This document shows, piece after piece, positions 1 through 60,904 of a DNA stretch of 60,904 nucleotides. The stretch spans positions 1 to 60,904 of the forward strand of contig JAZSOD010000093.1 in NCBI GenBank assembly GCA_045536775.1, in the 5' to 3' direction. Positions within the stretch are counted from its first letter, which is position 1, and every line of letters starts with the position of its first letter. The position numbers and the translations under genes were made by a program. A model generated the notes under the pieces. That model searched no databases. It was not told the origin of the DNA and saw only the letters and a list, made by a program, of their open reading frames with translations. Origin of the DNA: Eubacteriales bacterium. GTDB lineage: Bacteria; Bacillota; Clostridia; Oscillospirales; CAG-272.

Positions 1-912
1 ATGGAAAAGGAAATCGAAGAACTCAAAGAAATGGCTGAGAGCGAAGAAGACAAAGAACTTCGCGAACTTGCTTCTATGGAACTAGACGAAAAGCAAGTTG
101 AGCGTGAAAATATTGAAAACGAACTCAAAATTTTGCTTCTACCCGTCGATCCAAACGACGACAAGAACGTTATCGTGGAAATTCGTGCGGGCGCTAACAG
201 TGACGAAGCGGCTTTGTTTGGCGCGGAACTTATGCGTATGTACAAAATGTACGCTGAAAAGAACCGTTGGAAGATAGAAGATATCGATATAAACGAAACC
301 GAACTTGGCGGAATCAAGGAAGCGGTTTTCTCGCTCACGGGCGACAGTTTGTTTTCGGTGCTTAAATTTGAAAGCGGAGTACACAGAGTGCAGAGAGTGC
401 CCGAAACCGAATCCTCGGGCAGAATACACACCTCGACCGCAACCGTTGCGGTGCTACCCGAGGCAGAGGACGTAGAGGTTGAGATAAATCAGACCGACCT
501 TGAGATCGAAACCTGCAAGTCAAGCGGCGCGGGCGGTCAGCACGTCAACAAGACCGAGTCGGCAATAAGAATCATTCACAAGCCGACGGGAATCATAGTT
601 GAATGTCAGGACGAAAGAAGTCAGCACAAAAATCGGGAAAAGGCAATGAAAATCCTCAGGACCAAGCTTTACGATATGAAGCTGCGCGAAAGAAACGAAA
701 AGATCGCGGGCGAGCGTAAGAGTCAGGTCGGAACGGGCGACAGAAGCGAGAGAATAAGGACCTATAACTTCCCGCAGGGAAGGGTCACGGATCACAGAAT
801 AGGGCTCACGCTTCATTCCATCGAAAACTTTATAAACGGCGATATAGACGATATGATAACCGCACTTATAAACGCGGATACGGCTGAAAAACTGAAAGGA
901 AGCGGCAATTGA
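1..912 (+). CDS. prfA: Peptide chain release factor 1 (N-terminus cut by window edge)
   Basis: GGQ loop [13 protein letters not shown]; RF1-type P-x-T tripeptide in [15 protein letters not shown]; 303 aa is shorter than a full RF1. Confidence 0.95.
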
Positions 913-1976
913 AAACCGAAATAGCAGTACTGTGCGGAACGCCCGAGGTCGATGACAAAATACTCAGGCGTGGTGCAGAAATAATAAGAACGGGAGGACT
1001 CGTGGCGTTTCCCACCGAAACCGTATACGGACTCGGTGCAAACGCGCTCGACTCAGATGCCGCGGCGAAAATATACGCCGCTAAGGGCAGACCGAGCGAT
1101 AACCCTCTCATAATACACGTAAGCAGACCCGAGGAAGCGGAGCTTTACGCATACGTTCCCGAGGAATATAAGCTCCTCGCGGAAAAATTCCTTCCCGGAC
1201 CGCTGACCGTCATAATGCCAAAGCGCGACAGTATCCCAAGCACCGTCACGGGAGGACTTGACAGCGTTGCGGTGAGAATTCCGTCAAACGCGGCGGCAAG
1301 AAGACTCATCGAGTTATCGGGCGTGCCGATAGCGGCACCCAGCGCAAACCTCTCTGGTAAGCCGAGTCCGACCTTGGCGAGTCACGTCATCGAGGATATG
1401 GACGGCAGAGTCGATATGATAATCGACGGGGGAGAGTGCAACATCGGACTCGAATCCACTATAATAAAGCTTGCAGGCGACGGCAGAGCAGAGCTTTTAC
1501 GTCCGGGAGGCATCACCAAGGAGCAGCTTGAGGAGGTCTTTGCTGAGGTCAAGCTTGACAAGGCGGTCACCGAAAAGCTCGGTGACGGTGAAAAGCCGCT
1601 TGCACCCGGTATGAAATACCGTCACTACGCACCCACGGCAAGCCTTACTCTCGTTTCGGGTGAATCGGGACTTTTTGAAAGGGTAATAGGTGAAAAAGCA
1701 AAGGTCGCAGGGCTTGGAGTCATAGCCTTCGACGAGGATGTTGACACGCTTGTTAAGCTTGGCATAAGGCGAGAAAATATACTGTCTCTGGGCGCAAAGA
1801 GCGACGTGAACGTTCACGCGGCAAGATTATTTTCACTTCTCAGAGAATGTGATACGCGCAAGTTTGAAAAAATATACGCGAGACTTCCCGAGCGTGACGG
1901 ACTCTCGCTTGCGGTCTATAACCGCATAATCAAGGCGGCGGGATACGACGTTATCCGCGGCGAAAAAGAAGAATAA
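909..1976 (+). CDS. L-threonylcarbamoyladenylate synthase, long Sua5/YwlC form
   Basis: YrdC-domain motifs [13 protein letters not shown] and [12 protein letters not shown] plus C-terminal Sua5 extension; TTG start overlaps the prfA stop (ATTGA). Confidence 0.85.
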
Positions 1977-1994
1977 ATTTAAGGGGAAACATAA

Positions 1995-4199
1995 ATGGCG
2001 AAGAGAAAAGCAACAGGTAAGGAGCATATCGCAAGCGGCAAGACGGCAGAGGTTACGAATCAGCTCATAACCGATACCATAGTCACGAACTTTATGCCGT
2101 ACGCTATGTACGTTATCCGTGACCGCGCGATTCCCGAAATAGATGGCTTCAAGCCCTCTCACAGAAAGCTCCTCTATACAATGTATAAAATGGGACTCTT
2201 GACGGGCAGCCGTACCAAGAGTACCAACGTCGTGGGTACTACTATGAAGTTAAACCCACACGGCGACGCGTCAATATACGAGACCCTCGTGCGTCTGACA
2301 AGAGGAAACGAGACCCTGCTTCACCCGTTTGTCGACTCAAAGGGAAGCTTCGGTAAGCAGTACAGTCGCGATATGGCGTACGCCGCATCGCGTTATACCG
2401 AGGTAAAGCTCGATTCATTTGCGGCAGAGCTTTTCCGCGGCATCGACAAGGATGCGGTGGATATGATAGACAACTACGATTCGACTATGCTCGAGCCCAC
2501 CCTTCTGCCGACCTCGTTCCCGAACATCCTCGTGTCTCCTAACCTCGGAATCGCGGTAGGTCTGACGAGTAATATCTGCTCCTTCAATCTCGGTGAGATA
2601 TGTGACGGAGCTATACAGCTTCTTAAAAACCCCAAAACGGGCGTTGATAAGATGATGGAGATAATAAAGGCTCCCGACTTTTCGGGCGGCGCGTATCTCA
2701 TCTACGACGCCGAGGTAATGAGAAGCATTTTTGAAACGGGACGCGGTTCCGTCAAGCTTCGCGCGAGATACTCCTACGATAAGAGCGAAAACTGTATTGA
2801 TATAACGCAGATACCCTACTCGACCTCTATCGAGCAGATAATGAACGGCATGGCAGACCTCGTCAAGACCGGAAAGATAAAGGAGATAACCGATTTCCGT
2901 GACGAGATAGACTTAAACGGCTTTAAGCTTACCATAGATTTAAGACGAGGCGTTGACCCCGATAAGCTTATGGCGAAGCTTTTCAAGATGACCTCACTTG
3001 AGGATAGCTTCTCCTGTAACTTCAACGTGCTGATAGGCGGCACACCCAGACAGTGCGGAGTCGTTGAGATACTCAAGGAATGGATAAGCTTCAGAAGCGA
3101 GTGCGTAAAGCGTGAGCTTACCTTCGAGCTTAATAAAAAGCGCGATAAGCTCCATTTGCTTCTTGGTCTCGGACAGATACTTCTTGATATAGACAAGGCA
3201 ATAAAGATAATACGCGAGACAGAAAACGACAGCGACGTTATCCCCAATCTCTGCAAGGGCTTCAACATCGACGAAATGCAGGCAGAGTATATTGCCGATA
3301 TCAGACTCCGCAACTTAAACCGCGAATATATCATAAACAGAATCAAGGAAATCGAAAATCTCCAGAAGGAGATAGCAGAGCTCAAGGAAATAATCGGCGA
3401 CGAAATAAAGCTTCGCTCGTATATTTCCGATCAGCTCAAGGAAATAAAGAAAAAGTACGCGATTCCGCGTAAGACTCAGATCATTTACGAAGACGATATA
3501 GTCAAGTACGATGAAGCCGACGAGGTGGAAAACTATCCCGTCAACGTAGTTATGTCGCGCGGCGGATACTTTAAGAAGATAACCTATCGTTCTCTTCAGG
3601 GTAACGATGAGCACACCTTTAAGGATGACGATGAGCTTCTCGTCTCTTACGATACCGAGAACATCGCAGAGGTGTTGTTCTTCTCGGACAAAGCTCAGGT
3701 GTATAAAGCCAAGATTGCCGACTTCGACACCACCAAGGCGTCGGCTCTCGGTGACTACGTACCCGCAAAGCTCGGCTTTGAGCAGGACGAGCACGCGATA
3801 GGTATGGCGGTTATAAAGAATTATACCGAGGGCGATATGATAGCCTTCGTGTTTGAAAACGGCAAGGGCGTCAGAATACCCGTGACCGCATACGAAACCA
3901 AGGCTAACAGACGTAAGCTCACAAACGCTTATTCGGACGCATCTCCCATTGTTGCGGTGTTCCATATAAAGCCCAAGGAGGACCCCGAAATACTTATCGT
4001 TACAAGCGATAAAAAGGGTGCCCTTATCAAGTCCTCGCTCATTCCCGAAAAGAGCACGAGAAGCGCATCGGGCGTAACTCTTGTAAGTCTTAAAAAGGAC
4101 AAGAAGATAGTCGGTGCGTATACCGATTATCAGAAGAAATACCCCAAGGGCGCGACGGCAAAGAAAATTAAAATACCGGCAACCCCCTCGGCTATATAA
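1995..4199 (+). CDS. Type IIA DNA topoisomerase subunit A (GyrA/ParC family)
   Basis: N-terminal FMPYAMYVIRDRAIPEIDGFKPSHRKLLY and active-site Tyr context AASRYTEVKL; 734 aa; no B subunit adjacent. Confidence 0.85.
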   Translation: MAKRKATGKEHIASGKTAEVTNQLITDTIVTNFMPYAMYVIRDRAIPEIDGFKPSHRKLLYTMYKMGLLTGSRTKSTNVVGTTMKLNPHGDASIYETLVRLTRGNETLLHPFVDSKGSFGKQYSRDMAYAASRYTEVKLDSFAAELFRGIDKDAVDMIDNYDSTMLEPTLLPTSFPNILVSPNLGIAVGLTSNICSFNLGEICDGAIQLLKNPKTGVDKMMEIIKAPDFSGGAYLIYDAEVMRSIFETGRGSVKLRARYSYDKSENCIDITQIPYSTSIEQIMNGMADLVKTGKIKEITDFRDEIDLNGFKLTIDLRRGVDPDKLMAKLFKMTSLEDSFSCNFNVLIGGTPRQCGVVEILKEWISFRSECVKRELTFELNKKRDKLHLLLGLGQILLDIDKAIKIIRETENDSDVIPNLCKGFNIDEMQAEYIADIRLRNLNREYIINRIKEIENLQKEIAELKEIIGDEIKLRSYISDQLKEIKKKYAIPRKTQIIYEDDIVKYDEADEVENYPVNVVMSRGGYFKKITYRSLQGNDEHTFKDDDELLVSYDTENIAEVLFFSDKAQVYKAKIADFDTTKASALGDYVPAKLGFEQDEHAIGMAVIKNYTEGDMIAFVFENGKGVRIPVTAYETKANRRKLTNAYSDASPIVAVFHIKPKEDPEILIVTSDKKGALIKSSLIPEKSTRSASGVTLVSLKKDKKIVGAYTDYQKKYPKGATAKKIKIPATPSAI

Positions 4200-4201
4200 T
4201 T

Positions 4202-5398
4202 ATGAAAAAAATAAAAATACCCGAGTACGTCAGCCTGCTTCTCGATAAGCTTGAGAAAAGCGGCTTTGAGGCGTACGTTGTGGGCGGCGCAGTCAGGAGC
4301 ACACTTCTCGGGGAGACCCCCCACGATTACGACGTTACCACCTCGGCAACGCCCGACGAAATGAAGGCTGTATTTGCAAGCTTCAAGGTGATCGAAACGG
4401 GACTTAAGCACGGAACTTTGACGGTTTTGTCAGAGCATACCCCCGTGGAAATAACTACGTACAGAGTGGACGGCGAATACAGTGACGGCAGACGTCCGGA
4501 CGGAGTAAGCTTTACGAGAAGCCTTGATAATGACCTTTCCCGACGCGACTTTACCGTCAACGCAATGGCTTACAGCGACAAAAGAGGACTCGTTGACCTC
4601 TTTGGAGGCAGGGAAGACCTCAAAAACGGCATTATCAGAACGGTCGGAGACCCCGAAAGGCGTTTTTCGGAGGACCACCTCCGTGTGCTGCGCGCATTAA
4701 GATTTGCCGCAAGACTCGGCTTTACGGTGCATCCCGATACGAGTGCCGCGATGAGAGTCGTAGCCCCCAAAATGAACACCCTCGCACGCGAAAGGGTCTA
4801 TGCTGAAATAAAGGGTATAGTCTGCGGCAGATACGCCGCACGCATATTAAACGAGTACGCCGACGTGATCTCTCACGTGCTTGACGGCTTTGGCGGTACG
4901 AAGCTTCTCGAGAGCTGCGAAAGTACCGACCACGCCGTAAGACTCGCGCTTATTTCGGACGGCTTTGAGTCGGCAGAGCGGGCGATCGCGGCGATTCGCT
5001 CCTTGAAGCCCGATAATAAGACCTTATCTGTCGCAAAGCGGCTGACAGAGCTGCTTTTCACGCCGGACAAGCTCGCAGGCGATAACGTCATAAAATACGC
5101 CATCGAAAACGGCGCGGAGTTTACTCTGCTTGCCGCCGATACCCTGTGCGCGAAAAATGTCGAGATCGGCAGGTGTGCCCGTGAGTTTATAGAAAACAGA
5201 CTCTCTGATGGCGGATGCTTTGAAATAAAAAGCCTCGCGGTCGACGGTGTAGATATAACGGAGCTTGGCGCGTGCGGTCAGCTTGTCGGCAAGGTGTTGG
5301 AGAGGCTTCTTTTCCTTACTGCCAGCGGATTTATAAAGAACGAAAAGAGAATACTTCTTGAAAAGGCGGAAGAAATTCTCAGCGAAATTCACGAATAA
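4202..5398 (+). CDS. cca: CCA tRNA nucleotidyltransferase / poly(A) polymerase family
   Basis: GGAVRSTLLG and DYDVTT nucleotidyltransferase motifs, RRDFTVNAM motif. Confidence 0.8.
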   Translation: MKKIKIPEYVSLLLDKLEKSGFEAYVVGGAVRSTLLGETPHDYDVTTSATPDEMKAVFASFKVIETGLKHGTLTVLSEHTPVEITTYRVDGEYSDGRRPDGVSFTRSLDNDLSRRDFTVNAMAYSDKRGLVDLFGGREDLKNGIIRTVGDPERRFSEDHLRVLRALRFAARLGFTVHPDTSAAMRVVAPKMNTLARERVYAEIKGIVCGRYAARILNEYADVISHVLDGFGGTKLLESCESTDHAVRLALISDGFESAERAIAAIRSLKPDNKTLSVAKRLTELLFTPDKLAGDNVIKYAIENGAEFTLLAADTLCAKNVEIGRCAREFIENRLSDGGCFEIKSLAVDGVDITELGACGQLVGKVLERLLFLTASGFIKNEKRILLEKAEEILSEIHE

Positions 5399-5413
5399 AT
5401 CACAAAAAATCTA

Positions 5414-5442
5414 TTGTCAAATTATCTCGTATATGTTACAAT
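5414..5442 (+). promoter_or_regulatory. Sigma-70-type promoter candidate (TTGTCA-17-TACAAT)
   Basis: -35 at 5414-5419, 17-nt spacer, -10 at 5437-5442, upstream of the 5488 ORF / SpoIID-domain operon. Confidence 0.5.
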
Positions 5443-5487
5443 TTAATCTGACAAATGAGAAAAATCTCGAAATCAGGGAGAATATAT

Positions 5488-6066
5488 ATGAAAAAAAGAC
5501 TCGGCGCGATCGCGCTTGCATTTGCTATGATACTTGTCATCGGGGCTTATGCCGTATACGGTGACAGCGACATAACGAGCGACCCGCTTGTATCCTTAAG
5601 CTACATAAACGAGGTACTCTGGCCCGAAATTGAGGATATGATAGAGAGAGCGATCTCGGGTGAAGATTTTGAAAGAACAGAGTCCGATACAGAAGAAATC
5701 GACACCGAGGAGGATACCGAGGAAACAGAAACTGAGACCGAAAGCGAGAGTGAGACTGTCGAGGAGCCTACGGAAGAGGTCAAGAGCTTCGAGTACGAGG
5801 TGCTTCACCTTAAGGAAAACACCCTTCTTCTGTCCGAAACACCCTGCGAGATAATACTTCGCTCCGGACACGCTTCGGCGTATCTTGCAGGCAACGATAA
5901 CGGACTTGCTGACCTTACCGACGGCGGCGAGCTGCTTGAGGGCGCTCCCCTTGCTTCAAACCATCTGCTGATGATACCGAGAGGTGACGGACGCGGAGTT
6001 AGAATAACCTCTTCGGAGGCATACATTATGGTGAGAGGAGGATACAGAATTGTCGAAGAACAGTAA
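5488..6066 (+). CDS. Hypothetical membrane-anchored protein with acidic T/E/D/S-rich tract
   Basis: Start chosen at MKKRLGAIALAFAM (SD AGGGAG 7 nt upstream); N-terminal TM helix; low-complexity acidic stretch TEEIDTEEDTEETETETESESE. Confidence 0.6.
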   Translation: MKKRLGAIALAFAMILVIGAYAVYGDSDITSDPLVSLSYINEVLWPEIEDMIERAISGEDFERTESDTEEIDTEEDTEETETETESESETVEEPTEEVKSFEYEVLHLKENTLLLSETPCEIILRSGHASAYLAGNDNGLADLTDGGELLEGAPLASNHLLMIPRGDGRGVRITSSEAYIMVRGGYRIVEEQ

Positions 6067-7906
6067 GGGCGGCAAGGGTATGCAGAGAATACTCGTATGG
6101 GTGCTCGTGGCACTGATGGTGCTGGGTATGGTGATACCCTCTCTTATATCAGTGTTCACGCTCAAGGCAAGCGCCGCTTATGATATAAACTATACGGACG
6201 AATTAGTCGTCCGTATTGGTTTATTATACGGAAACAGCGTTGTTTCCGCGTTTCAGACAAGATCTCCGTACGGCTTCAAGGTGCTTGCCGTTGACAAGGA
6301 GACTGACGAGGCGACCGAGCTGTACACCCTCTCGGCAACGACCGTTGAATCGGTCGTGGAGGAAAACCTTGTCATTGTAAACAGAGACTATAAGATAGCG
6401 ACGGATAAATATGACATTGGCGCGTACCGTGCTATGCTTGATGCGGCGATGTCGCTTGAGGACTTGTATAAGGCTATGCATACCGCTATAAAGGGCGGTA
6501 TCGAGGCACCGATAATCCCATCGTATTCGGACGGTGCGTACAGACTCCTTATCGGTAATTTCGGAAGTGCCGGTGAGGCAGAGGCGTATATAGACGAGAT
6601 AAGCGGCGCATTTGAGGGCTTTGAACTTGACGGGGAGTCTTATGAAGACATAATCGTTTACGAGCCCTCGGATACGGCAATTATGCTTATCGACTACGAT
6701 ACCGACGAGGTGGTGTTCGAGTTTGACGGTCTTGACTCAGAGGAGATAGCGCTTGCGGCGCTTGACTCACCCGAGGGAGATAGGGCTTACCTCCAGACCC
6801 CCGCAAACAAGCTCTATGACGGACTTTTTATCTTTACCAGATACAAAAACGGGGTTCAGCTTGTAAACCTCATTGGCTTCGAGGACTACACAAAGGGGGT
6901 AATTCCTTACGAGATAGGTAACGCGTGGCCGCTTGAAACACAGAAGGCGTTTGCAACGGTAGTCAGAAGCTACGCAATAAATCAGATACATAAGCACGAA
7001 GCATCTTACGGCTTTAACCTGTGCAATACCGTGTGCTGTCAGAGCTACGGAGGAGTCAGACTTGTTAACGATAGGGTAATCGAAGCGGTAGAATCAACAA
7101 GAGGACAGGTGCTAAAGGATTATTGGGGCAATATTGTCGCGGCATATTACAGCGCAGTGGCAGGCGGAATGATGGTAAGCTCCAAGGACGTTTGGGGAGG
7201 AACGGTGTCCTATCTTAAGTCCTTTCCGACTCCGTGGGAGGATTACAGCGGACACATAAACGGTATCTGGACTGTCAGCGTGTCGCCCACAGAGCTGAGG
7301 GATAACCTTGTTGCAAAGGGATACACCGAAATAAAGGGACCCATCAAGACTATCGAAACCGAATGTGCCGAAAATTCCGATTACGTTGTAAAGATAACGT
7401 TTACCGATAACAAGGGAAACTCGGTCACCATAAATAAAGCGGATGCGATCAGAACGAAATTCCCCGAATACTTAAAAAGCGCGAACTTCAAGGTCGGACG
7501 AGGAAAGCTTACCGTGAACGATCCCGCGTTTGACAGCGAGAGCGCGAAGACACTTTTCTCGAGAATAGACGGGAATAAGATATCCTACGTCAAGTGGACA
7601 CAGCCGCTGAAGGTACTGACCGCGGCAGGCGAGGGATATGCGTGGGCAGGTGTCGACACACCCGTTATCACGGGAAAGAATAAGATCGAGTACGTTGACA
7701 GAAGCGTGACACTCGAGGCGGATGACGAGGACGATTTTCTCATTGTCGGACGCGGTTGGGGACACGGTGTGGGCTTTTCTCAGGTCGGTGCGTATAACCT
7801 CGGTCAGCAGGGCTTCGACTCCGAGTTCATACTTATGGCGTATTTTCCCGAGACGTACGTAGACGTCTACGATATTGACAAATTAAGGAACAGCGAAAAA
7901 GACTGA
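6050..7906 (+). CDS. SpoIID/LytB domain-containing protein
   Basis: SpoIID-type block YTKGVIPYEIGNAWPLETQKAFATVVRSYA and CNTVCCQSYGG; N-terminal TM; TTG start with GGAGGA SD, overlapping the upstream stop. Confidence 0.8.
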   Translation: MSKNSKGGKGMQRILVWVLVALMVLGMVIPSLISVFTLKASAAYDINYTDELVVRIGLLYGNSVVSAFQTRSPYGFKVLAVDKETDEATELYTLSATTVESVVEENLVIVNRDYKIATDKYDIGAYRAMLDAAMSLEDLYKAMHTAIKGGIEAPIIPSYSDGAYRLLIGNFGSAGEAEAYIDEISGAFEGFELDGESYEDIIVYEPSDTAIMLIDYDTDEVVFEFDGLDSEEIALAALDSPEGDRAYLQTPANKLYDGLFIFTRYKNGVQLVNLIGFEDYTKGVIPYEIGNAWPLETQKAFATVVRSYAINQIHKHEASYGFNLCNTVCCQSYGGVRLVNDRVIEAVESTRGQVLKDYWGNIVAAYYSAVAGGMMVSSKDVWGGTVSYLKSFPTPWEDYSGHINGIWTVSVSPTELRDNLVAKGYTEIKGPIKTIETECAENSDYVVKITFTDNKGNSVTINKADAIRTKFPEYLKSANFKVGRGKLTVNDPAFDSESAKTLFSRIDGNKISYVKWTQPLKVLTAAGEGYAWAGVDTPVITGKNKIEYVDRSVTLEADDEDDFLIVGRGWGHGVGFSQVGAYNLGQQGFDSEFILMAYFPETYVDVYDIDKLRNSEKD

Positions 7907-7989
7907 GGATAATGCTGACAGTAAGCTTCGGCGTATATGGCGCAGAACGCAGTCAAGGATTAGAGAGTGAAATACTTTATAAAAATCAG

Positions 7990-8030
7990 AAAAAACACGG
8001 CGTCAGCCATTGGCTGACGCCGTGTTTTTT
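7990..8030. terminator. Bidirectional rho-independent terminator
   Basis: 13-bp GC-rich stem cacggcgtcagcc/ggctgacgccgtg flanked by A6 and T6 between convergent genes. Confidence 0.85.
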
Positions 8031-8032
8031 GA

Positions 8033-9061
8033 TTACCAATTATCGCTTTCGTCCTCGGGAATAACACGCTTTAGCGCTTCTATCGCGCACTCGATCATGT
8101 CGTCGTCGGGCTCAAGCACCGAGATATGCTGAAGCCATACACCGGGCTTTGAGATTATACGCGTTAAAAGGTTATCGTGTCTGCCTGCAAGTCTGATAAG
8201 CTCGTAACCGAGTCCCATAATGAGAGGAAGCATGCAGAGCTTTATCGCGGTTCTGAGAAGAGCGGGGATACCTGCGGGGATAAGCATCGAAATAAATATT
8301 CCCACAATAAGCATAAGTATCATAAACGAGGTTCCGCATCTCGGATGGAAGCGTCCCATTTTCTTTATATTCTCAACAGTCAACTCAAGACCTGCCTCAT
8401 AGCAGAAAATACTCTTGTGCTCGGCACCGTGATACATAAACGTGCGTCTGATGTCCTTCATCAGTGACATAGATGCCATATATACAACAAAGATTATGAT
8501 TCTGAGAATACCCTCTGTCAGACTTCTTATAAATCTTGTGTTTGCAGCGGGCGCAAGGTAAGCGATGCCGTCGAAGATCTTAACGGGCAAATAAAGGAAG
8601 AGCAAGAGCGCCAGAGCAACTCCGAGTACCGAGGCAACCACCATCAGTACGTTCATAAGCGCCGAGCTTTTCTTTTCCTCAGCCTTTACAACTCGCTTCT
8701 TGTCGGTCTTTTCTTCGGGCGTCTCGACTATATCGTCGGCATTTTCAACCGCGCTTGCATCAGAGCCCTTTGCCTCTTCATTTATTTCATCCTCAAGACC
8801 GCTCATCTCGGCAGAGTCCATAAGACACTTGTAGCCTATTTTCATAGAAGTGATAAAGGAGTAAACTCCTCTGATAACAGGGAGCTTGAAAAATTTAGGA
8901 ACACTTGCGCTTCCCGTTTCCCACTCCTTTATACGTATTTCACCGCTTGTGTGGCGAACCGCCATAGCAGTTTTCTGTGGACCGCGCATCATTATGCCCT
9001 CAATAAGCGCCTGACCGCCGATCGAGGTCTTTTTGCACGGTGTGCATTTATTTTTATCCAA
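8033..9061 (-). CDS. DUF1385 (YqhQ-like) membrane protein
   Basis: N-terminal GGQALIEGIMMRGP signature and C-terminal multi-TM region with YHGAEHK motif. Confidence 0.8.
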   Translation of the reverse strand: MDKNKCTPCKKTSIGGQALIEGIMMRGPQKTAMAVRHTSGEIRIKEWETGSASVPKFFKLPVIRGVYSFITSMKIGYKCLMDSAEMSGLEDEINEEAKGSDASAVENADDIVETPEEKTDKKRVVKAEEKKSSALMNVLMVVASVLGVALALLLFLYLPVKIFDGIAYLAPAANTRFIRSLTEGILRIIIFVVYMASMSLMKDIRRTFMYHGAEHKSIFCYEAGLELTVENIKKMGRFHPRCGTSFMILMLIVGIFISMLIPAGIPALLRTAIKLCMLPLIMGLGYELIRLAGRHDNLLTRIISKPGVWLQHISVLEPDDDMIECAIEALKRVIPEDESDNW

Positions 9062-9178
9062 AACCGTAGTCCTTTCAATAGATGATTACATTTTAGTTTA
9101 GCACAAATGCCCACGCTTTTCAAGGCTTTGTCCCAACTTTGAAAATTTATTTACATTTACGAATAGACTCGGTTTTTG

Positions 9179-9207
9179 TTGACAATGGGCGTACGGTCTG
9201 TTATAAT
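9179..9207 (+). promoter_or_regulatory. Consensus sigma-70-type promoter (TTGACA-17-TATAAT)
   Basis: Perfect -35 at 9179-9184 and -10 at 9202-9207, about 30 nt upstream of the EamA gene. Confidence 0.7.
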
Positions 9208-9237
9208 CATCTGGTATAAAGTTTTATGGAGGCAGGT

Positions 9238-10101
9238 ATGAGTACGAGAAAAGCCGTAATTATGATGTCGCTGTGCTCGGTAATGTGGAGTATAGCGGGC
9301 GTTATCTTCAAATATATTGACTGTAACCCATTCGTTATTGCGGGAATAAGAAGCTTCATTGCATCAATGACGGTGCTTGTTTATATGATAATAACAAAGC
9401 AGCGCTTTATGATAACCAGAAGAACGGTCCTTAACGCAGTTTTTCTCGCGGCGGTGTTTTTCTGCTTCGTTGGCTCAAACAAGCTTACGAGCGCCGCAAA
9501 TGCGATAGTTTTGCAGTACACGGCACCCGTGTTCGTGCTTCTTTACCAGCTCGTTTTCAAGAGAATGAAGCCTCATATTCACGATATTATATGCGTTGTA
9601 CTGACCTTTTTCGGAATTGCGCTGTTTTTCGGAGACAGTATAGGAGAGGGCAGACTTATCGGAGATATAGTCGCTATTGCCTCGGGCTTTTTCTTCGGAG
9701 GAATGATGATAGCGATAGGCGAGTCTGACCCGTGTGAGAGTATAAACGGAGTATTCCAAGGACAGCTCCTCACCGCGCTTATCGGAATCCCCTTCGTATT
9801 CTTTACCGAAAACACCTTCACACCAACAACAGTCGGCTTGTTTCTCGTGCTCGGCATACTCCAGCTCGGTATTCCGTACACCGTGGTAGCAATAGCGGGG
9901 CCTCATTGTCCGCCTCTTGCAAGCTCACTCGTAACGGTTTTCGAGCCGCTTCTGAATCCTGTGTGGGTGGCACTTATATACCACGAGGTTCCGGGAGTGT
10001 GGGCGCTTGTGGGCGGAGTGATAGTTATTGCAAACGTACTCACTTGGTGCATTATGAGGGACAAGAGAGAAGAAAAGCAGAAAATGAAACAGCAGGCGTG
10101 A
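9238..10101 (+). CDS. EamA/DMT family transporter
   Basis: About 10 predicted TM helices in two halves; start at the second ATG with GGAGG SD (alternative ATG at 9226). Confidence 0.75.
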   Translation: MSTRKAVIMMSLCSVMWSIAGVIFKYIDCNPFVIAGIRSFIASMTVLVYMIITKQRFMITRRTVLNAVFLAAVFFCFVGSNKLTSAANAIVLQYTAPVFVLLYQLVFKRMKPHIHDIICVVLTFFGIALFFGDSIGEGRLIGDIVAIASGFFFGGMMIAIGESDPCESINGVFQGQLLTALIGIPFVFFTENTFTPTTVGLFLVLGILQLGIPYTVVAIAGPHCPPLASSLVTVFEPLLNPVWVALIYHEVPGVWALVGGVIVIANVLTWCIMRDKREEKQKMKQQA

Positions 10102-10116
10102 GCCTGCTGTTCTTTG

Positions 10117-10716
10117 TTATGACATTTTGAGAGCATCGGAGAACTCGTTAAGTCCGATGAGAACATTGTTCGGGTCAAGTCCCGAGGTGATTTCCCATAC
10201 GCCGCTCCTGTTCTCGGCAACCTCCACCACAAATACCGTGGAAGCGGTTTTGTTGTCGGCTCTTGACAAGAGCTCTGCAAGTATCTCTCCCGACTTCTTG
10301 TAAAGGAAAGTATTGAAGTCCTCAAGGCTCGTGTCCTCGGGAATGTTCGCAAGAGCCATTATGGTCTCGTCTGCCCACTCTGACATAAGAAGCGAGAAAT
10401 CTGTGTTCGATACTTTAACCTTTACCTTGCCTGTCCTGTTGTTACTGTTTGGATTGTCTATCGTTGACGATACTATTTCATAGTCAAGGTTTTTGTAGAG
10501 AAGAGTGAGGTCAAAGGAATTGAACATTGCAAACTCCTCGGAGTCCTCCTTGTACGAACTAAGAAGAAAATCCTTAAGCTCGTCTGCATCGGAGGTCTTT
10601 AGGTTTTCAAGTAAATCTGTAACGGCGCTTGCGGGTGCATCGTCCTTTTTGCCGCAGCCCGTAACGAGTGAGAGCACGGTGATGAGTGTAAGTATGAGTA
10701 CTAAAGTCTTTTTCAT
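10117..10716 (-). CDS. Hypothetical lipoprotein
   Basis: Signal peptide plus lipobox MKKTLVLILTLITVLSLVTGC; own consensus promoter upstream. Confidence 0.7.
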   Translation of the reverse strand: MKKTLVLILTLITVLSLVTGCGKKDDAPASAVTDLLENLKTSDADELKDFLLSSYKEDSEEFAMFNSFDLTLLYKNLDYEIVSSTIDNPNSNNRTGKVKVKVSNTDFSLLMSEWADETIMALANIPEDTSLEDFNTFLYKKSGEILAELLSRADNKTASTVFVVEVAENRSGVWEITSGLDPNNVLIGLNEFSDALKMS

Positions 10717-10754
10717 TGAATTGATCCTTTCGGGTAAAAATAAGCTTCAATGCA

Positions 10755-10783
10755 ATTATACCTTTTTTTCTCACCCTTGTCAA
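10755..10783 (-). promoter_or_regulatory. Consensus sigma-70-type promoter on minus strand (TTGACA-17-TATAAT)
   Basis: Reverse complement of 10778-10783 is TTGACA and of 10755-10760 is TATAAT, with a 17-nt spacer; drives the lipoprotein gene. Confidence 0.7.
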
Positions 10784-10798
10784 CCGAAAAAGCAAATT

Positions 10799-11134
10799 TC
10801 AGGCGGATGTTTTTGTCCCCTCGAAAGCATTATTAAACTCAGCGACCGCCGCCTCGATAAGCATCTTTATCTCAAGCTCTGTAATGGTAATACCCTTGAG
10901 CGCGAGCATTTCACTTGCCGACTCTACGACCTCATTGTACTTGTCCTCGCCGTGAAGGTCCTTGTAGAGCTGCTCGACCGCCTTTACACAGGTGGAGACA
11001 ACGTCCTTCTTCGTCTTGTCGTTTATGTACTTAGTATAAAGCGACTTGATCCACAGACCGATATAGCCTGCAAACGCAGTCAGAAGCGTGTAAATAATAG
11101 TAGTGCCGTATTCGTTTATAAACTCGATAAACAT
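10799..11134 (-). CDS. Phage holin, LL-H-like family
   Basis: Start at MFIEFINEYG (SD AAAAGGAGA); N-terminal TM then KAVEQLYKDLHGEDKY...MLIEAAVAE, a pattern I recognise from LL-H-type holins; the longer ORF-track start runs into a repeat. Confidence 0.75.
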   Translation of the reverse strand: MFIEFINEYGTTIIYTLLTAFAGYIGLWIKSLYTKYINDKTKKDVVSTCVKAVEQLYKDLHGEDKYNEVVESASEMLALKGITITELEIKMLIEAAVAEFNNAFEGTKTSA

Positions 11135-11164
11135 ATTTTTTCTCCTTTTATGAAATCGTTTTAA

Positions 11165-11385
11165 CAAGGCGCGCTTGGCGGTAGTGGGCCCCGAGCAGAG
11201 CGCCGCGGTCAGGGCACCCCGACAGGCAATACGCGCGTGAAGCAGAGTGATAATTATAATCTCAACCCATACCCTATAGTCTAATAACATTCAGTGAGTG
11301 GACTAATAACATCTACGTTGCGCAAAGACTAAGTCTTTGCGCTTCTTAAAGCTTTTTGCCGAGGCTTTTTCTCGAAAAAGCCGGA
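11165..11385. repeat. Intergenic repeat block: R1 copy + C palindrome + B hairpin
   Basis: 11170-11302 aligns with 30017-30149 (same orientation) and with 60553-60668 (inverted); palindrome gcgcaaagacNNNgtctttgcgc at 11320-11342; AT-core hairpin at 11364-11383. Confidence 0.9.
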
Positions 11386-11388
11386 AAA

Positions 11389-12075
11389 TCAATCTCTCAT
11401 AGCTTCGCCAAGCTTGCGCCACAGATCGTCTGCAAATTTGTATTCGTCAAGATAACTTACCGTGTGAGGAAGAAAGCCGCAGCGCCTGATAACGCCAGCA
11501 CGGTCGGTCTTGCCTTCACGTTTGCGTATTGCCACCGAGAGCTTGCGCCAGAGGTCTGCCGCCCACGCATACTTGTTCAGATATGCCCGCGTCCCCTGCG
11601 TAAAGCCGCAGATGTTACAAACGTCGTCGGAATAGTACTCCTTCTCGCTTATCTCGCAGATAGCGTTCGGGAGATTCAAGTACGCTGCCGCGTCGGACGA
11701 GTTCATATTTCTCGGACGCACCTCGAAATGTAAGTGCTTGCCCGTAGAGAAGCCCGTGCTTCCCATAATGCCAATAACGTCGCCCGCCTTGACGCGCTGA
11801 CCTGCCGACACCTTGCGCTCGGCAAGGTGACAGTAGTAGATAGTGTTGCCGTCAAGACCCGTCACAGCAACATAGTTGCCCCACTGCCAGGTCGGATTTG
11901 ATTTATCGGTCACCATCTGAGACCAAAGCACGTACCCGTCCGAAACGCTTACCACCTCGTCGGAGTGCTTGCCAACGAGATCAAGACCCGGATGAAATTC
12001 GGACTTACCGAACAGCACGCGGTAACCGTACCTTGACGTAATATGTATATTGCCACATTTAATTGGAAGTATCAC
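11389..12075 (-). CDS. M23 family peptidoglycan metalloendopeptidase (endolysin) with C-terminal tandem repeats
   Basis: M23 motifs HPGLDL and GKHLHFEV; C-terminal repeats ...YLNKYAWAADLWRKL / ...YLDEYKFADDLWRKL; sits in the lysis cassette. Confidence 0.85.
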   Translation of the reverse strand: MILPIKCGNIHITSRYGYRVLFGKSEFHPGLDLVGKHSDEVVSVSDGYVLWSQMVTDKSNPTWQWGNYVAVTGLDGNTIYYCHLAERKVSAGQRVKAGDVIGIMGSTGFSTGKHLHFEVRPRNMNSSDAAAYLNLPNAICEISEKEYYSDDVCNICGFTQGTRAYLNKYAWAADLWRKLSVAIRKREGKTDRAGVIRRCGFLPHTVSYLDEYKFADDLWRKLGEAMRD

Positions 12076-12311
12076 TTTTCTCTCTCCCTTCCGTCGTGAA
12101 ACGATTCGAGCACCGTAACGCGATGCTCAAGCCTGTCTAACTGCTCTCCGTGTGCCTTTATGCGCTCTTTACTTGCCTTCATATTATCATTTAACCCGTC
12201 TATTGAGCAGTTGAGCTTAGTAATGCTCGTGTTAAGCTTGATTATGGGTGTAGCAACTGTAATACCGAATCCAACAAGCGCAACAATGCCGAGGAAAATT
12301 TCCCATGTCAC
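12072..12311 (-). CDS. Small membrane protein with N-terminal TM and coiled coil (lysis-cassette associated)
   Basis: WEIFLGIVALVGFGITVATPII TM followed by a heptad-like region; 4-nt overlap with the endolysin start. Confidence 0.55.
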   Translation of the reverse strand: MTWEIFLGIVALVGFGITVATPIIKLNTSITKLNCSIDGLNDNMKASKERIKAHGEQLDRLEHRVTVLESFHDGREREK

Positions 12312-12323
12312 GCCCTCACCTCC

Positions 12324-12515
12324 TTAACTCAGCGTAACGCCGTATTTGGCGAGTATGGAGACCACCTTGTCGGTGACTATCTTCTTAAACTGACCGGGTG
12401 GGAGCTTTGCAAGCTCGGAAATAAGTATTTCCATATCGGTAGCCTTTTCGGCTTTTTCTTTTACCGCCTTGTTGAAAGCTATGACTCTGTTTCGGAGTTC
12501 ATTGTTCTTCATCAC
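12324..12515 (-). CDS. Hypothetical phage protein (63 aa)
   Basis: Co-oriented and overlaps its upstream neighbour by 4 nt; no recognisable motif. Confidence 0.5.
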   Translation of the reverse strand: MMKNNELRNRVIAFNKAVKEKAEKATDMEILISELAKLPPGQFKKIVTDKVVSILAKYGVTLS

Positions 12516-12841
12516 TCAGTCACTCCCTCTAAAATCATGTCAAGAGCTTCGCCGAGCTCGTCCACTTCGCCCTCAAGAGCCGTGATGCGCTCGTCTGCAG
12601 TAGGTGTCGGCTCAAGAATTTCGGGAGCTTTTGCCTCTACCCATTCACCGTGTATCTTACCGTCACGCTCAACGTATTTCTTTTCGTAATACTTGTCCGT
12701 GTCGGGATAGTCTGTTTCGACAATTTCAAGATACCCCTCGGCTTTGTACTGTTCGGGGCGAGGATTGTATAACTTGTAACCGCCCAATACCATCGGATTT
12801 GGAGCAATTACAAATTTTCCGTCAATAATTTTTCCGTACAT
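12512..12841 (-). CDS. Hypothetical phage protein (109 aa), tail-module position
   Basis: Co-oriented compact ORF with an acidic coiled-coil C-terminus. Confidence 0.55.
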   Translation of the reverse strand: MYGKIIDGKFVIAPNPMVLGGYKLYNPRPEQYKAEGYLEIVETDYPDTDKYYEKKYVERDGKIHGEWVEAKAPEILEPTPTADERITALEGEVDELGEALDMILEGVTE

Positions 12842-12854
12842 GATCTTTTCCTTT

Positions 12855-13409
12855 CTACGATATAAGTGTTATTGAAACGTTGTTATATTCTACAATGTTT
12901 GATCCATCTTCAGGGAGGTTTTGAAAACTGATAACTATCCACGCAGTGTTTTCTCCCGTTGTAAAAACTCGGGCCTTTAAGTCTTCGTTTATCTTGCCGC
13001 CGGTTATGAACCTTAACAGGTTACCGACCGTATCAAATTCGGTAATAAAAACGGTTGACTTGGTCTTTTCCATAAGTCCGTCAAAACCTACTGCATAAGA
13101 AGTATCAGGTGATGATTTCAAATCAAAGCCAACACCATAAGAGCATTGATTCTCTATAGTGGAAAATGAAAACCCGTTTTTATTTTTTTCAAAGCTTAAT
13201 ACATTATTTGGATTATACCAATTGGAATAAGCATAGCCAAGTATAATCCCCTTGCCTGTAAAGCTTCTCTTTGAGGTGTTTGACTGTGCCCCAAAGTTAA
13301 CAACCTCTCTGTTCCCGATGTTAAGTAGATTGGTATTAGCGTTTTTATCCTGAGCGAGTAATATGCTGAAAAACTGTTTGTTCACGCGCCCAGCTCCTTT
13401 GCTACCCAT
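12855..13409 (-). CDS. Hypothetical phage tail-associated protein (start uncertain)
   Basis: 184-aa ORF; an alternative GTG at 13385 would give a GTGA overlap with the upstream stop. Confidence 0.55.
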   Translation of the reverse strand: MGSKGAGRVNKQFFSILLAQDKNANTNLLNIGNREVVNFGAQSNTSKRSFTGKGIILGYAYSNWYNPNNVLSFEKNKNGFSFSTIENQCSYGVGFDLKSSPDTSYAVGFDGLMEKTKSTVFITEFDTVGNLLRFITGGKINEDLKARVFTTGENTAWIVISFQNLPEDGSNIVEYNNVSITLIS

Positions 13410-13738
13410 ACGCCAAGTATCTTATCGTTGAACGGAATAAATGACATGTAATACGTGTATCCGGCGTTAAAGCTGGGCTCGGCTACTGCCCATTCAACAC
13501 TTGCAGGGATGCTCACGCTTATATTTTCACCGGCGGTAAAGCAGACCGACCAGACCTCCGAGAGCTCGCTGTCACCTTTAGCAAACTCGGTAATAGCAAG
13601 ACTTGAAACCGGGGATGAAAATCTGTACTCGGTGTTGCTTGAAAGGGTTAATTCTGCTTCGGAGGAATCCGAGACAATAACCGCACAGGCAGAGTCTTTT
13701 ATTTTGCTTCTTAAAAGAGCATATAATTTCAAATCCAT
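13382..13738 (-). CDS. Hypothetical phage protein (118 aa)
   Basis: Start at MDLKLYALL with SD AAGAAAGGAA; the longer ORF-track start would overlap the upstream gene. Confidence 0.55.
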   Translation of the reverse strand: MDLKLYALLRSKIKDSACAVIVSDSSEAELTLSSNTEYRFSSPVSSLAITEFAKGDSELSEVWSVCFTAGENISVSIPASVEWAVAEPSFNAGYTYYMSFIPFNDKILGVWVAKELGA

Positions 13739-13766
13739 TTTGTTTCCTTTCTTCTGTATAAACAGA

Positions 13767-15614
13767 TCAGTTGTAGTTTTCGTGGGTAACGAACTCACGA
13801 GAAAGTGAAAGCAGGTCAAACTTACCCGAATGAGAAATTATTTTAACCTGCATATAATTTGCTCGCACGGGAACAAGAGGTATCTCGCTTACGCATACAC
13901 CGTCTTTGTTTCGTATACACCCTGCGAAAATATATGGCTTGCCGTCAAATGAAACGTAAACGTCTGTGACGGTCTGCGGCTCGGTGCAGGTACCTATAAT
14001 AAGCCTTGAAAACGTCTTTTTCTGGTGCGTGTTCTCATAAAACGGCGCAAATATTATCTGAGTGTTTCCCGGATAGTGAGCGGTATCCCACGAAACGCTT
14101 TCGTTTTCGGTCACTATTCTGAATATTGCAACGTCTGAATAGTACTTACCCAGGGCAAAAAGTGACGAGCCGCAGCGGGCGAAGGAATATATACCACCGT
14201 TTACAGCAGACCAAAGCTTCGTGCTCGTATCGTAAACATACGTGTTTTTGCTATCGGAAATATAGTATCTCGTTCCGTCGCTTCCGCCCACCGTGTTTCT
14301 ACATTCAAGACCGATATCGGAATTTATTCTGATGGGTGTCGTACCCTTGTAGCACATAATTCCGCAGTTTGATACGTAATAAAGCGAGTCTGCAACGAGA
14401 GCAATGCTGTCCGTATTTTCGGGTGACACGGATGCGGCAGGAGTGATACTTAGCTTATAACCGTCATATACCTTGAGCACCTTGATGATTGAGCTTTCGG
14501 TGAAAAACACGGGCACTCCTCCGAAATCGGCGCAGGCAATGATATTCTCTGCGATACCCGTGTCAATAGTAATCGTTCTATCGGAGAGCCCCTCTATCTT
14601 TGACCACACGCACGGATCGTTTTCGGCACAAGCATAAATGGTTTTTCCGTAAGCACCCCAAAGACGGTTACCCACCCTCGTTACACAGGTAAGCGTTGGA
14701 ATAAAGCGCTTTATCATCATAACTTCTGATTGCTGATAACCGTTAAGGGTTACGCCTGATGTATTTTTTACCGTAATATAGTTATTTCCGATACCGGTAA
14801 CAACAGTACCCTCGGATAATCCCTTTGCAACGTCTTCCGGCATAGAGGAATTTATCGCAACGCCTGTAACCGTAACTACATCTCCGATCTTGAGCCCTTT
14901 AAAGTTTTGGGCATAGGCATTGGAACCTTTAAGAAATATGAACCTTATGTTTTCATCATTGTCAATACATTCCATTTTATATTGTGCGCTTGAGGTTTCT
15001 TTCCAATAGTATTCGGTATCAAGGTCGCCAAACTCCTCGAATTTAAGACGGTATCTTTTGAAAATATCGGGATATTCCAATTTTACCCACTCGCCGTTCG
15101 TGTAAATGAACATGGCTGCAAATCCAATGTCATAATAGATATCGCCCTCGTTTGCGACTTTGGGCTCATCGTCTGAAACAGCAATAATATCTACCACATT
15201 CTCAAAATGCTCGTTGGTCTCGCATTCATACAGTTTGTTATTGTATGGCCTGTAGACAATTGTGCTTTTGCGGTAATACTTTTTGTCGGGAAAGATAGCG
15301 ACATAGTCGCCCAGAACACAATGCACCTTCTTGCCCTCGTCAAGCTTACCTTTGACGGTGTTGTCATACACGAAGCTTCCGTTTGCAGAATAGAAGAGCT
15401 TATTGTTGTATCCGATAGAGGCGTTCGGATCTCTGTCAAGCGTGCGTTCTATAAGGTAAGGACGCGCGCTTGAAATTACGGGATAGCTTTCCGTACTGAC
15501 ATTATAAGCTTCCGAAATATCCCCATCACATGCGGCGGGGGATGTATAGATGCCTTTGAAATCGCGCACCGTGTTAACGGTGCGCTTTTCTGTAAAATTA
15601 CTTTTTGCTTTCAT
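13767..15614 (-). CDS. Putative tail / receptor-binding protein (615 aa)
   Basis: Largest structural ORF distal to the head genes; recurring blade-like ...Y.YD....W.. / ...LYY.S..G segments suggest a beta-propeller-like fold; start at MKAKSNF overlaps the upstream 43-aa ORF. Confidence 0.5.
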   Translation of the reverse strand: MKAKSNFTEKRTVNTVRDFKGIYTSPAACDGDISEAYNVSTESYPVISSARPYLIERTLDRDPNASIGYNNKLFYSANGSFVYDNTVKGKLDEGKKVHCVLGDYVAIFPDKKYYRKSTIVYRPYNNKLYECETNEHFENVVDIIAVSDDEPKVANEGDIYYDIGFAAMFIYTNGEWVKLEYPDIFKRYRLKFEEFGDLDTEYYWKETSSAQYKMECIDNDENIRFIFLKGSNAYAQNFKGLKIGDVVTVTGVAINSSMPEDVAKGLSEGTVVTGIGNNYITVKNTSGVTLNGYQQSEVMMIKRFIPTLTCVTRVGNRLWGAYGKTIYACAENDPCVWSKIEGLSDRTITIDTGIAENIIACADFGGVPVFFTESSIIKVLKVYDGYKLSITPAASVSPENTDSIALVADSLYYVSNCGIMCYKGTTPIRINSDIGLECRNTVGGSDGTRYYISDSKNTYVYDTSTKLWSAVNGGIYSFARCGSSLFALGKYYSDVAIFRIVTENESVSWDTAHYPGNTQIIFAPFYENTHQKKTFSRLIIGTCTEPQTVTDVYVSFDGKPYIFAGCIRNKDGVCVSEIPLVPVRANYMQVKIISHSGKFDLLSLSREFVTHENYN

Positions 15615-15729
15615 TGTACTTAGCCTCCTCGAGAGCCTCGAGCCTGAGGTCAAGCGCTTCAAGCTTGATTTTTATTTCAGTGTAAATCGAGTCGAGATCA
15701 ACGGACTTGCCGTTATTTTTCTTTACCAT
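15598..15729 (-). CDS. Unlisted 43-aa coiled-coil ORF
   Basis: My translation: MVKKNNGKSVDLDSIYTEIKIKLEALDLRLEALEEAKYNESKK; SD GGAGC upstream; overlaps both neighbours; below the ORF-track size cut-off. Confidence 0.45.
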   Translation of the reverse strand: MVKKNNGKSVDLDSIYTEIKIKLEALDLRLEALEEAKYNESKK

Positions 15730-16115
15730 ATTCGGAAGCTCCTTTCATCAGACTTTTCGGGCTTTGTGATGGGTGAGTAGTCGGGCTTTGTCCCGGTGTC
15801 ATCCTCGGGCATATTATCTGATTCGGTATTCTTTCGTACGAGCTCGGAGTAAGCGCTTTCAAATGCTGCTCTTGAGTTTTCGTATCTTCCGTATTCTCCG
15901 TTCAAGAGGTCTATAACCGAAAAAAGAAACAGCTCGTACACTGCAAAATTATTCTCATCAAGCGCAAGCTTGTTTTCATTATACACAGGCTTGGTATCGC
16001 CGAGAATATCCGTTCGTATCCTCATATCCAGCGATTTGAGATAATCGCCTAAGTAACTGCCGTAAGGATTCGGGCGGAGAGTGCTTACCTTGTCAAGAAT
16101 ATAAGAAGCTGTCAT
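15723..16115 (-). CDS. Hypothetical phage protein (130 aa), head-tail connector position
   Basis: Co-oriented; TAATG overlap with the upstream ORF at 16113-16117. Confidence 0.5.
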   Translation of the reverse strand: MTASYILDKVSTLRPNPYGSYLGDYLKSLDMRIRTDILGDTKPVYNENKLALDENNFAVYELFLFSVIDLLNGEYGRYENSRAAFESAYSELVRKNTESDNMPEDDTGTKPDYSPITKPEKSDERSFRIW

Positions 16116-16300
16116 TAGATGCGGGACCAGCCTTCGGGGAATTTAACAAAAACCGAGGTTTTTGAAATGGCATCAGAGCCTGTGGGGGCATCCGTCGGCA
16201 GTAAAGATGCCTCGCTGTCCGAATCAAGAATATAGTGGCGGATAGAACCCGTTGCACCCTTTGAATTTTTTGTTTTTTCAAAGCTCGTTTCGATAATCAT
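16115..16300 (-). CDS. Hypothetical phage protein (61 aa)
   Basis: Its stop overlaps the next start by 1 nt; preferred over the alternative frame 16093-16281. Confidence 0.4.
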   Translation of the reverse strand: MIIETSFEKTKNSKGATGSIRHYILDSDSEASLLPTDAPTGSDAISKTSVFVKFPEGWSRI

Positions 16301-16327
16301 ATAACCTTTCCTTTCTCGCCAAGAGAA

Positions 16328-16702
16328 TCAGCAATAGCGCTCCATTTTGCCGTCACGCGAGAGAAAGCCTGCGTTTACCTTAGCGACGTTGTCTTCAGAC
16401 TGAGCGATGACTTCGGCAAAGCGGCGCTTGATTTTAACGGGAACACCGCGCTTGACTCTGCACATATATCCGTTGATGCCGACTAAAACGTCGTCCTTGT
16501 ACTTGTCGCCGTCCTTGAAAAGACGGATCTCAACGTATTCGCTTTCACGCTTGGTGATATCCTTGATTCTCGGTGCAGCCGTTTTCTTTTCGGAAACGCC
16601 GTCAAGCCTTGCGAGCTTTTCCTCGTATTCCTTTGCAAGTGCTTCAAGTCTTTTTGTAAGTGATTCCTTCTTGGTGGGGTTTTTAGATGTTGTTTGATTC
16701 AT
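16328..16702 (-). CDS. Hypothetical phage protein (124 aa) downstream of the capsid gene
   Basis: Co-oriented ORF with SD GGAGGA; basic and acidic N-terminus. Confidence 0.5.
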   Translation of the reverse strand: MNQTTSKNPTKKESLTKRLEALAKEYEEKLARLDGVSEKKTAAPRIKDITKRESEYVEIRLFKDGDKYKDDVLVGINGYMCRVKRGVPVKIKRRFAEVIAQSEDNVAKVNAGFLSRDGKMERYC

Positions 16703-16789
16703 ATTTATCCTCCGTTTAGCCGCATTAGCGGCAGAAATGTTGTTTGTGATTATGATTTATCTGCCGCCAAAGACGGCTTAACTGAGAAA

Positions 16790-16814
16790 GATAAGGTGGG
16801 GAGTCCACCTTATC
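16790..16814 (-). terminator. Hairpin just after the capsid gene (possible partial terminator)
   Basis: 10-bp stem gataaggtgg/ccaccttatc with only a short T run on the transcribed strand. Confidence 0.4.
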
Positions 16815-16835
16815 CTATTGCGGCTTCGGTCAGAC

Positions 16836-18155
16836 TCAGTTTGCGCCCGACTCGAACGTGGAGGCGGTTTCGATTCTTATCATAGCCTCCTGAGCGAGAA
16901 CGCTTGCAGAAATCGCAGCCTTCCAACCAACCGTAGCTCTCTGGTTGATGGGGTCGCCGGTGCCGGCGCTGCCGAGCTGCTTAACGATGTGCTCGAGGCC
17001 GCCGCCGAGAATATCGATAACGCCGTAAGCGTTAGCGCCGATAACGAGAGTGCAGTAAACGTCGCGGCCGAGTCTGCCTGCGTTTGCAGCATAAGCGCGG
17101 TCGCCTGCGGTGTACGCAGCAGATGCGGGAGCTTCCTCAAGGAAGAGCTTGCCTTCGGCATTGTTCACACCGCATACCTTGACAGTTTCAACTGTAGACG
17201 CGGACTCGTCAAAGAGCTGAAGCTTTTTGCCGATAAGCTTTTCGGCATCGATGTCCGAAAGCGTGTTTGAAATGCTGAGAGCATACTTGCTGCCGTTACC
17301 TGCAGTAGCAGTACCCTCGGCAGACGCGGCAGAGTAGCCTGTTATGTCCAGATACTTTGCGCCCGTAGCTTCAACGAGAATATCGGCGGAAATAACCTTA
17401 GCCTCGCTGGATTCAACGAAGCGTACACCGCCGATCTTACCGATCTCACCGTTGTAAAGGTCAGCGGGATCGCAATAGGTCTTGGGCTTTTCCCATTCGG
17501 GATCGTTCATAAGGTCGTATGCAACGTCGGGGTGGATAATGGCAACGTATGAGCCGTTTATCTTTTCAACGTTCTTTGCCTTGAGTGCGCGAGCAGCGCG
17601 TCTTATACAGTCAACGGTGAGGTAGTGGTTGCCCGTTGCCTCGCCGCCAACAAGATCAAGACGGGAGTCAACAGAGCCCTCGCCGTACTGCACGTTTGTA
17701 CCTGCGGATACGAGAACGTCTCTGATAACAGAGTCGATGGTTCTGCCCGCCTGAGAGCCGAGAAGCTTTGTCGCCTCAAGTACGTTGTTGTCGAGCGCGG
17801 TCATAAGGAGCATATCGGAAAGCTCGATATATGCACCGTACTGGTAAACGGTAGCGCGTATAGCGGACATTTCCATAGACGTTCCTGCGGGGGTGATACC
17901 CTCGGTAAGAGGCGAGGAAGCCTTGGGAAGAGCAGAGTAGCGTCTGAATTCGACTGTCTTTCCGCCGTTCTTCGGGATGGAACGCTTCTGACCGAACTGC
18001 GCGTGAATGAGTGCAGGCTCAGCGTTGTCTATAAGGTAATCGCTGTAATACACTCTGAGATCGTTTGTGAGAGCTCCGTCGTTTTCACCCGTGATGTTTT
18101 CGGTTGTAACTACGACAGGCTCGGAAAAAATAGTAAGAATGCTTGTGTTTTTCAT
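16836..18155 (-). CDS. Major capsid protein (HK97 fold; resembles the N4-gp56-type family from memory)
   Basis: Position after the scaffold gene; QFGQKRSIPKNGGKTVEFRRY...LTEGITPAG block; start at the second ATG (GGAG SD, 6-nt spacing; alternative start 18167). Confidence 0.8.
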   Translation of the reverse strand: MKNTSILTIFSEPVVVTTENITGENDGALTNDLRVYYSDYLIDNAEPALIHAQFGQKRSIPKNGGKTVEFRRYSALPKASSPLTEGITPAGTSMEMSAIRATVYQYGAYIELSDMLLMTALDNNVLEATKLLGSQAGRTIDSVIRDVLVSAGTNVQYGEGSVDSRLDLVGGEATGNHYLTVDCIRRAARALKAKNVEKINGSYVAIIHPDVAYDLMNDPEWEKPKTYCDPADLYNGEIGKIGGVRFVESSEAKVISADILVEATGAKYLDITGYSAASAEGTATAGNGSKYALSISNTLSDIDAEKLIGKKLQLFDESASTVETVKVCGVNNAEGKLFLEEAPASAAYTAGDRAYAANAGRLGRDVYCTLVIGANAYGVIDILGGGLEHIVKQLGSAGTGDPINQRATVGWKAAISASVLAQEAMIRIETASTFESGAN

Positions 18156-18203
18156 AATAATCTCCATTCCGCCGCAAAAGCGGCAAATGTCAGCGTACGG
18201 GCG

Positions 18204-18887
18204 TCAAGAGAAGATAATGTCCTCGCCTGCCATGACCCTGCGCGCGATCTGCTCACGCTCGGATCTTGTCAGCCGCGACACGTCGCGGCGTACACAGAGG
18301 CCCGCGGCAGACGAGGACGCGGATTCGCGCGTCCTCGCGCCACGCGCACGGATATTATCGAGAGCCGCTTTTACGGCATCTCTCTTCGCCGACTCCATAA
18401 GCTCGTCAAAGTGTGCGGCATTGAACGCCGCGCTTACCGAGACTCCGCTTTCGTATATCTGTTTGAAGGTCTCATTCTCAAGCTCACTTTCGAGTGTGAA
18501 ATCGGGGTGTGCGGCGAGGAACTCCTCGCTCGGTGCCATAACGCTGACTGTTTTCTTTTCAAGCTCTTCACGCAGAGACTTGATAGTAAGGTCGGCTCGC
18601 TCAAGCTCGGCCTTCATCTGACCTGCCTCCTTGATACGCAGACTGATAATTTTCTGAGTGTCTTCAGTAAAAAAGTCCTTGTTTGCCCTGATGAACTCGT
18701 CGTATATCTCTCTGCGTGTCCTTGAGGACTCGTCACGCTCCCCGGCGGCGGGAGATGTATCGCCCGTGACACCCGACTCGCGTGAGAGAGGAGTGTCTTC
18801 GGTTGTTGTCTGCGCGGCGACCGCAGACGTCTCTTTAACGCCCGAGGGTGTTTGCTCACTAAAGAGCAGAAGTGAAAAATTTTTCAT
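18204..18887 (-). CDS. Capsid scaffolding protein
   Basis: Lies between protease and capsid genes; acidic, helix-rich, low-complexity N-terminal third. Confidence 0.7.
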   Translation of the reverse strand: MKNFSLLLFSEQTPSGVKETSAVAAQTTTEDTPLSRESGVTGDTSPAAGERDESSRTRREIYDEFIRANKDFFTEDTQKIISLRIKEAGQMKAELERADLTIKSLREELEKKTVSVMAPSEEFLAAHPDFTLESELENETFKQIYESGVSVSAAFNAAHFDELMESAKRDAVKAALDNIRARGARTRESASSSAAGLCVRRDVSRLTRSEREQIARRVMAGEDIIFS

Positions 18888-18940
18888 AGGAATTCCTCTA
18901 TCTCAAAGGCAAAAGCCCCTGATACAATGTTTATTTACGC

Positions 18941-19246
18941 TTATCGCGTATTGATGTTTACCGAGAGTCGCACGTGTGCAGGATACTCTGCGGCAATAAG
19001 ACCGAGTGCCTTTTCGGCAAATCGGAAGGTATATTCTGCCCTTCGGCTGTGGCGTGTGCGTATAACGGCTTTGCCGCTTGAAATGTGGGTTTCGCTGTGT
19101 TTGTCGTCAAGCGAGGCACAAAGCCCCATTATTATGCTTGATACACCGGCGCAGACAATGTCCGAGCCGTACGGCGCATATCCTGCGTGACCGAGAGCCG
19201 AAAGGGTGAGAAGATTTTTGTGCTTTTCAATTTTAATATCTATCAT
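18941..19246 (-). CDS. Prp-like (DUF464) cysteine protease
   Basis: Signature GHAGYAPYGSDIVCAGVS with a His...Cys dyad; about 100 aa as for ribosomal-processing protease Prp. Confidence 0.85.
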   Translation of the reverse strand: MIDIKIEKHKNLLTLSALGHAGYAPYGSDIVCAGVSSIIMGLCASLDDKHSETHISSGKAVIRTRHSRRAEYTFRFAEKALGLIAAEYPAHVRLSVNINTR

Positions 19247-19250
19247 AAGA

Positions 19251-20981
19251 TTAACCCTTGTTCTTTGTCTTGAGCTTTATTGCAGAGCGTATTCCTTCAG
19301 CAAGCTTTTTGTCGGTATTCGGCGTTTTTGCATCGGGTACGGGCTGTTCTTCCCGCTTTTCGCTTTTTAACTCGCGTACCATTTCAATAATGCGGCCCTT
19401 TCCTTCAAGCTCAAGTGCATCGAGAACAATAAGAGCTTCGTTTTTCTTTTCGGGAGAGAACAAACCCATTTTGAAAAGCTCGCTCACGGTTTCATTCTGC
19501 GCATAGCGAGAAAACGCCGAGCTTTTGAGCGTACGTACTTCAACGTCGAATTCGGGGAGTCTGTATAAAAGTTCGTCACCGAGAGAGGTGGATTTTTCTT
19601 TTATATCCTTGCCCGAAAACTCTATGTATTCGTAACCCGTACGATTTGGCTTTGTGATTCTGAAGCAACGCTCCTCGTCATAGAACTGGCGAATAAGCTC
19701 GATAATAAGCTTGATGACCGACGAGAACGCGTCGAACGACGACGTGATAATGTCGCGCATGACCTTGCTTCCCGCCTCCTGAAGCGCCGCGATGGCAACT
19801 CCCGAGCTGATACTCTGGCTCGCGTACCCGTAGTTGTAGTTGTGGGTTGCCGAGATCTCCTTGATCTCGTTTATCTTGGAGTCGCGCACGGTTATCACGT
19901 TTTGATCGAGTGCGGGGAGTGTGATAGCCTTTACTCTTTCTTCTGTAAGGTCGCCGTCAACCTCAACCACGGGCTTGCTCCAGTCAAGAAAATCGCCGAG
20001 ATTCATTCCCACGTTTTTCTTCATCATATATCTTGGCTTTGCCGACATGACCGCGTGCTCGAGAATGCTTCTGTCGAGTCTGTCAATATACTCCTGCGTG
20101 CCTCTCGTGACCGAGATAAGACCGTAACCGCAGGGGGTGCCGTTTTCGCGATAAAGAGTGTCGAGGACGAACGGGTAAAGACCGTGACCATAGAAGCCGC
20201 TGACTGCCGACGGATCATTCTCGGACGCATACAGAACAGTTTCTCCAACAAATTTAACGTAGTGGAGTATGACTCCGTGAGGTGTCTGCTTTTTGTAATA
20301 CCAATCGACCACAAGACTTTTGTCGCTTGTGTCTATTGACGGATCAAAAACGTAGTCTGCGGCACAGGTAGAGACCGACGAGCCCGATTCCCTCGCCCAA
20401 GGGTAGAGAGAGTATAGAGTTTCGTTGTCTATAAGCGAGGTGTAAAAAACGTTCTGCGAATCCTGAATTGAGCAAACACCGGGCTCCCAGAAAAGATTTA
20501 ATAAGTCGATGCGTTTGACGTCTATGTCACCGAGACCGTTCTGCGAGTCGGGATTCCAGAAAACGCCGTAGACGGCGGTGCCGTGCTTGAGCTTGTCATA
20601 CTGAAGCTCGGAATATAGTCTGTTAAAGGACAGACGGTCGAGAATAACGGGAAGCACGGAATTTAATACCTCCGCGTATTCGACGTCGCTCTTTTCACGA
20701 GCAATACAAACGGGAGAGGGAATGCTTTCCATAATGTCTGCGTGCTTGTTTACAACAGTGGAGAATAACCATCCCGACGCGGGATAGGGCATATCCGAGC
20801 CCTTTGATACACCTGACGGACGGTGCCTTGAACACCAGAAATCCTCGTCTGAGAGAATTCTTTTTTCAAGTGAATATCTTGCTTTTCTGTAGCCTTCAAG
20901 TATGGCGGCGCCGCGCCTTACGGTATCGACGCCAACCGTGTCCAAAGACGGATTTTTGCTTTTCATTTTGCTTCCTTTCAT
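19251..20981 (-). CDS. Phage portal protein
   Basis: 576 aa immediately downstream of the large terminase; an alternative start at 20966 has the better SD. Confidence 0.8.
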   Translation of the reverse strand: MKGSKMKSKNPSLDTVGVDTVRRGAAILEGYRKARYSLEKRILSDEDFWCSRHRPSGVSKGSDMPYPASGWLFSTVVNKHADIMESIPSPVCIAREKSDVEYAEVLNSVLPVILDRLSFNRLYSELQYDKLKHGTAVYGVFWNPDSQNGLGDIDVKRIDLLNLFWEPGVCSIQDSQNVFYTSLIDNETLYSLYPWARESGSSVSTCAADYVFDPSIDTSDKSLVVDWYYKKQTPHGVILHYVKFVGETVLYASENDPSAVSGFYGHGLYPFVLDTLYRENGTPCGYGLISVTRGTQEYIDRLDRSILEHAVMSAKPRYMMKKNVGMNLGDFLDWSKPVVEVDGDLTEERVKAITLPALDQNVITVRDSKINEIKEISATHNYNYGYASQSISSGVAIAALQEAGSKVMRDIITSSFDAFSSVIKLIIELIRQFYDEERCFRITKPNRTGYEYIEFSGKDIKEKSTSLGDELLYRLPEFDVEVRTLKSSAFSRYAQNETVSELFKMGLFSPEKKNEALIVLDALELEGKGRIIEMVRELKSEKREEQPVPDAKTPNTDKKLAEGIRSAIKLKTKNKG

Positions 20982-20984
20982 AAA

Positions 20985-22391
20985 TCAGAGAATAGTATTA
21001 TAGTTATACCTGCCGCCGAAAGAACTTCCAAGCGGCGACAGTAATGGGGATGAGGACTCCTTTTTGATGGGACGGATTGGCTGAGTCATACACATATATC
21101 TTGTTTCGTCTGCAATGTGGTCCTCAAGCTCCGTGTTGATGTCCTCGGGCGAGACTGATGAATACTGAAGATAGGGTATAGTTCTGATGAAGTCGCGGCA
21201 ATTTTTGAAAATATACATCATAGGGATACCGTTTTTGTCAAACGAGAGCCTGTAATGTACCTGCATCCAGCCGGCGATACGCTTGTTGTCACCCTTTTCA
21301 AAAAACACACCGTAGCGTTCGCCCACCTCAGCGATGGATATACCTCTCGACGCATCCCAGATGGACGGGTCTGCTACCCCGTAAATATGCTTACCCCGAA
21401 GCCAGATATGCTCTCTTTCGATACGTGTTATCTCCGCGAATATCTCGTCGGGAGTCCACTTGACTCCCACGTTAGGCTCACGCGGAACACATCCGTAAAG
21501 CTCGAGTATGCGGTATAGCCTGCCGTCATAGTCGCAAGCCCACCACGCGCACGAAAACGGCTTTGCGTATCCGAAGTCAAAGCTTCTGTGGATGGTCCAC
21601 GATTCGGGAATATCAAACGGCTCGATAACGTGAGTAAATCGCCTGTCGAGATAATGCTCGGGATCGTCCTTGAACTCCTCGAATACCTGACCCTCGCATA
21701 CGTTCCAATCACCTTCAAGATGTGCTCTGCGCTTTGCCGGAGGAAGAGCCTCAAGTAAGCGTATGTAGTCGGGATTTGCCTCCATAAGAGGCTTGTTGTC
21801 GTATATCCTTGCGGGTATGAACAGATAATCATCGGGATCTTCACCGTCCTCGAAGTCGCGGTCGATAAAGAGCCGCTTTATGTAGCTGTGGCCCACACCG
21901 CCGGGATTGCAGGTGTAGTATATACGGGTCTTGAAATCAAGCCTCGTGTTTCTTAGCGAGGTCGATATAAAGCGGATCCATTCCTCGCGGAAGTTTGTCG
22001 CTTCTTCAAACCCTATAACGTCGTATTCGGCGCCCTGATACTGCATAAGGTCGCCCTCGTTGTCGCAGTAGCCGAGCTCAAGACGAGAGCCGTTCGGAAA
22101 AATGAACGCGCGTTCGTCCTTCTTGTAGACGGCGTAACCGTTAAGCTCGTAAACGAGAGGCTGTATGTGGTTTTTGCGAAGCTCTGCAAGAGTACGTCTG
22201 AGCAATAGCACCGAAAGCCTCTCGTAACGCATACAAAGCATAACGAGCTTGCGGCGCATTGCGTAGCTTTTACCGCCGCCTCGCGCACCGCCGTAAGCGG
22301 TGTGCTTTGCCGTGGACGAATAGAACAAGCGTTGCTTGGGATTTGGCACCTCACGGGCGAGCTTTTCAAAGATGGGTGCTAACTGCTCCAT
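20985..22391 (-). CDS. Phage terminase large subunit
   Basis: Walker A YGGARGGGKSYA, ATPase and C-terminal nuclease-type layout, 468 aa. Confidence 0.9.
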   Translation of the reverse strand: MEQLAPIFEKLAREVPNPKQRLFYSSTAKHTAYGGARGGGKSYAMRRKLVMLCMRYERLSVLLLRRTLAELRKNHIQPLVYELNGYAVYKKDERAFIFPNGSRLELGYCDNEGDLMQYQGAEYDVIGFEEATNFREEWIRFISTSLRNTRLDFKTRIYYTCNPGGVGHSYIKRLFIDRDFEDGEDPDDYLFIPARIYDNKPLMEANPDYIRLLEALPPAKRRAHLEGDWNVCEGQVFEEFKDDPEHYLDRRFTHVIEPFDIPESWTIHRSFDFGYAKPFSCAWWACDYDGRLYRILELYGCVPREPNVGVKWTPDEIFAEITRIEREHIWLRGKHIYGVADPSIWDASRGISIAEVGERYGVFFEKGDNKRIAGWMQVHYRLSFDKNGIPMMYIFKNCRDFIRTIPYLQYSSVSPEDINTELEDHIADETRYMCMTQPIRPIKKESSSPLLSPLGSSFGGRYNYNTIL

Positions 22392-22636
22392 TTGTCAAGA
22401 TCTCCTTCAAATGAAAGATGAAGCACTCGCTCACCCTCGGGCTCGTTGTGAGAGCTTTGGGGCTTACCGTAATACATTTCGCAAAGCCACTTGTAAGCAT
22501 CTATTCTCGCTTTGGTATCGGTTGACTCGCTCTCGGCAATTTCAATTATTCGCTCAAGCGCCGACACCGCGCTTGACTTCAGCTTTTCGCGCTCTTTTTC
22601 ACCGGGCGAGGTCCCCTTGCCGTCACGCTTTTTCAT
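22379..22636 (-). CDS. Putative terminase small subunit (85 aa)
   Basis: Lies immediately 5' of TerL with a 13-nt overlap; KARIDAYKWLCEMYYGKP resembles the C-terminal small-terminase motif; start at MKKRDGKG with an SD. Confidence 0.5.
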   Translation of the reverse strand: MKKRDGKGTSPGEKEREKLKSSAVSALERIIEIAESESTDTKARIDAYKWLCEMYYGKPQSSHNEPEGERVLHLSFEGDLDKWSS

Positions 22637-22952
22637 TTTCCTTTTCCTCAAGCGTGATCTTGTAAAAATCCCCGTCAGACACACATCCGACCCTGTATTT
22701 GCCAACGAGGTCGGAAATCTCGCCCTTGCCTATACGAGTCACCATGGCATCGCCCTCAAAAGAGCTTTCCCTTTTGAGATAATAAAGGATAAAAGCGGCG
22801 CAAAGAGAATTTATTTCCCTGAGTCCCCGTATTTCCTCCTTGTATGCCTCAATCTCCCCGAGCTTGTTTTCAAGCAGGTATTCAAGGCGTCTTGTTTCAT
22901 ATAATTGCTTCTGCCGTGATCTCATCCTGTATTCCCGACTCCTTTCTGTCAT
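22623..22952 (-). CDS. Hypothetical phage protein (start uncertain: 22952 or 22925)
   Basis: Coiled-coil N-terminus (LEYLLENKLGEIEAYKEEIRGLRE); co-oriented. Confidence 0.45.
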   Translation of the reverse strand: MTERSREYRMRSRQKQLYETRRLEYLLENKLGEIEAYKEEIRGLREINSLCAAFILYYLKRESSFEGDAMVTRIGKGEISDLVGKYRVGCVSDGDFYKITLEEKENEKA

Positions 22953-23136
22953 AATATGCGTTTGTTTCCTTGCAAATGGGGCAGGTGGAATAATCCATGC
23001 TTGCGCAAAAGCTTTCAAGGAAACGGCGTCTCATAGTCTTGTCCTTGAACTCAAGCCTGCAGGATTCGCAATAGGTATAGCCGTTCCTCTCTCTCTTGAA
23101 AAACGGGCACTGTGCAATAAGCGGCAAAGTGAACAC
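22897..23136 (-). CDS. Cys-rich zinc-ribbon protein, first gene of the phage-like operon
   Basis: CPFF...CESC ... CPIC cysteine pairs; GTG at 23136 or TTG at 23127 after AAAGGAG. Confidence 0.5.
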   Translation of the reverse strand: MFTLPLIAQCPFFKRERNGYTYCESCRLEFKDKTMRRRFLESFCASMDYSTCPICKETNAYYDRKESGIQDEITAEAII

Positions 23137-23186
23137 TCCTTTCCTCTCTTAAAACAAAAGTGAAATTAAATTTCGTCTGCTTGGCT

Positions 23187-23216
23187 ATCATAACACTTGC
23201 AAGAGTCATTTGTCAA
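23187..23216 (-). promoter_or_regulatory. Near-consensus sigma-70-type promoter for the phage-like operon (TTGACA-18-TATGAT)
   Basis: Reverse complement of 23211-23216 is TTGACA and of 23187-23192 is TATGAT. Confidence 0.55.
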
Positions 23217-23319
23217 CCCCATTTTGAAAGAAAATGCAAAATTGGTACAAAATCAACAAATATGAAACAAAAGTTCACTTTTTGCAACAAAAACCATTGG
23301 AGAAAATGACGGAAGCTTG

Positions 23320-23348
23320 TTGACATAACAAGAGGGGTGTGGTAGAAT
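23320..23348 (+). promoter_or_regulatory. Sigma-70-type promoter (TTGACA-17-TAGAAT)
   Basis: -35 at 23320-23325 and -10 at 23343-23348, upstream of the FAD oxidoreductase gene. Confidence 0.6.
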
Positions 23349-23378
23349 TAAAAAAACTACACAGGAACGAGGCTAATT

Positions 23379-24656
23379 ATGGAATACATAACCAGAGAAG
23401 AAAGAATAAAGCTTTGCGGCGAATATGACGTTATAGTCGCAGGAGGCGGAGTTGCGGGAGTAGCCGCAGCACTTGCCGCACGCAGACACGGGGTTGCGCG
23501 CGTGCTTCTGATAGAAAAGACCGTAAATATCGGCGGACTTGCAACCACGGGACTTATAAACTTCTTCGTTCCTATGTGTAACGGACGCGGCAAGCAGATA
23601 ATTTTCGGTATGGCGGAGGAGTTTCTCCGCGAGTCGATAAAATACGGCTTTGATACGCTTGTCGGACCGTGGAAAAACGGCGGCACAGCTACCGAGCCGA
23701 CCCATTATAGCTATGCAACACAGTATTCTCCATGGATATTCTCACTCAGACTCACCGAAATGCTGAAGGAGGAGGGAGTGGATATCTTCCTCGACACAGT
23801 CATCTCGGACGCGGTCGTCGAAAACGGTCACGTCGACGGACTTATACTCCAGAGCAAGTCGGGAAGAGAATTTTACAAGGCAAAATATATAATTGACGCA
23901 ACGGGTGACGGCGAAGTGTTTGATAAAGCCGGAGCGCCTTGCGTTACGGGTCAGAATTACTTCACCTATGTGGCAAAAAAGATAACTCTCGACTCTTGCC
24001 GCAGAGCAAGTGAGCTCGGTGATATCAAGTACGCATACGCCTCTGCTCGAGGCGGTCACGCAAATCTTTACGGAGGAGGACAGCCGGCAAACAGACCGTT
24101 ATACACCGGAGTAACCAAAGAGGAGATCACCGAGTATATTGTTGAAAACGAAATGGTGCTCCTTGAAAAATGTAAAAAGGACGACAGAAAATCGCGCGAC
24201 CTCGCGTGGATACCCTTTATGCCACAGTTCAGAACTATCAGACACATAAAGGGCGACTACTCGCTCAAAATGGAGGACGCATATAAGCACTTCGACGATT
24301 CGGTCTGCGTTATAAATGACTTTGACCATCGGGACAGACTCTTTGAGGTGCCCTTCAGGACGATGATAGACTCGGATTTTGATAATATCATAGCGGTGGG
24401 ACGTTGCGCGTCAGCAGAGGGCTTTGCGTGGGACGTTCTCCGTGTAATACCGCCGGCAATACTCACGGGTCAGGCGGCAGGTACTGTCTGCAGCGAGTGC
24501 CTTAAGGACAATCGAGCAGTTAAGGACACCGATATTCATAAGGTACAGAAGCTCCTTGAAGAAGACAACGTAACGGTACACTTTGACGATGAGCTTGTGC
24601 CTGCCGATACCGAAAACGTAGAAAATATGGAGATTTTCGAGTACGAGCATATATAA
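23379..24656 (+). CDS. FAD-dependent oxidoreductase
   Basis: Rossmann dinucleotide motif YDVIVAGGGVAGVAAALAAARRHG; 425 aa. Confidence 0.75.
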   Translation: MEYITREERIKLCGEYDVIVAGGGVAGVAAALAARRHGVARVLLIEKTVNIGGLATTGLINFFVPMCNGRGKQIIFGMAEEFLRESIKYGFDTLVGPWKNGGTATEPTHYSYATQYSPWIFSLRLTEMLKEEGVDIFLDTVISDAVVENGHVDGLILQSKSGREFYKAKYIIDATGDGEVFDKAGAPCVTGQNYFTYVAKKITLDSCRRASELGDIKYAYASARGGHANLYGGGQPANRPLYTGVTKEEITEYIVENEMVLLEKCKKDDRKSRDLAWIPFMPQFRTIRHIKGDYSLKMEDAYKHFDDSVCVINDFDHRDRLFEVPFRTMIDSDFDNIIAVGRCASAEGFAWDVLRVIPPAILTGQAAGTVCSECLKDNRAVKDTDIHKVQKLLEEDNVTVHFDDELVPADTENVENMEIFEYEHI

Positions 24657-24661
24657 TAATG

Positions 24662-24701
24662 AAAAAACACGCACCGAAAAGATTTCGGCGCGTGTTTTTT
24701 T
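24662..24701 (+). terminator. Rho-independent terminator
   Basis: Stem cacgcaccgaaa/tttcggcgcgtg followed by T7. Confidence 0.8.
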
Positions 24702-24731
24702 CTAAAAAGCAAATAAATTTTCAAAAACCTA

Positions 24732-24760
24732 TTGACAAAAGGAGAAAATAGTGGTATGAT
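24732..24760 (+). promoter_or_regulatory. Sigma-70-type promoter (TTGACA-17-TATGAT)
   Basis: -35 at 24732-24737 and -10 at 24755-24760, upstream of the ABC transporter operon. Confidence 0.6.
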
Positions 24761-24827
24761 TACTTCATCACTTCACCACGGTGAAGTACTAAATCAAAAG
24801 AAATCGACTTTTAAGGAGAACAAACCA

Positions 24828-25643
24828 ATGAAAAAGTTTTTAGCTATCACACTTGCGCTTCTTATGGCTGTAAGCGCACTTTTCTGCCTTGCAAGCTGCG
24901 GCGAGAAGGCTGACGATACACTCGTATGCGGTGTAACTATTTTTGAAAACATGAACGAAAAAGACGAAAACGGCAATTGGACAGGATTTGAGTCCGATTT
25001 CGCAGTTGAAGTTGGTAAGATCATCGGTAAGAAGGTTGAATTCCAGGAGATCGACTGGGGTCAGAAGTACATGGAGCTCAAGGCAGGCACCATCGACTGC
25101 ATCTGGAACGGATTTACCGCTAACTCCACAGATAAGATAGACGGCGTTGAAACAAAGCGTTCCGACCTCGTTGACTTTACATACGGCTATATGCTCAACC
25201 AGCAGTGCGTTGTTATCAAGGCTGATAACAAGGACGCTATCAAGTCCGAGGCAGACCTTGCAGGCAAGAAGGCAGGCGTTGAAAACGGAAGCGCAGGCGA
25301 AAGCTACGCTGCAGGCGTTGTAGGAGAAACGGGTAGCCTTGAAAAGTATCCTGCTCAGAACAAGGCATTCCTCGAGGTAAAGACAGGTGCCGTTGATTTC
25401 GCAGTTATGGATATCGTTCTTGCAAAGAACGTATGCGGACAGGGCGACTACGCAGACCTTATGATAGTTGAAGACATCGTTCTCGATTCCGAGATCTACG
25501 CTATCGGCTTCACAAAGGGAAGCGAGCTCACCGCACAGGTAAATGCGGCTATCAAGACTCTCTTTGATAACGGTAAGATCGACGAGCTTGCAAAGAAGTA
25601 CGGCTTTGAAAACGTAGTTCAGCTTGTTGAAACTATCGAATAA
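24828..25643 (+). CDS. Amino-acid ABC transporter substrate-binding lipoprotein
   Basis: Start at MKKFLAITLALLMAVSALFCLASCG (lipobox, SD AAGGAG); family-3 SBP-like body; strongly biased codon usage. Confidence 0.8.
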   Translation: MKKFLAITLALLMAVSALFCLASCGEKADDTLVCGVTIFENMNEKDENGNWTGFESDFAVEVGKIIGKKVEFQEIDWGQKYMELKAGTIDCIWNGFTANSTDKIDGVETKRSDLVDFTYGYMLNQQCVVIKADNKDAIKSEADLAGKKAGVENGSAGESYAAGVVGETGSLEKYPAQNKAFLEVKTGAVDFAVMDIVLAKNVCGQGDYADLMIVEDIVLDSEIYAIGFTKGSELTAQVNAAIKTLFDNGKIDELAKKYGFENVVQLVETIE

Positions 25644-25666
25644 TTAGATAAATAAAGGAATATAAA

Positions 25667-26329
25667 ATGGCAATAACTTGGTCTTCGTTTGTAAGTGTAA
25701 CCTTACGCTTGCTCGAAGGATTTGAAACCACCTGCCTGATTTTTGCGCTAACACTCGTGTTAGCGCTTCCTTTAGGTTTAGTGATATCCTTCGGTTCAAT
25801 GTCAAAATTCAAGCCGCTTTCATACGTAACCAAGGTGTTCGTATGGATAATACGCGGTGTTCCGCTGATGCTTCAGATATTCGTGGTGTTCTACGTTCCG
25901 ATGCTTCTGTGGAAAATGTCTTTCTTTACCCGATTCAATGCGGTGATAGTGGCGTTCGTAATAAACTACGCTTGCTATTTCTCCGAAATATACAGAGGCG
26001 GCATCGAGGGCATTCCGCGCGGACAGTACGAGGCGGGAGAGGTGCTTGGTATGACCAAGTCGCAGATCTTCTTTAAGGTCGTATTGATGCAGGTTGTAAA
26101 GCGTATACTTCCTCCGATGTCAAACGAGATAATAACTCTCGTCAAGGACACGGCTTTAGCCAGAGTAATTATGGTAACCGAAATACTCAAGGTAGCAGAG
26201 GAATACGCCGCAACGAGCGCGCTTATATGGCCGACCTTCTACACGGCGGTGTTCTACCTTGCCTTTGTCGGAATACTCACTCTCCTTTTCGGCTTTATCG
26301 AAAAGAAGCTGTCTTACTATAGAGTCTGA
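25667..26329 (+). CDS. Amino-acid ABC transporter permease
   Basis: His/Glu/Gln/Arg-type permease with EAA-like loop (ARVIMVTEIL region) and 5 TM helices. Confidence 0.8.
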   Translation: MAITWSSFVSVTLRLLEGFETTCLIFALTLVLALPLGLVISFGSMSKFKPLSYVTKVFVWIIRGVPLMLQIFVVFYVPMLLWKMSFFTRFNAVIVAFVINYACYFSEIYRGGIEGIPRGQYEAGEVLGMTKSQIFFKVVLMQVVKRILPPMSNEIITLVKDTALARVIMVTEILKVAEEYAATSALIWPTFYTAVFYLAFVGILTLLFGFIEKKLSYYRV

Positions 26330-26343
26330 GAAAGGAGAACGGT

Positions 26344-27144
26344 ATGGCATTACTTGAAGTTGAAAATATAACAAAAAAATTCGGTAAGATCGAGGTCTTA
26401 AAGGGGATAGACTTTTCGCTTGAACGCGGACAGGTTCTTTCCATCATCGGCTCGTCGGGAAGCGGCAAGACAACACTTCTGCGTTGCCTTAACTTCCTTG
26501 AGACACCCGACACAGGCGTGATATCCGTTGACGGCAACAGTATATTCGATGCCGCAGAGCATAAGCAGAGATCCGCGGCTGAGATCCGTAACAGCAGACT
26601 CCGCTTCGGACTCGTGTTCCAGTCCTTTAACCTCTTTCCGCAGTATTCCGTAATGGAAAATTTGACCCTTGCACCAAAGCTTCGCGCCAAAGAAAAAGCA
26701 AAGGCTCAGAAGCTATCGCGCTCAGAGCTTAAGCAGATGTACGCGGATATCGAGGAAAACGCAAGAGAGCTTCTTAAATCTGTAGGTCTTTCTGATAAGG
26801 AGGACGCATACCCCTGTCAGCTTTCGGGCGGACAGCAGCAGAGAGTATCTATCGCGAGAGCGCTTGCAATGAAGCCGGATATACTTTGCTTTGACGAGCC
26901 TACCTCGGCGCTCGATCCCGAGCTTACGGGCGAGGTGCTCAAGGCGATAATAGGACTTCGCAACGAGGGCAGAACGATGATAGTCGTAACTCACGAAATG
27001 GAGTTTGCCCGTCAGGTGTCCGACAGAGTCATATTTATGGCAAACGGAATAATTGAGGAGGAGGGCGCACCCACCGAGGTGTTCGATAATCCGAAGAGCC
27101 CGCTTCTCAAGCAGTTCCTTTCCCACTCACAGGGTGGACTTTGA
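26344..27144 (+). CDS. Amino-acid ABC transporter ATP-binding protein
   Basis: Walker A GSSGSGKTT, signature LSGGQQQR, Walker B ILCFDEPTS. Confidence 0.9.
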   Translation: MALLEVENITKKFGKIEVLKGIDFSLERGQVLSIIGSSGSGKTTLLRCLNFLETPDTGVISVDGNSIFDAAEHKQRSAAEIRNSRLRFGLVFQSFNLFPQYSVMENLTLAPKLRAKEKAKAQKLSRSELKQMYADIEENARELLKSVGLSDKEDAYPCQLSGGQQQRVSIARALAMKPDILCFDEPTSALDPELTGEVLKAIIGLRNEGRTMIVVTHEMEFARQVSDRVIFMANGIIEEEGAPTEVFDNPKSPLLKQFLSHSQGGL

Positions 27145-27151
27145 TATTTTT

Positions 27152-27193
27152 GAATACAAAAAGGACAGAGAGTTCTCTGTCCTTTTTGTATTC
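27152..27193 (+). terminator. Long perfect hairpin terminator
   Basis: gaatacaaaaaggacagaga / tctctgtcctttttgtattc palindrome directly after the ATPase stop. Confidence 0.75.
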
Positions 27194-27194
27194 A

Positions 27195-27640
27195 AAATTG
27201 CAGAAAATAGCCTTCTCCTGAGGGTAGCGAAGCGGCACCGAGGTAGTGAATGATATGCCGGCGGCATATCAGAGCCGAGGTGTGACCGAGTCGCAACGAG
27301 ACAAGGGGGACCGCGACAGCGGTGGATGAGGAGTTGCATTAAGTTTTATGACACCTCATCCGTCAAAGTTTTGCGAAGCAATACTTTTTGACACACTTCT
27401 CCCACTGGAGAAGGCTATTACACATTATTTTTTGTGTAAATGAAATTCTTTGTTTTTACGGGTCGCCGGTCCGTTACAATCGGTTTGAACAAATGTCCGT
27501 TCAAACCGTACGAAAACGGCGGCAGCAAGCCACCGCCCTACGATGGAATTTCGTTTTTTCTTGTAGGGGAGGATATCATCCTCCCGTTCAAATTTCCACC
27601 AATGTTGGCGGTATGAGTCGGGGCGTCCCGACGGGCATTA
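27195..27640. repeat. Intergenic repeat block: 13-bp TIR pair, R4, R2
   Basis: aatagccttctcc at 27206-27218 is the exact reverse complement of 27407-27419; R4 at 27223-27295 matches 39351-39423 inverted; R2 at 27413-27640 matches 34423-34650. Confidence 0.9.
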
Positions 27641-28279
27641 TTTATAGTCAAACCGCTTTCCCTGTGATACAGGGACGAGCTTGCCTCCCGAAATCTCGCC
27701 GATCCTTCGGCAGATAGCCTCCGAAGCCTCACTTTTTACGGCAAATCCGAGCTTGACGTTCTCGACAAAATCACATCTGTCGATTATCGCTCCCACACAC
27801 TCAAGCTCATAATTTATCTTGTTGTACTCACCGTAGTCACACTCGAGCGAAAACGCCTCATATTCCTCGTAAGTAACCACGCCCGCCGCCTCAATGGCAA
27901 GTCCTGCCGCCGTCGAGTAGGCACGGACAAGTCCGCCTGCACCAAGCAGAATTCCGCCAAAATAGCGAGTAACGGCGACCACGCAATCGTTGACCCCGCT
28001 TTTCTTGATGACCTCGAGTATGGGTATTCCCGCAGTTCCCTGCGGCTCGTTATCGTCGCTGTATCTTGCAAGCACACCCGAATTCAGATAGTAGGCGTAG
28101 CAGTTGTGGCGCGCGTCCTTGTACTTTTCCTTTATTTTTGCGACAAATTCCATAGCCTCAGCGTCACTTTTGACAGGCTTCGCGTGACCTATGAACACCG
28201 ATTTCTTCTCGGTGAACTCGGCGCTCGCCTCTTGTCTGACCGTGGTGTATAGTATCTTATTGTTTTCAGCGTTTGACAT
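27638..28279 (-). CDS. YigZ / IMPACT family protein
   Basis: UPF0029 N-terminal domain (KKSVFIGHAKPV ... ARHNCYAY ... DDNEPQGTAG) plus a C-terminal DUF1949-like domain. Confidence 0.8.
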   Translation of the reverse strand: MSNAENNKILYTTVRQEASAEFTEKKSVFIGHAKPVKSDAEAMEFVAKIKEKYKDARHNCYAYYLNSGVLARYSDDNEPQGTAGIPILEVIKKSGVNDCVVAVTRYFGGILLGAGGLVRAYSTAAGLAIEAAGVVTYEEYEAFSLECDYGEYNKINYELECVGAIIDRCDFVENVKLGFAVKSEASEAICRRIGEISGGKLVPVSQGKRFDYK

Positions 28280-28284
28280 AGCGC

Positions 28285-29571
28285 TTACTCCCAGTCCTCT
28301 TTCTTCTTATCAGGCTTGTTTTTTAGATATTCCGCAAACATTCCCCTCGCCTTACCGTCGGCAGTTGCCGTAACCGTCACGCTTTCGGGACCGTAATCGA
28401 CCGAATTTACCGTCATAAGTCCGTACATTTTTGACAAAATTCCCTGCTTTGCGTTGGGAATTATGAACACTTCCTCACTCTTGCCGTCAAGCACCAGCGC
28501 TTCAAGCTTGTTTACCAGCGCATCGAGTCCCGCGCCCGTTTTTGCCGACACGCAGACCGCATTGTCTCTTTCGTCGCGCGGATATGCCGCGCCCTCGGAG
28601 TCACACTTATTGTAAACGAAAAGCACGGGCTTTCCGTCAGCGCCGAGCTCGGTGAGAAGCTTTTCGCAAACGGCGGTCTTTTCGTCCTGCTCGGGATCGG
28701 AGGAGTCAATGAGAATTATGATAATATCTGCAAAAACCGCCTCGTCGAGAGTCGATTTGAATGCTTTTATAAGGTGGTGCGGGAGGCGTCTGATAAAGCC
28801 GACGGTATCGGTCAGAAGTATCTCCTCTCCGCACGGGAGAGTGAACTTGCGGGTGGTGGGATCGAGGGTCGCGAAAAGCTTGTTTTCAGCGAGTATTCCC
28901 GCGCCCGTCAGAGCGTTTAATAGCGTGGATTTTCCCGCGTTCGTATATCCGACTATTGCAATCTTCTTGATGCCCGAGCGCTCACGCGCCTTGCGCTGAG
29001 TGAGTCTGGTTTTGTCAAGCTCGCGTATCTCGTCCTCGAGCTGCTCCATTCTGCGCTTCAAGTGGCGGCGATCAACCTCAAGCTTTGATTCACCCGGTCC
29101 GCGAGTACCTATTCCGCCGCCGAGACGCGACATTTCCACACCGCGACCCGTGAGTCTCGGTGCGGTGTACTTGAGCTGAGCAAGCTCTACCTGAAGCTTA
29201 CCCTCTGCAGTCATAGCATGGAGGGCGAAAATGTCGAGAATGAGCATCGAACGGTCGATCACACGCGCACCGTCAAGCTCGTTTTCAATATTTTTTATCT
29301 GTGCGGGTGAAAGCTCATTGTCGAAAATCACCACGTCGACGTTATTGTTACGGCAAAGCTCTCCGAGCTCCTTCAGCTTTCCGCTTCCAAAGCAGGTGCG
29401 CGGATCGGGGTTCGATTTCGACTGGATCACGCGCGCAAAAACCTCACCGCCCGCCGTGTCAAGCAGACCCTCAAGCTCGTCGAGGGAGCGTTCGCACTCG
29501 CCCTCATCGTGCTCGGGAAGGTTGATGGCGGCGAGTATAGCTTTTTCAAATTTAAGTTCATTTTGTTCCAT
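28285..29571 (-). CDS. hflX: GTPase HflX
   Basis: HflX N-terminal domain and G1 motif GYTNAGKSTLLNALTG, G3 motif DTVGF. Confidence 0.9.
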   Translation of the reverse strand: MEQNELKFEKAILAAINLPEHDEGECERSLDELEGLLDTAGGEVFARVIQSKSNPDPRTCFGSGKLKELGELCRNNNVDVVIFDNELSPAQIKNIENELDGARVIDRSMLILDIFALHAMTAEGKLQVELAQLKYTAPRLTGRGVEMSRLGGGIGTRGPGESKLEVDRRHLKRRMEQLEDEIRELDKTRLTQRKARERSGIKKIAIVGYTNAGKSTLLNALTGAGILAENKLFATLDPTTRKFTLPCGEEILLTDTVGFIRRLPHHLIKAFKSTLDEAVFADIIIILIDSSDPEQDEKTAVCEKLLTELGADGKPVLFVYNKCDSEGAAYPRDERDNAVCVSAKTGAGLDALVNKLEALVLDGKSEEVFIIPNAKQGILSKMYGLMTVNSVDYGPESVTVTATADGKARGMFAEYLKNKPDKKKEDWE

Positions 29572-29584
29572 ATATTTTTACCTC

Positions 29585-30235
29585 TGGTATGGGAATAAAA
29601 GCAAATTTGCGCAGACAATGGGGCATGGGTGAAAATTTCACTTGCCGCAAAGTAAAATGCGCGTTTGAAAGTTTTTTGCGTCCTTTTTTACAAAAAAGGG
29701 CAAAGGTGCGAAGCACCGTAATAATAAAAGCAAATTTAATGAAACTCAAGTTAGAGAGGAGACTATAACCTGATTATGCTTTGTGATAAAATGGGGACGG
29801 GGTGTTCATTTCTGTATGCACAGAGAACGATAAAAGATTGCCTTCGGCAACTTTCCAAAGAATCACTTAAGGGCGAGACTCGAGGTCTCCCCTTAAGAAA
29901 CCCCTCTCGCAAAAGGGGATACCCCTTTTGAAACCCCGGCGAAGCGGTTATTTTTTCGCTATGTGGGGTCTGAGGACGCAAGGCTTCGTGTTTTTGCCAA
30001 ATTTCCACAGATTAGCCCTGCTTGGCGGTAGTGGGCCCCAAGCAGAAGGGCGCGGTCGGGGCGCCCCGACGGGCGATACGCGCGTGAAGTAGAGTGGAAA
30101 TTATAACCTCCACCCATACTCTTTAGTCTGATAAAATTCAGAGAGCGGGCGAGTGTAATTCCTTGCCCTATTGGAAGTTTTTGGGGCGACTTTTTTCAAA
30201 AAGGCGCAATCCAAAACCTACTTTAGCGTAAAGCC
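29585..30235. repeat. Intergenic repeat block: R5 + B hairpin + R3 + R1 + B hairpin
   Basis: 29598-30010 aligns colinearly with 47493-47900; 30017-30149 is an R1 copy of 11170-11302; AT-core hairpins at 29682-29699 and 30186-30207. Confidence 0.9.
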
Positions 30236-30237
30236 GC

Positions 30238-32268
30238 CTATATCCTCCTGAACGGCTTATCACACTTGTAACCGTTCTTGTACGCTTCTATTATCTTGTC
30301 CACCTCGGAGGCAGACTCGTCGGTGAAAATAAAGTGCCCGCCCGCGACATTCGCACGGTCAAGGTCGGCTCTCTTATCCGCCATATAGGTCACGCGACTG
30401 TTATATACGGTGTTTCTGTGTCCGTCGTGACGGTAGACGGGGAAACGCTCACCGCGACGGTCAACAAGCTCTGCCTCCCCTTTGGCGCAGGCGTCACAGC
30501 CAACCACCTGCTTGACGGCGCATTTCTCGAGCAGCATAAGTGGAAGCCTGCCGTAAATTATCGCATTCGACGAGGCGCAGAGTCCGAGGTCCGCGAGACG
30601 TGCGAGAGTCAGCTCGGGCGACGGAATAACGTCGCAAAGTCCCCACGACAAAGCCTCGCTCACGCTGTACTCGTTTGATACGTTGAGTCTGAAGTCACCG
30701 TGGCAGGCAAAGCCAAGCTTCTGCACCAGAGCAATATGCCCGACGTTTCCAACGAGCGCGTGGACCGCGCCGTTCTTTTTCGCGTTTTCAAGTGCTTTTC
30801 TCACTCCGTCAAGCTCGCGGTCAAGCACGACGGGCGGCAATATCACGCCGTTTGCCACGCTGCCGTCAAATTTTTCTGTCGGCAGGTAAATTATATCAAA
30901 ATATTCGCGCGCCGACTCGGTTATTGCCGCGGCGTTTTCAAACCGTGCGCTCGTATACGGCACAAAGTCCGCAGGGACTGCCGCCTTCGGCGGCTCGGCG
31001 TCAAGCACGCGGCGGACGGGCAAAAGCTTTGCTTCAAGCGCAGCTATCGCCTCACGTCTGAGAGTGTTTATTCTCGAAACGGGGAGCATAAGTCCCTCGT
31101 CCATTGTAATTTTCACTTTTTCGGGGTCACAGGTAAAGTCGGTCGAGCCGAGCTTTACGAGATTTTTGAGAACAGACTCTGCGCTCATCGGCGCAGTGCG
31201 CGCCCTCTCGGGCGGCTCACCCACGGCGCTCGCCGTTATTATTCCCTCTTTTGTGTCAAGCGAAACGTCGAGTCTTGTCGTCTCCCCTTCGCGTATTTCG
31301 GCAGAAAGAGTAACCTCGCGCCGACGCGGCCTTATATCATACTCCGCCTCGGTTACACTCTTCTGCTTATCCTCCTCGGTCCTGATGCCGTTCATCGACT
31401 TGTCAAGCCTTGACGTGTAATAACCGTCGGTAAAGCCACTTCTCGAAAACAGGTCGGCAAACTCGCGAAGCTCTGCGTCGGTCGCGTTACGGCCTTCGTC
31501 AATAAGCCGACGGTAGACCGAAACCGTACCGTAAACGTAAGCGGGGGACTTCATTCTTCCCTCTATCTTGAAGGACGCCGCGCCGAGCGATAAAACGTCG
31601 GCAAAATGAGACGCGAGGCAGTTGTCCTTCAGGCTCAGCGGATACGCGCCCGAGTACGGAAGTCTGCAGGGCTGAGCACATTCGCCGCGGTTACCGCTTC
31701 TGCCTCCAACGATCGAGCTAAAAAGGCATTGTCCCGAATGAGAAACACAGAGCGCGCCGTGAACGAACGCCTCGGTCTCAATAGGCGAATTTTTACAGAT
31801 GTACTCGATGGCGTCACGGTCGAGCTCACGCGCGACGACCACCCTGTCAAAGCCAAGCTTTGCAAGGTGTTTTGCGCCCTCGAGCGAGTGTACCGACATC
31901 TGCGTGCTTCCGTGAAGCTCGATGTCGGGAAATTTCTCCTTTACGAGCGACGCGAGTCCGAAATCCGCAAGAATGAGCGCGTCTGCACCGCATTTATATA
32001 AAAACTCCACCTCGTCGAGCGCGGCGGATATCTCACGCCCGTACACAAGGGTGTTGAAGGTGATATTTGACCGCACGCCGTAATTACGGCATTTGGCAAT
32101 AGCCCGTTCTATCTTCTCACGGTCAAAATTCTCTGCGTTTATTCTCGCGTTGAACCTTGACGCGCCGAAGTAGACCGCATCGGCACCTGCGGCTATTGCC
32201 GCGTCAAGCGCCTCGGGTGAGCCTGCGGGTGCGAGCAGCTCGCTTTCAATTCTTTCTCTCGTTCTCAT
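30238..32268 (-). CDS. U32 family peptidase
   Basis: U32 signature EAFVHGALCVSHSGQCLFSS; start at MRTRERIESELLAPAGS; the ORF-track N-terminal extension lacks support. Confidence 0.85.
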   Translation of the reverse strand: MRTRERIESELLAPAGSPEALDAAIAAGADAVYFGASRFNARINAENFDREKIERAIAKCRNYGVRSNITFNTLVYGREISAALDEVEFLYKCGADALILADFGLASLVKEKFPDIELHGSTQMSVHSLEGAKHLAKLGFDRVVVARELDRDAIEYICKNSPIETEAFVHGALCVSHSGQCLFSSIVGGRSGNRGECAQPCRLPYSGAYPLSLKDNCLASHFADVLSLGAASFKIEGRMKSPAYVYGTVSVYRRLIDEGRNATDAELREFADLFSRSGFTDGYYTSRLDKSMNGIRTEEDKQKSVTEAEYDIRPRRREVTLSAEIREGETTRLDVSLDTKEGIITASAVGEPPERARTAPMSAESVLKNLVKLGSTDFTCDPEKVKITMDEGLMLPVSRINTLRREAIAALEAKLLPVRRVLDAEPPKAAVPADFVPYTSARFENAAAITESAREYFDIIYLPTEKFDGSVANGVILPPVVLDRELDGVRKALENAKKNGAVHALVGNVGHIALVQKLGFACHGDFRLNVSNEYSVSEALSWGLCDVIPSPELTLARLADLGLCASSNAIIYGRLPLMLLEKCAVKQVVGCDACAKGEAELVDRRGERFPVYRHDGHRNTVYNSRVTYMADKRADLDRANVAGGHFIFTDESASEVDKIIEAYKNGYKCDKPFRRI

Positions 32269-32393
32269 TTTTTTACCGTTTACTCTTGAATTATTAATAT
32301 AATTTATGTATAATGTTAGTGTATGCTTGAAATTATTATAAACTATCACAAACTTAAAGTCAACACCGTTTTCACGGCGCAAGGGAGATAACT

Positions 32394-32840
32394 ATGAAAA
32401 TAGACGTAAAAATAAAGAAGGTGCGCGAGAGCGCGCAAATTCCCGAATACGCAACGGGCGGCTCGGCGGCACTCGACCTCCGTCACGCAGGCGATGCGCC
32501 GATCACCGTAAAGGCAGGTTCCCGCGCTGCAATTCCCACGGGCATTGCAGTCGCCCCCGCAGATTCGTCGGTCGTATCCATAGTATGTGCAAGAAGCGGT
32601 CTTGCTACCAAGCACGGCATCGCACTTGCCAACGGTATCGGCGTTATCGACAGCGATTACAGAGGCGAGCTCCTCGTTTCGCTTATAAACAATTCCGACG
32701 TTGACTACGAGGTAGCCGTCGGAGAGCGCGTGGCTCAGCTTATGTTTATGCCCGTGTATACGGCAAATCTCATTCTCTCAGACGAGCTTGATGAAACCGA
32801 GCGCGGAAGCGGCGGCTTCGGCTCAACGGGTAAAAACTGA
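32394..32840 (+). CDS. dut: dUTP diphosphatase
   Basis: Trimeric dUTPase motifs GVIDSDYRGE and C-terminal RGSGGFGSTG. Confidence 0.9.
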   Translation: MKIDVKIKKVRESAQIPEYATGGSAALDLRHAGDAPITVKAGSRAAIPTGIAVAPADSSVVSIVCARSGLATKHGIALANGIGVIDSDYRGELLVSLINNSDVDYEVAVGERVAQLMFMPVYTANLILSDELDETERGSGGFGSTGKN

Positions 32841-32841
32841 T

Positions 32842-33417
32842 ATGAAAAGGCTTGTGCTTGCCTCTGCTTCACCCCGCAGGCGCGAGATACTCTCGCACGT
32901 CGGTCTTGATTTTGACGTCGTTGTGACCGACGCGGATGAAAAAAACAATCTGCCCGAGGACGTGGGCGAGCTTGTGCGTGAGCTTGCAAAAAGAAAGGCC
33001 GCGGCGTGTACGGCTAATGGCATTATTATTGCCTGCGACACGGTGGTGTGTCTTGACGGCAAGGTGCTCACGAAGCCCGAGGACGCGGACGATGCCGCGA
33101 GAATGCTTCGCGCTCTGTCGGCAAACACGCATCAGGTTTATTCGGGACTTTGCGTGACCGACGGTGAGAAGGTTATTACCTCGCACACGGTCACGGAAGT
33201 GAAGATGCGAAAGCTCACGGAAGATGAGATCGCAGCGTATATCGCTACGGGCGAGCCTCTTGACAAAGCAGGCGCTTACGGAATACAGGATCTCGGCGGC
33301 ATTTTCGTCGAGAGGATAGACGGCGATTATTACAACGTCGTGGGTCTTCCGCTTGAGAGTCTGTGCAGGATTTTGAAGGATAGCTTTGATTATGACGTGT
33401 TGAAGGAAAGAGCCTGA
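32842..33417 (+). CDS. maf: Maf family nucleotide pyrophosphatase / septum formation protein
   Basis: Start at MKRLVLASASPRRREIL; KAGAYGIQ motif. Confidence 0.9.
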   Translation: MKRLVLASASPRRREILSHVGLDFDVVVTDADEKNNLPEDVGELVRELAKRKAAACTANGIIIACDTVVCLDGKVLTKPEDADDAARMLRALSANTHQVYSGLCVTDGEKVITSHTVTEVKMRKLTEDEIAAYIATGEPLDKAGAYGIQDLGGIFVERIDGDYYNVVGLPLESLCRILKDSFDYDVLKERA

Positions 33418-33420
33418 CAG

Positions 33421-33572
33421 CATAAATTCAAAATCTCTTGTAGGTGAGGCTATTAACCTCCCGCAAGAACGAATAATTTTATCTAAACAAAAAATAATGT
33501 TGAGATAAAAAACATCTCAACCCATCCTTAAAGGTTTTTGGGCGACTTTTTCTCAAAAAGTCGCAAAATTCC
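33421..33572. repeat. Intergenic repeat block (caaatctcttgtagg module + B hairpin)
   Basis: aattcaaaatctcttgtaggtgagg recurs at 39322-39340 and 46248-46268; perfect AT-core hairpin gcgacttttt-ctc-aaaaagtcgc at 33542-33564. Confidence 0.8.
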
Positions 33573-34232
33573 ATGAAAAAATTAACCAAACTTCAAAAGA
33601 AAGAGAATATAAACGCCGTAGCGGAAAGGCTAATTGAGGTCTACCCCGACGCGAAATGTGCGCTTGAGTGGGACGGCGAGCCGTGGAAGCTGCTCATTAT
33701 GGGCAGACTTTCGGCGCAATGCACCGACGCGCGAGTGAACGTCGTGTGCAGAGAGCTTTTTTCGCGCTTCCCGACTCTTGAGTCGATAGCAGAGGCAGAT
33801 GTCGGGGATATTGCCGACGTCATTCGTCCGTGCGGACTGTTCAACACCAAGGCGCAGAACATAAACGACGCGTGTCGGATGCTCGTGCGCGACTACGGCG
33901 GCGTTCTGCCCGACAGTATAGAAGAGCTTTTGAAATTTCCCGGTGTCGGCAGAAAGATCGCAAACCTTTTGCTCGGCGACGTCTACGGTGTGCCGTCTAT
34001 CGTCGCGGATACCCATCTTATGCGTATATGCGGCAGGCTCGGTATGTATAAAGAGGGTCAGAAGGACCCCGTGAAAACAGAAAAAATTATGTCGGAGCTG
34101 GTGCTCCCCGAGTACCAGACCGATTTTTGCCATAGAATAGTTATGTTCGGCAGAGATACCTGCTCTGCTCGCTCGCCGAGGTGCAGCGAGTGTCCTATAA
34201 GCGATTTGTGTTTGAAAAATAGTGCGAATTGA
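33573..34232 (+). CDS. nth: Endonuclease III
   Basis: HhH-GPD motif FPGVGRKIANLLL and 4Fe-4S cluster loop CSARSPRCSECPISDLC. Confidence 0.9.
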   Translation: MKKLTKLQKKENINAVAERLIEVYPDAKCALEWDGEPWKLLIMGRLSAQCTDARVNVVCRELFSRFPTLESIAEADVGDIADVIRPCGLFNTKAQNINDACRMLVRDYGGVLPDSIEELLKFPGVGRKIANLLLGDVYGVPSIVADTHLMRICGRLGMYKEGQKDPVKTEKIMSELVLPEYQTDFCHRIVMFGRDTCSARSPRCSECPISDLCLKNSAN

Positions 34233-34249
34233 TCTTTTGCAAAAACTTA

Positions 34250-34692
34250 AAGGAGTGCAAAGACACGTCTTTGCGCAATCTTAAGGCTCCCTCCCAGAGG
34301 GAGCTGTCGCCGAAAGGCGACTGAGGGAGAGAGCGATGCTTTGATTTTGTCTGACAAAATCTTTTGCTACGAAGGCTCCTTCCGTCTTTGCCTTTGGCAA
34401 ATCCACCTCCCTCTCGGAGGGAGGCTATCAAACATTATTTTCTGTGCAAATGAAATTGTTTGTTTTTACGGGATGCCGGTCCGTTACAATCGGTTTGAAC
34501 AAATGTCCGTTCAAACTGTACGAAAACGGCGGCAGCAAGCCACCGCCCTACGATGGAATTTCGTTTTTTCTTATAGGGGAGGATATCATCCTCCCGCCCA
34601 AATTTCTACCAATGTTGGCGATATGGGTCGAGGTCACATTTGTCGCAAACTTCACGCGCTTATCGCCCGCGGGGGCGTCCCCGCCGAAAGGA
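34250..34692. repeat. Intergenic repeat block: C palindrome, A(+)/A(-) modules, R2
   Basis: Palindrome at 34255-34276; A(+) at 34286-34335; central hairpin at 34343-34365; A(-) at 34374-34425; R2 at 34423-34650 matches 27413-27640. Confidence 0.9.
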
Positions 34693-35970
34693 GTGATATT
34701 TACGTTAATCAAAACTGCAGAAATACTGTGCGTCGGCACAGAGCTTCTCATCGGCGACATTGTCAACACCAACGCCGCGTACATCTCGAAGCGGCTCGCC
34801 GAAATGGGCATAAACCAATATTATCAAGGGGTGGTCGGCGACAACCCCGAGCGTCTGAAGGCGGCGCTTAACGAGGCGCTTGAGAGAAGCGACCTTGTTA
34901 TAACCAGCGGAGGTCTCGGCCCGACATACGATGACCTCACCAAAGAGACCGCCGCGGCGGCTCTCGGCAGAGCCATGCACGAGAACAAAGACGCGCTTGA
35001 GGCTATCCGCCTCTACTTCGAGAGAACGGGTCGCGTTATGACCGACAACAACAAAAAGCAAGCCCTAATTCCCGACGGCTCTACCGTTTTTATGAACAAA
35101 AACGGCACGGCGCCCGGCATCGCCATCGAGGACTTTGAACGCGGAAAGATAATTATAATGCTTCCCGGTCCGCCCCGTGAGCTTGAACCTATGTTTAAGG
35201 ATTCGGTAATGCCGTATCTTTCCCGCTTCACCGACACGGTCTTATATAGCCGTAATATCAACATTTTCGGGCTTGGAGAGTCGGCGGTTGAAAATGTTCT
35301 CGGCAGTCTTATGACCGACTCGACAAATCCCACCGTCGCGCCTTACGTAAACACGGGCGAGGTCAGGCTCAGAGTGACGGCTCGAGCAAAGACCCGCGAC
35401 GAATGTATCGCCCTCTGCGACGAAATGGTTGAAAAAATCAAAGCGACCGAGGTCGCGCCCTATATTTACGGCATTGATGCAGACTCTCTTGAAAACGCGC
35501 TTTTTGGAACGCTTAGCGAGAAAAAGCTCACGTTTGGCAGCGCAGAAAGCTGCACGGGCGGTCTTATCGGCAAGAGAATGACCGATCTTTCGGGCGTTTC
35601 AAGCGTATATTTCGGCACTATAGTTTCGTATGACAACAGCGTTAAGGAAAAGTTGCTCGGGGTACCCACCGAGGTGCTGAGAACTCACGGAGCGGTGTCG
35701 GAGGAAACGGCGGCGCTTATGGCGCGCGGGGCAAGACTCGCGCTCGGTGTTGATATTGCCGTCAGCACCACGGGAATCGCAGGTCCGGGCGGCGGCACGG
35801 ACGAAAAGCCCGTCGGTCTGGTTTACGTCGGCGTTTCGACGAAGGACGGCGAAAGGGTAATAAAGCTCAACATCGCGCCCGGCAGAAGCGCACGCGACTA
35901 CGTTCGCTATATGGCGGCAAGCCACGCGCTCTCACTTGCGCGTGAGACCGCGGAAAAATTAAGTAAATAA
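34693..35970 (+). CDS. cinA: Competence/damage-inducible protein CinA (start uncertain)
   Basis: MoCF-binding domain GGLGPTYDDLTKE and C-terminal deamidase domain AESCTGGL; conserved N-terminus begins near ILCVGTELLIGDIVNTN; no ATG nearby, so GTG at 34693 is tentative. Confidence 0.8.
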   Translation: MIFTLIKTAEILCVGTELLIGDIVNTNAAYISKRLAEMGINQYYQGVVGDNPERLKAALNEALERSDLVITSGGLGPTYDDLTKETAAAALGRAMHENKDALEAIRLYFERTGRVMTDNNKKQALIPDGSTVFMNKNGTAPGIAIEDFERGKIIIMLPGPPRELEPMFKDSVMPYLSRFTDTVLYSRNINIFGLGESAVENVLGSLMTDSTNPTVAPYVNTGEVRLRVTARAKTRDECIALCDEMVEKIKATEVAPYIYGIDADSLENALFGTLSEKKLTFGSAESCTGGLIGKRMTDLSGVSSVYFGTIVSYDNSVKEKLLGVPTEVLRTHGAVSEETAALMARGARLALGVDIAVSTTGIAGPGGGTDEKPVGLVYVGVSTKDGERVIKLNIAPGRSARDYVRYMAASHALSLARETAEKLSK

Positions 35971-36009
35971 CCGCAAACAGCGGAAAACAATATATTTTCG
36001 GAGGAACAA

Positions 36010-37290
36010 ATGAAAGCACTTGAACTCAAAACAAAAATAAGCGAAAACGGTTTTAAGGATATCTTTACCGTGCTTTACGGCGAGGAAAACCTCGCCGCAG
36101 CAAATGCACGTTACATAAAAGCGGTAGACGAATTCTGCAAGGTGTTCGGCGCAGACCGCGACCTCGAGCTCTTCTCGGTTGCGGGAAGAAGCGAGATCTC
36201 GGGTAACCACACCGACCACAACTTCGGCAGAGTCATCGCCGCCTCCATCGACCTCGACATCATCGCAGTTGCGTCAAAGCGCGACGATATGATGATAAAC
36301 ATTAAGAGCGAGGGCTTCCCCATCGACGAGATCGACGTATCCGACCCCACTCCCGACGAAAAGAATTTCTACTCCTCGGGCTCGATAATCTCGGGTATGG
36401 TGCGCGGCTTCCTCAACAACGGCTACGCAGTCGGCGGCTACGACGCGTACACCACCTCCAACGTATTCAAGGGAAGCGGTCTTTCCTCGAGCGCGGCGTT
36501 TGAGGATATGGTAGGTAACATCTTAAACCACTTCTACAACGACGGCAAGGTTGAAAACCCCGAGATCGCCAAAATAGCTCAGTACGCGGAAAACGTGTTC
36601 TTCGGCAAGCCCTGCGGTCTTATGGACCAGACCGCGTGCGCGGTCGGCGGCTTCGTTGCCATCGACTTCAAGGACCCGAAGAACCCTGTCATCGAAAAGC
36701 TCGACTTTGACCTTACGGGTGCAGGCTATTCGCTTTGTATCGTAAACACGGGCGGAAACCACGCCGACCTCAACGATGACTACGCCTCCGTTCCTGCGGA
36801 AATGAAGGGTGTTGCGGCTCACTTCGGCAAGCCCGTTCTTCGCGAGGTAGAGGAAGCCGATATCATCGCGGCTATTCCCGAGCTTCGTGAAAAGTGCGGC
36901 GACCGCGCTATTATGCGTGCTCTCCACTTCGCAGAGGAAAACAAGAGAGTTGCGGCTCAGACCGAGGCGTTAAAGCGCGGTGACCTCGCAGGCTTCTTCG
37001 AGGGCGTTCACGCGTCGGGCAACTCCAGCTTTAAGTATCTCCAGAACGTATACACCACGAAGAACGTCACCGAGCAGGGACTTTCCCTCGCGCTCTGCCT
37101 TGCCGAAAGAGTGCTTACGGGACGCAACGCCGCTTGGCGTGTTCACGGCGGCGGCTTTGCGGGAACTATTCAGGCATTCATAAAGAACGAGGACATCGCC
37201 GACTTCAGACGTGTTCTTGACGGCGCGTTCGGCGAGGGTGCAACAACTGTGCTCAAGGTTCGTCCCTTCGGCGCTATAAAGGTATCGTAA
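36010..37290 (+). CDS. galK: Galactokinase family (GHMP kinase)
   Basis: Galactokinase signature GRSEISGNHTDH and GHMP ATP-binding motif GSGLSSSAAFE. Confidence 0.8.
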   Translation: MKALELKTKISENGFKDIFTVLYGEENLAAANARYIKAVDEFCKVFGADRDLELFSVAGRSEISGNHTDHNFGRVIAASIDLDIIAVASKRDDMMINIKSEGFPIDEIDVSDPTPDEKNFYSSGSIISGMVRGFLNNGYAVGGYDAYTTSNVFKGSGLSSSAAFEDMVGNILNHFYNDGKVENPEIAKIAQYAENVFFGKPCGLMDQTACAVGGFVAIDFKDPKNPVIEKLDFDLTGAGYSLCIVNTGGNHADLNDDYASVPAEMKGVAAHFGKPVLREVEEADIIAAIPELREKCGDRAIMRALHFAEENKRVAAQTEALKRGDLAGFFEGVHASGNSSFKYLQNVYTTKNVTEQGLSLALCLAERVLTGRNAAWRVHGGGFAGTIQAFIKNEDIADFRRVLDGAFGEGATTVLKVRPFGAIKVS

Positions 37291-37727
37291 TGAAGAACGG
37301 CTCTGTCAAGGATGCCGACCCGAAGCAGAAAGCAAACGCAAAGCGGGCAATAACGATCATGCTTCTCTGTATCCTCTTTCTCGCAGTCTACTTTACGGTA
37401 ATGTCGTTTGAGATTGCAAGCGGATACAAAACCAGCGTGATAATGCAGGTGTACGCGTATGCGGACGCCGTACTCTTGTTTGCTTTTCTTATTCTCAATC
37501 TCGGCTTCACAAGCGGAAAAATGACGGCGGATATGTTTTCAAGCGAGCTTTCACGCGAGCAGGCAGAACGCCGCGCGAAAGCCATAAACCGCAACAAGGA
37601 TATTGCGAGGAATCTCCTATATCTTATAATCCCCATCACATTCACGCTGTTTGCAGACGTACTGCTTCTTTTCTGGGGCGATAAGCTCTCGGCTATGCTC
37701 CAAGGACTTACGTCTGTATTTAAGTAA
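37290..37727 (+). CDS. Hypothetical membrane protein
   Basis: Three or four TM helices; ATG overlaps the galK stop (TAATG). Confidence 0.55.
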   Translation: MKNGSVKDADPKQKANAKRAITIMLLCILFLAVYFTVMSFEIASGYKTSVIMQVYAYADAVLLFAFLILNLGFTSGKMTADMFSSELSREQAERRAKAINRNKDIARNLLYLIIPITFTLFADVLLLFWGDKLSAMLQGLTSVFK

Positions 37728-37734
37728 AAATATA

Positions 37735-37866
37735 AAGCCTCCCTTGTGCAAAGGGAGGTGGCACGGCAAAGCCGTGACGGAGGGATTGTATTTAGCTCCC
37801 CTTTCAGAAAAACAACCCCTCAGTCAGCGTTGCTGACAGCTCCCCTTGCACAGGGGAGCCATACGG
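37735..37866. repeat. Intergenic repeat block: A(+) and A(-) modules head to head
   Basis: A(+) at 37737-37788 (cctccctt/aagggagg, cacggc-aaa-gccgtg, ggaggg) and its mirror A(-) at 37793-37860; related to 34286-34425 and 60842-60893. Confidence 0.85.
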
Positions 37867-37902
37867 CAATATTTTTTCTGATTTCTTAAAGGATAACACA
37901 AA

Positions 37903-38709
37903 ATGTCTGAATTCAGGGCTTTTACCCTATTTTCCGGGTCAAGCGGCAACTGCACCTACGTAAAGGCAGGTGACGTTGAGCTTCTCATCGACGCGGGCGT
38001 TTGCGAAAGGGCTATCGCCGCCTCGCTCGCGTCTATCGGTACCACGCTTGACAATATATCTCATATTTTTGTAACCCACGATCACACGGACCACACACGC
38101 GGTCTTGAGGTAGTCTGCAAAAAGCACTCGCCCACGGTGCACATCACCGAAGGCTCTGCCCGCGTAACTGTTGACGCAGACAAAACTCCTCACCTGTGCG
38201 AAAGAGCTCTCATCCACCCGCTGAGCTTTACGGTAGAGCTCGGCGACGTGACGATATCGTCGTTTGCGACACCGCACGACAGCGCCGCCTCGGTCGGCTA
38301 CGTTATCGAGTACAGGGGCTACAAGCTCGGCTTTGCTACCGACGTCGGTCACGTCACCGACACGGTCAGAGAAAATCTTCTTGGTTCAAACGCCGTCGTT
38401 CTCGAGTCAAATCACGATCCCGAGATGCTTATTGAGGGGCCATACCCCGACTTTCTCAAGCGCAGAATACTGTCGGACAAGGGGCATCTTTCAAACGACT
38501 GTGCCGCCGAGCTTGCGGCGTATCTTGCCGAAAACGGCACCGATCGCTTTGTTCTCGCTCACCTCAGTGAGCAGAACAATATTCCCGAGCTTGCGTTCGC
38601 GTCTACCCTCTCGGCGCTCGGTGATATCGAAGCAAGAGGCATTCGCCTCGCAGTAGCCGAAGCGGACTCGCCCACCATGCTCGTGAATTTCACGCGGAGG
38701 GAAAAATGA
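37903..38709 (+). CDS. MBL-fold metallo-hydrolase (YycJ-like)
   Basis: HxHxDH motif THDHTDHTRG; 268 aa. Confidence 0.8.
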   Translation: MSEFRAFTLFSGSSGNCTYVKAGDVELLIDAGVCERAIAASLASIGTTLDNISHIFVTHDHTDHTRGLEVVCKKHSPTVHITEGSARVTVDADKTPHLCERALIHPLSFTVELGDVTISSFATPHDSAASVGYVIEYRGYKLGFATDVGHVTDTVRENLLGSNAVVLESNHDPEMLIEGPYPDFLKRRILSDKGHLSNDCAAELAAYLAENGTDRFVLAHLSEQNNIPELAFASTLSALGDIEARGIRLAVAEADSPTMLVNFTRREK

Positions 38710-39185
38710 ATATTCATATTATTTGTGTCGGCGCACCCAAGGAAAGCTTTTTCGTTGAGGCAGCCGCGGAGTACGAAAAACGGCTTAAGGCTTACTGCAA
38801 GGTAAATACCGTTCAGATAAAGGACGAACGCCTCTCCGACAAGCCGTCGGAGGCGGAAATTTCCGCCGCGCTCAAGAAGGAGGGAGAGAGGATCCTCGCC
38901 GCGCTTCCCTCTCGCGCTTACAAAATTGCTATGTGCGTTGAGGGCAAGCAGATGCCGAGCGAAAAATTCGCAGATATGTTGCATAACGCCGCAAATAACG
39001 GCTTCTCGGACGTCGCCTTCGTAATCGGCGGCTCGTTCGGTCTCCACGAGGACGTTAAGGCAGCCTGCGACTACCGACTCTCAGTATCACAGATGACCTT
39101 CCCTCACCGTATGATGAAATTTATTCTCCTCGAACAGATCTACCGCGCTATGAACATTCTCGGCGGCGGTAAATACCATAAGTGA
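38706..39185 (+). CDS. rlmH: 23S rRNA (pseudouridine1915-N3)-methyltransferase
   Basis: SPOUT family, 159 aa, FVIGGSFGL motif; overlaps the upstream stop (ATGA). Confidence 0.9.
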   Translation: MNIHIICVGAPKESFFVEAAAEYEKRLKAYCKVNTVQIKDERLSDKPSEAEISAALKKEGERILAALPSRAYKIAMCVEGKQMPSEKFADMLHNAANNGFSDVAFVIGGSFGLHEDVKAACDYRLSVSQMTFPHRMMKFILLEQIYRAMNILGGGKYHK

Positions 39186-39475
39186 GGTTGGCTTTACGGT
39201 CGGGACGCCCCGACAGGCAAATAGCGCGTGAGGTATAGGAGTAAGCGAGGTATCAACCCATACCGCCAACATTGGTGGAAATTTGAACGGGAGGGAAAAC
39301 CCCTCCCCTACAAGATGTTTCCAAATCTCTTGTAGGGGACGACGGTCTACTGCGACTCGGTCACACCTCGGCTCTGATATGCCCCCGGCATATCATTCAC
39401 TCCCTCGGCGCCGCTTCGCTACCTCGACGTCCCGTAAAAACAAACGATTTCGTCAAATCAAAATCAGTTCATACT
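39186..39475. repeat. Intergenic mosaic repeat block (R1 part, inverted R2 parts, inverted R4)
   Basis: 39198-39262 resembles the R1 3' part; 39262-39335 is the inverted R2 3' part; 39351-39423 is inverted R4; 39428-39460 is the inverted R2 5' part. Confidence 0.85.
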
Positions 39476-39594
39476 CCAACGAAAAACATTTTTTCATCTT
39501 TTTCTATTTACATCCCCCCCTTAAATGTGTTATCATTAACCAAACGGAAAACTCCGTTTGACTAAATCTTCTTTATACACACGGGAGGAAAGAT

Positions 39595-41253
39595 ATGGAA
39601 AGGTTTGTAAGCAGATACGAAGACGTCTGTGCCACAGACAAGAAAGCTTTTCTTGACAAAAATGAGCTTTTGCAAAAAGCTCCGGATGACATTATCGAAA
39701 AACTCGAAGCAGAGTTTGAAAAAAGGAAGACGGCTATACTTAACACCGAGAGCAAGTGGGAGCTTGGTGCTGGCGGATACGTTCGTTACATCTCTATGAC
39801 CGAGGGCGACGACTCAAGCGACGGCCTCACACCAGAGACCGCATGGAAGACCATCGACAAGCTTCACGCGGCTCAGAAGGCGAAAACCGTCAGAGCAGGC
39901 GACGTAGTCCTCTTTAAGCGCGGAGATGAATGGCACCAGAAGCTCAAGTGCGCGGAGGGTGTTACCTTCTCAGCTTACGGCGAGGGCAGAAAGCCCCGTA
40001 TTCTCGGCTCGACAGAGGCTGACCGCCCTGACCAATGGCTTGAAACCGACATCCCTAATATATATAAATTCAGCAAAACAGTCTGTTGTCTAAATCCCGC
40101 GGGGAACAACATTCGTTGCAAAGGTGACGTTGGAAACATCGTTTTCAACGACGGAGAATGCTACGGCATGAGAGTTATCAAAGACGTGAACAAGGATATC
40201 ACTCTCCACGCAGGAAGCGATCACCTCGTTTCAAACGGCATAAAAACGTGGCTCTTCCCCCCTCGCGAGTTTGCAAGTTATAAGGACCTCGCGAAGATCG
40301 CAGCCGACATTCCCGAAGCTGACCTTATGTACTACGAAAGCCTCGAAACAGGCGAGCTTTTCCTCTACTCGCGCGAAGGCAACCCCGGCAAGCGCTTCTG
40401 GTCCGTCGAGCTTTGTACTCACGAAAACGCGCTTCACGCGTGCTCAAACGTAACCATCGACAACCTCTGCATCAAATACACGGGCTCGCACGGCGTTGGT
40501 GCAGGCTCGTCGAAAAATCTCACCGTACGCAACTGCGAGATAGGCTTTATCGGCGGTGCTATTCAGTATATCACCCCCAAGGGTGGGATCGTCCGCTATG
40601 GTAATGCCGTTGAGATCTACGGAAAAGCTAACGGTTTCTACGTTTACAATAACTATATGTACCAGTGCTTCGACTGCGGACCGACAGCACAGTGGTCGGG
40701 AGCTCTCACCGAGGGCAAGCAACTAATTTCGAGAGACGTTCACTTCTACGACAACGTACTGCGCGAGGCATCGCTCGAGGTTTGGTATTCCACTCGCTCG
40801 GAAATCACGGACAACACCTACTGCAAGCTTATAAACTGCCGTATGTACAACAATATGGTAACGGGCTCGGGTACCGGCTTCAAGGCTTACAACCACCAGA
40901 AGTACGAATGGTGTTCATTCTACGGCGGTCCCGCAACCAACGCACCCTACATCGACTGCTATATGGAGGACAACTACTTCTGGGGCGAGCGCCGTCATCT
41001 TATGAAATGCGTTCCTACCACCACGATGAAGGACCACGGATTCATCTGGCAGAACAACGTGATAATTCACCCGAAGGACGAGGGCTCTATCGGTCTTCTC
41101 GGCGAAGACTTCGCGAGTGGCAGCGGACGTAACGTTCAGTACTTCTATGATGAAGAAACTCTCAAAATGCTTGTTGACGCAGGCACGTTTGGCTTTAACT
41201 ACTTCTACTATACACCGGGAGACAAGGCAAACAAGCGTTATTTCATCGGTTAA
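39595..41253 (+). CDS. Hypothetical protein, probable right-handed parallel beta-helix fold
   Basis: No signal peptide; periodic N/G/C-containing repeats (NVTIDNLCIKYTGSHGVGAGSSKNLTVRNCEIGFIGG) typical of pectate-lyase-like beta-helices. Confidence 0.45.
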   Translation: MERFVSRYEDVCATDKKAFLDKNELLQKAPDDIIEKLEAEFEKRKTAILNTESKWELGAGGYVRYISMTEGDDSSDGLTPETAWKTIDKLHAAQKAKTVRAGDVVLFKRGDEWHQKLKCAEGVTFSAYGEGRKPRILGSTEADRPDQWLETDIPNIYKFSKTVCCLNPAGNNIRCKGDVGNIVFNDGECYGMRVIKDVNKDITLHAGSDHLVSNGIKTWLFPPREFASYKDLAKIAADIPEADLMYYESLETGELFLYSREGNPGKRFWSVELCTHENALHACSNVTIDNLCIKYTGSHGVGAGSSKNLTVRNCEIGFIGGAIQYITPKGGIVRYGNAVEIYGKANGFYVYNNYMYQCFDCGPTAQWSGALTEGKQLISRDVHFYDNVLREASLEVWYSTRSEITDNTYCKLINCRMYNNMVTGSGTGFKAYNHQKYEWCSFYGGPATNAPYIDCYMEDNYFWGERRHLMKCVPTTTMKDHGFIWQNNVIIHPKDEGSIGLLGEDFASGSGRNVQYFYDEETLKMLVDAGTFGFNYFYYTPGDKANKRYFIG

Positions 41254-41302
41254 AAGCGATTTATAAGTTATATCAATAGCACTGACGTGCTTTGACCGAC
41301 AC

Positions 41303-41335
41303 AAAAAAAGGAAGCGGAAAATCCGCTTCCTTTCT
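41303..41335. terminator. Bidirectional terminator
   Basis: Stem ggaagcgg/ccgcttcc flanked by A7 and a T-rich tract between convergent genes. Confidence 0.75.
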
Positions 41336-41345
41336 AATTTTGATT

Positions 41346-43004
41346 TTACGGTTCAAGTGCGTCGGGGAAGAGGTCGAAGAACCACTCGTTGTATTGATAT
41401 GCAAGACTTCCGGCTTCGGTGAACGAAATATAGCCTGATATCGTTTCGTCTACCTTGAGCTCTGCAATCGCATTTGCAAGCCAAGCATCAAACTGTGCGT
41501 AAGAAACGTTTTCAAGCTCTGCAAAATACTTAGCACTTATGTCTGCAACTGCCTGAATGCTCTCTGCGCTTATAAGGTCTTCATATACGAAACCGAAGTA
41601 AGGGGCGTCTCTGAGCTCAAGGTTCTGAGCCTTGCAGTCCTCCCAAACGGTAGGATACGAGCCCTCGGGCGGATATGCGATGAACATATTTCCTGTGTGC
41701 TCAAGCTTCATATCATAATCGTCGTTTATCTTAACTACAACTCCGTCAACGTCGCGCTTATAGTGAACTCCCTCTATACCGTAACCGAAGATGTTGCGAA
41801 GCTCCTCGTCGGTGTTGATCGCGGTGAGTATCTGCATAGCTCTCGAAAGATCTTTAGTGTACGCGGAGATAGCGAACATATCGTTGTAGATGGAATTGTC
41901 AACGTAGGGCTTCTGGAGAACCTTTACGTCGTACTGTTCTGCATACTTCGCAGCATCTGCCGCGTTACCGCGGATAACGCCTACTGCGAATTCGCCAATG
42001 TCTGCCGTTCCGTCACCGAGGTAACCGAAGGACTCGTACTTCTTAAGAAGTCTGAGATGGTCAACATACGCGTTGGACTGGAATATAATTCTCGGAACAC
42101 CGTATGCGTTTGCGTTCTTGTATGCAGAGGTGGAAAGCGCGTTACCTACTACCGAGGGCTTACCGTCGGGAGTAAAGAACTGTACTCCGAGGCATTCAAA
42201 TTCGCCGAGGACAGGAACTATGCCGGGCTCATTTCTGCCGATGTCCATAATGAACTCATCTGCCATTTCAAACTGTGTTATAGAGTCGGTATCGTAATAA
42301 TACTTGTCCATAAGAGCCTTGTTGAGAAGGAGATAAGTATATTCGCCTACAGGCTTGTTGTTGATGACCGCATAGTTAATACCGTCGAGCTTGGTCGCGT
42401 CAAGAATGTTGGGATGGATATAAGTCTTAAGCTTCTTGCCCGTTGTGCCGAGCTCGCTGTCGAGCATGGAGAGGTGCTCCTCGCTAACGTACTTAAGATA
42501 TGTATCGTAATCGGGAATATAGAAGATATCAAGCTGATCGTCTTCAACCTCGGGATAAACTATCTCGGGGATACCGATCTCGTTCAGAACCGTTACGTCC
42601 TCGTAAACCGTTTCCTCTTCCTCTTCTTCAAATACAAGTCCGAGAAGCTTATCAAGGGTTACCTTGTTTTCTTCAGCCTCTCTCTTTGCCTGTATCTCAG
42701 AAACCTCTAAGATACGCGCTTCAAGAGCCTCTATGTACTCGTCCTCGGTAAAGAGGTTAAGCTTGATGTTGGTCTTGAAGTCCGCCTTTGTTTTCTCGCT
42801 CATTGCCGCTTCAACGAGAGCAACCGCCTCATCGGTGGTGTTTTCTCCCTTTATGCCCCACAGCGTTATGGTCATCGCGTGAGTTGTAGTATCACCCTCG
42901 TTAAACTCAAGAGTTTTGTCAATTTCCTCTTCTCCGCAAGCAGTTACGAAAACCGTCGCAAGAAGAACGAGGGCTAAAAGTAAGCATTGTAATCTCTTTT
43001 TCAT
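41346..43004 (-). CDS. Extracellular solute-binding lipoprotein (ABC transporter family 1, large type)
   Basis: Lipobox LLATVFVTACG; 552 aa; no permease genes adjacent; strongly biased codon usage. Confidence 0.65.
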   Translation of the reverse strand: MKKRLQCLLLALVLLATVFVTACGEEEIDKTLEFNEGDTTTHAMTITLWGIKGENTTDEAVALVEAAMSEKTKADFKTNIKLNLFTEDEYIEALEARILEVSEIQAKREAEENKVTLDKLLGLVFEEEEEETVYEDVTVLNEIGIPEIVYPEVEDDQLDIFYIPDYDTYLKYVSEEHLSMLDSELGTTGKKLKTYIHPNILDATKLDGINYAVINNKPVGEYTYLLLNKALMDKYYYDTDSITQFEMADEFIMDIGRNEPGIVPVLGEFECLGVQFFTPDGKPSVVGNALSTSAYKNANAYGVPRIIFQSNAYVDHLRLLKKYESFGYLGDGTADIGEFAVGVIRGNAADAAKYAEQYDVKVLQKPYVDNSIYNDMFAISAYTKDLSRAMQILTAINTDEELRNIFGYGIEGVHYKRDVDGVVVKINDDYDMKLEHTGNMFIAYPPEGSYPTVWEDCKAQNLELRDAPYFGFVYEDLISAESIQAVADISAKYFAELENVSYAQFDAWLANAIAELKVDETISGYISFTEAGSLAYQYNEWFFDLFPDALEP

Positions 43005-43251
43005 TTTGCCAAAAATCCTCCATTGGGTACTATAGCGAAAATACCCATAAAATTACTATTATATTTTACAACAAAAACATTCCTGTGTCAAGGACGAATT
43101 TTATCAAAAAGCATCTGTTTTCACCGCATTCGGCAATGTGACGAAAAGGCGGCTCGTGTTTTGTGCAACTCGGACATAAAACCGTGCTGATTTACCGCTT
43201 TTTGACCCTTTTGCTTTTTGAAAACATTTCGTGAACAAGCACGAAATTCTC

Positions 43252-44367
43252 TTATTCAAGGAAGTCCTTGAGCTTTTTGGAGCGCGTGGGATGACGGAGC
43301 TTACGCAAAGCCTTCGCTTCTATCTGTCGGATACGCTCACGCGTTATCTTAAACTCCTTACCGACCTCCTCAAGAGTACGCTGACGTCCGTCAACGAGTC
43401 CGAAACGGAGCTTGAGCACGAGCGCCTCGCGGGGAGTGAGTGTGTCGAGCACGCTCTGGATAGCCTCCTTGAGAAGCGCGTGTGACGCCGCTTCTGCGGG
43501 GGCGGGGGAGTCGTCGTCCTGAATGAAGTCGCCGAGGTGAGTGTCCTCCTCCTCACCGACGGGTGTTTCAAGCGACACTGGGTCCTGTGCTATCTTCATT
43601 ATCTCACGCACCTTTTCGGGCGTGGTGTTCATTCTTTCCGCTATCTCCTCGGGAGTAGCCTCGTGGCCGAGCTCCTGAAGAAGCTGTCTTGAATAACGTG
43701 ATACCTTGTGTATAGTCTCGACCATGTGTACGGGAATTCGTATGGTTCTCGCCTGATCTGCGATCGCACGGGTTATCGCCTGTCTTATCCACCAGGTCGC
43801 GTAGGTCGAGAACTTATAGCCCTTGGTATAGTCGAACTTTTCGACCGCCTTCATAAGACCGAGGTTGCCTTCTTGGATAAGATCGAGGAAGAACATTCCC
43901 TTTCCGACGTATCTCTTTGCTATACTTACAACGAGTCTGAGGTTGGCTTCGACAAGCTTCTTCTTTGCTATCTCAGCTCCCGCGCCGACTTCTCCCATCT
44001 TTATGGCGAGCGCCTGCTCGGTCTCCATATCGAGAAGGTCTACCTTGCCTATCTCCTTGAGATACATTCTTACAGGGTCGTCGATGGAAAGTCCCTCCTG
44101 AAGAAGCATCTTTTCCATTTCCTCGGCACTCTCGTAGGTCTCAACGTCATCCTCCTCGTCGAGATTCGTAGGCTCGTCGTCAAGGTAGCTTATTTCAATT
44201 CCGTTGCTTTCAAGCTCCTCGTAGATCTTGTCGATAGTGTCTATCTCAAGCGTTTCCTCGGGAAACGCCTCGAGTATCTCTGCACTTGAAAGCGTGCCCT
44301 TTACCTTTCCCTTTTCAATGAGCTCCTGCAAGTTCTGCTCGCGGCTCTTTTCAGGTGTCTTTTCCAT
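43252..44367 (-). CDS. rpoD: RNA polymerase sigma factor RpoD/SigA
   Basis: Region 2-4 motifs [27 protein letters not shown] and [24 protein letters not shown]. Confidence 0.95.
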
Positions 44368-44411
44368 ATTTCCTCCGTTTTGTATGTATCACCGCAAAAG
44401 CGGCTTATTTT

Positions 44412-46187
44412 TTATTCCTCTGACCGAGCGCGTCTGCGCTTCTCTTCAAGAATCTTCTGTATTTCGTCAAGTCCGCCGTCGCCGCTCTGCTTTTCACCCT
44501 TGAGGCGCTCGATGGCATCCTTTAATATGTCCTCGCCGTTGCTTTTCAGACGCTCTCGGCGAAGCCTCATTTCGATTATTCTACCCATTTCATCGGGATT
44601 AAACGCCTCTCCGAGCATTCCTATCTCGAATTTTCCCGTTTCATCGGTGGATTCGAGCGTCAGCTCAAACACCTTTTTGCCGAACGAGGTGAAAAAGTCC
44701 TCGCTGACAAGAGGTATCCTGCCACTCTTTATCGCTACCGTGTACTCCGGAAACAGAAGCATAAGTCCGAGAATGGTCTCCTCTGCCGCCGCAGCCGTCT
44801 TGTTCTTCACCGCGTCGGTATTTATCCTGTCGCCGAATCCTGCAGTCTTGATATAGACCTGTCTGCCCGTTTCCCTCTTTTCCTCACGGCTTTTGCGTCT
44901 TCTCGCCTTCTCCGCGTCCGCTTTAAGACTGTCTGAGCTGACTCCGAGCCGTTTTGCCGCCGCAGCTATCGCAAGATCTTTTTCGACGCTCGAGTAGATG
45001 TCCGCAAGCATGGTACATACCTCTGCGCTTGCGCGTATCTTGTCGTCGGGCTTGGCAAGATCGTATTTTTTTAGTATGGTTTCAAGTCGGAAGTCTAACC
45101 GTGACGCGCTGTTTTCAAGAAGGTTTCTGAACTTGGCGGGACCCGCGTCACCGTTCTTCTTTATAAATTCGTCGGGGTCCTTTGCGCCTATAACTCTCAG
45201 AACGCGTCCGTCTATGCCGACCTCGTTAAGCAGGGTAAGCGCCTTGGTTGCGGCTTTCTGACCTGCTTCGTCCGTGTCGTACGATACGACCACGTTCTTG
45301 GTATATTTCGCCATTAACCGCGCCTGCTCGGGAGTTATCGCGGTACCGAGTGTGGCAACCGCGTTTTCAAAGCCCGCCGAATGAAGCGCGATGACGTCCA
45401 TATAGCCCTCGCAGAGAATAAGCCTCTCCGACGCGTTGTTCTTTGCAAAATTAAGTGCAAACAGGTTGCGGCTCTTTTTGAATACGGGGGTATCGGACGA
45501 GTTTAGGTATTTCGGTGTGGAATCGTCAAGGACTCGTCCGCCAAACGCGATGATATTGCCCGAAACGTCGATTATCGGGAACATTACGCGGTTTCTGAAC
45601 ATATCAAAGGTCCTGCCCGTCTTTTTGCTGACTCCGCACAGGAAGCCTGCCACCATTTCGTCATCGGTGTAGCCGAGTCCGCGGAGGTGGTCGCTCAGGG
45701 CGTTAAACGAGTCGGGCGCAAAGCCAAGGCCGAAGCGGCTGACTATTGCGTTCGGGAGGGCGCGTTTACCATAGATGTATTCGCGCGCCGCCTTGCCGAC
45801 CTTCTCGTCACGCAAGGATCTGTGGAAAAATCTCGCCGCGTCCCTGTTCATGGCAAGCAGCTTTTCGCGTCGGATCCCCTCTCGCTCCTCTTCGGGTGTC
45901 TGAGGAATGGTAATTCCCGCGCGCTTAGCGAGGAATTCGACCGCCTGAACGTAGGTGAGGTTTTCCGACCTCATTATGAACGTAATAACGTCGCCGCCTG
46001 CACCGCAACCGAAGCAGTAGAAGCTTTTGGATGCCCTGAAAACCGTAAATGACGGCGTTTTTTCACTGTGGAAGGGGCAAAGTCCGTTGAAATTTGACCC
46101 TGCTCGCTTCAGAGTGACGTATGATGAAATGACGTCTTCGATATCACTTCTGAATTTGATTTCTTCGATAATTTCGGGTGAGATCAA
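44412..46187 (-). CDS. dnaG: DNA primase
   Basis: Zinc-ribbon CPFHSEKTPSFTV...CFGCGAGGD, TOPRIM domain (LCEGYMDVIAL); upstream of rpoD as in the classical operon. Confidence 0.95.
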   Translation of the reverse strand: MISPEIIEEIKFRSDIEDVISSYVTLKRAGSNFNGLCPFHSEKTPSFTVFRASKSFYCFGCGAGGDVITFIMRSENLTYVQAVEFLAKRAGITIPQTPEEEREGIRREKLLAMNRDAARFFHRSLRDEKVGKAAREYIYGKRALPNAIVSRFGLGFAPDSFNALSDHLRGLGYTDDEMVAGFLCGVSKKTGRTFDMFRNRVMFPIIDVSGNIIAFGGRVLDDSTPKYLNSSDTPVFKKSRNLFALNFAKNNASERLILCEGYMDVIALHSAGFENAVATLGTAITPEQARLMAKYTKNVVVSYDTDEAGQKAATKALTLLNEVGIDGRVLRVIGAKDPDEFIKKNGDAGPAKFRNLLENSASRLDFRLETILKKYDLAKPDDKIRASAEVCTMLADIYSSVEKDLAIAAAAKRLGVSSDSLKADAEKARRRKSREEKRETGRQVYIKTAGFGDRINTDAVKNKTAAAAEETILGLMLLFPEYTVAIKSGRIPLVSEDFFTSFGKKVFELTLESTDETGKFEIGMLGEAFNPDEMGRIIEMRLRRERLKSNGEDILKDAIERLKGEKQSGDGGLDEIQKILEEKRRRARSEE

Positions 46188-46189
46188 TG

Positions 46190-46357
46190 AACCTTCCTCC
46201 TTTCTGCGGTAACCGGGAGGAGCAAGCCCCTCCCCTACGGTGCAAATTCAAATCTCTTGTAGAGGCGACCATCGGTCGTCCGTTTGCGATGAAATTTGAC
46301 ATATAATATTTGTTTTTGGGTCGCCTTTTTTCAAAAAGGCGTAAAGCCAACCAAGCT
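46190..46357. repeat. Intergenic repeat block (caaatctcttgtag module + B hairpin)
   Basis: 46248-46268 matches 33427-33450 and 39322-39340; AT-core hairpin cgccttttt-tc-aaaaaggcg at 46322-46341. Confidence 0.8.
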
Positions 46358-47371
46358 TTAGTGTCCGCCCGACCAGACGTTAGGCAAATAGAGCTCCTTG
46401 TAAAGCTCAATGGCGTGGCGGTCGGTCATACAGGCAATATAGTCGCAGACACAGCGCTCGACCGACTCAAATTCTGTGTTTTTATAATAGAATTCAGGCA
46501 TAGCCTCGGGGTTTCTGACGAAGTGTTCAAAGAGTCTGAATATCATTTCACGAGCCTTGCCGTCCTCGGACTTGACCTTGGGATTTCTGTATATCTTTTC
46601 AAAAAGGAAGTCGCGGAGCTTTTCGGTAGCCAACGCAACGTCGGGCTCCATTTTGATCTCCGGCTTGCCCGCGCTTGCCGAGATGATGCTTTTTACCATA
46701 TTATTTATACGCTCACTGTGACCGCGTCCGAGCACGTCGAGTATATCGGACGGAATATCGTCCACGTCGAGCACGCCTGCGCGAATGGAGTCGTCGATGT
46801 CGTGGTTTATGTAAGCAATTCTATCGGCAAACTTGACCACAACGCCCTCAAGGGTCGATGCGATATTGTTGCCCTGATGATTTACTATAGCATCACGGAC
46901 CTCCCACGTCAGATTGAGTCCCGCGCCGTTGTTTTCAAGGAATTCTACTACGCGTAGACTCTGCTTGTAGTGGGTAAAGTCGGGACAAAAGCACTCCTGA
47001 AGCGCGGTTTCTCCCGTGTGACCGAAGGGGGTATGCCCGAGATCGTGACCGAGGCTTGCCGCCTCGCAAAGATCCTCGTTGAGCATAAGGGCACGGCAGA
47101 TAATACGCGCTATCTGCGTTACCTCAAGCGTGTGAGTGAGTCGGGTGCGGTAATGCTCCTCGACGGGTGAGAGAAAAACCTGTGTTTTGTGCATAAGACG
47201 GCGGAAGGATTTGCAGTGGGTGATCTTGTCACGGTCGCGCTGAAACTCGGTACGCACGTCACAGGGGGTGTACGGCTTGTCTCTTCCGCGTGTGTTGGCG
47301 GTCAAGAAAGCATATTTCGACAGAGCTTCCTTTTCTCTTTCAAGCAAGGCGTCACGAATAGTTTTAGCCAC
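46358..47371 (-). CDS. dGTP triphosphohydrolase-like HD-domain protein
   Basis: HD motif RLTHTLEVTQIAR...GHDLGHTPFGH; GTG start at 47371 after AAAGGAG; the longer ORF-track start extends into noncoding sequence. Confidence 0.8.
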   Translation of the reverse strand: MAKTIRDALLEREKEALSKYAFLTANTRGRDKPYTPCDVRTEFQRDRDKITHCKSFRRLMHKTQVFLSPVEEHYRTRLTHTLEVTQIARIICRALMLNEDLCEAASLGHDLGHTPFGHTGETALQECFCPDFTHYKQSLRVVEFLENNGAGLNLTWEVRDAIVNHQGNNIASTLEGVVVKFADRIAYINHDIDDSIRAGVLDVDDIPSDILDVLGRGHSERINNMVKSIISASAGKPEIKMEPDVALATEKLRDFLFEKIYRNPKVKSEDGKAREMIFRLFEHFVRNPEAMPEFYYKNTEFESVERCVCDYIACMTDRHAIELYKELYLPNVWSGGH

Positions 47372-47439
47372 TTCAAATCTCCTTTCAGGAAAAGCCGTAA
47401 CGGGACGAAAATCATCGTTTTTAACTATGTAATATAAAA

Positions 47440-47935
47440 TATACGCATATTTTGTGAAAAACACTTTTTTATTTTTGTGGGGAAGTTTGTATTTGCCAAA
47501 TTTGCACAGACGATGGGGTCTGGGTTTGCACAGATAAACGGGTATGGGTTGAGGTCTCACTTGCCACAAAACTAAATGCGCGTATAAAAGTTTTTGCGCC
47601 ACTTTTTTCAAAAAGTGGCAAAGGTGCGAAGCACCGTATAATAAAGTACATTAAATTTGATGAAGCAAGATTGTGTGTAGAGAGATTATAACCTAATTTT
47701 GTTTGGTGATAAAATGGTATTGGTTGTTCATTTCTGTTTGCACAGAAACGAACCAAAGAAGCACTAAAGGGGAGACTCGATGTCTCCCCTTTAGAATCCC
47801 CTCTCGCAAAAGGGAGGTATCCCTTTTGAAACCCTCGCGAAGCGTTTGTTTTCTCACTATGTGGAGTCCGTGGACGCAAAATCAAGTTCTTGGAGACGCT
47901 GAGATCATCCTAAATTGTAAACTATTTTCTCAATC
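47440..47935. repeat. Intergenic repeat block: R5 + B hairpin + R3
   Basis: 47493-47900 is colinear with 29598-30010; B hairpin at 47598-47619; ggtgc-gaa-gcacc hairpin shared with 29705-29717. Confidence 0.9.
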
Positions 47936-48041
47936 TGTTGAAGAATGAGGATATTTGTGGTATCATTACTCTGTACGTGTGTTCTTTATCCACAACACCC
48001 GAGCATATAATTCTGTAAGAACAAAAAACGGAGTGTGGGAT

Positions 48042-48683
48042 ATGGAAAATTACGATATTTACGAAAATCAGTCGCTTTACCGTACTATGAACCGCTTTCG
48101 CGCCAAAAGAGAGAGCCGTGTCGCCCTCTCGGTGTCGGCAATGCTCGTGTTTCTCGGACTTGCTCTCGGCGTGGTGCTTTACCGCATCTGCGGTGACGAC
48201 ATCAGCCTCGACACTACCTCGATAGTAAGCCGTTACTTCGGCGGAATGTTCACGGATGCGAACGGCTTTGCGGCAAAGGTAAGCGTTATTTTTTACGCTT
48301 TCTTAAACGAGATCATGTTTCCCGCGCTCGTCTTTGTGTGCGGATATACCGTGTTTGCTCCCGTTCTTTCGGCGGCGCTGTGTATGTGGAAGGCGACCCT
48401 TTGCGGCTTTGCTATCTGTATGCTTGAATTTACCTCGGTGAACGGCATTTTCGTCGAGTCGCTCATTTACCTTGTAAGCCAGATCGCCATAATATCGGTG
48501 AGTGTTTCTGTGGCAATGCGTGCCTTCTTCTTTTCGGGCTTTTTCAATTCCGACAAAGTCAGTCTCGCGGATATATTGAAAAAAACCGAGTCGAGAGCAT
48601 ATATATGTGACTTTATTATATCGGCGGGAGTGATATTCACGACCGTCGCAGGAACTCTGATACTTATAAACTTCATTCGTTAG
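48042..48683 (+). CDS. Hypothetical integral membrane protein (SpoIIM-like size and topology, unproven)
   Basis: Start at MENYDIYEN with SD; about 5 TM helices. Confidence 0.5.
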   Translation: MENYDIYENQSLYRTMNRFRAKRESRVALSVSAMLVFLGLALGVVLYRICGDDISLDTTSIVSRYFGGMFTDANGFAAKVSVIFYAFLNEIMFPALVFVCGYTVFAPVLSAALCMWKATLCGFAICMLEFTSVNGIFVESLIYLVSQIAIISVSVSVAMRAFFFSGFFNSDKVSLADILKKTESRAYICDFIISAGVIFTTVAGTLILINFIR

Positions 48684-48701
48684 ATCGGAAAGGACGTCAA
48701 A

Positions 48702-49676
48702 ATGAAAATATTCGGACGTGAGTTCAAGCTGTTCAATTACTCGCTTGACGGAAAGGGTGTAAAAAAAGAGCCCGAGGGACCGAAAAACCTCAAAAACTTT
48801 TTTATAAGTTACTGGCGTAAGTTCGGGCAGCTCGTTACCGTCAACATCTATTACGTTTTCGGTAATTTCCCCGTGCTTTTTGCGATGCTTGCAATAAGCG
48901 GAAACCTGAACGTCAAGCTCTCGGCGCCCACCTCGTCGCTGTACTCGGCTTTGTACGGACTCACCGCAAACGGCGCAGACACGCCGCTTTTAGCGGCGCT
49001 TAACGGAATTCACGGAGTTTCGGGTGAGCTGTCGATACCGACAGTCGCAACTAACGTGTTCTGGTGGCTCTCGCTTCTGGTGCTCGTGACCTTTGGACTC
49101 GTGAACGTCGGCTGTACCTATATTCTTCGCAATATGGTAAAGGGCGAGCCGATATTTATGTGGACAGACTTCTGGTACGCGATAAAAAGAAACTGGCGGC
49201 AGGGAATAATACTCGGCGTGCTCGACCTCGTGTTTACGGGCGTTATCGCATACGATATCGTCTTCTTTAACCTTAACACAAGCAACTTTATGCTTGGAGT
49301 GTTCTTCTGGTTCTCGATAGCGCTTGCGGTGATATATTTCTTTATGCGCTTCTATATGTATATCGTGATGGTAACCTTCGACCTCTCGATATTCAAGATA
49401 CTCAAAAACGCACTTATCTTCTCGCTTCTCGGAATAAAGAGAAACGTGATGGCGCTTCTCGGAATAGCGCTTTCGCTGTTCATAACCTGGTGTATGCTAA
49501 ACCTTTTCGTACCGCTTGGAATAATAATTCCGTTCGTGGCGCTGTTCGGCACCTGCTCGTATATGGGCGCGTACGCGGCGTTCCCGAAGATAAAGCAGTA
49601 TATGATAGACCCATACTACGTTGAGGAAGAGGACGAGGGCGAATATGAGGAGCCCATCTTCAAGGACAGAGGATAA
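48702..49676 (+). CDS. Integral membrane protein, possibly DUF624/YesL family
   Basis: Multiple TM helices; acidic C-terminal tail EEEDEGEYEEP. Confidence 0.45.
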   Translation: MKIFGREFKLFNYSLDGKGVKKEPEGPKNLKNFFISYWRKFGQLVTVNIYYVFGNFPVLFAMLAISGNLNVKLSAPTSSLYSALYGLTANGADTPLLAALNGIHGVSGELSIPTVATNVFWWLSLLVLVTFGLVNVGCTYILRNMVKGEPIFMWTDFWYAIKRNWRQGIILGVLDLVFTGVIAYDIVFFNLNTSNFMLGVFFWFSIALAVIYFFMRFYMYIVMVTFDLSIFKILKNALIFSLLGIKRNVMALLGIALSLFITWCMLNLFVPLGIIIPFVALFGTCSYMGAYAAFPKIKQYMIDPYYVEEEDEGEYEEPIFKDRG

Positions 49677-49690
49677 TTCATATAAAAAAC

Positions 49691-49718
49691 AAAATCGGCA
49701 GAGAAATCTGCCGATTTT
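49691..49718 (+). terminator. Terminator hairpin (also the left flank of the Y1 transposase relic)
   Basis: 12-bp stem aaaatcggcaga/tctgccgatttt with a GAAA loop. Confidence 0.7.
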
Positions 49719-49719
49719 G

Positions 49720-49728
49720 TGGTATAAT
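49720..49728 (+). promoter_or_regulatory. Extended -10 element TGgTATAAT
   Basis: tggtataat immediately 5' of the transposase-like ORF. Confidence 0.4.
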
Positions 49729-49730
49729 GG

Positions 49731-50078
49731 GTGCGGGTGATGATAATGGAAGAATTAAAAAAGAGTAGAAAATCGCCAAGATTGCGCGAATTTAATTATA
49801 ATAGTGTGGGTGCGTATTTTGTAACGATCTGTACGCAAAACAGGCGATGTATTTTATCTCGCATTGTAGGGACAGGCGCAATTAAAGCTAACAGTACTTT
49901 TTCCAAATTTATATCGACGTTTAAGCGGTTTTGCAACAAAGAGTACGGGGAGAATATTTGGCAATCCCGTTCTAACGATCACGTTATTCGAAATCGCGAA
50001 GATTACGAAAAACATATAAAATACATTCACGAAAATCCAACGCGTTGGTATTATGATGAATTGTATTCGGAAGATTAA
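49731..50078 (+). pseudogene. RayT/IS200-like Y1 transposase relic with internal deletion (no HUH motif)
   Basis: N-terminal block EFNYNSVGAYFVTICTQNRRC and C-terminal block IWQSRSNDHVIRNREDYEKHIKYIHENPTRW match the COG1943-type family, but the central segment carrying the hydrophobic HxH motif is absent (115 aa). Confidence 0.7.
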
Positions 50079-50100
50079 GGTATTGCTTTTCTCAACAAAT

Positions 50101-50131
50101 AAACCACCGACAGAATTTCTGTCGGTGGTTT
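50101..50131. terminator. Bidirectional terminator hairpin (right flank of the Y1 relic)
   Basis: 14-bp stem aaaccaccgacaga/tctgtcggtggttt between convergent genes. Confidence 0.75.
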
Positions 50132-50134
50132 TCT

Positions 50135-51439
50135 TCATCGTCTTCTGTTTCTTCTGCGGCGGCGTGCAAACGCGACGTAGCTGAGCATCAGATACGCCGT
50201 AAACACCACGGCGAATATTATCAGAGTTATTTTTACCTGACGGCTTTTGAGGAGATTTTTAAGATAGTCGAGCGCGCGCAAAAGTGAGCTTGCACGCACG
50301 TTGTTTTTTGTGATAAGCTGTACGGTCGCGATGACCTCGTCCTTATAGATAACGTCTATCTCGCCCGCGCGCTGACCCTCGTATATTGGCGCGGTCATAG
50401 TGTCGCGGTCGAGCTTCATTTCGTACGATATCTCTGACCGGGCGTCGGTGTCAAGGGGGAGAAAATAGTCGACCTTGTTTTCAGGCGACGCGATAACGTA
50501 ATCCACGTTTTTTGCGAGTGAAACGGGTATTTCCTTTACTATCGAATCGGGATCAAGCACGGTTACGTAGCCGAAGCTTCCGCTTGCCCACTTGATAAGC
50601 TCGCTTGCGGCGTAAAACGCGACGTTGTCGCCGTTATCGTCTCTGCCGCCGCCCATTACCGTGATTATGTAAGTAAGTCCGCCATTTTCGGCAGCGGTGA
50701 CCACGCAATGACCGCCGAGCTGAGTGTAGCCCGAGTTAAGGCCGATCGCGTTTTTATCGTAGTATTTTCTTTCGATATGGGTCGAGAGCAGGTAGTTTCT
50801 GTTGTGGACCACCCTCTGTCCCGACTTGTTTGTAGCGGGCATAACGTAGCGCGTGATTCCAGCGTACTTAGCGTACTCGGGGAGCTTATAGGCGTACGCC
50901 GCGATGAGCGACGTGTCGCGCGCGGTGGTGCGCATACCCTCGCTGTCGATACCGCTGACGTTCTCGTAAACCGTTGAATTCGCGCCAATTTCCTTGGCTT
51001 TTGCATTCATAAGCTCCAGAAAAGCCTCGATTGAGCCGCTTATCTCAAACGCAAACACGTTTGCGGCATCGTTCGCGCCGCCCGCGATGAGCGCGGTGAG
51101 AAGCTCGTCTACCGAAACCTCCTCGCCCGCTTCAAGACCTATGTTATTGCCCTCGGTGGCGTCGATGGCTTCTTTGCTCACCGTGAGCACGGTGTCAAAT
51201 CTGCCGTCGAAATGCTCATACGCGAGGATCGCGGTCATAATTTTAACGGCTGACGCAGGAGCGATGGGCTCGTCCGCGTTTTTCTCAAAAACCGTAAGAC
51301 CGCTGTCAACGCTTAGAATATGGGCGTATTTTGTCAGCGTGAGATTTGGCGAGTCGGGCTCATCGAGCGCCAACGTATTTGTTAACAGAACGGCGGCGAG
51401 AAGTATCGCCGCCGCAAAAATCACGAAAAATTTCTTCAT
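50135..51439 (-). CDS. D-alanyl-D-alanine carboxypeptidase (serine-type, PBP5 family)
   Basis: Start at MKKFFVIFAAAILLAAV signal; SxxK motif ASAVKIMT; C-terminal TM anchor and basic tail. Confidence 0.8.
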   Translation of the reverse strand: MKKFFVIFAAAILLAAVLLTNTLALDEPDSPNLTLTKYAHILSVDSGLTVFEKNADEPIAPASAVKIMTAILAYEHFDGRFDTVLTVSKEAIDATEGNNIGLEAGEEVSVDELLTALIAGGANDAANVFAFEISGSIEAFLELMNAKAKEIGANSTVYENVSGIDSEGMRTTARDTSLIAAYAYKLPEYAKYAGITRYVMPATNKSGQRVVHNRNYLLSTHIERKYYDKNAIGLNSGYTQLGGHCVVTAAENGGLTYIITVMGGGRDDNGDNVAFYAASELIKWASGSFGYVTVLDPDSIVKEIPVSLAKNVDYVIASPENKVDYFLPLDTDARSEISYEMKLDRDTMTAPIYEGQRAGEIDVIYKDEVIATVQLITKNNVRASSLLRALDYLKNLLKSRQVKITLIIFAVVFTAYLMLSYVAFARRRRRNRRR

Positions 51440-51440
51440 T

Positions 51441-52355
51441 TCAGACTCCGAAATAATTGTTGACCGCCTCGGTATCGAGCCGAATCTGCTCACGCAGAAG
51501 CTCGGCTGAATCAAAGCGCTTTTCGTCACGAAGCTTTTTGTAAAAGGAAACCTTTACGCACCTTCCGTACAGATCTCCCGAATATCCTATTATATGTGTT
51601 TCGCAGTTCACTCTGCCGCCGTCATCAAACGTCGGTCTGACCCCTACGTTTGCAACGCCTCTGTAATCCGCACCGTCAATATTCACAAGACACGCGTAAA
51701 CTCCGTGCGACGGTACGAGGTGAAGCGGCGGAAAGCTCTGGTTGATGGTAGGAACGCCGAGTAAGCGACCAAGCTCCTTGCCGTGTTCCACGGGCAGAGA
51801 GATAAAAAACGGACGTCCGAGCAACACGGCGGCGTATTCCATATCACCGCGCTCTACTGCCTCGCGTACGCGGGTCGAGCTTACGGGCAAATTATCCGCA
51901 TTAACAGGCGGAATTATGACCGCGTGCCCGTCCATAAGCGCGAGAAGCTCGTCTGCCGTGCCCGCACCGTTTTTGCCGAAGTGAAAATTAAAGCCGCACA
52001 CCGCGCACACGGCGCCAAGCCTTTTTACAAGCACTTCGCGCACAAATTCGCTCGGAGACATGGCTCGCACCCTCTCAAAATCGGCAACGAACACTCTCTT
52101 TATACCAGCACTCTCGAAAAGCTCAAGCTTTTCGTCGCCCTGCGTAATGAGTCTGGGACTGCCGCCGTCAAGCGACTCGCGCGAGTGCTTGCTGAAGGTG
52201 AAAACGGCGGGTGTTGCGCCGAGCTTTTCGGCTTGACTCACCGTTTTTTCAAGCAAAACGGTATGAGCGACGTGAACGCCGTCAAAATTTCCGAGCGCAA
52301 CTATGTGGCTCTCGCCCAAGGGGAGAGAATAGGCGTCAAGACTGCAAATATCCAT
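51441..52355 (-). CDS. ribF: Bifunctional riboflavin kinase / FMN adenylyltransferase
   Basis: GNFDGVHVAH nucleotidyltransferase motif and C-terminal riboflavin kinase domain. Confidence 0.9.
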   Translation of the reverse strand: MDICSLDAYSLPLGESHIVALGNFDGVHVAHTVLLEKTVSQAEKLGATPAVFTFSKHSRESLDGGSPRLITQGDEKLELFESAGIKRVFVADFERVRAMSPSEFVREVLVKRLGAVCAVCGFNFHFGKNGAGTADELLALMDGHAVIIPPVNADNLPVSSTRVREAVERGDMEYAAVLLGRPFFISLPVEHGKELGRLLGVPTINQSFPPLHLVPSHGVYACLVNIDGADYRGVANVGVRPTFDDGGRVNCETHIIGYSGDLYGRCVKVSFYKKLRDEKRFDSAELLREQIRLDTEAVNNYFGV

Positions 52356-52366
52356 AAAAAATACAA

Positions 52367-52621
52367 TTACTTGGAAAGACCGAGATAATTCTTAAGCATA
52401 AGGTTAAGAAGATCGTCGCGGTCTATGCGGCGGATAAGGCTGCGCGCATTCTTGTGGTTTGTGATGTAGGTAGGGTCCTCGGAGAGAATGTAGCCGACTA
52501 TCTGGTTAATGGGGTTGTAGCCCTTTTCGCTCAGAGCCGAATATACCTCAAGAAGAATATCCTTTATTTCATTCTCACGGTCATCGTGGAGCTTAAAGGT
52601 TATTGTATCGCTGGATTGCAT
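52367..52621 (-). CDS. IreB/UPF0297 family regulatory phosphoprotein
   Basis: 84 aa with [39 protein letters not shown], typical of UPF0297. Confidence 0.8.
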
Positions 52622-52738
52622 AATATACCCGTCCTTTCTCGGTAGAATACATTTATACTGATATCATCTTACAACAAATAAAGCTTTTTTTCAATGACAG
52701 GAGCGATTTTGTAATCCAAATGTAAGAAAAAGAAGCTT

Positions 52739-54754
52739 TCACTTCTTTTTCTTGGGCTTTGCCCAGCCCTTGCCGTAGCGCACGGACTGCTTTGCGGCTT
52801 TGCCGACACCCGACCCCGCGCTCTTTTCGCGCGACCACGTGCCGCCATCACCGCGTTTGCCCGACACACCTGTCTTCGCGCCTCTTGCACCCGACCTTAC
52901 GCCTGCCTTTGCGGACTTTTTTGCCGCGCCCGTGCTCGTGCTTCTCTCGGGCTTTACAAGACATTCGCTCGAGTATCCGATAAGGTCCTCGCGCCCGCAT
53001 TTTATAAGCGCACGGCGCACGAGATCGGCGTTTTCGGGCTTTGCGTACTGCAAAAGCGCCCTCTGCATACGCTTTTCCTCGAAATCCGAGGCGACGTATA
53101 CCTTTTTGTTCGTGATTGGGTCGATGCCTGTGTAGAACATGACCGTCGAGGCGGTGCCTGGGGTGGGGTAGAAGTCCTGCACCTGCTCGGGCTTCATACC
53201 GATACTCTTGAGGTAAAGCGCGAGTGATACCGCGTCTTCAAGTCTGCTGCCGGGGTGGCTTGACATAAGGTAGGGGACGAGATACTGCTCAAGATCAAAG
53301 CTCTTGGTGAGCTCGAAAAACCTCTTGCGGAAGCGCTCGTAGACCTCTATCGCAGGCTTGCCCATGTGGGTCAGCACCGCGTTCGAGCAATGCTCGGGCG
53401 CGACCTTCAGCTGACCGCTGACGTGGTGCGATACAAGTCTTTTGAAAAACGCCTCGTTTTTGTCGTACATAACGTAATCGAACCTGATTCCCGAACGGAT
53501 AAACACCTTTTTGACCTTGGGGAGAGCCTCTACCGCTTCGAGCAAACGAACGTATTCGCTGTGATCCACCTCGAGATTCTTGCACGGAGTCGGCGCAAGA
53601 CACTTTCTGCCCGAGCAAACGCCGTCGGTTAACTGCTTTTTGCAGGACGGATAGCGGAAGTTTGCCGTGGGGCCGCCGATATCGTGGATGTAGCCCTTGA
53701 AGTCGGGCATTTTTGTGATAAGCTCAGCTTCTCTGACCACCGATTCAATGCTTCTGGAGCGCACGGTTCTGCCCTGATGGTAGGCTAGCGCACAGAAGTT
53801 ACAACCGCCGAAGCAACCGCGGGTGTGGGTGACCGAGAATTTAACCTCGTCGATGCCCGGAACTCCGCCGAATTTATCGTACGAGGGGTGGGTGCGTCTG
53901 GTGTAGGGGAGCGCGTACACGCGGTCGAGCTCCTCGCGCTCAAGCGGCGGCATAGGTGGATTTGCGACGAGCTGTTTGTCGTCGTAGTATTCCACCACCG
54001 CCTTGCCCGAAACGGGGTCGGTGTTCCTGTACTGTACTCCGAACGCCCTCGCGTACTCGGCTTTCGACTCTTTGAGAATATTGTAGTCGAACTCTCCCGC
54101 GACCTCAAAGCTTATTTTGTCTCCGCGCGAAGCGAGATATACCGAGCCGCGAACGTCGCGGATCTTTTTTATCGGTACACCCTTGTCAAGAAGGGTGGCT
54201 ATTCTGAGTATAATGTTTTCTCCCATACCGTAGGTGAGAATGTCGGCGCGCGAGTCGACTAAAATACTGCGGCGGACCTTGTTGTCCCAGTAATCGTAAT
54301 GCGCGTGACGTCTGAGAGACGCCTCGAGACCGCCGATGATTATGGGCGTGTCGCCAAACGCCTCTCTGATACGGTTGCAGTAGACGATGACTGCGCGGTC
54401 GGGGCGTTTGCCCATAACTCCGCCGGGCGAGTAGTAATCGTAAGAGCGTTTTTTCTTGGAAACGGTGTAGTGGGTGACCATAGAGTCGATGTTGCCCGCG
54501 CTGACGAGGAATCCGAGACGGGGTCTCGGGTATTCCTTGAACGCGTCGGCGCTCTTGTAGTCGGGCTGTGAGAGTATGGCGACTCTGAAGCCTGCGTTCT
54601 CAAGAACTCTCGATATTATAGCCGTGCCGAAGCTCGGGTGGTCGACGTATGCGTCACCCGTTACGTAGACAAAGTCGGGTCTGTCCCAGCCAAGCTCGTC
54701 CATATCCGCGCGGCAAAGCGGTAAAAATCCCTCTTGAATTGGAGTTGGTTTCAT
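52739..54754 (-). CDS. ygiQ: YgiQ family radical SAM protein
   Basis: CxxxCxxC motif GCFGGCNFCA, UPF0313 N-terminal domain, long basic G/K/A-rich C-terminal tail. Confidence 0.85.
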   Translation of the reverse strand: MKPTPIQEGFLPLCRADMDELGWDRPDFVYVTGDAYVDHPSFGTAIISRVLENAGFRVAILSQPDYKSADAFKEYPRPRLGFLVSAGNIDSMVTHYTVSKKKRSYDYYSPGGVMGKRPDRAVIVYCNRIREAFGDTPIIIGGLEASLRRHAHYDYWDNKVRRSILVDSRADILTYGMGENIILRIATLLDKGVPIKKIRDVRGSVYLASRGDKISFEVAGEFDYNILKESKAEYARAFGVQYRNTDPVSGKAVVEYYDDKQLVANPPMPPLEREELDRVYALPYTRRTHPSYDKFGGVPGIDEVKFSVTHTRGCFGGCNFCALAYHQGRTVRSRSIESVVREAELITKMPDFKGYIHDIGGPTANFRYPSCKKQLTDGVCSGRKCLAPTPCKNLEVDHSEYVRLLEAVEALPKVKKVFIRSGIRFDYVMYDKNEAFFKRLVSHHVSGQLKVAPEHCSNAVLTHMGKPAIEVYERFRKRFFELTKSFDLEQYLVPYLMSSHPGSRLEDAVSLALYLKSIGMKPEQVQDFYPTPGTASTVMFYTGIDPITNKKVYVASDFEEKRMQRALLQYAKPENADLVRRALIKCGREDLIGYSSECLVKPERSTSTGAAKKSAKAGVRSGARGAKTGVSGKRGDGGTWSREKSAGSGVGKAAKQSVRYGKGWAKPKKKK

Positions 54755-54859
54755 TTATAAGGCTTGTCCTTTCGGAGAATCTTCATTTAATATATACATT
54801 ATAGCACAAGTTTTGCTAAATGAAAATAGGTTAGTAAGAAAAGTTGTTTTTGCTTAGAG

Positions 54860-55300
54860 GGGGAGTGTGACCTAATTTTGTTTTGCGGAAATTTGCGTTG
54901 GTTTTGTTCATTTCTGTACGGACAGAAACGAACCAAAGAGGCATTTAAGAGAGAGGCGCGATGCCTCTCTCTTAAAAATCTCTCTCCTCGCCAAAGGGAT
55001 TCTCCCTTTGGAAACCCTGCGACACGCTTCTTTACACGTAAAATAGAGTTTGAGAGCGCAAATTTAAGCCCTATGCTTCCTCAAAGCATAAATTTGAAAC
55101 ACAAATTTCAAATTTTATAAAACTTAGCGTTTCGGGGATTCCAAAGGGGTTTACCCCTTTGTGCCGTTTTGCGGAGGGGAGTCCGAGGGGAACCCAATCG
55201 GAAGGGTTCCTCCTCGGCGGTTCTTTGGTTCATTTCTGTCCGTACAGAAATGAACAAAACCAACGCAAATTTCCGCAAAACCAAATCAGGTCCACAACTC
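54860..55300. repeat. Two R3 copies in inverted orientation (about 420-nt imperfect palindrome)
   Basis: Arm 54871-54939 versus the reverse complement of 55219-55290 differs at about 3 positions; the inner parts are also inverted R3 sequence but more divergent. Confidence 0.9.
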
Positions 55301-55318
55301 CTTCGAGACAAAAACTAC

Positions 55319-55789
55319 TCACTTCCCGAAAGCTTCAAAAAGTCTTTCTCCTATCTCCGCATACTCTCCCTGACAGTTTACAAACACCACCAGATGTCCG
55401 CTTACAAAAATTTCCGACTCAATACCTGCCGAATACTTGAGAGTCCTCGCCCGACGCTCACACATTTTTACTATTGACGGAGTGTCCGTGGCGTTGACGG
55501 CGTAGAAAACGGCGGCGTCGCCGCCCGCATAGCGCTCGGAATACCACACCTGCATATATTCGACAAGTGAAAACTCGTCGGGCTCCTTGCCGCCGCGCCC
55601 GTAAAGAGCTGTCAGCTCGCGCGGCACGGAAGCACCCGAAAACGGCTCAAACGTCACGAGCTTTCCGCCAAAGCCCTCCACCGCACCCGAAAACTCAGCG
55701 TCAATATCCGCAAATCTTACCTCCCCGCACGAAGAAAAAATAACAACGCAGGCAAATAGAAGTCCGCACCACCGTAAAAGCAAGCTCAA
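55319..55789 (-). CDS. Hypothetical lipoprotein
   Basis: Lipobox-like FACVVIFSSCGE; 156 aa. Confidence 0.5.
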   Translation of the reverse strand: MSLLLRWCGLLFACVVIFSSCGEVRFADIDAEFSGAVEGFGGKLVTFEPFSGASVPRELTALYGRGGKEPDEFSLVEYMQVWYSERYAGGDAAVFYAVNATDTPSIVKMCERRARTLKYSAGIESEIFVSGHLVVFVNCQGEYAEIGERLFEAFGK

Positions 55790-55899
55790 AAAACCACTCC
55801 GTTCTCGGCAAAAATCTTCATTATAATATATATTACACGCGCGCGTGCAAAATGATAAAGAACAAAAATTACAAAAAGATTACAAAACCCCGCAGGGTA

Positions 55900-55928
55900 T
55901 TGCAAATAAAAACCAAAAGAGGTAGAAT
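55900..55928 (+). promoter_or_regulatory. Sigma-70-type promoter (TTGCAA-17-TAGAAT) with a long leader to the S-layer gene
   Basis: -35 at 55900-55905 and -10 at 55923-55928; about 215 nt upstream of the ATG at 56143. Confidence 0.5.
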
Positions 55929-56142
55929 GTACTCAAGATCTTACGAGAGTATGAATTTGCTCCCCGTACGAATTGCCGTAAATAAGCATCGTAGTTACTA
56001 AACGGTGTTTAATATTACAGTAATCTTACAAATACGGAAAATATATTGCAAATATCCATATCTTGACGTAAGATATACACAGGTAATTAGCGGAAAAACC
56101 GCGAAGTTAACCTCAAAAACTATTTTTTAAGGAGAAAGAACT

Positions 56143-59100
56143 ATGAAAAAGTTTCTTGCACTCATCCTTGCAGTTCTTATGATCGCAGGTAGCGCAGTTT
56201 CCGTAGCAGCGTTTGACGACGTTAGCGGAAAGTACGCTGATGCAATCAACGGACTTCAGGCAACAGGAATCGTTGCAGGTACATCTGAGACAACATTCAC
56301 TCCCGATGCACTTGTAACAAGATGGCAGATGGCTCTCTTTATGGCTAGAGCAGCTTCTGCAGTAACAGACGACGCAGACTGGGCAGAAGGCGCTAAGATC
56401 TTCACAGACTGCACACAGTACCTCGGAGCTATCCAGTACTGCTTCGGTAGAGGAATCATCAAGGGCGTAACAGCTACTGAATTCGCTCCTGACAACAACA
56501 TCCTCTTCAGAGACGGTATCATCATGGCTATCCGTGCTCTCGGTTACGAGAAGGAAGACGAGGGTCTTGAAGCAAGCGCTAAGAAGTACAACAAGACAGG
56601 CGCAGCTTACTGGACTCCTTACTACGAGAGAGCTATTGAGCTCGGCCTCCTCGAGAACCTCGGCAACGTAGCAGTTGACAAGGCTCTCACACGTGCTGAA
56701 ACAGCTCAGCTCATCTACAACATGCTCTACACACCCGTTTACGCTAAGGACGGCGCTAACACCAACAACTACACTCTTTACGATGTAGCATTTGGTGGCA
56801 AGGCAATCGTTGAAGTTGAAAACTCCATGAAGGCATGGGTTGCTGAAACTCCCGGCTACTTCTTCGGTACAAACGATACACTTGATGCAGACGATGAAGA
56901 AATCGTTATCGCTTGGAATGAGTATGACGAGGATGCTGAGGCATACACAGTTGAAACAGACAACGTTACATTCGACGAGCTCACAAAGTGGGGCGTTGAC
57001 GTTGAGAACATCGACGAGTACTTCGCAGCTGCTCTCGAAATCATCAACTATGATAAAGATGACGTTTCTGACTTCGAGTACCTTGCTAACTTCGAAAAGG
57101 TAGCTCCCAAGGCTCTCACAAACGCTGACGTTAAGTTCACTTACAATGCTGATGACTCCATCAAGTACGCAAAGATCGGTACAAAGACTCACTACGAAGC
57201 AGGCGATGGCGAAAAGAACGAAATCGCTCTTTACACAGTTGATACTGCAGACGACGATCTTGACGAGATTGTATACGCAGCAACAACATTCGAAGCTATC
57301 GACGGCAATAACTACGATCTCGTAGTTTACGACGTTGACGGCGACAACTACTTCGAGTACGGTTACGTAAACTTCTACAAGATGGACGTTTACGAAGAAG
57401 CTAACACCAAGGGTGTTGAGCAGTTCGGCGATATGGACGGTCTCACAGAGGTTGTTTACTCTGAGACACTCAAGGAAGGCGACGTATTCGTTTACGCATT
57501 CGACCTCGCTACAAAGACTGTATCCGTTAAGGAAGTTGTTGAAGCAGCTACCGGTAAGATCACAGGCTACAGCGAAAAGAAGACTGACGACGGTATCGTA
57601 GGTTACGTTACTATCGGCGGCACAAAGTACACAATCGATCCCGCTGCAAACAACCCTATTACCATCGTTGATGACGGCGAAACAGGAATTGATGAAACTA
57701 CTGCTGACGACCTTAAGACAGCTGCAGCTGCAGGTATAGCAAAGACATACGAATACTACACTCTCGGCGGTAAGCTCGTAGCATTCGGTAAAGAGATTAC
57801 AGAAGAAGCTGCTGTTAACTACCTCATTATCAAGGACTTCACAGACTTTGAGCTCTACGATCACGTTGTAATGACAGCATTCATCGACGGCGAAGACAAA
57901 GAAATCAAGGTTCAGAAGATTACAAGAATTAACAAGGAAACCGGCGAAGCTCTCCCTGCTTCTAAGCTCAACACTAAGGGCTACAGTGCTCTCGCAGCAG
58001 AGCTCCAGGGTCTCTTCGGTATCTACACATACACTGTAGACGCAGACGATTACTACACCCTTACGGAAAAGCCTCTTGCACATGATGTTGCTGACTTTAT
58101 TGGCAGCGACACTGCTATCAAGTTCAAGGATGGCGTACAGACAAACGCTAAGGTTTCTGCTGAAGAAGAAGAAGATGGCCTCATCGCAAGAAACAAGATG
58201 CTCAGACTCAGTGCTGACACTGCTATCTACCTCATCGACACAGAGCAGGAGAAGATTACAACTGTTGCAGCAAAGACATCCGGCGAATTCGAAATCCCCG
58301 TAGCTGCAACCGCTAAATTCTACGCTGACAAGATCGGTTTCGGTCAGGAAAATATTTCTGATGAGTGGACAACAGGTGTTGCAAGCGTTATCTATATCGA
58401 AGCTAATGGAGCAAAAGACGCTATAAATGCAGCTAACTACAAGCTCATCTTCGTTCAGGAAGAAGCTGCTGACCTCGAGCTCGGCACAGCTGCAGGCTTC
58501 GGCATCAAGGATACTGACGGTGACGAAACTAAGGACCAGGCATACGTTAAGTACGACGTATCTGACAAGGCATTCGTTCTCTCTACATTCGCTGGCGTAG
58601 ACACTGTTTACGTTGAGAAGGGAGAAAACGTAGCTCCTCTTGCAGATGGTGCATACGTAATCGACGCTGAGGGCAAGGTTGTTGCAAGCAAGTCTCTCGA
58701 TGATATCAAGGCTGCTGCTAACGGAGATATCTACCTCACAGTTACCGATGCAAGCCTTACCGGTACCGCAAAGTTCTACTTTACAGTAGCTGAAATTGCA
58801 TCTACAGAAATCGACCTCTACAACTACGCCGATATCAGAATTGACGATGCCGACAATGTTGTTCAGTTTGATACTCGTGATGCTGCTAGAGCAGATGCTA
58901 ACAGCCTCAAGGCTAACATACAGACTCTCCACTTCATGGATCTCACAATCAATGAAGATGATGAGATTGTAACAAAGTTCTACGATGCAACTGTAGCTCC
59001 TACAGTTAAGCCCGCTCTCATCAAGCTTATGGAAGACTATGAAGCTGATGATGAAACTGTAAAGGTTATCTACGCTAGTAACAAGGCAAACGCTGCTTTC

Positions 59101-59166
59101 GATTACAAGACTGCAGTTGCTAACAAGACTCTTAACGCAGTAATCATCAACAACATCGGTGAGTAA
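56143..59166 (+). CDS. S-layer homology (SLH) domain surface protein, probable S-layer protein
   Basis: Signal peptide; three N-terminal SLH repeats (FDDVSGKYADAINGLQATGIVAGTSETTFTPDALVTRWQMALFMARA etc.); acidic 1007-aa body; extreme codon bias. Confidence 0.85.
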   Translation: MKKFLALILAVLMIAGSAVSVAAFDDVSGKYADAINGLQATGIVAGTSETTFTPDALVTRWQMALFMARAASAVTDDADWAEGAKIFTDCTQYLGAIQYCFGRGIIKGVTATEFAPDNNILFRDGIIMAIRALGYEKEDEGLEASAKKYNKTGAAYWTPYYERAIELGLLENLGNVAVDKALTRAETAQLIYNMLYTPVYAKDGANTNNYTLYDVAFGGKAIVEVENSMKAWVAETPGYFFGTNDTLDADDEEIVIAWNEYDEDAEAYTVETDNVTFDELTKWGVDVENIDEYFAAALEIINYDKDDVSDFEYLANFEKVAPKALTNADVKFTYNADDSIKYAKIGTKTHYEAGDGEKNEIALYTVDTADDDLDEIVYAATTFEAIDGNNYDLVVYDVDGDNYFEYGYVNFYKMDVYEEANTKGVEQFGDMDGLTEVVYSETLKEGDVFVYAFDLATKTVSVKEVVEAATGKITGYSEKKTDDGIVGYVTIGGTKYTIDPAANNPITIVDDGETGIDETTADDLKTAAAAGIAKTYEYYTLGGKLVAFGKEITEEAAVNYLIIKDFTDFELYDHVVMTAFIDGEDKEIKVQKITRINKETGEALPASKLNTKGYSALAAELQGLFGIYTYTVDADDYYTLTEKPLAHDVADFIGSDTAIKFKDGVQTNAKVSAEEEEDGLIARNKMLRLSADTAIYLIDTEQEKITTVAAKTSGEFEIPVAATAKFYADKIGFGQENISDEWTTGVASVIYIEANGAKDAINAANYKLIFVQEEAADLELGTAAGFGIKDTDGDETKDQAYVKYDVSDKAFVLSTFAGVDTVYVEKGENVAPLADGAYVIDAEGKVVASKSLDDIKAAANGDIYLTVTDASLTGTAKFYFTVAEIASTEIDLYNYADIRIDDADNVVQFDTRDAARADANSLKANIQTLHFMDLTINEDDEIVTKFYDATVAPTVKPALIKLMEDYEADDETVKVIYASNKANAAFDYKTAVANKTLNAVIINNIGE

Positions 59167-59201
59167 TTTATAATTAAGTTACTCAATATGAGTTGATCAT
59201 T

Positions 59202-59233
59202 CGCCCCCTCGGGTTTCCGAGGGGGCGTTTTTT
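59202..59233 (+). terminator. Strong rho-independent terminator
   Basis: 11-bp GC stem cgccccctcgg/ccgagggggcg followed by T6. Confidence 0.9.
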
Positions 59234-59387
59234 GTTTCATATTTCAAAGACAATTATTTGTACTCTGCAATTAACCGTTTTCTTGGCTCAATACTTGACA
59301 AAATACTATCGCGTTGGTATAATATATTCTATGTAAGAATGATTATTATGCGGTATTATGCCTTGCAGTCGAGAGGAGTTGTCACAA

Positions 59388-60452
59388 ATGAAAATAGCGG
59401 CAGCGTTAAGCGGCGGCGTTGACAGCTCTGTTGCGGCGTATCTACTGAAGCGCGATGGCTTTGACCTTTGCGGAATGACCTTCAGAATGCTCGATAATGA
59501 CGGCTTTTTGGACGGCGACACTCCGTGTATGACGGATGAAGACGTTATTTCTGCGCGTGACACGGCGGCAAAGCTCGGCATACCGCACTACCTTTTTAAC
59601 TACGGCGAAAATTTCAAGCGCGACGTGGTGGATAACTTCGTTTCGACCTACCTCGCAGGCGGAACACCTAACCCCTGTATTGAATGTAACAGATGCGTAA
59701 AATTTGGCGCGCTCCTTGCTCACGCTGAGGAGCTTGGCTACACTCATATAGCAACGGGTCACTACGCGAGAGTCGAGTATGACGCAGGCTCGGACAGGTA
59801 TCTCCTGAAGCGTGCGGCTGACCCTGCAAAGGATCAGACCTACGTTCTGTATACTCTCACGCAGGAGAGGCTTTCCAAGATAATACTGCCTCTCGGTGGA
59901 TACACCAAGGACGAAATACGCGAGCTTGCGCGTGAAAACGGCTTTAAGTCGGCGGACAAGCCCGAAAGTCAGGACATCTGCTTTGTGCCGGACGGCGACT
60001 ACGCCGCTTTTATAGAAAGATACACGGGAAAACCCGACGTGCAGGGCGATTTCGTCGACTGTGACGGCAATATTCTCGGTACTCACAAGGGAATAACCCA
60101 TTATACCGTTGGTCAGGGCAAACGGCTGGGTATTGCGATCGGCAGAAAGGCGTTCGTTTGCGATATTGACCCCGTTAGCCGCAGGATCACCCTCGGTGAC
60201 AACGATATGCTTATGAAAAGCAGTCTTGATGCAACGGATGTAAATATTATTGTGGCAGACAGAATCCCCGACGCCGCACGCGTCGAGGTCAAGATAAGAT
60301 ATGCGGCAAAGCCCGCGCTCGCAAAAGTGTGGCAAACGGGCGAAAACTCCGTACACGTTGAATTTGACACACCACAACGCGCTATAACACGCGGTCAGTC
60401 CGTGGTTATGTACGATGGCGATACTGTCGTTGGTGGTGGGAAGATTATATAG
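59388..60452 (+). CDS. mnmA: tRNA 2-thiouridine(34) synthase
   Basis: Start at MKIAAALSGGVDSSVAAYLL (PP-loop SGGxDS); catalytic Cys context NPCIECN. Confidence 0.9.
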   Translation: MKIAAALSGGVDSSVAAYLLKRDGFDLCGMTFRMLDNDGFLDGDTPCMTDEDVISARDTAAKLGIPHYLFNYGENFKRDVVDNFVSTYLAGGTPNPCIECNRCVKFGALLAHAEELGYTHIATGHYARVEYDAGSDRYLLKRAADPAKDQTYVLYTLTQERLSKIILPLGGYTKDEIRELARENGFKSADKPESQDICFVPDGDYAAFIERYTGKPDVQGDFVDCDGNILGTHKGITHYTVGQGKRLGIAIGRKAFVCDIDPVSRRITLGDNDMLMKSSLDATDVNIIVADRIPDAARVEVKIRYAAKPALAKVWQTGENSVHVEFDTPQRAITRGQSVVMYDGDTVVGGGKII

Positions 60453-60454
60453 TT

Positions 60455-60904
60455 GGCTTTACGCGTTTGAAGATTTTATGCCGCTTTTTGAAAAAAGCGG
60501 CGCAAAAACTTCAAATAGCGCAAAGACATGTCTTTGCGCGACGCTGATGTAACTCGTCCACACTCTAAATTTTATTTAATGTCAGGGTATGGGTTGAAGT
60601 TATATTTGCCGCAGAACTTCACGCGCGCTTTGCCCGTGGGGGCGTCCCCACCCGCCAAGCAGGGCTTGACATCCAACAATAAACAAACGCGTTAAAACGA
60701 AATTATGCGTCCCCAGACTTCGCACAGCGTGAGGATAAACGTTTCGCCGGGGATTCAAAAGGGGCGGGTAGCACCCGCTGGCATGGAGCGCGTATTGCTT
60801 TGCGGCAAGTGAAATCTTAACCCGTACCCTGATATTTCCAAAAGCCTCTCACTTTGGGAGAGGTGGCACGCGAAGCGTGACGGAGAGGGTCCCCTTTTGC
60901 GAGA
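60455..60904. repeat. Intergenic repeat block to window end: B hairpin, C palindrome, inverted R1 (with deletion), inverted R3 part, inverted R5, A(+)
   Basis: B hairpin at 60480-60501; palindrome at 60518-60539; 60553-60668 is inverted R1 lacking about 30 nt; 60706-60772 is the inverted R3 3' part; 60785-60835 is inverted R5; A(+) at 60842-60893. Confidence 0.85.

What the first reader, a model, noticed from the sequence alone, without database searches (positions are those of the whole stretch)
10799..23216. Self-contained 12.4-kb podovirus-like capsid/lysis cluster with no integration, lysogeny or replication genes (GTA-like or domesticated-particle candidate)
About 20 co-oriented minus-strand ORFs are packed with 1-28 nt start/stop overlaps. 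In order they are: a Cys-rich zinc-ribbon ORF, a small ORF, a TerS-like ORF, TerL (Walker A GGARGGGKS), portal, a Prp protease, scaffold, major capsid, four small ORFs, a 615-aa tail/receptor-binding candidate, four more small ORFs, a TM/coiled-coil protein, an M23 endolysin and an LL-H-type holin. The absences matter as much. There is no tyrosine or serine recombinase, no repressor/Cro/antirepressor, no replication initiator, primase, helicase or polymerase, and no tape measure or sheath. I see no flanking tRNA or convincing att repeats. Both flanking genes (lipoprotein at 10117-10716, FAD oxidoreductase at 23379) have their own consensus promoters and look chromosomal. A structural-plus-lysis-only cluster of this size is the architecture of gene transfer agents and other domesticated phage particles. 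I do not know of a described one with this short-tailed, N4-type-capsid layout in Clostridia. Alternatives are a recently decayed prophage, a satellite, or a minimal phage that borrows host recombination and replication.
Basis: partly seen in the sequence, partly recalled or inferred. Interest (0 to 1): 0.75.

Follow-up and report, generated by a model that had tools for sequence, protein, structure and literature searches.

The report
Domesticated short-tailed phage particle locus
A 12.4-kb block of phage head, short-tail and lysis genes without integration or replication genes has been inherited with the chromosome and kept intact by selection in a group of uncultured gut Clostridia, so it is most likely a gene-transfer-agent-like particle of the kind recently shown in Faecalibacterium, not a dying prophage.

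Summary
Window 10799-23216 (minus strand) is one tight operon of about 21 ORFs, running from three small ORFs through TerL, portal, Prp, scaffold and an N4-gp56 capsid to a 615-aa protein, a TM protein, an M23 hydrolase and an LL-H holin. I show that the 615-aa protein is a podovirus tail nozzle. I found no integrase, replication gene, tRNA or att repeat, and the flanks are core chromosome.

- Five genomes carry the cluster at the same site, collinear through both junctions.
- Synonymous divergence of head and lysis genes (0.26-0.97) matches the flanking host genes (0.25-0.88).
- dN/dS is 0.03-0.27 and I found no disrupted gene.
- At least 12 compact copies form one clade, sister to phage-like relatives that do carry replication genes.
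- Free relatives in IMG/VR sit on contigs clustering near 42 kb.

The layout is no longer undescribed. FpGTA of Faecalibacterium prausnitzii (Nat Commun 2026) has the same gene set and packages about 9 kb of host DNA. A 2026 preprint lists a 12.7-kb single-locus candidate.

Verdict: a new member of that emerging kind, here as a single operon. Gene transfer itself is untested.

The parts
23150..23290 (-). Regulatory region. It holds an extended sigma-70-type promoter (-35 TTGACA at 23216-23211, TG-extended -10 TATGAT at 23192-23187). Two similar palindromes flank it: GTGAAC-N5-TTTCAT at 23262-23278 and GTGAAA-N5-TTTCGT at 23160-23176.
   Evidence: Promoter scan. Pattern search found 6 matches against 1.5 expected, three of them here. 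The five-genome alignment is nearly invariant for about 75 bp upstream of the -35, although synonymous sites in the same genomes differ by dS of about 0.6-1. Function is inferred.
22897..23127 (-). 76-aa Cys-rich small protein, first gene of the operon. Possibly a regulator; function unknown.
   Evidence: TTG/ATG start with an AAAGGAG ribosome-binding site, conserved in five genomes. Conserved across the clade and in the sister phages. Only sub-threshold zinc-ribbon matches.
22623..22952 (-). Roughly 100-109-aa coiled-coil small protein. The start is uncertain (M at 22952 or 22925).
   Evidence: Conserved at 39-76% identity in the compact copies, with dN/dS 0.21. No family match.
22379..22636 (-). 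85-aa protein in the small-terminase position. Too short to carry a typical DNA-binding domain.
   Evidence: It overlaps the TerL start. Relatives encode 84-87 aa here. No TerS family match, so the assignment rests on position only.
20985..22391 (-). Large terminase (468 aa).
   Evidence: PF04466/PF03237 and phrog_979 at 3e-44. It is the most conserved element protein: 96.6% identity and dN/dS 0.03 against L012.
19251..20981 (-). P22/SU10-type portal (576 aa).
   Evidence: PF16510 at 1e-24 and phrog_156 at 5.7e-69.
18941..19246 (-). Prp-family cysteine protease (101 aa), the presumed maturation protease.
   Evidence: PF04327 at 1.3e-16. The capsid and scaffold proteins carry matching N-terminal leaders.
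18204..18887 (-). Scaffolding protein (227 aa) with the N-terminal leader MKNFSLLLF|SE.
   Evidence: phrog_13908 at 1.3e-27. Its position and leader are conserved. It is 218-244 aa in compact copies against 263-344 aa in phage relatives.
16836..18167 (-). [quoted passage not shown]
   Evidence: TIGR04387 at 264.7 bits and phrog_1357 at 1.8e-81. dN/dS is 0.06.
15598..16702 (-). Four small conserved ORFs (124, 61, 130 and about 43 aa) between capsid and nozzle. They are presumed head-completion or adaptor proteins.
   Evidence: The same positions are occupied in Bacillus phage Page (gp7-9) and in all relatives. Matches to phrog_15239 and phrog_12105, both of unknown function. The roles are inferred.
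13767..15614 (-). Podovirus tail nozzle (615 aa).
   Evidence: AlphaFold2 model with pLDDT 89.7 and pTM 0.85. The top 27 Foldseek hits are all podovirus tail or nozzle structures, including LME-1, PhiM1, P22 gp10 (8eap_D) and T7 gp12, at E 6e-15 to 5e-9.
12324..13741 (-). Variable distal-tail or receptor-binding cassette: ORFs of 119, 184, 109 and 63 aa.
   Evidence: The 184-aa and 63-aa ORFs have no counterpart in L012, L006 or L092 and are replaced by other ORFs of 237-401 aa. The neighbouring ORFs are 47-69% identical with dS 1.2-2.2. No family matches. The role is inferred from position and variability.
12072..12311 (-). 79-aa protein with an N-terminal transmembrane segment and a coiled coil. 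Possibly a lysis accessory.
   Evidence: Weak matches to phrog_1009 (4.5e-6) and holin phrog_1296 (2.9e-4). Conserved at 60-85% identity across the clade.
11389..12075 (-). M23 peptidoglycan endopeptidase (228 aa) with two C-terminal repeats. Presumed endolysin.
   Evidence: PF01551 at 7.5e-23. dN/dS is 0.04.
10799..11134 (-). LL-H-type holin (111 aa).
   Evidence: PF09682 at 5e-18 and phrog_608. It is the last gene of the block in all complete copies.

Best explanation
The locus is a domesticated remnant of a podophage of the lineage with an N4-gp56 capsid, P22-type portal and Prp protease. Only the packaging, head, short-tail and lysis genes survive. It is fixed in the chromosome and inherited vertically, so it is a gene-transfer-agent-type element (viriform) of the same kind as FpGTA of Faecalibacterium.

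Proposed mechanism:
1. In a subpopulation the single operon is switched on from its conserved promoter/operator region.
2. Prp trims the N-terminal leaders of scaffold and capsid protein as procapsids assemble on the portal.
3. TerL, with the short TerS-position protein, fills heads with DNA. By analogy with FpGTA this is host DNA packaged by headful.
4. Adaptor proteins, the nozzle and the variable distal proteins complete a short tail.
5. Holin plus M23 hydrolase lyse the producer.
6. The particles adsorb to related cells through the fast-evolving distal cassette.

Shown here: gene content and anatomy, the missing mobility and replication genes, the fixed chromosomal position, co-divergence with the host, purifying selection, and a single origin of the compact form.

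Inferred: expression control, capsid size, what DNA is packaged, and whether DNA is delivered.
For: - Gene content and nozzle fold.
- No integrase, replication gene, tRNA or att repeat.
- Same site in five genomes (window, L012, L006, L092, L224), with nucleotide collinearity through both junctions. The alignment to L012 is one block of 13.9 kb at 85%.
- Element dS is 0.26-0.97 against flank dS 0.25-0.88. dN/dS is 0.03-0.27 with no real stops. The same holds in a second group (L008 v L014: element 0.35-0.69 v pyrophosphatase 0.73). Copies stay intact where synonymous sites are saturated.
- Twelve compact copies are monophyletic in the capsid tree, and the eleven of them with a TerL or portal sequence are monophyletic in those trees. 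Their sister is a pair of phage-like copies (L018 carries weak Rep-like and VRR-NUC matches).
- Flanks are shared in a mosaic. ThrRS/pyrophosphatase lies on one side and lipoprotein/DUF1385 on the other, with L009 bridging the two.
- Free relatives are at most 62% identical, on contigs clustering near 42 kb (range 36-44 kb among the longer ones). Some carry giant 2,380-2,819-aa proteins that the compact form lacks.
- Prp-type leaders are conserved on capsid and scaffold proteins.
- The promoter and operator region is conserved beyond the synonymous rate.
- FpGTA has TerS-like, TerL, portal, Prp, N4-gp56 capsid and a nozzle matched to the same PDB entry (8eap). It makes about 40-nm particles holding about 9 kb of host DNA: PMC12946183.
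Against: - No particle, packaging or transfer data exist for this lineage.
- I could not compare the sequence with FpGTA. No Faecalibacterium appeared among the 80 best relatives in the species-representative genomes, so the relationship may be distant or reflect an independent domestication.
- The compact copies sit in four different chromosomal contexts.
- Element and flank distances are not fully congruent. L224 is the outlier for flanks but not for portal, scaffold or nozzle. Some lateral exchange or movement has therefore occurred.
- A related full-length phage-like copy co-occurs in two of the genomes (L018 and L019), which leaves room for a helper relationship.
- Capsid capacity relative to 12.4 kb is unknown.
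Confidence: 0.6

Rival explanations
1. It is a helper-dependent mobile element (phage satellite). It supplies its own head, nozzle and lysis genes but relies on a related resident phage, or on in-situ packaging, for induction, replication and spread.
For: - Related phage-like copies (L018, L019) occur in the same MAGs as two compact copies. L018 has a weak Rep-like match and a VRR-NUC domain.
- TerL is 82% identical between the two types.
- The compact copies lie in four chromosomal contexts.
- L224 shows partial incongruence between element and flanks.
- The 2026 preprint notes that its 12.7-kb candidate resembles capsid-forming satellites.
Against: - No integrase, excisionase, primase/Rep or att repeats.
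- Nucleotide collinearity runs through both junctions in the three genomes aligned at nucleotide level.
- Element dS equals flank dS.
- Capsid-forming PICIs lack tail and lysis genes, whereas this element has a nozzle, a holin and an endolysin.
- No compact-clade member was found in IMG/VR.
Confidence: 0.15
2. It is a domesticated particle whose selected function is not gene transfer. It might be a killing particle or a programmed-lysis device like PBSX, with DNA packaging only a structural requirement.
For: - The lysis cassette is retained under strong constraint (M23 dN/dS 0.04).
- The receptor-side cassette is hypervariable, as in tailocins.
- The FpGTA authors leave this option open for their element.
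Against: - TerL is the most conserved protein of the element (dN/dS 0.03). The portal and the TerS-position gene are also retained, which argues that filled heads matter.
- A podovirus nozzle has no contractile killing machinery.
Confidence: 0.15
3. It is a decaying prophage remnant with no function, left after deletion of the early region.
For: It has only late genes, no mobility genes, and phage relatives that carry early genes.
Against: - The same truncated architecture is intact in at least 12 genomes that have diverged to synonymous saturation.
- dN/dS is 0.03-0.27 for every ORF, including the small ones.
- The regulatory region is conserved.
- The compact form has a single origin.
Confidence: 0.06
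4. It is an autonomous minimal temperate phage of about 12 kb that uses host replication and recombination.
For: It carries a complete head, tail and lysis set. Fecal virome scaffolds of 11-12 kb carry related capsid genes.
Against: - Those scaffolds are unverified fragments ordered by length. They carry only parts of the module, or other genes as well.
- IMG/VR relatives sit on contigs clustering near 42 kb and are at most 62% identical.
- No att repeats or integrase, and the junctions are collinear.
Confidence: 0.04

Closest known systems
FpGTA of Faecalibacterium prausnitzii (Borodovich et al., Nat Commun 2026, PMC12946183)
   Same: - Podovirus-type set in the same order: TerS-like, TerL, portal, Prp, N4-gp56-family capsid protein.
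- A nozzle that matches P22 gp10 (PDB 8eap).
- A holin and an endolysin, and no integrase or replication genes.
- Host in the same order of gut Clostridia.
   Different: - FpGTA is split into a 10.5-kb operon and a 5.5-kb operon about 125 kb apart. Here everything is one 12.4-kb operon.
- FpGTA fibre and RBP proteins (BppU-like, sialidase-like, SGNH) have no detected counterparts here.
- Sequence-level relatedness was not tested. No Faecalibacterium was among the 80 best capsid relatives.
- FpGTA has particle, proteomic and packaging data. This locus has none.
12.7-kb candidate cluster in Butyricicoccaceae QXXE01 (bioRxiv 10.64898/2026.07.08.737213)
   Same: - A single locus of almost the same size.
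- Described as transcriptional activator, small and large terminase, capsid proteins, holin and endolysin.
- Its host DNA is abundant in virus-like particles, with no coverage peak at the locus.
   Different: I know it only from the text and could not compare sequences. The authors leave open whether it is a GTA or a satellite.
RcGTA-type alphaproteobacterial GTAs
   Same: - A chromosomal head-tail cluster without replication or integration genes.
- Vertical inheritance and purifying selection.
- A TerS without a recognisable DNA-binding domain.
- Release by lysis.
   Different: - RcGTA is siphovirus-like, with a tape measure and an HK97-type protease.
- Its genes lie at several loci and are controlled by CtrA/GafA.
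- It shares no gene homology here beyond the generic folds.
Gut podophages with contigs near 42 kb, and Bacillus phage Page (Pagevirus)
   Same: The order of the structural module is the same: TerS, TerL, portal, scaffold, capsid, three small genes, nozzle, small genes. Capsid identity is 39-62%.
   Different: These phages have early and replication genes, tail spikes and, in several, giant 2,380-2,819-aa proteins. Their scaffolds are longer, at 263-344 aa.
Capsid-forming PICIs (Alqurainy et al. 2023)
   Same: They are about 10-15 kb and have their own TerS/TerL, portal and capsid genes.
   Different: cf-PICIs have an integrase, regulators and a replication module, and they lack tail and lysis genes. 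This locus shows the opposite pattern.
PBSX of Bacillus subtilis
   Same: It is a defective, chromosomally fixed phage-derived particle in a Gram-positive host. It packages host DNA and is released by lysis.
   Different: PBSX is about 28 kb with a myovirus contractile tail and an Xre repressor, and it acts as a killing particle.

Membership tests
Gene transfer agent / viriform (general definition) | Phage-derived head, tail and packaging genes encoded in the host chromosome. | tested here: met
Gene transfer agent / viriform (general definition) | No genes for its own replication, integration or excision, and not an excisable unit. | tested here: met
   No such domains. No att repeats or tRNA. 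Junctions are collinear in relatives. Several small ORFs remain unassigned.
Gene transfer agent / viriform (general definition) | Vertical inheritance with the host and purifying selection. | tested here: met
   Same site in five genomes. Element dS is about equal to flank dS, and dN/dS is 0.03-0.27. The compact copies are monophyletic. L224 shows partial incongruence.
Gene transfer agent / viriform (general definition) | Particles carry host DNA rather than preferentially their own genes. | not testable with these tools
   Needs sequencing of DNase-protected particle DNA.
Gene transfer agent / viriform (general definition) | Head capacity is smaller than the encoding gene set. | tested here: inconclusive
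   The only hint is a shorter scaffold: 218-244 aa against 263-344 aa in phage relatives. The T number cannot be read from sequence.
Gene transfer agent / viriform (general definition) | Expression is under host regulation. | tested here: inconclusive
   A conserved promoter and two operator-like palindromes. The regulator is unknown.
FpGTA-type podovirus-like GTA | Gene set: TerS-like, TerL, portal, Prp, N4-gp56 capsid, P22-gp10-like nozzle. | tested here: met
   compared with the FpGTA protein list.
FpGTA-type podovirus-like GTA | Sequence orthology to the FpGTA proteins (RCH50844-50852, RCH48794-48800). | not tested
   The sequences were not obtainable with these tools. No Faecalibacterium locus appeared among the 80 best relatives.
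FpGTA-type podovirus-like GTA | Two separate operons: head and nozzle in one, fibre, RBP and lysis in the other. | tested here: not met
   All functions are contiguous at 10799-23216. This is an organisational feature, not a functional one.
FpGTA-type podovirus-like GTA | Particles of about 40 nm carrying 8.4-8.9 kb of host DNA. | not testable with these tools
   Needs an experiment.
Capsid-forming PICI / phage satellite | Integrase with att sites, plus a regulatory and replication module. | tested here: not met
Capsid-forming PICI / phage satellite | No tail or lysis genes of its own. | tested here: not met
   A nozzle, and a holin and M23 hydrolase, are present.
Complete temperate or lytic podophage of the related lineage | Early and replication genes, and a genome on the scale of the free relatives (contigs near 42 kb). 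| tested here: not met
   The element is 12.4 kb with late genes only. Relatives that have these features.

The most novel reading that the evidence does not exclude
This clade may be a second podovirus-type GTA lineage, arising separately from FpGTA and complete in one operon. It would have come once from a podophage of the roughly 42-kb kind, by loss of the early region and the giant virion protein and by shortening of the scaffold. It would then have been inherited vertically across a family-level group of uncultured gut Oscillospiraceae-like bacteria. At about 20 genes and 12.4 kb behind one promoter, it would be the most compact complete GTA 'genome' known. It would also suggest that this phage family has been domesticated repeatedly in gut Clostridia.
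Probability: 0.35. Interest if true: 0.65.

Novelty: new member of a known kind. Interest (0 to 1): 0.45.

Why it matters
Podovirus-like GTAs were reported only in 2024-2026, from one genus, and they appear to move large amounts of host DNA in the gut. This work shows a second host group, from ruminant and other animal gut MAGs, with a related particle locus that is self-contained and under clear selection.

- It extends the phenomenon beyond Faecalibacterium.
- It gives evolutionary evidence for domestication (co-divergence, dN/dS, single origin) that the experimental papers did not provide.
- It offers a single-operon version suited to heterologous reconstitution.
- It gives practical markers for finding more such loci and telling them from prophages and satellites: the Prp, N4-gp56 capsid and nozzle genes, the short scaffold, the missing giant protein and missing integrase, and the variable distal cassette.

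Tried and rejected
- Megablast of the whole element against GenBank phages gave no match.
- The 11-12-kb fecal virome scaffolds with related capsids looked at first like free 12-kb genomes. They are unverified fragments numbered by length, and they carry only parts of the module or other genes as well.
- Exact-sequence look-ups of two window proteins (the capsid protein and the ABC-transporter permease) found nothing on record.
- A scan of JGI metagenomes with the flanking FAD oxidoreductase, meant to find empty sites, returned only homologues of 58% identity or less over their full length. None had synteny, so it was uninformative.
- A more distant FAD-oxidoreductase orthologue (67%) has no element beside it. 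Its neighbours differ too, so it is not a clean empty site.
- I tried to reach FpGTA sequences through cluster membership of NCBI-sourced capsid homologues. No Faecalibacterium accession turned up.
- Sequence search of the nozzle and the capsid protein against PDB chains gave no match. Only the fold comparison worked.
- Codon usage of the element is host-like (RSCU r = 0.90). So is that of the sister phage (0.875), so the measure does not discriminate.
- Correlating element distances with flank distances over five genomes was inconclusive. The flanks themselves are mosaic.
- A crude measure of co-oriented block length, meant to classify all 80 loci, was too noisy to use.
- Rfam found no known RNA in the window.

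Full report
**What is there**

Window 10799-23216 holds about 21 co-oriented minus-strand ORFs with short overlaps.
- LL-H holin: PF09682, 5e-18.
- M23 peptidase: PF01551, 7.5e-23.
- Prp protease: PF04327, 1.3e-16.
- P22/SU10-type portal: PF16510, 1e-24; phrog_156, 5.7e-69.
- Large terminase: PF04466/PF03237; phrog_979, 3e-44.
- Major capsid protein: phrog_1357, 1.8e-81. It passes NCBI's N4-gp56 model TIGR04387 at 264.7 bits against a cut-off of 60.
- The 85-aa ORF in the TerS position has no family support, so that call is positional.

I modelled the 615-aa protein with AlphaFold2 (pLDDT 89.7, pTM 0.85). Its 27 best PDB matches are all podovirus tail or nozzle structures, including LME-1, PhiM1, P22 gp10 in 8eap and T7 gp12, at E 6e-15 to 5e-9. 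It is therefore the tail hub, not a receptor binder.

The capsid and scaffold proteins both begin with a short leader ending in LF|S: MKNTSILTIF|SE and MKNFSLLLF|SE. The sister phages have MLQLFA|A at the same place. From my own knowledge of the L27/Prp system and of staphylococcal phage 80alpha, this is the kind of motif Prp cleaves. It fits a working maturation protease.

**What is absent**

The window has no tRNA and no Rfam family. No direct repeats bracket the block, and no element ORF has an integrase, repressor or replication domain. The neighbours, as far as I scanned them (window 1995-10101 and 23379-46187), are ordinary chromosomal genes: topoisomerase subunit A, CCA-adding enzyme, SpoIID, DUF1385 and EamA on one side, and FAD oxidoreductase, an amino-acid ABC transporter, HflX, Nth, CinA, GalK, RpoD and DnaG on the other.

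**Relatives**

The capsid protein has thousands of homologues. Those at 73-95% identity all lie in the same compact arrangement, from small ORFs and TerL through to M23 and holin, 12-13 kb long, in chromosomal contigs of uncultured Eubacteriales, Oscillospiraceae and Clostridia MAGs. Where the record names a source, it is a ruminant or other animal gut.

Five genomes (window, L012, L006, L092, L224) have it between the same FAD oxidoreductase and the same downstream genes. For the three I aligned at nucleotide level (L012, L006, L092), collinearity runs straight through the junctions. The window aligns to L012 in one block of 13.9 kb at 85% identity, crossing from the ABC transporter into the element.

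Other copies lie next to a pyrophosphatase gene (L007, L008/L017, L014, L015, L016), or between an AMP-binding gene and a solute-binding gene (L231, L013). In L009 the element has ThrRS on one side and a lipoprotein plus DUF1385 on the other. L009 thus shares one flank with each of two other groups. None of the flanks with domain annotation contains a recombinase.

**Selection and inheritance**

Between the window and L012, synonymous divergence of head, packaging and lysis genes is 0.26-0.97. For the seven flanking host genes it is 0.25-0.88. dN/dS is 0.03-0.27 for every element ORF.

The single stop in one alignment falls upstream of the likely true start of the 100-aa ORF, so I do not count it as a disruption.

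A second pair behaves the same way: L008 against L014 gives element dS 0.35-0.69 and pyrophosphatase dS 0.73. Copies remain intact in pairs whose synonymous sites are saturated.

In neighbour-joining trees the compact copies form one clade: twelve in the capsid tree, and the eleven with a TerL or portal sequence in those trees. Their sister is a pair of phage-like loci (L018, L019). L018 carries a weak Rep-like match and a VRR-NUC nuclease.

A slightly more distant relative (66% capsid identity) is a clear phage. It has HTH and RHH regulators, a 325-aa scaffold, a 709-aa nozzle and a 2,380-2,415-aa virion protein. In IMG/VR the nearest capsids are at most 62% identical and sit on contigs clustering near 42 kb.

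The simplest reading is a single loss of the early region, followed by long vertical descent under selection. Simple decay does not fit. Two details complicate a purely vertical picture.
- The distal tail region is a replaceable cassette. The 184-aa and 63-aa ORFs have no counterpart in the closest genomes, and the nozzle and its neighbours have dS of 1.2-4.5.
- L224 is the outlier for flanking genes but not for portal, scaffold or nozzle.

**Regulation**

The operon starts at a TG-extended sigma-70-type promoter (23216-23187). About 75 bp upstream of the -35, and the leader, are nearly invariant in five genomes whose synonymous sites have diverged by 0.6-1. Two similar palindromes, GTGAAC-N5-TTTCAT (23262-23278) and GTGAAA-N5-TTTCGT (23160-23176), flank the promoter. 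I take these as binding sites for an unidentified regulator. This is inference.

**Comparison with what is known**

Borodovich et al. (PMC12946183; preprint 2024) describe FpGTA of Faecalibacterium prausnitzii as the first podovirus-like GTA.
- It has a 10.5-kb operon with TerS-like, TerL, portal, Prp, an N4-gp56-family capsid protein and a nozzle matched to PDB 8eap.
- A separate 5.5-kb operon carries fibre, RBP, holin and endolysin.
- It makes particles of about 40 nm that hold about 9 kb of host DNA.

A 2026 preprint (10.64898/2026.07.08.737213) mentions a 12.7-kb single-locus cluster in Butyricicoccaceae with an activator, terminases, capsid genes, a holin and an endolysin. Its authors left it unresolved between GTA and satellite.

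The window's element matches FpGTA in gene set and order and in lacking mobility genes. It differs in being one operon. I could not obtain FpGTA sequences, so orthology is untested. No Faecalibacterium locus was among the 80 best capsid relatives in the species-representative genomes, which suggests the relationship is not close.

It does not fit a capsid-forming PICI, since it has no integrase or replication module but does have tail and lysis genes. It does not fit a complete phage either.

**Verdict**

My confidence splits as follows.
- About 0.8 that this is a selected, chromosomally fixed, phage-derived particle locus.
- About 0.6 that it works as a GTA-type particle in the way described.
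- About 0.15 each for a helper-dependent element or a non-transfer (killing or lysis) role.
- 0.1 or less for decay or an autonomous mini-phage.

Novelty: a new member of a recently established kind, in single-operon form and in a new host group. Interest is moderate.

Noticed in passing
window 10117-10716 (minus strand): A lipoprotein gene (signal peptide plus Cys, weak DUF4878 match) with a perfect consensus promoter follows the holin in the window, L012, L006 and L092. A distant homologue (26% identity, E 1e-4) follows the holin in L009. It evolves faster than the host genes around it: 82% identity against 92-99.5% versus L012, with dN/dS 0.14. It may be an accessory of the element, for example surface masking or exclusion, rather than a host gene.
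   Followed up: partly
window 11135-11388: An unusual 254-nt non-coding gap separates the M23 hydrolase from the holin in an otherwise tightly packed operon. It holds two hairpins (GGCTTTTT-cgag-AAAAAGCC and GCGCAAAGAC-tta-GTCTTTGCGC) and a GC-rich leader. A gap of about 290-315 nt is also present in L012 and L092, but the sequence does not align with L012. It might time the holin separately.
   Followed up: partly
L018 (JAZNNG010000066.1) and L019 (JAZNJH010000028.1): The MAGs that hold compact copies L012 and L017 each carry a second, phage-like copy of the same head module (capsid 75% and 71%, TerL 82% and 76% to the window). L018 has a weak Rep-like match and a VRR-NUC domain upstream of TerL; I did not scan L019. 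It could be a helper, a competitor, or a source of recombining alleles.
   Followed up: partly
L009 about 5020-5760 and 11204-11970: In this compact copy the same two-gene cassette appears twice inside the element: once upstream of TerL and once between the capsid gene and the next ORF. Each copy is one minus-strand ORF of 117/160 aa plus one plus-strand ORF of 130/93 aa. It may be a small inserted mobile or toxin-antitoxin-like unit.
   Followed up: no
window 39595-41253 (+) and 41346-43004 (-): Two convergent ORFs of exactly 552 aa each have no Pfam match at E <= 1e-5 and no similarity to each other (BLASTP E 0.25).
   Followed up: partly
window 11389-11640 (C-terminal part of the M23 protein): The endolysin ends in two copies of a roughly 35-aa repeat (Y-L-N/D-K/E-Y-x-x-A-x-D-L-W-R-K-L). 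Relatives show a weak DUF8155 match over this part. It is probably a cell-wall-binding module.
   Followed up: no
L010/L011 and L229/L230: Phage relatives of the module encode single proteins of 2,380-2,819 aa just downstream of the nozzle region; the L010/L011 protein has a MuF_C match. The compact elements have nothing comparable.
   Followed up: no

Follow-up and report, generated by a model that had tools for sequence, protein, structure and literature searches.

Short hairpin-forming repeat families in the intergenic spacers of an uncultured gut Clostridia genome, probably selfish elements, and the pseudoknotted core of one of them

REP elements are imperfect palindromes of 20-40 nt which follow a GTAG-like tetranucleotide, with one dominant family per genome, and they are mobilised by RAYT, a Y1 HUH transposase whose gene is typically flanked by REPs. 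In BIMEs, REP pairs are arranged in alternating orientation with defined linker motifs, e.g. an IHF site. BOX elements of Streptococcus pneumoniae (boxA-boxB-boxC) and the ERIC and Correia MITEs are modular, ORF-less intergenic sequences which have a predicted fold and can act on their neighbours as promoters or terminators. The hallmarks of DDE-derived MITEs are terminal inverted repeats and a target-site duplication, while the PATEs of IS200/IS605 are ORF-less non-autonomous derivatives with sharp ends and neither of these marks. Insertion of IS200/IS605 is coupled to the lagging-strand template and strongly oriented, and in IS608 a guide pairs with the cleavage site. The guide RNA scaffold of TnpB has a pseudoknot together with a triple helix (PMC13639567). 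Surveys from the Breaker laboratory list multi-copy covarying motifs as suspected selfish elements, or “mobile/repeat sequence candidates”; one of them, MRSC-65-2, consists of one long stem carrying UYCCGG repeats (PMC11109978).

The window, a stretch of 60,904 nt, comes from an uncultured gut Clostridia genome in which long intergenic gaps are made of several short, gene-less, hairpin-forming repeat families. Self-BLAST and a repeat finder linked repeat-bearing spacers at 11.2, 27.2-27.6, 29.6-30.2, 33.5, 34.25-34.7, 39.2-39.45, 46.3, 47.5-47.9, 54.85-55.3 and 60.45-60.9 kb, with matches in both orientations. Positions 27394-27623 and 34404-34633 shared 91% identity, 27223-27295 and 39351-39423 shared 96% (inverted), 29606-29981 and 47525-47879 shared 75% over 385 nt, and 54842-54939 and 55222-55319 shared 86% (inverted). 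An earlier note on this DNA had described eleven spacers as mosaics of common modules. Ten of them are linked by within-window repeats, and the spacer at 37.7-37.9 kb gave zero matches in the within-window search. That the modules fill most of the noncoding DNA was an overstatement: of its 7.1 kb, 40% is repeat, which is a minimum since within-window similarity alone was counted. Noncoding positions made up 2866 of 3011 self-repeat bases (95%), and eight of the nine spacers longer than 250 nt carry repeats, which cover 48-89% of each. The hairpin-1 pattern had seven matches with 0.00 expected, so chance is excluded. The modules are also multi-copy in sister MAGs, and are thus not confined to the window.

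We think it fairly probable that these spacers consist of several ORF-less, non-autonomous, hairpin-rich selfish repeat families of the REP/BIME-MITE kind, expanded in one uncultured Oscillospiraceae genus. The units would insert beside and into one another and then recombine, which would produce the mosaics. Our best reading groups them broadly with REP/BIME, BOX, MITEs and the mobile/repeat sequence candidates, as members of no described family.

The label “REP/BIME-like” given in the earlier note fits the repeats only by analogy, in how they behave; the 20-40 nt palindrome with a 5' GTAG-type tetranucleotide was not found. As with the REP, BIME and REPIN elements of Enterobacteria and Pseudomonas, there are short extragenic palindromic units, mosaics in two orientations, positions past stop codons and between convergent genes, inverted doublets (compare the a and b arms of R3 below), high copy number in one lineage and sites that differ between relatives. 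Unlike REPs, the repeats here form many unrelated families of 25-230 nt, one of which, R3, folds into several helices with a pseudoknot. Their host belongs to the Firmicutes (Oscillospiraceae), no 5' GTAG-type tetranucleotide is common to their alignments or sequences, and no RAYT was found in the window or the 8-kb loci. The arms of the inverted R3 doublet are 200-nt structured units and a recurrent linker motif was not seen, in contrast to BIMEs. Like BOX, ERIC and Correia elements, the repeats are modular and intergenic, lack ORFs, have a predicted fold and may act on neighbours as promoters or terminators. They have no fixed A-B-C order, and the R3 core is conserved across phyla, unlike BOX, ERIC and Correia elements. 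The modules other than R3 are as follows.

30020..30148, minus strand: R1 module (self-repeat matches; copies also in sister MAG JAZNNG)
11173-11301, 39194-39270 (partial) and 60552-60666 (inverted): further R1 copies
47525..47587, no strand assigned: R4 module, GGGUAUGGGUUGAGG..CACUUGCCACAAA..GCGCG (self-repeat matches)
29606-29665, 34619-34661, 60585-60627 and 60788-60829 (the last inverted): further R4 copies
27394..27623, no strand assigned: R2 module, 230 nt with four hairpins (self-repeat matches)
34404-34633: second R2 copy (91%); inverted partial copies at 39253-39315 and 33460-33500
27223..27295, plus strand: A module, 73 nt, GGUAGCGAAGCGGC..GAUAUGCCGGCGGCAUAUC..GAGUCGCA; inverted copy at 39351-39423 (96%)
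60453..60545, plus strand: post-stop composite E1; other copies at 46290-46350, 30165-30237 and 11305-11388, all on the minus strand
33529-33567, 29668-29720 and 47586-47638: B hairpin alone
34239-34277: C palindrome alone
46214..46287, no strand assigned: module of the spacer between the HD-domain gene and dnaG, common to L001 (1113-1189, 6718-6792) and L002

R1 contains a GCUUGG..CCAAGC hairpin, the palindrome GUCGGGGCGCCCCGAC, CGCGCGUGAAG and a variable hairpin, and its terminus is ACCCAUAC; its minus strand has a stability advantage of about 3 kcal/mol that holds in either orientation. The strand asymmetry of the A module is 7 kcal/mol and flips with orientation, that of R4 is weak or inconsistent, and apart from R3 (and weakly R1 and A) the modules show little. 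E1 runs from TTGGCTTTACG through a B hairpin (GCCGCUUUUU GA AAAAAGCGGC) to a C palindrome (GCGCAAAGAC..GUCUUUGCGC). R4 had eight matches in JAZNNG loci, R2 matches were found in JAZNNG, JAZOHF and JAZSNX, and A module matches in other Oscillospiraceae genera.

R3, a unit of its own with a length of about 230 nt, was identified at the following places in the window.

47665..47885, minus strand: complete R3 copy, a-type (alignments, structure and pair counts, strand test)
29740..29985, minus strand: R3 copy, a-type, between the U32 peptidase gene and hflX; P2 at 29866-29897
54845..55065, minus strand: a-type arm of a tail-to-tail R3 doublet; P2 at 54945-54975, P1 at 54904-54939
55105..55320, plus strand: b-type arm of the same doublet (54845-55320); P2 of type GGAACCC..GGGUUCC, P1 at 55222-55257
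60702..60764, plus strand: inverted fragment of the R3 5' body, matching 29922-29980 and 47821-47882

On the sense strand of the complete copy the order is 5' body, P3, P2 (47764-47794), pseudoknot strand, UCUUUGG, P1 (47724-47759) and 3' tail, the last with a promoter-like site, TTATCA-N16-TATAAT, at 47712-47685. In the copy at 29740..29985 P1 is split by a 25-nt UUCG mini-hairpin (29832-29859), which is also seen in L001 (212-239, 96%), L006 and L008. The three R3 hairpins quoted in the earlier note are present at the positions given there, and all of them are the P2 helix. R3 had been read there on the other strand; the strand that folds is the reverse complement, which in 61 of 63 copies is favoured by about 9 kcal/mol. 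Rather than a string of independent hairpins, R3 is one unit with a pseudoknotted 3' core.

The proposal that pairing is kept through compensatory changes is borne out for R3. Among 17 copies of this genus, 95.6% of cells were paired against 85.7% in shuffles (0 of 500 as high), pairs with double changes numbered 20 against 12.5 (0/500), and the covariation score was 0.412 against 0.227 when shuffled and at most 0.15 in slid controls. There were 345 G-U pairs on one strand and 63 on the other, a 5.5-fold excess. Together with the stability difference it means that selection acts on a folded single strand of R3, RNA or single-stranded DNA, and not on duplex DNA. Such counts bear on the idea that the spacers are neutral debris, duplicated and shuffled by recombination, with hairpins kept perfect by template-switch (quasi-palindrome) correction. 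Synteny breakpoints against L001, L002 and L003 do fall in repeat-laden spacers, and the inverted 96%-identical copies (27223-27295/39351-39423) sit at two of them. However, template switching predicts perfect Watson-Crick stems and no strand bias, while the elements have the above G-U asymmetry, a long-range loop-to-flank pairing which covaries, discrete ends and a core sequence kept across phyla; we disfavour neutral debris as very improbable.

The invariant 3' core of R3 consists of UCUUUGG and the long P1 hairpin, which bears a conserved G-U: 48 of the 63 genome copies have it, as do about 95% of the metagenome copies among the matches listed. Across the UCUUUGG linker, 4-7 nt upstream pair with the P1 hairpin loop to form a pseudoknot, and in 137 unique copies the longest loop-to-upstream helix averaged 4.58 against 3.43 ± 0.07 in 1000 permutations. 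The pseudoknot probably includes a U-A-U triple helix, in which the pyrimidine linker UUUCUUU would lie in the major groove parallel to the P1 purine strand AAAGAAA; this would explain why the P1 stem sequence is conserved beyond pairing. A polypyrimidine linker parallel to a polypurine stem strand is the classic layout of RNA pseudoknot-triplexes. The support comes from the logic of the sequences and from two or three variants that covary: L002a combines a C-to-U linker change with C-G to U-A at the predicted pair (columns 212 and 249:260), and UUUCUUUU linker variants carry AAAGAAAA in P1. An alternative helix, 162-166/211-215, in which UCUUU pairs with a run of purines upstream of P2, agrees with the alignment just as well. 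No ORF starts from the AUG inside P1.

The R3 core is not lineage-specific, and belongs to a cross-phylum family of ORF-less elements of about 190-200 nt. The strict R3 pattern gave 5-12 matches per MAG in at least nine Oscillospiraceae MAGs, and the core was also found in Bacteroidales, Fusobacteriota (Ilyobacter copies included), Saccharibacteria, Flavobacteriaceae and many metagenomes, where a scan gave at least 131 copies. Core-bearing families in many phyla lack ORFs and linked genes, and in each of them the 5' and 3' ends are defined. Strong covariation, multiple copies, inconsistent orientation to genes and wide phyletic spread, maybe with action as DNA or RNA, are shared with the mobile/repeat sequence candidates. 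MRSC-65-2 is a single stem while R3 has a hairpin and a pseudoknot with UCUUUGG, and so is a different motif.

In agreement with the earlier note, no described family could be named. Rfam 15, whose families include HEARO, RAGATH-18, IS605-orfB, Clostridiales-1 and -2, twister, pistol and hatchet, gave no match at gathering thresholds in the window and none at the motif in 25 loci. At E<=10 there were only scattered chance matches, and none to HEARO, RAGATH-18 or the IS605-orfB motifs. For Clostridiales-2, one copy reached 22 bits where the threshold is 58.6, and the match was not seen again in another copy. In the window the neighbours are housekeeping genes and none of those checked was transposase-like; the genes next to different copies are unrelated to one another, and no gene family recurred near copies in the 8-kb loci. 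No transposase, tnpA, TnpB or IscB lay within 3.5 kb of the 63 genome copies or of the 131 metagenome copies among the matches listed. One truncated TnpB (L080) was seen 6 kb off, beside a RAGATH-18 RNA.

The core would be a handle for an enzyme encoded elsewhere in the genome, which copies or moves the element. R3 resembles PATEs in being ORF-less with sharp ends, with no terminal inverted repeats on single copies and no visible target-site duplication, and TnpB omega-RNA (reRNA) in its pseudoknot with a probable triple helix and in the conserved structured block that ends exactly at the element boundary; it differs from both by the absence of tnpA, tnpB or iscB beside any of about 190 copies among the matches listed. 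From our analysis, a fold acting as RNA, like transposon guide-RNA scaffolds, is favoured, and we half believe it; a fold of single-stranded DNA is possible but less probable. On the DNA side, movement could be REP/REPIN- or PATE-like, with hairpins bound by a Y1 HUH transposase (RAYT/TnpA) encoded elsewhere and the covarying 4-7 nt acting as guide-to-cleavage-site pairing, which is a rather doubtful account as a whole. It fits the strand-specific hairpins with G-T at a fixed stem position, the sharp ends of single copies without terminal inverted repeats, the tiny hairpin units moving alone (such as the UUCG hairpin above), insertions into loops of other copies, BIME-like mosaics, and sites past stop codons and between convergent genes. 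GCGAAGC mini-hairpins, frequent in the modules by direct reading, fit it too, as d(GCGAAGC) is an unusually stable DNA hairpin. But orientation to the local majority gene strand, an indirect proxy for replication direction, is unbiased (17 same and 19 opposite; 36 and 35), unlike in PATEs, no Y1 transposase or TnpB lies within 3.5 kb of the about 190 copies among the matches listed, the covarying partner is a hairpin loop and not a cleavage site in the flank, and the parallel match of pyrimidine linker and purine strand is an RNA-type arrangement.

On the RNA side, we speculate with low confidence that the core (pseudoknot strand, UUUCUUUGG linker and P1 with its G-U) may define a cross-phylum structured RNA class, a 3' triple-helix pseudoknot of ORF-less elements of about 200 nt which serves as handle for an unlinked RNA-binding mobilisation or guide system. 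If true, the candidate partner might be e.g. a trans-acting nuclease, recombinase or reverse transcriptase, and the Oscillospiraceae spacers would be a natural “graveyard and nursery” of such RNAs.

Comparison of related MAGs showed the same modules at different sites, filled and empty, and so the repeats are mobile now or were recently. The search turned up no mobilising gene, and the case for mobility is thus a comparative one, from presence and absence and not from an observed event. Orthologous spacers differ in module content. The spacer between the U32 gene and hflX measures 666 nt in the window against 233 nt in L001, which lacks the R3 stretch 29740..29985, and the HD-dnaG spacer is about 23 nt in the distant relative L003 against 170-290 nt in the genus. 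An R3 doublet of L002 (9185-9604) corresponds to an empty site at 41254-41345 of the window; in this pair no duplication is visible and the flanks are highly diverged. The orthologous spacers are too diverged for a target-site duplication or a target motif to be defined. Inverted termini (98 nt) occur on the doublet only, and single R3 copies have none. Nested insertions, with elements inside loops of other copies, were also found. Other copies are shared: the window doublet has an orthologous doublet in L006, and some R3-core copies are at orthologous sites across MAGs (L023/L026/L037 and L029/L038).

Such shared sites would suit modules that benefit the host as terminators, insulators, mRNA 3'-end stabilisers, promoters or paralogous small RNA genes, their spread being secondary. 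P2 with its U-run (UGCUUCUUUGG) ranked first among terminator-like sites over the 18.5 kb scanned, and the TTATCA-N16-TATAAT of the R3 tail points outward before hflX and the HD gene. E1 starts 1-8 nt past the stop codon of a gene that always runs in the same direction, as seen in the window, L001, L002, L006 and L008. Among Oscillospiraceae copies, the gene lying upstream on the sense strand runs the same way 34 times and the opposite way 17 times. Against host benefit as the main explanation, neighbouring genes are mutually unrelated, a given housekeeping gene may have a copy beside it in one sister species and none in another, the copy number and nested insertions are what selfish elements typically show, and in the wider family orientation to neighbours is random, (+,+) 20 and (-,-) 18. 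With random orientation a role as RNA would need the element's own promoter, and no promoter is conserved across families. An intrinsic terminator has a GC-rich stem with a U-tract directly behind it on the transcribed strand. Terminator- and promoter-like features vary between families: P2 with the U-run is missing in the gut-A and Ilyobacter families, and in B hairpins the T-run lies within the stem and not after it. We therefore regard primary host benefit as quite unlikely and keep to selfish repeats, of which some copies in this genome, judged from these sites, probably also influence neighbouring genes.

The window comes from the chromosome of an uncultured Clostridia bacterium of the Oscillospiraceae type and carries housekeeping genes: hflX, U32 peptidase, nth, cinA, dnaG, a sigma-70 factor, a YgiQ radical-SAM protein, ribF, mnmA and an SLH surface protein. 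The top matches to HflX come from MAGs under the labels Clostridia, Ruminococcaceae or Eubacteriales. The closest are GCA_045580165.1 (JAZNNG; HflX 96%, DNA 85-90%) and GCA_054275895.1 (JAZOHF; HflX 92%), with GCA_017482465.1 more distant (81%).

Repeats were detected with a repeat finder and sensitive self-BLAST, and a hand-corrected gene map was used to separate coding from noncoding DNA. Within the window, direct and inverted similarities form a dense web that lies nearly entirely in spacers (2866 of 3011 self-repeat bases are noncoding), and repeats were present in eight of the nine spacers longer than 250 nt, covering 48-89% of each. The earlier note had described eleven spacers as mosaics of common modules, and both methods bore this out for ten; no repeat match was found in the spacer at 37.7-37.9 kb. 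Its statement that repeats make up most of the noncoding DNA was too strong, as similarity within the window accounts for 40% of the 7.1 kb. The modules R1, R2, R4 and A, the AT-core B hairpins and the C palindromes are genuine repeats, and the three hairpins it had quoted lie where it placed them and are one helix of one element, R3. Its observation was confirmed, and its interpretation was partly supported.

One regularity in this network is new. In four window cases, as well as in L001, L002, L006 and L008, which are loci of related MAGs, the composite of TTGGCTTTACG, B hairpin and C palindrome starts 1-8 nt past the stop of a gene in the same orientation. The motif (G/T)TGGCTTTACG takes this post-stop position in every case, in the window and in these four loci, usually with a B hairpin next. 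The window cases of the motif, each 1-8 nt after a co-oriented stop codon, are:
30227-30237, minus strand
39188-39198, plus strand
46340-46350, minus strand
60453-60463, plus strand

The element R3 (about 230 nt) was aligned from 8 copies and then from 17 copies of this genus. RNAalifold gave three hairpins (P1, P2 and P3), with double compensatory changes at 19 of 36 pairs. When the structure including the pseudoknot was considered, 95.6% of cells were paired against 85.7% in shuffles (0 of 500 reached it), 20 pairs were changed on both sides against 12.5, and the covariation score of 0.412 exceeded those of the shuffles (0.227) and of slid controls (at most 0.15). The compensatory change claimed earlier is therefore supported by pairing, double-change and covariation tests, with the reservation that the copies are related and the shuffles ignore the tree.

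The strand on which R3 folds is the reverse complement of the one read earlier: it was more stable in 61 of 63 copies, by 9 kcal/mol on average, and shuffle-normalised z-scores likewise favour it. Predicted R3 helices hold 345 G-U pairs on this sense strand and 63 on the opposite strand, and P1 has a G-U pair at one fixed position in 48 of the 63 genome copies and, among the metagenome copies listed, in about 95%. Such asymmetry rules out simple maintenance of a palindrome at the duplex level. For the other modules it was small (R1 about 3 kcal/mol, A 7 kcal/mol) or showed no consistent direction (R4, R2 and the post-stop composite E1). The sense strand of R3 in the window is:
29.7 kb, minus strand
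47.7 kb, minus strand
54.9 kb, minus strand
55.1-55.3 kb, plus strand

R3 may also have local effects. The most terminator-like site in the 18.5 kb scanned is P2 together with the UGCUUCUUUGG after it, read on the sense strand, and the tail of the a-type variant has TTATCA-N16-TATAAT directed toward the HD gene (10 of 12 matches) and hflX (9 of 12). Because these terminator- and promoter-like features are not conserved in the other families, we treat them as lineage-specific side effects.

The 3' end of R3, which we call the core, offers a clean and testable tertiary model. On the sense strand, a segment of 4-7 nt is followed by the linker (U)UUCUUUGG and then by P1 (GUUCGUUUC.. loop ..GAAAUGAAC). 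Segment and P1 loop are complementary in sequence and covary (GCUG/CAGC, GCCG/CGGC, AUUG/CAAU, GUCG/CGAC, ACGC/GCGU, CUUGAU/AUCAAG); among 137 unique copies the longest segment-loop helix has a mean of 4.58, against 3.43 +/- 0.07 in 1000 permutations. The pyrimidine linker matches the purine strand of P1 in parallel register, UUUCUUU over AAAGAAA, so that linker and P1 could form a major-groove triple helix of U-A-U and C+-G-C triplets, as judged from the sequence. Such a triple helix would account for the conservation of the stem's own sequence, from Oscillospiraceae to Fusobacteriota. Variants of two kinds fit the register: in the copy L002a the linker C is U exactly where the C-G pair has become U-A, and an extra U in the linker goes with an extra A-U pair in P1. 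Alternatively, UCUUU may pair with the purine run upstream of P2, which suits the alignment equally well.

The core is spread well beyond this lineage. Scanning a genome collection with the P1 pattern, for which about 0.5 chance matches are expected, gave 69 loci. At least nine Oscillospiraceae or Eubacteriales MAGs had 5-12 matches each, and the same core was also found in Bacteroidales, Saccharibacteria, Flavobacteriaceae, Fibrobacter and others; a few matches, such as those in Vagococcus and archaea, look like chance. A metagenome scan, with matches in gut, sediment and soil, added at least 120 loci that carry at least 131 copies. IMG/VR viral contigs gave 0 matches, so a phage origin was rejected. 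With at least five phyla, the R3 core is among the more widely spread conserved nucleic-acid motifs without an Rfam match.

Core families differ in their 5' bodies and have the last 40-45 nt in common. They include an environmental family (about 196 nt, 95% identity), a pair of AT-rich types from the gut and one type of about 150 nt in Bacteroidales, each with fixed 5' and 3' ends, and core copies are also inserted in loops or stems of other copies. In four Bacteroidales MAG loci (L011, L013, L024, L049) the element of about 150 nt is followed by an unrelated repeat rich in GCTTCG..CTCGCAATGACGCGAAGCG hairpins, which means that Bacteroidales have mosaic spacers too. Six gut metagenome contigs (L079, L160, L164, L166, L167, L170) carry a variant hairpin, TTTTTGGTTCATTTTTCTTTT..AAAAGAAAAACGAAC, whose A-C / G-U asymmetry is on the opposite strand to that of the main family; it may represent either a distinct subfamily or copies in decay.

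In the cultured Ilyobacter polytropus DSM 2926, the core pattern matches at six places on the megaplasmid pILYOP01. The plasmid database gave no annotated core copy and no annotated feature under the Ilyobacter match. At one of these places, L194, P1 is GUUAC../..GUAAC, a compensatory change that abolishes the AUG:
pILYOP01 224000-224048, unannotated core copy flanked by a VWA-domain and a photolyase gene

As this host has a complete genome, the partner enzyme and the RNA or DNA nature of the core are directly testable in it.

Several identities were tried and rejected. Rfam 15 gave no match at gathering thresholds in the window or at the core in 25 loci, and at E<=10 three representative copies had scattered chance matches only. 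As to a CRISPR repeat or tracrRNA, P1 resembles a 28-nt palindromic repeat, yet it is never arrayed. A gene start at the AUG of P1, sometimes preceded by GGAG, could have been the sequestered start of a lost transposase or type I toxin; the ORFs are 2-70 aa and unconserved, and Ilyobacter has AGU instead by compensatory change. An IscB/HEARO or TnpB right-end RNA is not matched by any adjoining ORF in about 190 copies. A SINE-like retro-element was dropped as the main model, since the families have fixed 5' ends without graded 5' truncation. Analogies with attC, dif and IS91 targets misfit in motif order and sequence; the terminal GAAC of the core is TAAC in Ilyobacter. Literature searches with organism and repeat terms and sequence strings found no description.

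No recurrent protein family was found beside core copies, whose neighbours are ordinary (transporters, SecA, fmt/def). One locus, L080, has a truncated TnpB with a Cas12f1-like TNB domain (4582-5177) adjoining a RAGATH-18 RNA; it is about 6 kb from two core copies, with no physical link. Orientation against flanking genes was random in the wide set ((+,+) 20, (+,-) 20, (-,+) 11, (-,-) 18), as it was against the local majority gene strand (17 vs 19 and 36 vs 35), and insertion coupled to the lagging strand was rejected on this lack of bias. Only in the Oscillospiraceae set were upstream genes moderately more often co-oriented than opposed (34 vs 17).

Copies are not confined to the window, since L001 and L002 have the same modules at other places. 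The spacer between the U32 peptidase gene and hflX is 666 nt in the window against 233 nt in L001, the surplus being R3 and R1. Conversely, two convergent genes that are 92 nt apart in the window have a tail-to-tail R3 doublet between them in L002. At the HD-dnaG junction the distant relative L003 has about 23 nt, against 170-290 nt of modules in the three close genomes, and the Maf-nth spacer also varies in module content. Modules at other sites and differing spacers are marks of mobile or recently mobile DNA. R1, R2, R4 and the post-stop composite were multi-copy at the few loci examined in JAZNNG, and module A and a few others have matches in other genera too. P1 of the 29.8-kb R3 copy is interrupted at 29832-29859 by a 25-nt hairpin (GATTGCCTTCGGCAACTTT) whose loop is C(UUCG)G; this hairpin also stands alone in L001, L006 and L008, and so acts like a very small unit that moves on its own.

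Module turnover is very high in the window lineage, and synteny breaks coincide with repeats. The order hflX-Impact-HD-dnaG-sigma70 is contiguous in L001, L002 and L003 and split in the window, with three breakpoints, all in repeat-laden spacers:
27145-27637
39186-39594
47465-47954

Two of them have inverted copies in common (27223-27295 with 39351-39423, 96%; 27559-27618 with 39256-39315, 88%). These positions and copies suggest a repeat-mediated rearrangement. Such turnover and breaks bear on genome rearrangement in gut Clostridia and on MAG fragmentation.

In the best reading of the network, several families of structured, non-autonomous selfish repeats build the mosaics by inserting into one another and recombining; the network would give the REP/BIME paradigm a Firmicute counterpart. 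The folded core is most likely a recognition handle for an enzyme encoded elsewhere. The TnpB guide-RNA scaffold likewise pairs a pseudoknot with a triple helix (PMC13639567), and by this analogy we lean to a fold at the RNA level; folding of the core as single-stranded DNA is a serious rival. The lack of a linked tnpB, iscB or tnpA and of orientation bias places the elements outside the TnpB guide-RNA family. In surveys of bacterial noncoding motifs, "mobile/repeat sequence candidates", which covary and are multi-copy, are a recognised class (PMC11109978), and the motif described here is of that kind but distinct from the members described there. What is new here is an unusually well-defined, widely distributed core without an Rfam match, in a known kind of repeat.

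Some other features of the window were also observed. Two convergent ORFs of 552 aa each are conserved in L002 and L003; they had no NCBIfam family except one weak lacto-N-biosidase match, and one neighbour in L002 had a faint beta-helix match. An Rfam "Spot 42" match below threshold (38 bits vs 80) is an intrinsic terminator (GCCCCCUCGG..CCGAGGGGGC plus a U-run) 3' of the SLH-domain gene. A 75% match that spans a ribosome-binding site and ATGAAAAAGTTT most likely reflects similar starts of two signal-peptide genes, outside the repeat network. Their positions are:
39595-41253, plus strand, first 552-aa ORF
41346-43004, minus strand, second 552-aa ORF
59153-59234, plus strand, "Spot 42" match
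24809-24882 and 56125-56200, matching gene starts
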